Assembly (NCBI GenBank): GCA_046861645.1 | Contig: JBHHUM010000029.1 | Span: forward strand, 1-25,936 | Reading direction: 5' to 3' | From: Fidelibacterota bacterium | GTDB lineage: Bacteria > Fidelibacterota > Marinisomatia > Marinisomatales > UBA2128 | Length of the DNA: 25,936 bases | Shown: positions 1 to 25,936 of the stretch, piece by piece | Layout of the letters: every line of letters starts with the position of its first letter | Position numbering within the stretch: the stretch's first letter is position 1 | Translations under genes and position numbers: made by a program | Notes under the pieces: generated by a model | Seen by the model: the letters and a program-made list of their open reading frames with translations, nothing else | The model's database searches: none | What the model was told of the DNA's origin: nothing

Positions 1-636
1 GGTCTTGTCGCTGGAGATTTCGATGGTGACGGATATGGTGATGTCTTCATGGGTGGCAATTACGGCAGTGATGTCTGGCATGCATCCTATAGTGGTTCTG
101 GGTCTATCACCGATTCATCCAGTTACTCAGTTGAAATGGTGTATCAAGCCGACACCAGCGGGGCAGTAAGAGCATATACCCTTTCATTTGGTGGCGATCA
201 GGGCTCTCCAGCAGCCTCATCAGACCTTGATGGAAACGGGTTTCCCGATCTGGTCATTGGATTTGAGGATGGTGATTCTACTGAAACAGAGTATGTAATT
301 GTTGTAGAACAAACTGGTACTACGGCTATAGAAGAGAACTATGGTGCTGCTGTTCTCAATGCCTACAAACTCAGCCAGAATTACCCCAATCCTTTTAACC
401 CATCTACCATCATCAACTACTCCCTTACTCAGGGAGGACACGTAGACCTGGCAGTGTATGATCTACTGGGACGTAAAGTGACCACTTTAACATCCGAGTA
501 CCATAATCCAGGTGAATACTCCCTTGAGTGGAATGGAACTGATAACCAAGGTGAAATGGTTGCCAGTGGAGTCTATCTGTACAAACTAAATGTCAATGGT
601 GCTGTCCTGACTCGCCAGATGACATTCGTCAGATAA
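1..636 (+). CDS. 5'-truncated FG-GAP/VCBS repeat protein with C-terminal T9SS type-A (Por secretion tail/FlgD-Ig-like) sorting domain
   Basis: Frame 1 is open from base 1 (GLVAGDFDGDGYGDVFMGG, an FG-GAP-like repeat), so the ORF-track start at 49 is internal. There is a second repeat, SDLDGNGFPDLVIG. The C-terminus LSQNYPNPFNPSTIINYSL...VYDLLGRKV...WNGTDNQGEMVASGVYLYKL...RQMTFVR is a typical type-A CTD. Confidence 0.88.
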   Translation, partial: GLVAGDFDGDGYGDVFMGGNYGSDVWHASYSGSGSITDSSSYSVEMVYQADTSGAVRAYTLSFGGDQGSPAASSDLDGNGFPDLVIGFEDGDSTETEYVIVVEQTGTTAIEENYGAAVLNAYKLSQNYPNPFNPSTIINYSLTQGGHVDLAVYDLLGRKVTTLTSEYHNPGEYSLEWNGTDNQGEMVASGVYLYKLNVNGAVLTRQMTFVR

Positions 637-639
637 ACC

Positions 640-682
640 TGTTAAGAGCGGCGGGTAGTTATTTTGCTCGCCGCTCTTAACA
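640..682 (+). terminator. Strong intergenic stem-loop (terminator-like or mRNA processing/stability element)
   Basis: Perfect 14-bp inverted repeat TGTTAAGAGCGGCG (640-653) / CGCCGCTCTTAACA (669-682), extendable inward with G-U pairs. It starts 3 nt after the stop at 636. No poly-U tail follows, so termination function is uncertain. Confidence 0.6.
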
Positions 683-691
683 AATAATAAG

Positions 692-3421
692 ATGGCAACC
701 TTGTTAATCCGAATCCTGGTTACCTTCTTTTTTATCTGGTCTGGTTCTAATCTTCAAGCCGGAACTACAGGTAAAATCAAGGGCCGCGTTACTGATATAA
801 ATAATCAATCTTTAGTCGGAGTTAACATTGTATTAGATGGGACTTCTTTGGGAGCTGCAGCAGACGAGGATGGCAGATATTACATTCTAAACGTTCCTCC
901 CGGTTCTTATACAGTAGTCTTTTCCATGATTGGTTATAAAACTTTGAAAGTGAAAAATGTCAGGGTTCAATCCGATCTTACGACTGAATTCAATGCCACT
1001 TTGGAAGAAACCGTAGTCGCTGCCGGTGAAGAAGTCACTGTAATTGCCAAAAGAGGAATGATTCAGCGGGATGCTACTGCCAGCGCTGCCGTAATCTCCT
1101 CTGACGTCATCGAAGACTCCCCCATCGAAACCTTTCAGGCTATTGTCCAGACTAAAGCCGGTGTAACCGCTGATGCCGGAGGCGCTCTGCACTTCAGGGG
1201 TGGACGTTCCAATGAAATCGCATACCTTGTTGACGGCATCCCCAATATGAATCCTTACCTCACCACTCTAGGTGTAGATATCGCCACCAATGCTATTCAG
1301 GAGCTTTCCGTGCTTACTGGTTCTTTTAGTGCCGAATATGGTCAGGCTATGTCAGGTATCATTAATTTAGTAACGAAAGAACCCGGAACGAGTTATCATG
1401 GATCCCTGTCCTATATGAGTGGGGACCTCGCTACCAACTATGATATCGATATTAATCAGGCTGTACAGGATTATGGAGGAGCATACAATTTTGATAACAA
1501 CAAGGAAATAGAGGCTTCATTCTCAGGACCGTTACCCTTGTTCGGAAAACGACTTCGCTTTTTCTTTTCGGCCAGAAATGTCGGTAAAGATGGATATCTG
1601 TATGGCCTTTCACGATACAATCCTTATGGTGCTGAAAAAGATTCCTCGGAGTGGAAGGCATTCCCACTAAACCCTTCTATGAAAACAAATTTACAACTGA
1701 AATTGACTTTTAATCTTTTTTCTAAAGTTAAACTACAATATAACCTTCTTTTCGAAGATAGTTATTGGAAGAGTTATTCTCATTCCCGTAAATACATCGA
1801 AGAAGGGCACTACCAGAACTTTAAGAATGCCTTGAATCATATGTTTAAATTAACACATCAACTAAGTGAACTAATTTTCTATTCCGTCAGTTATTCACGA
1901 ATAGACAACCAGTATGAATATTATGCCTACGAAAACCTCGAAGATAGTCGTTATGTTTGGGGTGGGTACTATGTTCGGGATGATAATTATGAGTTTTATA
2001 AAGGGGGTACCAATAATTCTCGCCACAAAAGAATCCTTTTAACTGATCAGATCACTGGTCACTTTACTGCTCAGTTGGCAGCTCAACATGAGGTAAAACT
2101 GGGATTTGAAGCTAAGATGCACGAATTCGACCTGTCCAATTGGTCCATCTTAGTTGATAGAAAAGATGAACCGTGGGTAGATATTGATGGCAATGGCGAA
2201 TATGATGAAGGTGAAGAGTTTACAGATCTTGATGGCAACGGAACCTGGAGTTCAGCTAAGGATGATAATGGAGATGGCATAAATGGTAATGTCACGATCG
2301 CCAGCGGGGCATACTTTGACAGGTATCAACCTAAACCCAAAGAATTTTCGGCTTATATACAGGATAAAATAGAATTAAAGGATATGGTCATCAACGCCGG
2401 TGTAAGGTGGGATTATTATGACAGTGATGGTCGAGTCGCATTAGATTGGAGTGATCCCTCGCCAGACAGTACTAAAGATGCTTCTCCCAAGCAGCAATTC
2501 AGTCCGCGCTTTTCCATAGCTTATCCTGTTTCAGATCGGGGAAAGTTATTCTTCTCTTATGGTCATTTCTTTCAAATGCCACCTTACGAGAAACTGTATC
2601 ATAATCCTGATTTTGATGTCCTCCCAGGCGTTATTAAAAGCGATATAGGCAATGCTGATTTGAAACCTCAGAAAACGGTAGCCTATGAGATAGGTTTTGA
2701 ACAGGAAGTGGGATTGGATGCAGCAATCTATCTGAAAGCTTTTTACAAGGATTTCAGAAACCTGTTGGGTCAGCGAGTATATATTCTTCCAGGCGGTTCT
2801 GATTCTTATGCTCTATATATTAATCGTTCCTGGGGAAATGTGAAGGGTGTCTCCTTTACTTTTGATAAGCGGTTTACCAGACTTGTCTCCGGTTCTGTAG
2901 ATTATACCTATCAGGTAGCCGTAGGTAACGAATCAGACCCCACCAGAACTCGCAGAGACTACCGCCTCTCCATCGAACCCCAGAAAAAAGTGGTGAATCT
3001 GGATTGGGACCAAACCCATGCTTTCCGTTTCAACTTAAACATTGGGCATCCTGGCAAATGGCGAGTCAGTACAATTGGGCGGATTGAAAGTGGTTATCCT
3101 TATACTCCCAAGGATGTAAATGAGCTGGTCCGTATCGCCGAAGAGAACTCCGGACGGAAACCAAATCAGATTACCGTTGATCTGACCGCCTACAAGAATT
3201 TTGCGATTAAACTGAGCTCAGCTAAGATTTCCTATCGTCTATTTCTGAAAGTCTACAATCTCTTCGACCGGAGAAATGAAAACTACGTTTGGGACAGCTC
3301 CGGCAGGGCGGGTTACTCTCTGGGACGCTTCGGAGATGAATCAACTCCAGAATGGGTGAATCGTCCCAATTGGTTCTCACAACCTCGACTCATTTATCTT
3401 GGATTTGCTCTGGAATTTTGA
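692..3421 (+). CDS. TonB-dependent receptor with N-terminal CarboxypepD_reg-like domain (cassette 1)
   Basis: Signal peptide ending LQA-GTTGKIKGRV; GAAADEDGRYYILNVPPGSYTV (CarboxypepD_reg-like); plug HFRGGRSNEIAYLVDG and GSFSAEYGQAMSGIINLVTK; barrel motifs AYIQDKIE, NAGVRWDY, SPRFSIAYP, GNADLKP, YNLFD; C-terminal Phe. Confidence 0.95.
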   Translation: MATLLIRILVTFFFIWSGSNLQAGTTGKIKGRVTDINNQSLVGVNIVLDGTSLGAAADEDGRYYILNVPPGSYTVVFSMIGYKTLKVKNVRVQSDLTTEFNATLEETVVAAGEEVTVIAKRGMIQRDATASAAVISSDVIEDSPIETFQAIVQTKAGVTADAGGALHFRGGRSNEIAYLVDGIPNMNPYLTTLGVDIATNAIQELSVLTGSFSAEYGQAMSGIINLVTKEPGTSYHGSLSYMSGDLATNYDIDINQAVQDYGGAYNFDNNKEIEASFSGPLPLFGKRLRFFFSARNVGKDGYLYGLSRYNPYGAEKDSSEWKAFPLNPSMKTNLQLKLTFNLFSKVKLQYNLLFEDSYWKSYSHSRKYIEEGHYQNFKNALNHMFKLTHQLSELIFYSVSYSRIDNQYEYYAYENLEDSRYVWGGYYVRDDNYEFYKGGTNNSRHKRILLTDQITGHFTAQLAAQHEVKLGFEAKMHEFDLSNWSILVDRKDEPWVDIDGNGEYDEGEEFTDLDGNGTWSSAKDDNGDGINGNVTIASGAYFDRYQPKPKEFSAYIQDKIELKDMVINAGVRWDYYDSDGRVALDWSDPSPDSTKDASPKQQFSPRFSIAYPVSDRGKLFFSYGHFFQMPPYEKLYHNPDFDVLPGVIKSDIGNADLKPQKTVAYEIGFEQEVGLDAAIYLKAFYKDFRNLLGQRVYILPGGSDSYALYINRSWGNVKGVSFTFDKRFTRLVSGSVDYTYQVAVGNESDPTRTRRDYRLSIEPQKKVVNLDWDQTHAFRFNLNIGHPGKWRVSTIGRIESGYPYTPKDVNELVRIAEENSGRKPNQITVDLTAYKNFAIKLSSAKISYRLFLKVYNLFDRRNENYVWDSSGRAGYSLGRFGDESTPEWVNRPNWFSQPRLIYLGFALEF

Positions 3422-3454
3422 CAAAAGGAAAAGATTAGTTTTCATCACTCACCT

Positions 3455-6400
3455 ATGAAACCAAGTAAACTCTTCACCCTTCTCTTAATTTTATCTATCA
3501 TACCCCTTTCTTTGAGCGGTCAATCTTCCTTAAAAAGGCCGGAAGGGCCGATGAAAACCTGGTCTAAAGCTGAATTTGACAACTTCATTAAAGCCATGGA
3601 AGAAAGGCGAAGATTAAACAAGTCTTTAGCACACGAAGACCGGAAATTCGCCACACACGACGGCAATAAAATCAGAACCTTGTTCTACAATTATGGCTCC
3701 ATTGGCCGTCCCAATACTGAACCATCCATGGAGTGGCCAGCCTATTCTGGACACGGATATGCTTATGAGTTTGGTCCCCTTGTTGGCGTAGAGGTTGTGG
3801 ACGTAGATAGCGATACCGTCTGGATTTTCTCCGATGGCATGTTAGATGGTGGCGATTCTGACCCCACTGGAGGATCAAACTGGTGGGGCTGGGAACCCCT
3901 TCCCGGCTACGCCGCTCCAGATCAGGAGAGTATCGCCATGTCTAATGATCCTGATTCCTGGGGCGATAATTTCCCTATCGATGACGAAGGGTATCTCCTC
4001 TGGCCAGGACAATTCGGCGATGGTGTAATTACAGCTGATCTGGAGAGCTACTTTGTCATGGACGATCGCTGGAATGCAGAATTCGAATATTATCCCAGTC
4101 CCTCAGATTCATCCCTGAGAGGAACTGGTGTTACTGTAGAAGTACGGGGCTACCAATATGCCGCTTCTGTAGCTGAGGATATTATCTTTTTCTTATACGA
4201 GGTTACCAATACCAGTGAGAAGACGATCGATAAAGTTGTTTTGGGAATGATTGGTGATCCTCACATAGGGGGAGCAGGAGATTTTTCAGATGATTTTGCT
4301 GGTTTTGTAGATAATGATGGTATCGACAGTTTTACCGGGGAAGAAGTTGATGTAACAGGCATGGTCTATTGTTGGGATAAACAGGGGTCAGGAAATGATT
4401 ACGGTATCAGTTGGGATGAACTGGGCTGGCTTGGCTATAAATTCCTGGAAAGTCCGGGAGTTGCTATAGATGGTATCGATAACGATAACGATGGTTTCAC
4501 TGACGAAAGTCAATATGATAGTATCGATAACGACGGAGATTGGCACGCAACTGACGAAGAAGCTGTCGCCGATACTGCAGAGGCGAGAGATTGGTGGAAT
4601 ACCAAAATGTGGAACGGGATCGACGATGACGGTGATGGACGCATCGACGATTGGGGTGACCTCGATGGCAAAAGTGATGACCTGAATGAGAACGGCGTTC
4701 CTGACGAAGGTGAACCCGATTTCGAATTGTCTGATGTGGATGAAAGTGATATGATCGGCCTTACCAGTTTCTGGGCACCGATTTACGGTGTGGAAGAAGC
4801 TGGTATGGACGATGTGATGTGGAGACGGATGACACCGGGAACATTTGCAGGTCAGACTGATATCGCTCAGGATGCAGATAATGTCTTTATTTTCGGTTCT
4901 GGATATTTTACACTGGAACCAGGTGAATCTCAAAAATTCTCTATCGCTGTTCTTATGGGTCAGAATAAAGATGATCTCTTCTCAAATGCAAAAGTAGCCG
5001 ACTGGATTTATCGCCTTGGATTCCAGTTCACCAAGCCACCAGATAAACCTACGGTAACAGCAGTTACCGGTGATAAGAAAGTTACCCTGTACTGGGATCG
5101 TAATGCCGAAGCATCCGTCGATCCTGTTAATGGTGAGGATTTTGAAGGATATAAACTCTATAGAAGTACGGTAAAAGGAGATTGGGGACAGGAAATAACA
5201 AACAATCAGGGTATCTCCGTGGGCTATGTTCCCATTGCCCAATTCGATTTGGATGATGATATTGAAGGTCCCCATCAGGTGCCTTCAGCCGAAGGGTATC
5301 ACATGGACATGGGTGATGATACAGGTTTATCCTGGACCTACATAGATACTCCGGTAATCAATGGACTGACATACTACTATGCCATCACTGCTTACGATAA
5401 AGGTAGTGCCGAAGGTAACTTGCCCCCTCTAGAATGTTCTAAGAATCTGGGTGATATCAACGTAGTCTCCGTGACACCTAATGCACCTGCAGCTGGTTAT
5501 ATCCCTCCCAATACCCCTGATCCAGGACTTGAGTTTGTTACCCATGATTCCGGGGCGGCCACTGGTGAAATTATTATAAACGTACTTAACCCTGAAATTG
5601 TACCCGATAATTGGTCCTATGAAGTTCAATTTACTATAGACGGAAACAAAACTTATTACTCGGTAGCAAATCTTGAGACTACTGCTGACACAGTCACAAT
5701 TATCAGTGGACAGGCAAGTCTCAGCTTGGAAAACATCGTCCCCGGTTCAGTAAGTATGTCAACAGTTGACGGATCAATGACCTTTGAAGATACAACCGAC
5801 TTTACTATTGATTACGAATCAGGAACACTTACGGTCATATCCACTGCAATCATAGAAGGGACAAGCTACATTGTCACCTATAACTACTATCCTCTTTATC
5901 AAAGTTCATACATAAATGGAGAACCTTTGAATCCAGTATTCAATGGTATGCAGATCTTGGCTTATAACGACGATCTCGAATTATTAAAGGACAGTAGTGG
6001 TTGGATCAGTGGAGATTGTGATTACATTCCTAAAATCAACTTATACTCAGGAGGAACACTTTACCCAGCAGATTTTGAAATTCAATGGCAAGGTTCCCTA
6101 GGAGACTCAGTTTCCCAGGACTTTTTCTTTGGTATTTCAGCACCCTTTATTATTTGGAATGTCACTGAAGAAGATACTGTTCGTTATGTCATTACTGAAG
6201 ATGATGGTGACAAAGAGTGGGATCCAAGTGAACCGATCATATTGCTTCCCTATGAAACAGGGTTAAGTACCAGTTTTCAGGTCACTTTTACAATCGATTC
6301 TCTGGATATTGATACCACAGTTGTAAATGATACTACTGTCATCTATGACACTACGATAGTTGCTTTTGAGTCTTTTGAAGCAGGTGATGTAGTGGGAATC

Positions 6401-6808
6401 TATACTCTAAAACCATTTGCTGATAATGATATCTACCGTTTTACTACTTCTGCTGCAAGAACTGAGCAAAACCTCACCAAGAATGACATGTCCCTCATCG
6501 CAGTCGTACCTAACCCGTACGTGGCAGCTTCAAGCTTAGAGGCTACTCCACCTCAGGTTTTCACTGCTGGACGAGGTGAACGAAGAGTGGATTTTATACA
6601 TCTCCCTGAAGAGTGTACCATCCGCATTTACACCATGGTGGGAGAACATGTCAGGACACTCACACATACAGGAACGGTATTCGAAGGGACAGAATCCTGG
6701 GATCTCTTAAATAAGGATGGTCACGATATTGCCCCCGGAATTTATATCTATCATATAGAGACTCCGGAAGGTTTCGAAAGAGTTGGAAGATTAGCAATAA
6801 TCAAATGA
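3455..6808 (+). CDS. Large acidic secreted protein of unknown function: Asp-rich Ca-binding-like repeats, FN3-like domain, T9SS-like C-terminal tail (cassette 1)
   Basis: Signal peptide MKPSKLFTLLLILSIIPLSLSG; DGIDNDNDG/GIDDDGDG repeats; FN3-like VTLYWD...FEGYKLYRS...NGLTYYYAITAYD; tail IAVVPNPY...IRIYTMVGEHV...WDLLNKDGHDIAPGIYIYH...LAIIK. Confidence 0.85.
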   Translation: MKPSKLFTLLLILSIIPLSLSGQSSLKRPEGPMKTWSKAEFDNFIKAMEERRRLNKSLAHEDRKFATHDGNKIRTLFYNYGSIGRPNTEPSMEWPAYSGHGYAYEFGPLVGVEVVDVDSDTVWIFSDGMLDGGDSDPTGGSNWWGWEPLPGYAAPDQESIAMSNDPDSWGDNFPIDDEGYLLWPGQFGDGVITADLESYFVMDDRWNAEFEYYPSPSDSSLRGTGVTVEVRGYQYAASVAEDIIFFLYEVTNTSEKTIDKVVLGMIGDPHIGGAGDFSDDFAGFVDNDGIDSFTGEEVDVTGMVYCWDKQGSGNDYGISWDELGWLGYKFLESPGVAIDGIDNDNDGFTDESQYDSIDNDGDWHATDEEAVADTAEARDWWNTKMWNGIDDDGDGRIDDWGDLDGKSDDLNENGVPDEGEPDFELSDVDESDMIGLTSFWAPIYGVEEAGMDDVMWRRMTPGTFAGQTDIAQDADNVFIFGSGYFTLEPGESQKFSIAVLMGQNKDDLFSNAKVADWIYRLGFQFTKPPDKPTVTAVTGDKKVTLYWDRNAEASVDPVNGEDFEGYKLYRSTVKGDWGQEITNNQGISVGYVPIAQFDLDDDIEGPHQVPSAEGYHMDMGDDTGLSWTYIDTPVINGLTYYYAITAYDKGSAEGNLPPLECSKNLGDINVVSVTPNAPAAGYIPPNTPDPGLEFVTHDSGAATGEIIINVLNPEIVPDNWSYEVQFTIDGNKTYYSVANLETTADTVTIISGQASLSLENIVPGSVSMSTVDGSMTFEDTTDFTIDYESGTLTVISTAIIEGTSYIVTYNYYPLYQSSYINGEPLNPVFNGMQILAYNDDLELLKDSSGWISGDCDYIPKINLYSGGTLYPADFEIQWQGSLGDSVSQDFFFGISAPFIIWNVTEEDTVRYVITEDDGDKEWDPSEPIILLPYETGLSTSFQVTFTIDSLDIDTTVVNDTTVIYDTTIVAFESFEAGDVVGIYTLKPFADNDIYRFTTSAARTEQNLTKNDMSLIAVVPNPYVAASSLEATPPQVFTAGRGERRVDFIHLPEECTIRIYTMVGEHVRTLTHTGTVFEGTESWDLLNKDGHDIAPGIYIYHIETPEGFERVGRLAIIK

Positions 6809-7833
6809 CTGCAACAGGAAAAAAACTTACCCTCTTTCCCCTACTCTTATTGATACTGATGGTTTCGGGACTGCAAAGTACTACAAAAGTAGGAACTTCC
6901 GTCGCTCAGTTTTTGAAAATTGGGGTTGGAGCCCGCGCTACAGCCATGGGCGAATCCTTCAACGCCCTCTCTACTGGTGTAACATCGATTTACTGGAATC
7001 CCGCCGGCCTGGCAAGATTGAGTAAAAGTGAACTTTTCTTCTCACATACCAACTGGCTGGCTGGTATTTCCCATGATTTTTTCGCCGTAGCAGTCAATGC
7101 CCCCGGGGTAAGAGGTACCATAGGACTTTTTGCCAATAGTGTCTCTGTACCTGAAGACGAAGTTCGTACGGTTTTTCAACCTGAGGGAACCGGGGAATTC
7201 TTTGACGCCAGTGATTTAGCGATTGGCCTATCGTACGCTCTTTCCATCACCGACCGATTCTCCGTTGGTTTCGTAGGAAAATATATACAGGAGCGAATCT
7301 GGTCTATGAATTCATCAGCCGTAGCTCTTGATATCGGTACTCATTACCACAGTCAATTCCACAATTTAAAGATTGGGATCGCCCTCAGTAACTTCGGTAC
7401 CAAGATGCATTTATCCGGCCGGGCGAACCTCCTTTTTGTTGATCCAGACCCGTTTATTGAAGGTAATACCGAAACCATCCGGGCTGAACTTGAGATGGGA
7501 AAATGGGACCTGCCATTGTATGTCAGGACAGGAATCGCTCTCGATCTCATTCAGGGAAAGGGAATAAATATTTCCTGTGCTGTAGATATGATTCATCCCA
7601 ACGACAATCTCGAGTTTTTCAACACTGGATTTGAAGCTTCCATAGCAGATATGTTTTTCCTTCGAGGTGGTTACAGGGGTTATGGAATGGATGAAGCCGA
7701 AGGAGGACTGGCTTTCGGTGGGGGATTAAAACTATCCCTCGGATCTCTAACTAAACTCCATATTGATTATGCCGTTACTGATTTTGGTAGATTATCTTTT
7801 GTTCACCAGTTTTCTACAAGTGTAAGTTTCTAA
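6805..7833 (+). CDS. PorV/PorQ-family (UPF0164-like) outer-membrane beta-barrel (cassette 1)
   Basis: Signal peptide; FLKIGVGARATAMGE and SIYWNPAGLA family motifs; amphipathic beta strands; C-terminal Phe; ATGA overlap with the upstream gene. Confidence 0.9.
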   Translation: MTATGKKLTLFPLLLLILMVSGLQSTTKVGTSVAQFLKIGVGARATAMGESFNALSTGVTSIYWNPAGLARLSKSELFFSHTNWLAGISHDFFAVAVNAPGVRGTIGLFANSVSVPEDEVRTVFQPEGTGEFFDASDLAIGLSYALSITDRFSVGFVGKYIQERIWSMNSSAVALDIGTHYHSQFHNLKIGIALSNFGTKMHLSGRANLLFVDPDPFIEGNTETIRAELEMGKWDLPLYVRTGIALDLIQGKGINISCAVDMIHPNDNLEFFNTGFEASIADMFFLRGGYRGYGMDEAEGGLAFGGGLKLSLGSLTKLHIDYAVTDFGRLSFVHQFSTSVSF

Positions 7834-7835
7834 GC

Positions 7836-7877
7836 TGAGTAGATGCAGCTTTCTTTTCTACATCTGCATCTCTCTCA
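7836..7877 (+). terminator. Weak stem-loop after cassette 1
   Basis: AGATGCAG (7841-7848) pairs with CTGCATCT (7864-7871), with an imperfect TGAG/CTCA extension. The loop is 15 nt and there is no U-tract. Confidence 0.3.
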
Positions 7878-7913
7878 TCCCCTTGCGGATTCCAAATGTG
7901 ATTACCAAAAACG

Positions 7914-8504
7914 ATGTTGAACTATATCTGGTTAGGCATGATTCTCATTTCTGTAGTTGCAGGAGCAGCTACAGGGAAGATTGATGCGGTAACTGAAGAA
8001 GCCATCAGCATGGCCAAAACGGCTGTGGAAATAGCCATTGGACTTATTGGGGTCATGGCTCTCTGGTTGGGAATCATGAAAATTGCTGAGGAGGCAGGAT
8101 TAGTCCATTTGTTAGCTAAAGGTATTAAACCCCTCACCCGAAGGCTCTTCCCTGACGTACCCGTAGAACATCCCGCTATGGGAGCCATGATTCTGAACAT
8201 TTCCGCAAATATTTTAGGCTTGGGTAACGCCGCAACACCATTCGGTATCAAAGCCATGGAAGAGTTACAGAAGATTAATCCTCGGAAAGATACTGCCACC
8301 AATGCCATGTGTACTTTTCTGGCAATCAATACCTCCAGTGTACAAATCCTCCTCCCTGCTACTGTTGTAGGACTCATGGGAGCCGTATCCAATCAGATTT
8401 TTATTACCACGATCCTGGCAACATCCCTTTCAACTGTTGTCGGTATTGTCGCTGCTAAAACATTTGAAAAAATGAAAGCATTCCGTATATCTAATGAAGA
8501 ATAG
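7914..8504 (+). CDS. spmA: SpmA-family membrane protein (nucleoside recognition/gate domain)
   Basis: MLNYIW start; LWLGIMKIAEEAGL, LFPDVPVEHPAMGAM, NILGLGNAATPFGIKAMEELQ and MCTFLAINTSSVQ motifs typical of spore maturation protein A; hydrophobic. Confidence 0.93.
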   Translation: MLNYIWLGMILISVVAGAATGKIDAVTEEAISMAKTAVEIAIGLIGVMALWLGIMKIAEEAGLVHLLAKGIKPLTRRLFPDVPVEHPAMGAMILNISANILGLGNAATPFGIKAMEELQKINPRKDTATNAMCTFLAINTSSVQILLPATVVGLMGAVSNQIFITTILATSLSTVVGIVAAKTFEKMKAFRISNEE

Positions 8505-8513
8505 AAGCTGAAC

Positions 8514-9047
8514 ATGGCCCTAATCAACGAAATCTCAAAATACATCATCCCTTTCATTCTGGCATTAATTCCTCTTTACGCCATGTTGGCACGAAAAGTG
8601 AAGGTGTATGAAGTTTTTGTTGAGGGGGCCAAGGAAGGGTTCACCATCGCTGTACGGATTATCCCTTACCTGGTAGCAATATTAGTCGCCATAGGTATGT
8701 TACGAGCTTCCGGTGTCCTCGATTGGATGATCGTTGGACTTCAACCGGTATTATCATTCATAGGGTTTCCTCCTGAGAATCTTCCCCTGGCTTTTATGAG
8801 ACCCCTTTCAGGAAGCGGTTCCTTTGGTTTGCTGGCCGATCTGGTAAATTTACATGGCGCTGATTCGCTACAGGCGAAGATAGGAGCCACTATGTATGGT
8901 TCAACAGAGACTACCTTCTATGTTCTCGCTGTATACTTTGGAGCAGTGGGAGTTCGGAAGAGTCGTCACGCTGTTCTGGCCGGATTAATGGCAGATTTAG
9001 CGGGTATTGTGGGGGCTGTTTACATCTGTCGACTCTTCTTCGGATGA
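8514..9047 (+). CDS. spmB: SpmB-family membrane protein (nucleoside recognition/gate domain)
   Basis: VYEVFVEGAKEGF, IIPYLVAILVAIGMLRASG, PLAFMRPLSGSGS and GSTETTFYVLAVYFGAVGVRKSRHA motifs; 9 bp downstream of spmA. Confidence 0.93.
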   Translation: MALINEISKYIIPFILALIPLYAMLARKVKVYEVFVEGAKEGFTIAVRIIPYLVAILVAIGMLRASGVLDWMIVGLQPVLSFIGFPPENLPLAFMRPLSGSGSFGLLADLVNLHGADSLQAKIGATMYGSTETTFYVLAVYFGAVGVRKSRHAVLAGLMADLAGIVGAVYICRLFFG

Positions 9048-11911
9048 TGAGAATGGCAACTCAACTCAATAAATTAACTTTATGTAAGACTTTTCGTTTT
9101 AACATACTGCCTCGAATCACTTTTGCTAATTCCTTCCTTGCCTATCGTAGTTTACCTGGTCAAATTATTTCCTCAGGAAAAATATTGTTTTTAATCCTTT
9201 TTCTTAGTTACAACCATTTATTTGCCGGTACAACAGGGAAACTCGCTGGAAAAGTACGGGATGACTCCACCGGGGAACCACTTGTAGGGGTAAATTTAGT
9301 ACTCACAGGGACAGACATGGGAGCCGCCACTGATGAGGATGGAGCTTATTTTGTATTGCAGATTCCCCCCGGAACCTACGACTTAAGTGCCACCATGATT
9401 GGATATCAAGAAGTCATTGTTAAGAATGTTCGCATTAAGATAGACTTGACAACAAATATAGATATCAACCTTTCTCCTGGAGTAGTAGGCTTGGAGGAAA
9501 TCACTGTTATCTCTGAAAGACCTATGATACAACCTGACATCACTTACTCCCAAGCTAATGTAGGGTCGGATGAAATATCGGCTCTACCTGTAGAAGAACT
9601 TGAAGAAGTGATCTCCCTGCAAGCTGGAGTGGTCGTTGGCTCTGATGGCACCATGCACGTACGTGGTGGTCGTGGAGGAGAAATCGTTTATCTGATTGAT
9701 GGCATTTCAGTTACTGACCCCTTTACTTCGGGAATGGCTGTAGAGTTGGAGAATAACGCTATTCAGGAGTTACAGTTTATTAGCGGAACATTTAATGCGG
9801 AATATGGTCAGGCTATGTCTGGAGTAGTAAATATCGTTACCAAAGACGGAAGCTATAACCGCTATCAAAGTAATCTACAGATGAACATAGGTGATTACTG
9901 GAGTTCTGATGATAACATTTTCATGAACATTGGTAAAATTGAACCCACCAGTTTGCGAGACTGGCAGGGCAGTATCAGTGGTCCTACCCCTTTGACTGGC
10001 AAAAAGAGTTCATTTTTTGCTTCTGGTCGTTACTTCTTTGATGAAGGATACCTCTACGGACAGCGACGTTATTGGCCTGATTCCTTTATCCAGGATCCTG
10101 TTACTACTACGTGGAATCTGGTCAAAGCTGGAGATGAAAAATTTGTTCCCATGAACTGGGTTGAGCAGCTTTCGGGTCAGTTAAAAATGAGCCTTAAATT
10201 GGGAACACGCTCTAAAATATCAGCTAATATAACAGGTAGCAATACTCAGTTCCAAACTTACAATCACAAGTTCAAATACAATCCTGAAGGTGATTACCAG
10301 CGATTCCGAACTAACAGTAGTATAATAGCCAAATATGAGCAATCTCTCAGTCCGGCCACATTTTTTACACTTAACTACTCCCTGACTACCAACCGCTACC
10401 GGTATTATGTTTACGAGGACCCTCTTGATTCAACACACTATAATGTAGATCCCCGAATTTTCTCTGCTGCTTCAGGGTATAATTTCTATATTGGTGGTTT
10501 CCGGATGGGACACTATGATCGAGAATCACAGATACAAACCTATAAAGCTGATCTTTTAAGCCAGCTTACTAATCTGCATCAACTTAAGCTGGGAATCGAA
10601 TTTCGATCCAGCAGGTTTCAAGAAACCAGCTTCACAATTCTATATAACGAGGATACCGACTATATACCTCAGTTACCTAAGGAAAATTCGCCTAATTTCA
10701 ACAAACTTATCAGAACCCCTACTGAGTTCTCAGTCTACAGTCAAGATAAAATAGAATTCAAAGACCTCATCATTAATTTAGGTATCAGATGGGACTACTT
10801 TGATCCTGACTGGAAAATATTATCCGATCCTGCAGACCCCAATTATAAGCAACCTTTAAAGCCTGTCAATCAATATTTTGACGAAAATGGGGATGGGGAA
10901 ATCAATGAAGATGAAATACGCCCTGATAACATGAAAAATGATACCGACCGCTTAGGATACTGGTTCGTTACATCCTCTCCCAAATCACAGTTAAGTCCTC
11001 GTGTTGCACTGGCATTCCCTATTACTGATGCAGGAGTCATGCATTTTTCCTATGGCCACTTCTTCCAGATTCCTGCCTACCGCTATCTCTACTCCAATCC
11101 CGACTTTGAAGTAACACCTGGGTTGAGCACAACCATGGGTAATGCAGATCTCGAACCTGAAAGAACTACTCAGTATGAAGTGGGTTTTCAACAACAAATT
11201 GGATTCAATACGGTGATAGATGTAACTGCCTATTACAAAGATATCCGTAATCTTCTGGGGACGAAGATTGTGGACACTTTTATTGCTGGTGACAGATATG
11301 CACTTTATGTAAATCGCGATTATGGCAACGTAAGAGGTGTCACTATTTCATTAACCAAACGTTCCTCAGGTTTTGTGTCCGGTGCTTTGGATTATACCTA
11401 TTCTTTTGCCGAAGGAAACGCATCCGATCCGGCAGCTGCTTATTACGACGAACTCAGTGGTAACGAACCAGAAAAGCAGTTAGTTGCCTTGGACTGGGAT
11501 CAGAGACATACTTTGAATGGTACACTAACGTTACATCCTTCTCAGAGTAGTGGATTAAGCCTGGTGCTTCAGTATTGGAGTGGATTACCTTACACACCCT
11601 CCCTGGCGGGTACTCGTATTGCCTATGAAAACAGTGAACGAAAACCAGATCAGTATAATGTTGATTTGCGCAGCTTTTGGAAATTCAAGTTTATGAATAT
11701 GAACCTCTCTCTTAACCTCAGTATATATAATCTACTCGATAGACGAAATGAAGTTCTTGTTTATTCTGATACAGGCCGTGCTACCTATACTCTCATCCCC
11801 ACCTACACCCCTCAGGAACAAACTCATAACACTCTGGACGAGTACCTTGTTCGACCAGATTTCTACTCTTCTCCTCGACAAGTAAAACTAGGGCTAACTC
11901 TCTCGATATAA
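9044..11911 (+). CDS. TonB-dependent receptor with N-terminal CarboxypepD_reg-like domain (cassette 2); start codon uncertain
   Basis: LFA-GTTGKLAGKV; GAATDEDGAYFVLQIPPGTY; plug HVRGGRGGEIVYLIDG and GTFNAEYGQAMSGVVNIVTK; QDKIEF, LGIRWDYF, GNADLEPE, YNLLD. Clear paralog of 692..3421. ATGA overlap with the spmB stop. Confidence 0.94.
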   Translation: MMRMATQLNKLTLCKTFRFNILPRITFANSFLAYRSLPGQIISSGKILFLILFLSYNHLFAGTTGKLAGKVRDDSTGEPLVGVNLVLTGTDMGAATDEDGAYFVLQIPPGTYDLSATMIGYQEVIVKNVRIKIDLTTNIDINLSPGVVGLEEITVISERPMIQPDITYSQANVGSDEISALPVEELEEVISLQAGVVVGSDGTMHVRGGRGGEIVYLIDGISVTDPFTSGMAVELENNAIQELQFISGTFNAEYGQAMSGVVNIVTKDGSYNRYQSNLQMNIGDYWSSDDNIFMNIGKIEPTSLRDWQGSISGPTPLTGKKSSFFASGRYFFDEGYLYGQRRYWPDSFIQDPVTTTWNLVKAGDEKFVPMNWVEQLSGQLKMSLKLGTRSKISANITGSNTQFQTYNHKFKYNPEGDYQRFRTNSSIIAKYEQSLSPATFFTLNYSLTTNRYRYYVYEDPLDSTHYNVDPRIFSAASGYNFYIGGFRMGHYDRESQIQTYKADLLSQLTNLHQLKLGIEFRSSRFQETSFTILYNEDTDYIPQLPKENSPNFNKLIRTPTEFSVYSQDKIEFKDLIINLGIRWDYFDPDWKILSDPADPNYKQPLKPVNQYFDENGDGEINEDEIRPDNMKNDTDRLGYWFVTSSPKSQLSPRVALAFPITDAGVMHFSYGHFFQIPAYRYLYSNPDFEVTPGLSTTMGNADLEPERTTQYEVGFQQQIGFNTVIDVTAYYKDIRNLLGTKIVDTFIAGDRYALYVNRDYGNVRGVTISLTKRSSGFVSGALDYTYSFAEGNASDPAAAYYDELSGNEPEKQLVALDWDQRHTLNGTLTLHPSQSSGLSLVLQYWSGLPYTPSLAGTRIAYENSERKPDQYNVDLRSFWKFKFMNMNLSLNLSIYNLLDRRNEVLVYSDTGRATYTLIPTYTPQEQTHNTLDEYLVRPDFYSSPRQVKLGLTLSI

Positions 11912-11918
11912 GCAGAAA

Positions 11919-14900
11919 GTGAAACACACTCAATTCATAGCCATACTGCTCATCGGATTATTGACTAACCTTGAGGCGCAGAGAAGTAAAGACCAGGTAG
12001 ATGTTCAGAGGAAACCATATCAGAGATCAATGGGTCGCGAAGATAGGAAATTCAGTACACACAATGGCAATAAAATTCTCACCAGATTCTACAATTTTGG
12101 CGGTATTGGGGATTGGACCATTGCCGGGCGTTATGACTCTGGCATCTACCCTATTGGATCAGGGCGCTCTTACATCGCTGAATTCACTCCTGTTATAGGA
12201 GCCAGTGTTGTACTGGAAAGTGGAGTCAGGAGACATATCATTTCAGATGGGATGGTATCAAACAACGGAAAGGATTTGTCACCTGAGGGTTATCAGTGGG
12301 GTTTTGAACCTCTTTCGGGTTATGCCGATCCCAACCAGGAAAATATTGCCATGAATGATGATCCAGATTCCTGGCCTGAGTCGTGGCCAAATAAAACCAC
12401 TGATTGGGATGGTGTCTGGAATGGACAATATGGTAAATATGCCCGTGCCGATCAGGAATCTTACTTCGTCATGGATGATTTCTATAACGATGAGTTCCCT
12501 TTTTATCCGGATTCTACCGATTCTCTCCGGAGAGGGCTCGGCATTCAAGTAGAAGTACGAGGCTATCAATGGTCACACCCAGCAGCGGAAGATATTATCA
12601 TCTGGACCTATTGGATCACAAATGTCGGCACTTCTACCCTCGATAGCGTGATTTTCGGTATGTATGGTGATGCCGACGTAGGTGATGATGGTGATCAAGG
12701 TGATGATGACTCCTGGTTCGACCAGGAAAATTCTATAGTCTACCAGTGGGATCATGATAATTTCAGCAATGCCAAAGGCGGTTTTAAACCTGCCTACTTT
12801 GGATGGACATTCCTTGAATCACCCGGCAATCCTCATGACGGTATCGACAACGACTTTGATGGTATGGTCGATGAAAGCCAATTTGATGGCATCGACAATG
12901 ATGGCGATTGGGATCCGGATAAAGATGATATCGGTTCAGATGGTTTAGGACCCTCTCACGAGGATTATACCGGTCCAGATCTGGACGGAACAGAAGGTAA
13001 TGGGGTTCCAGATGTAGGTGAACCCAACTTCGAATTCACCGATAATGATGAATCGGATCAGATCGGTCTTACCAGTTTCTTTGCTGCCCCCTGGCCGAAT
13101 ATAACAGCTTCAGATGACGAGCAATTATGGAGCCAGTTGGTACCTGGTTTCTTCGATGTCCCAGAGCAGACTAAAGACATCACTTTTCTATACGGTTCAG
13201 GTTACTTTTCTCTCCAAGCGGGAGAGCGAAAGAAGTTCGCCATTGCCATGTTATTTGGAGAGGATCTGGATGATATTCTCAGAAATGCCCAGACCATGCA
13301 AAAGATCTATGATGCTGACTACTCCTTTGCGAAGCCTCCTCGCAAACCCGTCCTGACCGCTGTCCCAGGGAATGGCAAAGTCACTTTATACTGGGATAGA
13401 AAAGCTGAGAAATCCCGCGACCCTATTTATGGTTACGATTTTGAAGGCTATCGAATTTACCGCAGTACTGACCCTGCTTTCCTGGAACCCTGGGTGATCA
13501 CCGATGCCTATGGCCATTTAACATTTAAAAAACCTATTGTTCAATTTGACCTGGAGGATGGCTTGGAAGGTCCTCACCCGATAGCTTTCAATGGTATACA
13601 GTTTGACATGGGAGATGATGACGGCTTAAGCCACTATTGGATAGACACAACCGTTCAAAATGGACAAACCTACTATTATGCAATTACCGCCTATGACAAA
13701 GGATATGACGAAGATTTCTACGACCGAGGCTTAAGCGAATATGAAAATCTCCAACCATTAGCACCTTCGGAATGCACAATTATTGTCGATCTCGATGCCA
13801 GTGGAAATGTCATTTCTCTTGGAGAAAATGTGGTCGAAGTAGTCCCTGATGCTCCGGTGGCAGGATACATCCCCCCCAATACACCCGATGATGATCTCCA
13901 ATTCGTCAAACACGATTCTGGAGCAGCTACTGGTTCAATAATAATCAATACTGTGGACCCTGATAGCGTCCATCAAAACTGGACTTATGCTGTCGAATTT
14001 CTTATTGAAGACAATAAAACCTACTATTCCGTCAGAAATCAGGGAACCTTCATAGATACTCTTACCATAGTTGGGGGTTGGTCAAGTGTTCAGAATAAAA
14101 ATCTCGTTTCTGGAACAGTGTCAATAACCTCCCTGGATGGAACAATAGAATACGAGGAGGGAGTTCATTTTGAAGTAAACTACGAGCTTGGTATTATTTC
14201 CTGTCTCACTGGCGATTTATGTGAGGACGACTCTTTTTTGATATCCTATGAATACTATCCTCTCTATAAAAGTGATTTCTTGGATGGGGAGCCCTACAAT
14301 CCCTTTTTTGACGGTATGCAAATTCTAGCTTACGATGATCCCCTGACTTTTTTAGAGGATTCCAGCGGCTGGTACTCGGGTGATTGCGACTATATTCCTA
14401 ATATCAGTGTCTATTCAGGTGGCACCCTCTATCCAGCAGATTTCGAGCTTCGCTGGGGAGGAGGTTTAGGGGATTCTCTTTCTCAAGATGTGATGTTCGG
14501 TGTAACAGCTCCCTTTACTGTCTGGAATACAACAGAAGACCGGGAAACCCGTTATGTAATCTTGGAGAACAACGGTGATAAGCAATGGGATCCTGAGGAA
14601 ACCATAGTCCTTATACCCAAGGAAACCGGCATGGAAACCAGTTTCAAAATATCCTTTATAGTGGATTCCCTGCAAATAGATACTACTGTTATTAATGACA
14701 CAACTGAAATTTACGACACGACAATTGTACCCATTGAACATGTGGAAGCGGGTGATATCTTGAGAATTCTTACCTCCAAACCATTTACAGAAAATGATTC
14801 GTACAGTTTTATTACTACCACTTCACGTATCGATAAATCCCGAGCACGAGAGGAACTAAGCAAAATAGCAGTGGTACCTAATCCCTACATTGTTACAGCT

Positions 14901-15170
14901 TCCTGGGAACGTCAACATTTGTATGTATCAGGAAGAGGAACACGAAAGATTGATTTCATATATCTACCTCAGAAGTGCACGATAAAGATTTTTACTTTAT
15001 CGGGTTACCTGGTGGATACTATACATCACGATAGTGATCTTGAGGATGGTTCAGAATCTTGGGACATGCTTTCCAAAGATGGCCTGGAGATCGCCTATGG
15101 CATCTACATCTATCATGTGGATGCACCGGGTCTGGGAGAGAAAATCGGCAAATTTGCTATTATTAAATAA
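11919..15170 (+). CDS. Large acidic secreted protein of unknown function, paralog of 3455..6808 (cassette 2)
   Basis: GTG start, signal peptide. Shares EDRKFxTHxGNKI, ESYFVMDD, FLESPG..DGIDND, FN3-like VTLYWD/FEGYRIYRS/YYYAITAYDKG and tail IAVVPNPY...WDMLSKDG...GIYIYH...FAIIK with the cassette 1 protein. Confidence 0.85.
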   Translation: MKHTQFIAILLIGLLTNLEAQRSKDQVDVQRKPYQRSMGREDRKFSTHNGNKILTRFYNFGGIGDWTIAGRYDSGIYPIGSGRSYIAEFTPVIGASVVLESGVRRHIISDGMVSNNGKDLSPEGYQWGFEPLSGYADPNQENIAMNDDPDSWPESWPNKTTDWDGVWNGQYGKYARADQESYFVMDDFYNDEFPFYPDSTDSLRRGLGIQVEVRGYQWSHPAAEDIIIWTYWITNVGTSTLDSVIFGMYGDADVGDDGDQGDDDSWFDQENSIVYQWDHDNFSNAKGGFKPAYFGWTFLESPGNPHDGIDNDFDGMVDESQFDGIDNDGDWDPDKDDIGSDGLGPSHEDYTGPDLDGTEGNGVPDVGEPNFEFTDNDESDQIGLTSFFAAPWPNITASDDEQLWSQLVPGFFDVPEQTKDITFLYGSGYFSLQAGERKKFAIAMLFGEDLDDILRNAQTMQKIYDADYSFAKPPRKPVLTAVPGNGKVTLYWDRKAEKSRDPIYGYDFEGYRIYRSTDPAFLEPWVITDAYGHLTFKKPIVQFDLEDGLEGPHPIAFNGIQFDMGDDDGLSHYWIDTTVQNGQTYYYAITAYDKGYDEDFYDRGLSEYENLQPLAPSECTIIVDLDASGNVISLGENVVEVVPDAPVAGYIPPNTPDDDLQFVKHDSGAATGSIIINTVDPDSVHQNWTYAVEFLIEDNKTYYSVRNQGTFIDTLTIVGGWSSVQNKNLVSGTVSITSLDGTIEYEEGVHFEVNYELGIISCLTGDLCEDDSFLISYEYYPLYKSDFLDGEPYNPFFDGMQILAYDDPLTFLEDSSGWYSGDCDYIPNISVYSGGTLYPADFELRWGGGLGDSLSQDVMFGVTAPFTVWNTTEDRETRYVILENNGDKQWDPEETIVLIPKETGMETSFKISFIVDSLQIDTTVINDTTEIYDTTIVPIEHVEAGDILRILTSKPFTENDSYSFITTTSRIDKSRAREELSKIAVVPNPYIVTASWERQHLYVSGRGTRKIDFIYLPQKCTIKIFTLSGYLVDTIHHDSDLEDGSESWDMLSKDGLEIAYGIYIYHVDAPGLGEKIGKFAIIK

Positions 15171-16207
15171 TGAAAGACTCTTCGATACACAAATTTCTCC
15201 TACCCATTCTAATATTGGTCACAATGTATCCTGCCTTTAGTCAATTTACCCGGCAGGTAAGCAAAGTAGGAACTGCCGCAGCTACATTCCTCGAGATGGG
15301 AGTGGGCGCCCGTGCCCTATCTATGGGGGACGCCTTTGTGTCCATGGCGGATGATGCCACGGCCTTGTACTGGAACCCCGCTGGCATTGCCTCTGCAAAG
15401 GAAACCACAACTCATTTCTTTCATCTACCCTGGATTGCAGACATCAGTTTCAATTATGCCGCTGTGATAATACCTATTCAAAATATCGGTGTATTGGGAA
15501 TCTCAGCGACTTCCGTTACTATGAATGACATGAGGGTAAGAACCATTATCTATCCCGACGGTACCGGTGAGAAATTTGGCGCCAACGATATCGCTCTGGG
15601 AGTGAGTTACGGACGCAGGTTCACTGACAGTTTCTCTTTTGGCTTTAATGTGAAATTTATTCAACAACAAATCTACCACATGTCAGCTTCAACCATAGCT
15701 ATTGACATTGGTTCACTATTTATTACACGGAACCGAAATATTCGAATTGGAATGAATGTTTCCAATTTCGGGGAGAAGATGCATCTGGAAGGACAGGATA
15801 CTAAAATCACCTATGATATTGATGAAGAGCAAACTGGAAATAATGACCGTATTGATGCTCATCTGGATACGTGGAAATGGCCGCTGCCACTTCTGTTCAG
15901 AATAGGTGTCAGCTCGAACCTGCTCAAATCTGGTCACCAAACCCTTTCCATATCCTTTGATGCTGTCCATCCCAATGATAACGTTGAGTATGTCAACGCA
16001 GGTCTAGAATACTCCTGGCAGAATAGGGTTTTTCTACGGGCTGGTCAATCAACACTTTTCATGGAAGATGCTGAGCAAGGATGGTCCATGGGAGCTGGTA
16101 TCCAGCAGCAACTCTATAAAAACGTACAGATCAAGCTGGATTACGTTAGTCGAGATTTTGGTGTTTTCGGAATAATGTCTGGTCTTTCTCTCAGCTTAAC
16201 GTTTTAA
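15170..16207 (+). CDS. PorV/PorQ-family (UPF0164-like) outer-membrane beta-barrel (cassette 2)
   Basis: FLEMGVGARALSMGDA, ALYWNPAGIA; shares PxGTGExF, WxLPL and HPNDN with the cassette 1 barrel; C-terminal Phe; TAATG stop/start overlap. Confidence 0.9.
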   Translation: MKDSSIHKFLLPILILVTMYPAFSQFTRQVSKVGTAAATFLEMGVGARALSMGDAFVSMADDATALYWNPAGIASAKETTTHFFHLPWIADISFNYAAVIIPIQNIGVLGISATSVTMNDMRVRTIIYPDGTGEKFGANDIALGVSYGRRFTDSFSFGFNVKFIQQQIYHMSASTIAIDIGSLFITRNRNIRIGMNVSNFGEKMHLEGQDTKITYDIDEEQTGNNDRIDAHLDTWKWPLPLLFRIGVSSNLLKSGHQTLSISFDAVHPNDNVEYVNAGLEYSWQNRVFLRAGQSTLFMEDAEQGWSMGAGIQQQLYKNVQIKLDYVSRDFGVFGIMSGLSLSLTF

Positions 16208-16320
16208 AGAAAATTCTGGATACTAGTTTGGGCAATCTGAGTCTCTTTCCAAGAATAGAGTATAGCTTGTCCCCTAACCCTCCTTATTTACTGTCCCTGC
16301 TGAAATAGTTCGAGGCTTCT

Positions 16321-16349
16321 TTTATATGACAAGTTATTTGACATAAATT
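16321..16349 (+). promoter_or_regulatory. Candidate sigma70-like promoter (possibly leaderless) for the 16356 gene
   Basis: TTTATA (16321-16326) - 17 nt - TAAATT (16344-16349) - 6 nt - GTG start. The region is AT-rich, so a chance match is possible. Confidence 0.25.
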
Positions 16350-16355
16350 AGACCA

Positions 16356-17531
16356 GTGAAAAGATTCTTATTACATAACTTGCACCTGATATTATTTCTC
16401 ACTTTCGTAAATCTAACTGTTACTTTATCAGGTCAAATATCTCTACACAATCATATCCTACCTAATACACCGGAAAATGTACGATTACTAATATCACCTT
16501 CAGGAACAATAGCTGGGTATTGGACTGATGAAGAAGTCTCATTATCAAAACTAACTACGAAATTCGAGGATAAACGTGTGTTGCAGGTTTTACCTATTAC
16601 CCTGTTTGGTGATCTCCATTTCATGGTGGTCACCGTAGAACCAATTAGCAGTTACTCGCCTCGCACAATGACTATCTCATTTTTCACTTCTAAAGGAAGT
16701 GAAGTAACATCTTGGCCGATATCTATCCCTTGGGATCATGCTTTCCCGTCAGTCATCCCGATTGATGAGGGCCTTGTTCTAATTACCGATCCTGAAAGTC
16801 AGGAAGTACGTCTCATGGATCAACACGGAAACCTCAAGGCGGTAGATTTTCTCTTCCCGGATACTGATCGAGATCACGAAAAAGTCCTGGCAGCAGCACC
16901 CTCTTCCCAGAATCATGTATACTTGGGGGGAATGAAATCAGCCTCATTAGATCAATCGGACAATGTTGTGCTGTTCTCTTGGAATCTGGACGAGTCCCCC
17001 GTTAATATAATGGAACTGCCTCTTACTGTCCTGCGAGATATTACAATTTCCCATAGTGGTTTTGCTGCTGTCTCCGGAACAGTGACAACGGAGAAAGTAT
17101 TCAATCAGGAACCAAGACTCATCCTGATCTCATTGAAAAATCTAACAATCGTTAGTTATGACTTCCTTCCCAAAAAGATGCTCTGGGTTAACGATAGGCT
17201 TTTCGCAGCAGACAATCATCAGCTAATTGTCATACATCCTGAAAATAAAGAAACATTGGCAGAAATCCAGTTCGATAGAAAAGTCATTCCCTTGCAGCTT
17301 TTTACTGCCAAACCCTCTGTCCATTTGCTATATGCCGAGAGCAGCCGTTATTCAGAGGGGATAATCGAACTGGGAGACATAAATATTTTGTCCATTAACC
17401 TGCAATCGTTCTACGATTCAGTGACCTCCGTGAGCCGTGAATACCATAAAGTTGTCCAGGCATGGCCTACAGAGGATGATTTGTTTTTCCTTCAACTGGA
17501 TGGAGAACTACTGGAATACCACCCCGATTAG
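16356..17531 (+). CDS. Hypothetical exported protein (beta-rich, possibly propeller-like)
   Basis: 391-aa ORF with GTG start and signal-peptide-like N-terminus (MKRFLLHNLHLILFLTFVNLTVTLSG). It fills the gap between neighbours. No family recognised. Confidence 0.75.
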   Translation: MKRFLLHNLHLILFLTFVNLTVTLSGQISLHNHILPNTPENVRLLISPSGTIAGYWTDEEVSLSKLTTKFEDKRVLQVLPITLFGDLHFMVVTVEPISSYSPRTMTISFFTSKGSEVTSWPISIPWDHAFPSVIPIDEGLVLITDPESQEVRLMDQHGNLKAVDFLFPDTDRDHEKVLAAAPSSQNHVYLGGMKSASLDQSDNVVLFSWNLDESPVNIMELPLTVLRDITISHSGFAAVSGTVTTEKVFNQEPRLILISLKNLTIVSYDFLPKKMLWVNDRLFAADNHQLIVIHPENKETLAEIQFDRKVIPLQLFTAKPSVHLLYAESSRYSEGIIELGDINILSINLQSFYDSVTSVSREYHKVVQAWPTEDDLFFLQLDGELLEYHPD

Positions 17532-17542
17532 ATATCGATTCC

Positions 17543-19666
17543 GTGGACCGAATCAATAACATACTTGTCGCTATTTTCACCGCAACTCTTCAGTTCCTAT
17601 TGGCAGAGTCCTACAACTGGCCCTGTGTACCCTTTGACGAGCAACATGGGATTAATGGCACCTTTTGCGAGAATCGCTCCGGATCATCAGGGTCCATTGA
17701 CCACTTCCATGACGGCGTGGATATCCACCTTTCGGTTGGTGGGCAGGTGTACTCGGTCATTAACGGTACCGTGACCAGCATCGGTTGGCCGGGAGATTAT
17801 GGGATAAATTCCTGGGTACGAGTGGGACGTTACGCTTATGTCCATGTAAATCCCGTAGCTGGACTTTCAGTAGGTGATCCGGTGATAGCTTTCGAAACTG
17901 TACTTGGGTCAACCAACTCCTGGAATCATATTCACTTCAAAGATGGTTATCCCGATTCAGAAATTAACGCCCTGCGAACAGAAGGGGGACTAGATCCATT
18001 CCAGGATCTCCACGACCCTGCCATCATGGATATTCGTTTCTACATGGACGAATCAACCACCCAATTCTCTAATAATCGTGTCTATGGCCTGGTTGACATC
18101 ATTAGCCGTGCTGCAGATATAACTGATACAGGGCCCTACGGTGGGAATAACGGAATCTATAAAATTGGTTTTGACATTATAGATCAAAACGATAGCATTG
18201 TAGCCGGTCCACGTCTCCCCTTCCAGTTTGATGAAATTCCTGCCAGTGATTCCTATGTACACAATGTCTTTCATGATGGCTCTACAACCAGCATATACCA
18301 CTACATTGTCTCCAATCACCTCACCTATAATGGCTCGGTGGACGTCTCCGATTGGGAACAAGGCTTTTACACTGCCCGGGTCTACACTTGGGATACCATG
18401 AACAATACCGACACTCTAACAGCAGAATTTGAAGTAACGGAACAGGACAATTCAGCACCGGAACCACCAATTCTCCTTTCTGTCCTCGGCGAAGATAACG
18501 GATTCCGTATCCGTTGGTTACCCAACTCTGAAGAAGACCTGGCAGGTTACCGCCTCTACTTCAGTTTTGATATGGAAACCTGGACCAGCAATCATGACGA
18601 AACAATTTTAACTGACACCACCACTAAACTAGTAGTAGCATCCTTTCCCCAGGATATGGCTATCTATTTTAAATTGACAGCAGTGGACAATGCCCCCTTT
18701 CCTAATGAGAGCGATCCATCGGATATTTATGGGCTCAGGTTAGGCAATCCAAATGAACAATTCGTCATCATTGATGCATTTGATAATGAAAATAGCGTCT
18801 GGCAGGAATCTTCACACCCTTTTGTGGCCTTAATCGGTAACAACCTTGACAGAATAAATATTCCTTTTTCTACAGTGAATGATGAATTATTTGACATGGA
18901 TACCACTTACACCTTACCTCCTGGTAAAATTATCTATTCTCTCGATGATTTCAATCCTCTACCTATAAGTCTCTTGCAAAGACTCAGGGAGAATCTTTCT
19001 GGTACATGGCTTACAGGTGGCGGTCTTTTACAGGGTCTTAGTTCTGATTCACTGGGTTCGCTGTACTTAGAGGAACTGGCCATAACTCTCGGATCACTGG
19101 AGCCTACTCCGGCAGAAATAACTGGAATGGGAGGACGTACTTTTACCTTGGACACCTCTTGGTATATTCTTGATTCCCTATATACGATTAGCATTGATCC
19201 TTTTGTTGGTTCCACTATTTTAGAAGATAACGAAGGTCGCTCTTTTGGCGTACAGGCTTATCAGTTTCTATTTACAGTTCCTCCTCCAGAGATGTTATTC
19301 GGTCCTGAACCAGATGAAGATCTATTAGAGGAAATTGTCTGGTTACTCCTGGGAGATTTACAAGTTGGAACACCATCTTCTCTTCCTGAAAGCTTTGCCA
19401 TAAATGCCTATCCCAATCCTTTCAATCCACTTACCACCATACGCCTTGATCTACCGGTTGAGGGCCGACTCACGATGACGATCTACGACATCCTTGGGCA
19501 TGAGGTTGAAGAAATAGTGAGTAGCAAAATAGTGAATGGTGAACAAGAAGTTATGTGGCAAAGGGGTGGAAATGCCAGTGGAGTGTATATCTTGAAAGCC
19601 GATTTTACCCCCTTGGGCAGCAGAGAAACATTTCATCTAACAAGAAAAATAGCACTGTTGAAATGA
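17543..19666 (+). CDS. M23-like metallopeptidase with Ig-like/FN3 modules and T9SS type-A C-terminal domain
   Basis: Signal peptide; YNWP...GTFCENR...HFHDGVDIH (HxxxD), YAYVHV and WNHIHF (HxH) zinc motifs; FN3 IRWLPNSEEDLAGYRLYFS...YFKLTAVD; CTD NAYPNPFNPLTTI...IYDILG...ASGVYIL...RKIALLK. Confidence 0.8.
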   Translation: MDRINNILVAIFTATLQFLLAESYNWPCVPFDEQHGINGTFCENRSGSSGSIDHFHDGVDIHLSVGGQVYSVINGTVTSIGWPGDYGINSWVRVGRYAYVHVNPVAGLSVGDPVIAFETVLGSTNSWNHIHFKDGYPDSEINALRTEGGLDPFQDLHDPAIMDIRFYMDESTTQFSNNRVYGLVDIISRAADITDTGPYGGNNGIYKIGFDIIDQNDSIVAGPRLPFQFDEIPASDSYVHNVFHDGSTTSIYHYIVSNHLTYNGSVDVSDWEQGFYTARVYTWDTMNNTDTLTAEFEVTEQDNSAPEPPILLSVLGEDNGFRIRWLPNSEEDLAGYRLYFSFDMETWTSNHDETILTDTTTKLVVASFPQDMAIYFKLTAVDNAPFPNESDPSDIYGLRLGNPNEQFVIIDAFDNENSVWQESSHPFVALIGNNLDRINIPFSTVNDELFDMDTTYTLPPGKIIYSLDDFNPLPISLLQRLRENLSGTWLTGGGLLQGLSSDSLGSLYLEELAITLGSLEPTPAEITGMGGRTFTLDTSWYILDSLYTISIDPFVGSTILEDNEGRSFGVQAYQFLFTVPPPEMLFGPEPDEDLLEEIVWLLLGDLQVGTPSSLPESFAINAYPNPFNPLTTIRLDLPVEGRLTMTIYDILGHEVEEIVSSKIVNGEQEVMWQRGGNASGVYILKADFTPLGSRETFHLTRKIALLK

Positions 19667-21102
19667 AATATAAGAAATTTATCTTCCTTTGGTTCACTTA
19701 TCTATTATTCTTTACAAGATGTATTCCTATCCATCCGGTGGTTACTGAAACAGGTCAATTCAAATATGTAAAGGAGATTAACCGAGTCATACGTGATTCC
19801 GGATTGAAAGCTAACATGGGGATTAAAGTAGTTTCCCTACAGTCAGGTAAAACCCTTTATGAATTAAACTCAGAACGGCTTTTCACACCTGCCAGTAATA
19901 ATAAACTCTATACCGGTTTGGGAGCTCTTATGCTACTGGGTAAAGACTTTACTTTCGAAACATCTGTTTATCTTAACGGTTCGACCCTGATTTTAAAAGG
20001 TGGCGGTGATCCTGATCTAACTCTCGAACAACTCGATTCTCTGGCAAACACAGTAGCCAGTTATGTCGAGGGAGTGGACGTACTCCTTCTTGATGATACC
20101 CTTTTAGATTCCGTCCCTTTCGGAACAGGATGGATGTGGGATGAAGGACCCTGGTGGTATGCGGCTCAGATCAGTGCACTGACAGTTAACGATAATGTTG
20201 TAGACTTTATTATTGCACCTGGAACTATCGCTAAACCAGTAGAAGTAACCTTATCTCCTCAGACAGATTATATCTTAGTACAAAATAATTCCATGACTGT
20301 CCAAGATACCACTGGACTCCAAGAATTAAAGATTGAGAGAGATTGGTTTCATGAAACCAACAATTTCCTGATCTCCGGTAACCTGTTGGTAACTTCCCCC
20401 GTAGATACTTTCTATAGAAACATCGAGGATCCGACCTTATTTGCCGGTACAGTATTCAGAGAAATGTTGGAAGCTCATAAGGTACGGGTTGGAATAATAA
20501 AAAAAGGTTCCTTGCCAGATAATTCCAAACTCCTAACCAGCCACAAGTCCGCCCCTCTGTTGGAAGCAGTGACTAATCTGTTAAAAAAGAGTGATAACCT
20601 GTCTGCCGAACTATTGATAAAAGTCATCGGCCACGAATCCAGTGGGACTCAAGGCACTTGGCAGAATGGACTACAAGCTATCAAGACTTTTCTCTATAAT
20701 GAAATAGAGATCGACACAGCCGGTCTTTATCTGGCTGATGGTTCCGGCGTTTCCCGATACAATTTGACCACTCCGACACAGTTAGTTAAACTCCTGACTT
20801 TCGCTTTTTCAAGAGAGGACTTTAGAGAATCATTCCTGACCTCACTGCCAATTGGAGGTTGGGATGGAACTCTTAAGAAGCGGATGAAGAACTCCTCAGC
20901 AGGGAATCGCATTCACGCTAAAACAGGTACATTAGAGGGAGTGAGTTGTTTGTCAGGCTATGCTTTTACAAAGAATAATGAACCACTTGCTTTTTCCATC
21001 ATGATGAACGGTTACGTGGGTAGTGCCAGCCCATATCGGAAACTTCAAGACGATATCTGCAGGATATTAGTAGATAAGTCGCATCTTTATTCATTTCCCT
21101 AA
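19663..21102 (+). CDS. dacB: D-alanyl-D-alanine carboxypeptidase/endopeptidase, PBP4 type (peptidase S13)
   Basis: FTPASNNK (SxxK), KGGGDP, GWMWD, KSDNLSAE (SxN), DGSGVSRYN, AKTGTL (KTG). Start reassigned from 19555 to the ATG at 19663, which makes an ATGA overlap with the upstream stop and gives an N-terminal export signal MKYKKFIFLWFTYLLFFTRC. Confidence 0.95.
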   Translation: MKYKKFIFLWFTYLLFFTRCIPIHPVVTETGQFKYVKEINRVIRDSGLKANMGIKVVSLQSGKTLYELNSERLFTPASNNKLYTGLGALMLLGKDFTFETSVYLNGSTLILKGGGDPDLTLEQLDSLANTVASYVEGVDVLLLDDTLLDSVPFGTGWMWDEGPWWYAAQISALTVNDNVVDFIIAPGTIAKPVEVTLSPQTDYILVQNNSMTVQDTTGLQELKIERDWFHETNNFLISGNLLVTSPVDTFYRNIEDPTLFAGTVFREMLEAHKVRVGIIKKGSLPDNSKLLTSHKSAPLLEAVTNLLKKSDNLSAELLIKVIGHESSGTQGTWQNGLQAIKTFLYNEIEIDTAGLYLADGSGVSRYNLTTPTQLVKLLTFAFSREDFRESFLTSLPIGGWDGTLKKRMKNSSAGNRIHAKTGTLEGVSCLSGYAFTKNNEPLAFSIMMNGYVGSASPYRKLQDDICRILVDKSHLYSFP

Positions 21103-21259
21103 TGGTTTTAATCTCGTAATATTAGTACAGATGAATAGGAAAAACGTATGCTTCAGAATTCTTTCTTCCTACTTAAGGATTTTTTATATACTGATTATAT
21201 CTCAGAGCCAGGCATTTACCTGGAACTGTACATTCCTGGCAACGAGACAACTAACGTGG

Positions 21260-21287
21260 TTGCAAATCGACAATCGGCAGGTATCTT
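21260..21287 (+). promoter_or_regulatory. Candidate sigma70-like promoter for the ldcA-like gene (possibly leaderless)
   Basis: TTGCAA (21260-21265) - 16 nt - TATCTT (21282-21287) - 5 nt - TTG start at 21293; no well-placed Shine-Dalgarno. Confidence 0.35.
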
Positions 21288-21292
21288 AATTA

Positions 21293-22237
21293 TTGAAATG
21301 GGATAAAATAACTAAGCCTCCTCGTCTTCCCAGTGGAGGTACAATTGGAATTGCTTCCCCGGCAAGGTGGACGAGTGAGGATAAGCTCGAAACTGCTGCT
21401 CAAGTCTTGACTGATGCAGGATACGGGGTAAAGTTCGGTTCAGCCTGTCATCTTCGGGAGGACCAGTACGCCGGCTCAACTAAAGAGCGTATCCGCGAAC
21501 TGGAGGAGCTGTTTGCCGATCCCGAAGTCGATGCCATTATCTGTGCCAGGGGCGGATACGGTTCAATTCGCGTTACTGATGGACTCAATTACTCGATTAT
21601 TCGAGACAATCCTAAGATTTTCGTCGGCTTTAGCGATATCACTGCCCTCCACTGCGCTATACAGAAAGAGTGCGGACTCACTACTTTCCACGGTCCCATG
21701 CTGTGGAACTTCGAGGAGTCCACTGACATATTCACGCTCAATAATCTGTTATCCATACTGAGTGGTGATAATCCTACCAAACTGGAGGTTCCCAAGTGTC
21801 TTCAGCTTACTGTCTTGCGAACAGGACAAGCAGATGGTCCTCTCTTTGGTGGGAACCTGACCCTTTTGAACAAGATGATTGGTACCCGCTGGGATTTTGA
21901 CACTGAAGGGACAATTCTATTCGTGGAAGACGTGGATGAGAAATTCTACCGCATAGACCGGGATCTGCTGCACCTGAAGCGAGCCGGAAAGCTCGACAGG
22001 GTCGCCGGACTCATTGTGGGTAAAATGATGAATATCGAGGACGAAGAGATTCCGTTTGGCAAGTCAATAGATGAGATTGTGCTTGACGTGTGCGGAGATG
22101 GAGACTATCCCATTATATCAAATTTCCCCTGCGGTCACGACCGCCACTTGGCTACACTGCCGCTGAGAATCCCGGCTCGCCTTGAGGCGGATGTTAGTAG
22201 TGTTTCGTTCCGGCTCCTCGAGCCAGCGGTAAGTTGA
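21293..22237 (+). CDS. ldcA: LD-carboxypeptidase / muramoyltetrapeptide carboxypeptidase (peptidase S66), cytoplasmic
   Basis: TIGIASPA, AIICARGGYG, FVGFSDIT (catalytic Ser), TFHGPM, GGNL, ILFVEDVDE (Glu), FPCGH (His); no signal peptide; TTG start. Confidence 0.9.
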   Translation: MKWDKITKPPRLPSGGTIGIASPARWTSEDKLETAAQVLTDAGYGVKFGSACHLREDQYAGSTKERIRELEELFADPEVDAIICARGGYGSIRVTDGLNYSIIRDNPKIFVGFSDITALHCAIQKECGLTTFHGPMLWNFEESTDIFTLNNLLSILSGDNPTKLEVPKCLQLTVLRTGQADGPLFGGNLTLLNKMIGTRWDFDTEGTILFVEDVDEKFYRIDRDLLHLKRAGKLDRVAGLIVGKMMNIEDEEIPFGKSIDEIVLDVCGDGDYPIISNFPCGHDRHLATLPLRIPARLEADVSSVSFRLLEPAVS

Positions 22238-24607
22238 CTATTCCGCCAGTAAGAACTGGTGGGAATAAGGCGGTATCTGCAAGATCAGATTACCCTGACG
22301 CACCCGCAGCCCCTCCCCCGTCAATAAATCATTCATATGTTTAATCTGGATAGGGAGTTTTACCTCCACCTCCCGGACGGCATCGCTCTGATTAAACGCC
22401 ACTAAAATTGTCTCATCAAAGTATATCTTGGCAAAAACCATTACCGGACCCTCGGTAGCTAAAGGAACGAGATCTCCCACTGAAAGAGAAGGATACTTTT
22501 GCCGGAGTGCACAAAGGCGGGAGGTTTCTTGCAGGAGCCATTGCTCATCTCCTGACAGATCCGGTGCGAACCGCATGGGTCGTCGGTTGTCTGGGTCCCC
22601 TGCACCCATCAGACCCACTTCATCTCCATAGTAGATGACCGGAATTCCCGGTAAAGCCAGATTAAAGGCGGTGAAGTTCGCCAGTTTCCGATAGCTTTCT
22701 GGATACCGGGTCTTCTCGGGAGGATCACTAAAGGCTCGCTCAGTCCCATTCTCATCGAATCGAAGCTGGCCATCGGCAAAAGCCATAAACCGCACCTGGT
22801 CGTGGCTGGAAGTGATGTTTCCCATGAGGTTGACTTGACCGTAGACAGCGGCGTTGTCCAGCAGTACCTGACTCAGGTGAGAGAAGTCAGCCTCATCAGC
22901 TCTGAAGACACCCCTCGCATTAAAGTAGATAGCAAAGTTAAACTGGGCATCAAGCTCCCCGGGGTTGACATAGCTCAGGATCAGTTCATCGGAGCCGAAG
23001 GTCTCACCGATCTGGTAGAAATTCCGGTCAGGAAAATCTTGTCTCATCCGTGCTGTCAACTGCCTCCAGAAAGAATGGGGAACATGCTTCACGGCATCCT
23101 GGCGAAAGCCGTCCAGCTTAAATGTCTCCAGCCACCAGAGGGCATCATCCACGACCTGATCAATAGCTTCCGGCGAGTGCACGAAGTCGTATGACGGGAG
23201 GAACGAATCGAACCATGTTGTCAGCCGTGTCTCCTCGCTCCAGTTGCGGATGTTGACTTCACCCCCCGGCAAATACATGGAGCCGAACCAGTCCGGGTGA
23301 TTCCGAAAATATGGGTGATCCTCGTGAACGTGATTGGAAACAAAATCGAGAAGGACACGAATACCCTGTTCATGAGCAATATTGACCAGTTCCTTCAACT
23401 CCTGTTTTGTACCGAAACGTGAATCCACCTCCCTCGGATCTACCGGCCAGTAACCGTGGTAGCCTGTGAATTTTCTGTTAGGCGGAATCCACTCCACATA
23501 CCCCTTCTCCGGAAGTTTTCCCACAGGTGATAACCAGAGAGCATTCACACCCAGGTCAGTAAAATAGCCGCTCTTCAGCTTGTCAATAATCCCCGACAGA
23601 TCGCCGCCGTGGAAATCCGCCAGTGGATGAATCTGAGGGTCTCCGCTTGCCTGCGTGTTAGCAGAATCGCTATCCAGGAAGCGATCCACCATTAGACTGT
23701 ATAGAATGGAAAAGTGCCAATCCTCCGGTTGATCATCAGGATGAAGCGGCTTCCCGTTATGTAAGATTGTATGGTTTTCCGGTATCACTCTCCCCTTCTC
23801 ATCCAGACCAGTGATTCTCAGTAACCCGTCCATGTCTCTCACTTTCACTGATAATTGACCACTCTTCCGCCATCTGATGAGCTTCTCAGGTACGACTTGA
23901 TTGTCCAAAAGGACGACAATGTTTGCCGGTTCGGCTTCATCTTCAGGTGGAATAAAATGGTAGTGAAGTCTACTTGGTCCAGCCCGATCTTTAATAAACC
24001 GTCCCGCTGGCGCTTCTCGATAGTGTGAGAGATCAAGAATTGAATTCCAGCCGCCGATATTATTGGAGATAAACACCGAGTTATCAGGATCAATAAGCTC
24101 TTCACCGTTCACAACAAATTTATACTCGTGCCGCTCCGGCTTCAGGTAAACCGTCCGCTCTAAAACCCCATCCCCGTCAGAATCACTCAGCGGCAAAGCA
24201 GAACGGGACCAGTCGTTGAAACCGCCCATGACCACCACATAGTCATTAGAATGCTGTGGACTAAAAGTAAAGGTGTGACGAACCATAGGTTCCAAGCGAA
24301 TGAGCAGATGAAACGTATCACTCCCGGATAAAACTGGCAGCAGGTTCAGCCGGGGGGCTTCATCTGTCGCTCTCAGAAACAGACTGTCTGTATCGTGATG
24401 ATAGCTGACTTCAAATCCAGCTTGGGGGAGAATGGAAACTTCCTGCTCCTGAGTTACCTTGTATACGGAAAGATCAACGCCCTTTTCTTTCCCAGTCTGG
24501 AGAATGACAGTTGGAATTTGATAAAGTTGCTCTGCCTCAAGGGGGAGCAGTAATATTATCAAAAGCACGAAAAGGAGACTTGTTTTTGCTATATTTTGTT
24601 TCCGCAT
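22238..24607 (-). CDS. Exported GH13 alpha-amylase-family enzyme with N-terminal CBM48/AMPK-beta-like module
   Basis: GH13 regions DFVSNH, DGFRQDAVKHV, IGETFG, SSHD, plus GGDLSGI, GYHGYW and PGIPVIYYGDE. CBM-like VVVMGGFNDW...EYKFVVNG...DPDN. Start placed at ATG 24607 (MRKQNIAKTSLLFVLLIILLLPLEA signal) because 24694 would overlap the divergent gene. Confidence 0.92.
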   Translation of the reverse strand: MRKQNIAKTSLLFVLLIILLLPLEAEQLYQIPTVILQTGKEKGVDLSVYKVTQEQEVSILPQAGFEVSYHHDTDSLFLRATDEAPRLNLLPVLSGSDTFHLLIRLEPMVRHTFTFSPQHSNDYVVVMGGFNDWSRSALPLSDSDGDGVLERTVYLKPERHEYKFVVNGEELIDPDNSVFISNNIGGWNSILDLSHYREAPAGRFIKDRAGPSRLHYHFIPPEDEAEPANIVVLLDNQVVPEKLIRWRKSGQLSVKVRDMDGLLRITGLDEKGRVIPENHTILHNGKPLHPDDQPEDWHFSILYSLMVDRFLDSDSANTQASGDPQIHPLADFHGGDLSGIIDKLKSGYFTDLGVNALWLSPVGKLPEKGYVEWIPPNRKFTGYHGYWPVDPREVDSRFGTKQELKELVNIAHEQGIRVLLDFVSNHVHEDHPYFRNHPDWFGSMYLPGGEVNIRNWSEETRLTTWFDSFLPSYDFVHSPEAIDQVVDDALWWLETFKLDGFRQDAVKHVPHSFWRQLTARMRQDFPDRNFYQIGETFGSDELILSYVNPGELDAQFNFAIYFNARGVFRADEADFSHLSQVLLDNAAVYGQVNLMGNITSSHDQVRFMAFADGQLRFDENGTERAFSDPPEKTRYPESYRKLANFTAFNLALPGIPVIYYGDEVGLMGAGDPDNRRPMRFAPDLSGDEQWLLQETSRLCALRQKYPSLSVGDLVPLATEGPVMVFAKIYFDETILVAFNQSDAVREVEVKLPIQIKHMNDLLTGEGLRVRQGNLILQIPPYSHQFLLAE

Positions 24608-24668
24608 CAAGCGGTAATTTAGGCATCTGAGAAACGTCAGGAACATAAAAAGTGGGGACACAGGATAA

Positions 24669-25936
24669 ATGGAGAAAATACTCATCGCACTCATGCTGGC
24701 TCTGACTCTTGCAGTAGGCCAAGAACTAAATAGTGCTGCAACCAGTTCGACTCATCATCCCGAGTGGAGCAGGAACGTTGCTATCTACGAAGTTAACCTC
24801 CGCCAGTATTCTTCCGGCGGGACATTCCGGGAATTCGAAGAACACCTCCCAAGATTGAAGGAAATGGGTATCGGCATCCTCTGGTTCATGCCCATCCACC
24901 CCATCGGCAAGGTCAACCGCAAGGGAACCCTCGGCAGCTATTACTCAGTGCAGGATTATAAAGCTGTCAACCCTCGATACGGAACGCTGGACGAGTTCAA
25001 AGCGCTGGTCCGAAAGATTCACGATATGGACATGTACGTGATCATTGACTGGGTAGCAAACCATACAGCATGGGATAACAAGATGACTGAAGATCATCCG
25101 GAATGGTTCACTCAAAACAAGGATGGTAACTTCCAGCCACCGGTTCCCGATTGGCATGATGTGATTGATCTCAACTACGATAACCGGGAGCTGTGGCAAT
25201 ACATGGCTGACGCCATGAAGTTCTGGCTGATAGAAGCTGGCATTGACGGTTTCCGCTGTGACGTGGCTGAGATGGTGCCGCCGAAGTTCTGGGAAGAGTC
25301 TATCCCACAGCTCAGGGATGTGAAACCAATATTTATGTTAGCAGAAGGCGCCGTACCAGAGCTCCATGAAATCGGCTTCGACATGACCTACAACTGGGAC
25401 CTCTACTACCTTATGAACGATATCGCCCAGGGTAGACGTAACGCTGCTGATCTAAATGCTTTTTTCATAAAAGAATTAAGTCAATACAAACCAGATGATT
25501 ACCGCATGTTATTCACTTCTAACCATGACGAGAATTCGTGGAACGGCACCGTATTCGAGCGGCTGGGAGAAAGCGCCGGGACCTTTGCTGTCCTTACCAT
25601 GACGCTGCCGGGGATGCCATTGGTCTACAACGGCCAGGAGTCAGGAATGAATAAACGGCTGTCATTCTTCGAGAAGGACGAAATTGAGTGGCAAGACCAC
25701 CCATTCGCTGAAATCTACAAAACGCTCCTTAATCTGAAGAAAGAGAATCCAGCCCTCTGGAACGGCACGGCTGGAGGTAGTTTTTCCCCGATCCCCACTA
25801 CAAATGAAAAGCATGTATTTGCCTTCTACCGGCAGAAAGGCGAGGCGGAGGTCGTGGTCATACTGAACCTTTCCTCTAAAGAACAGTGGATTAGTTTAAG
25901 TGACGGGGAAGTGAATGGGGAATACCGGAATATCTT
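24669..25936 (+). CDS. Exported GH13 alpha-amylase-family enzyme, 3'-truncated by the window end (not in the ORF track)
   Basis: Manual translation from ATG 24669 (AGGA upstream): MEKILIALMLALTLAVGQ...HPEWSRNVAIYEVNLRQY...ILWFMPIHPIG...GSYYSVQDY...IDWVANH...GIDGFRCDVAEMVP...FMLAEG...FTSNHDENSW...PGMPLVYNGQE. No stop before 25936. Confidence 0.93.
   Translation, partial: MEKILIALMLALTLAVGQELNSAATSSTHHPEWSRNVAIYEVNLRQYSSGGTFREFEEHLPRLKEMGIGILWFMPIHPIGKVNRKGTLGSYYSVQDYKAVNPRYGTLDEFKALVRKIHDMDMYVIIDWVANHTAWDNKMTEDHPEWFTQNKDGNFQPPVPDWHDVIDLNYDNRELWQYMADAMKFWLIEAGIDGFRCDVAEMVPPKFWEESIPQLRDVKPIFMLAEGAVPELHEIGFDMTYNWDLYYLMNDIAQGRRNAADLNAFFIKELSQYKPDDYRMLFTSNHDENSWNGTVFERLGESAGTFAVLTMTLPGMPLVYNGQESGMNKRLSFFEKDEIEWQDHPFAEIYKTLLNLKKENPALWNGTAGGSFSPIPTTNEKHVFAFYRQKGEAEVVVILNLSSKEQWISLSDGEVNGEYRNI

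Follow-up and report, generated by a model that had tools for sequence, protein, structure and literature searches.

We find that 12 genes filling positions 692..22237 of the window encode, with a probability that we place at about 0.7, the uptake and peptide-trimming end of a larger island by which a marine bacterium of the Marinisomatota (SAR406/Fidelibacterota) harvests peptidoglycan from outside the cell. The window is the whole stretch of DNA analysed, a complete contig of 25,936 nt that encodes 15 proteins. All 12 genes lie on the + strand with intergenic gaps of -4 to 190 bp, forming the co-oriented and tightly packed block that an earlier, sequence-only reading had described. The block holds two three-gene cassettes, each with a TonB-dependent transporter (TBDR), a protein of ~1,100 residues without a Pfam family (BIG) and a PorV/PorQ-family barrel, together with spmA and spmB, a gene for a 391-aa protein, and M23-like, PBP4 and LdcA genes whose catalytic motifs are intact. 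Bacteroidota polysaccharide utilization loci (PULs) carry SusC/SusD pairs, in which SusD is a lipoprotein. The sequence-only reading proposed that the block follows PUL logic without either protein, and conserved linkage, peptidoglycan-catabolic neighbours and the lack of SusC/SusD all support it. As in a PUL, degrading enzymes for one polymer are co-located with the cassettes.

Both cassettes are borne out by profile scores. TBDR1 (692..3421, + strand) has an N-terminal CarboxypepD_reg domain, and TBDR2 (9044..11911, + strand) has an uncertain true start, with about 40 extra residues ahead of its signal peptide. They score 95 and 109 bits against PF00593, and neither is a SusC, with TIGR04056 scores of 73 and 68 against a cut-off of 368. 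No SusD family occurs in the window, and the genome's one PF07980 match lies on contig C145. The barrels at 6805..7833 and 15170..16207 (both + strand) score 196 and 201 against the NF033709 cut-off of 90, and neither reaches the canonical PorV/PorQ equivalogs NF033710 (69 and 80 versus 250) and NF033711 (83 and 85 versus 220).

The secreted BIG1 (3455..6808, + strand; 1117 aa, no Pfam family) is 49% identical to BIG2 (11919..15170, + strand; 1083 aa). The predicted structure of BIG2 is mostly beta, with an N-terminal beta-supersandwich that carries an acidic Ca-type loop, Ig/FN3-like domains and a tail that superposes on that of PorZ (5m11; Z 11.7, rmsd 2.4, 91 residues aligned, 28% identity). 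Structure comparison recognizes the type A cargo CTD fold at this C-terminus, and the T9SS CTD sequence profiles PF18962 and TIGR04183 match neither BIG1 nor BIG2. As modelled, BIG is a beta-supersandwich protein with a PorZ-like tail and not a SusD. A PDB sequence search with BIG gave 0 matches, an ESM Atlas search gave unnamed clusters only, Foldseek with the whole of BIG2 gave weak, mixed matches, and the VIA comparison barely covered the middle Ig-like part. We do not read BIG as a glycoside hydrolase because its matches cover only the supersandwich domain of GH15, GH94 and GH116 and the model contains no helical barrel; the sandwich might still be active in its own right.

The genome encodes the SprA translocon and PorU. 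In the mechanism that we propose, each BIG would be exported by the T9SS, its tail would stay on its own PorV/PorQ-type barrel, and its position over its TBDR would make it a functional stand-in for SusD; BIG1 is accordingly a putative surface lid or binding protein, and barrel 1 a candidate private anchor for its tail. A contact between TBDR2 and BIG2 was weakly predicted, with a score of 0.56 against 0.00 for the best control, using a truncated barrel, where one of 3 runs gave 0.18 and where 0.56 falls in a band that the tool rates as more often wrong than right unless the contact is likely beforehand. Known T9SS retained-tail pairs, according to the portions of PMC10202324 on which we draw, include PorZ/PorQ and PorU/PorV, and type B cargo has cognate PorP/SprF barrels. 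The cassettes resemble these pairs in placing a T9SS cargo gene beside a cognate PorV-like barrel, with the cargo proposed to stay bound, and the BIG2 tail is itself PorZ-like; unlike those pairs, they include a TBDR and occur in several copies within nutrient loci.

SpmA (7914..8504, + strand) and SpmB (8514..9047, + strand) both carry Gate domains, as claimed, and are inner-membrane proteins. The top 13 fold matches to an SpmAB model were all elevator-type transporters (Z 8.4-12.4, the next match at Z 6.7), of DASS/TRAP/CNT/AbgT-like fold with 247-334 residues aligned at rmsd 4.8-7.0; the model is that of a fused homolog sharing 46-47% identity with the window proteins, and Z below 13 is moderate for a helical protein. 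SpmAB is on this modelling a predicted elevator-type secondary transporter, and a PDB sequence search with SpmB found no meaningful match. Across the phylum, spmB is present in 109 of 151 genomes, AmpG-like matches occur in 15 of the 151 with none over the cut-off, and 4 of 20 spmAB loci have neither peptidoglycan genes nor a cassette nearby. In Bacillus subtilis, the role given to SpmAB in the consulted text of PMC8745062 is spore-core dehydration, and that text names no transport substrate for the pair. The dacB-spmA-spmB operon of that species likewise links spmAB to a D-Ala-D-Ala carboxypeptidase; here, in contrast, the organism is a non-sporulating diderm and the partners of spmAB are an S13 PBP4 and LdcA.

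Three peptidases and one companion complete the block. The 391-aa exported protein (16356..17531, + strand) has no family assignment, and in relatives its gene immediately precedes the one for the M23-like protein. The M23-like metallopeptidase (17543..19666, + strand) scores 24 bits against the PF01551 gathering cut-off of 28.7 and is therefore called divergent, or 'M23-like'. It matches the M23 structure 9gy1 by profile (E 1.8e-6), its HxxxD/HxH zinc residues (H56, D60, H101, H129 and H131) are invariant in 14/14 orthologs, and its claimed T9SS tail exceeds the TIGR04183 cut-off (31.9 versus 23); it is predicted to cut peptidoglycan cross-links. The PBP4/S13 DD-carboxy/endopeptidase (19663..21102, + strand) scores 306 bits against S13 and 249 against the TIGR00666 cut-off of 108, with SxxK at 78, SxN at 310 and KTG at 420. 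The family assignment of the sequence-only reading thus holds, and we refine the protein to a probable lipoprotein because of a conserved lipobox-type Cys. LdcA (21293..22237, + strand) has both S66 Pfam domains (133+112 bits), the Ser-Glu-His motifs (GFSD, EDVDE, GH) and, as stated earlier, no signal peptide; its score of 159 does not reach the E. coli-type equivalog NF008424 (378). The GC content of ldcA does differ from that of the other block genes (0.503 versus 0.41-0.47) and is in the top 4% of 1268 genome genes, yet ldcA adjoins dacB in 16/19 relatives, and its being a foreign insert is not supported.

Scans of the window for sigma-70 promoters and terminators gave counts at chance level, and no regulator family is found among the 15 window proteins, in line with the earlier caveat. 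A stem-loop with a 19-bp stem lies before TBDR1 (640..682, + strand; -32.4 kcal/mol, z -8.1, 0/200 shuffles) and is possibly a processing, stabilizing or terminating hairpin; four other intergenic folds in the window are unremarkable.

The linkage of these genes to one another, on whose absence the sequence-only reading had staked its refutation, is conserved. Among 40 genomes of the same order, spmA is linked to ldcA in 16/18 cases, to dacB in 15/18 and to a BIG in 10/15, M23 is linked to ldcA in 12/13 and lies within 20 kb of a related-cassette BIG in 11/12, against a rough chance of 0.03 per pair; these counts are not independent because the genomes are related. Gene order and orientation vary, and the linkage survives inversions and shuffling across the order. 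Outside the order, 5 genomes from other families within the phylum, chosen by BIG similarity alone, also have cassette-cassette-hyp-M23 or cassette-hyp-M23. Of the Calditrichota loci, 0/6 were peptidoglycan-labelled, which counts against the reading. Recurrent neighbours include NamZ and DAP decarboxylase (9 genomes each), Amidase_2 (5 genomes), Amidase_3, AmiA-like, AnmK, NagZ, VanX, M14, M55, NlpC/P60, GHL10 and GH18, with the proviso that BLAST-derived labels can be partial-domain (one GHL10 in G048, GH18 in G009, Ami3 in G019) and that the NagZ label in G096 is a beta-lactamase-like half. By their family assignments, these neighbours are peptidoglycan-catabolic.

A BIG tree relates cassette subfamilies to genomic context. 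Two groups, holding BIG1 and BIG2, contain 33 of the 34 peptidoglycan-linked BIGs, and only 1 of 46 BIGs outside them is so linked; other groups adjoin GH13/GH77/CBM20, GH130 or GH16/GH5 genes (starch or glucan). The two groups join into a single clade in reduced sets, one of them analysed with a quick mixture tree, and not with all 109 rows, so that monophyly of all peptidoglycan-linked cassettes is unstable and is not retained. It is conceivable, if unlikely, that hyp-M23-dacB-ldcA-spmAB serves peptidoglycan and that one or both cassettes import general peptides or another polymer, standing nearby by inherited synteny. Genomes carry several cassettes each, 25 of the 58 cassettes of the BIG1/BIG2 groups have no listed peptidoglycan gene within 12 kb (some lie on short contigs or are the second cassette in a tandem), and the sister group of BIG2 adjoins TldD/PmbA, penicillin-amidase-like, PxpBC and DUF885 genes and no peptidoglycan genes, which suggests that one subfamily of cassettes may be a more general peptide importer. 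Weighing more heavily with us, the linkage outlasts inversions and gene shuffling, the starch- and glucan-type cassettes are almost free of peptidoglycan neighbours, and third-subfamily cassettes, fetched by similarity alone, lie in separate peptidoglycan loci in 3/3 cases with context (G027, G035 and G039).

The rest of the genome extends the block. At positions 1..636 (+ strand) lies the 3' portion of a gene for a T9SS-tailed protein with FG-GAP repeats; in most relatives this gene stands ahead of cassette 1, and contig C111 carries its 5' portion. The block continues upstream, by way of split genes and one overlap of 69 bp, to NamZ, GHL10, an amidase (Amidase_3), GH18 and lysA, in the putative contig order C140-C42-C111-C115; exact end overlaps were not found for C140-C42 and C42-C111, and these joins rest on split genes only. 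The earlier caveat that muramidases and amidases are missing therefore holds for the window and fails for the upstream contigs, where the suggested inspection of the flank finds NamZ, GHL10, Amidase_3 and GH18. The genome also contains murQ-anmK and has no AmpG or Mpl match. Its murA, murB and four dcw Mur ligases provide de novo synthesis and rule out peptidoglycan auxotrophy. Since the cell makes its own wall, its gain would be nutrient and precursors and not rescue from auxotrophy.

Could the locus instead recycle the cell's own wall, with SpmAB replacing AmpG and the TBDRs recapturing only self-shed fragments? PBP4 and LdcA are classical enzymes of own-wall turnover, both are single copies in this genome, and the missing AmpG and intact synthesis pathway fit such a role. 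We nevertheless judge it improbable: the T9SS-type tails carried by M23, amidases, GHL10 and GH18 would put these enzymes outside the outer membrane; lysA, NagB-like, VanX and MurQ point to catabolism; and recapture alone would not call for as many as four or more importer cassettes. The exported M23 and its companions might also be weapons that lyse live neighbours, with uptake second, an idea compatible with harvesting of outside peptidoglycan. Some M23 enzymes, lysostaphin and LasA among them, are bacteriolysins, and the M23-like protein has an intact catalytic motif and an export tail. A weapon role is very improbable in our estimate, as the loci examined showed no system for killing or delivery, the exo-acting enzymes NamZ and NagZ suit debris, and a cultured relative, in the account drawn from PMC11652737, uses released muropeptides.

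Under the preferred reading, harvesting of outside peptidoglycan, T9SS-exported hydrolases (the M23-like protein here; amidase, GHL10 and GH18 upstream) would cut cross-links and glycan outside the cell. Fragments would enter the periplasm and be trimmed there by PBP4 and exo-enzymes such as NamZ. SpmA-SpmB would carry a small product into the cytoplasm, where LdcA, LysA, AnmK and MurQ would finish the degradation; the likeliest such product is a fragment of the stem peptide or the D-amino acid or DAP from it.

The arrangement shares with SusC/SusD PULs a TBDR with an N-terminal extension and a tightly coupled partner gene, degrading enzymes for several compartments, and paralogous modules that have different neighbours for different substrates. 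It differs in having TBDRs far under the SusC cut-off, a T9SS-tailed beta-protein as partner, a PorV/PorQ barrel for each module, peptidoglycan as the putative substrate and no regulator in the window. The B. subtilis set NamZ/NagZ/AmiE is described, in the parts of PMC8054146 used here, as exo-lytic peptidoglycan recycling; the same enzyme families recur around our locus, which has T9SS export, TBDR import and SpmAB in addition. Muropeptide scavenging is already published for the phylum: Fidelibacter multiformis IA91, in the passages of PMC11652737 considered, draws on exogenous muropeptides to build its wall and to obtain carbon and energy and cannot synthesize peptidoglycan, unlike the present genome, and those passages name no outer-membrane importer. 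New here are specific importer subfamilies tied to peptidoglycan.

We tentatively advance, at somewhat less than even odds, a wider proposal: that a second utilisome, built independently, exists in Marinisomatota and related phyla, with a beta-supersandwich protein that is exported by the T9SS, covers a TBDR and is retained by a PorV-type barrel of its own; that the BIG1/BIG2 subfamilies would be dedicated outer-membrane importers of peptidoglycan fragments and SpmA-SpmB an AmpG-independent inner-membrane carrier of wall peptides; and that SAR406 would be a major marine consumer of bacterial cell walls. Peptidoglycan is a large marine pool of organic nitrogen and carbon. The phylum is abundant, and one cultured member relies on the muropeptides of other cells, as described in the consulted portions of PMC11652737. 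The locus offers candidates for both membrane crossings: the TBDR module, which lacks SusD, and SpmAB, two widespread proteins whose main known role is a spore phenotype. With the map of subfamilies and contexts, cassette subfamilies could be used to predict the diets of uncultured lineages.

Within a 2.5-Mb genome that is 94.5% complete, the window is one entire contig, and 12 genes occupy its + strand from 692 to 22237 with gaps of -4 to 190 bp, in the order TBDR1, BIG1, PorV1, spmA, spmB, TBDR2, BIG2, PorV2, hyp, M23-like, PBP4 and LdcA. The BIG proteins are secreted, about 1,100 aa long and without a Pfam family; each forms a cassette with a TBDR and a PorV/PorQ-family barrel. PBP4 carries its SxxK, SxN and KTG motifs, and almost all of the 20 orthologs listed have a Cys following the hydrophobic leader. 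LdcA shows its Ser, Glu and His motifs and lacks such a leader. The M23 domain falls below the Pfam cut-off (24 versus 28.7 bits); all 14 orthologs compared share its five metal/catalytic-type residues, and the protein's profile matches a solved M23 structure. The exported 391-aa hyp (16356-17531) evolves fast, with two invariant residues only among 22 sequences, and is a possible chaperone, inhibitor or partner of M23. As the sequence-only reading held, the block is built without SusC/SusD: TBDR1 and TBDR2 reach 73 and 68 bits against a SusC cut-off of 368, and the genome's single SusD match lies outside the window, SusD being present in only 13 of 61 phylum genomes.

Two features flank this block. 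A near-perfect 19-bp hairpin (640-682, z -8.1) lies between an FG-GAP gene and TBDR1; on the + strand it is not followed by a long U tail. Downstream, a GH13 alpha-amylase-family gene (22238-24694, - strand) abuts ldcA with zero gap and is divergent from a second one (24669-25936, + strand); both have a higher GC of about 0.49 and are separate from the peptidoglycan (PG) block. The true start of the minus-strand gene is probably further in, because its longest ORF overlaps the start of the other.

Using spmA, the M23 domain, dacB, ldcA and BIG2 as queries against 40 genomes of the same order, we counted linkage where both genes were present, leaving out three weak M23 matches, fragmentary dacB matches, second ldcA copies and BIG matches under the best-scoring tier (20 genomes and one split match were kept). 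The co-occurrence proposed from sequence was found: spmA and ldcA lie within 6 kb in 16 of 18 genomes, and linkage also joins spmA-dacB (15/18), dacB-ldcA (16/19), M23-ldcA (12/13), M23-dacB (10/12), M23-BIG within 20 kb (11/12), spmA-BIG (10/15) and ldcA-BIG (12/16). These counts, which are not independent since the genomes are kin, compare with a rough chance linkage of ~0.03 per gene pair, and contig breaks explain several misses. Gene order and orientation differ among related loci, but linkage is kept. The commonest arrangement is hyp-M23-dacB-ldcA-spmA-spmB with FG-GAP-TBDR-BIG-PorV cassettes divergent from it; unlike this form, the window places spmAB between two cassettes. Its order of cassette(-cassette)-PorV-hyp-M23 is also seen in five genomes, chosen by BIG similarity alone, that belong to other families of the phylum. 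In seven Calditrichota-titled loci, M23 is still preceded by a hyp-like gene, but dacB, ldcA, spmAB and BIG are all absent. Family f12, with the order's smallest genomes (0.8-1.1 Mb), gave no spmAB or BIG match, nor did ldcA, dacB or M23 match in the three f12 genomes searched.

Recurrent neighbours of the related loci include NamZ (9 genomes), DAP decarboxylase (9), an APC permease (7) and a T9SS-tailed Amidase_2 (5), together with Amidase_3, AmiA-like, AnmK, a NagZ-beta-lactamase fusion, VanX, M14, M55, NlpC/P60, GHL10, GH18, NagB and a second, exported LdcA copy. The first 69 bases of the window align, with one mismatch, to the start of contig C111 in reverse complement, and the two contigs each hold part of the FG-GAP gene. 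C111 holds NamZ, two more TBDR/700-aa/PorV-type cassettes, an SSF symporter and a beta-lactamase-like protein. A GHL10-Big_5 gene is divided between contig C42 (residues 1-268), which also carries Amidase_3 and GH18, and C111 (residues 277-1000), and the end of contig C140, after lysA, has a signal-peptide-like start fitting the GH18's missing N-terminus. That these contigs make up one island of about 70 kb is probable but falls short of proof, because the C42-C111 and C140-C42 joins lack an exact end overlap. The earlier caveat that muramidases and amidases are missing stands within the window and lapses beyond it, as GHL10, Amidase_3 and GH18 lie on the adjoining contigs of this probable island.

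Further proteins accompany these genes. The C111 cassettes (7608-22771), which pair a 1,000-aa TBDR with a 700-aa BIG-like protein and adjoin NamZ, form a second type of module within this island. In four relatives and the window's genome, Amidase_3 is followed by an exported protein of 305-315 aa that is probably a propeller (L023:2808-3743; G000:C42 5484-6431), an enzyme-plus-partner pattern as in hyp-M23. A 775-aa protein (G000:C42 6819-9146; L028:11275-13608) without a Pfam match, NagB-like at its start by eye, stands beside spmAB in 7 genomes.

Elsewhere the window's genome encodes murQ beside anmK, plus NagZ, SprA and PorU; its de novo PG synthesis looks full, and AmpG and Mpl gave no match in it. 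We consider recycling of the cell's own wall a quite unlikely role for the locus.

Are the cassettes specific to PG? A TBDR lies directly upstream of 62 of the 68 BIG proteins with context, and a PorV directly downstream of 58. Across the 62 pairs, TBDR and BIG distances correlate (Pearson 0.93, Spearman 0.60; the best of 1000 permutations reached 0.14). This demonstrates that the two were inherited together, not that they touch. In a 68-row BIG tree, one group of 27 rows contains 19 of 20 PG-linked rows; in a 109-row tree, two supported groups of 20 and 38 rows contain the window's BIGs and 33 of 34 PG-linked rows, whereas 1 of 46 rows outside them is PG-linked (five spmAB-adjacent rows of distant groups uncounted). 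The two groups form one supported clade in hand-picked subsets, not in the full set. Labels change 10 times on the tree versus at least 23 in 200 shuffles, a contrast that overstates the case, since related rows carry the same labels and part of the PG-linked rows came from searches begun at PG loci. Less biased support comes from third-subfamily cassettes retrieved by similarity alone, which lie in separate PG loci in three genomes (G027, G035, G039). Other BIG groups adjoin GH13/GH77/CBM20/TrmB, GH130 with ABC sugar transport, or GH16/GH5. Against specificity, 25 of 58 in-group rows lack any listed PG gene at a distance of up to 12 kb, BIG2 sister rows (G037, G025, G023, G157) adjoin general peptidase genes, several cassettes in other families stand alone, and none of six Calditrichota loci has the PG label. 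We consider it unlikely, on balance, that the window's cassettes import another substrate than PG fragments.

An abundant BIG2 sister subfamily (L109, L110, L111, L204) lies by TldD/PmbA, penicillin-amidase-like, PxpBC or DUF885 genes, making these candidate peptide-import modules. Other families of the phylum have BIG homologs of ~1,600 aa in tandem cassettes (L173-L175 in G048 and G079; L169-L172 in G053 and G059).

The AlphaFold2 model of BIG2 (mean pLDDT 80) has an N-terminal beta-supersandwich resembling the N-domains of GH15, GH94 and GH116 (Z 16-19.6, rmsd 3-4, 240-275 aligned, 6-12% identity), Ig/FN3-like strands, and a C-terminal domain like the PorZ T9SS tail (Z 11.7, rmsd 2.4, 91 aligned); it contains neither a helical catalytic barrel nor a SusD-like helical body. 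The tails of PorZ and PorU are described as staying bound to PorQ and PorV, respectively, cognate barrels being suggested to shield them from cleavage (PMC10202324), a precedent for a private anchor. The complex predicted for the BIG2 N-domain and TBDR2, without its plug and first barrel strands, is weak (0.56 versus 0.00 for the best of 3 controls; runs 0.18, 0.56 and 0.58), with contact agreement of at least 40% and partner pLDDT of at least 72; the mark was attained by 116 of 157 solved complexes and 2 of 215 mismatches, just 18 of the former and both of the latter lying at or below 0.60. We regard a lid role of BIG on the TBDR as a reasonable hypothesis and not as a finding.

A fused SpmAB homolog that shares 46-47% identity with its counterparts in the window folds at pLDDT 84, and its best 13 fold matches are all elevator-type carriers (DASS, TRAP, ArsB, CNT, AbgT) at Z 12.4-8.4, moderate scores for a helical protein, with the next at 6.7. 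Elevator-type carriers transport small solutes; therefore, a short peptide, D-amino acid or DAP is a likelier substrate than a whole muropeptide. spmB is present in 109 of 151 phylum genomes and AmpG-like proteins in 15, none above the cut-off. Among 20 further spmAB loci, 10 have PG genes in a 20-kb stretch, 6 more adjoin a TBDR-BIG cassette and 4 do neither. Copies beside DAP dehydrogenase, murB and murA-like genes (L160:6102-11289), or dacB, aspartokinase-like and dapB genes (L156:12820-14918), hint that the substrate involves DAP. A fused copy (L155:9647-13815) sits between FAD-linked oxidase and MacAB-type genes, and a second copy of this type occurs in several family f25 genomes. In B. 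subtilis, spmAB shares an operon with dacB (PMC8745062), and the function of the E. coli homolog yjiG has been termed elusive (PMC13311989).

Exogenous muropeptide use is published for Fidelibacter multiformis IA91 of the same phylum (PMC11652737), PG-degrading capacity and many Por-tailed genes have been predicted for SAR406 (PMC5596340), and NamZ/NagZ/AmiE have been characterised (PMC8054146). In the open-access literature, outside which subscription papers largely fall, we found no description of the TBDR-BIG-PorV module or of SpmAB in PG uptake. This analysis adds a link, examined with controls, between particular cassette subfamilies and PG loci, as well as the contig joins, the BIG and SpmAB folds and the weak TBDR-BIG prediction.

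The locus is real, conserved and, as first proposed, PUL-like in logic, but is not a member of the SusC/SusD family. We infer every functional step from gene content, motifs, linkage and folds. The T9SS-tailed M23, amidases, GHL10 and GH18 would cleave PG outside the cell; lysis of live prey is a highly improbable main purpose for the locus. Fragments would be captured on BIG and imported by the TBDR, trimmed in the periplasm by PBP4, NamZ and NagZ, carried inward as small products by SpmAB and sugar symporters, and finished in the cytoplasm by LdcA, lysA, AnmK and MurQ. With a rough probability of 0.7, the organism thus uses exogenous cell wall through this locus, with the window's cassettes as the importers.
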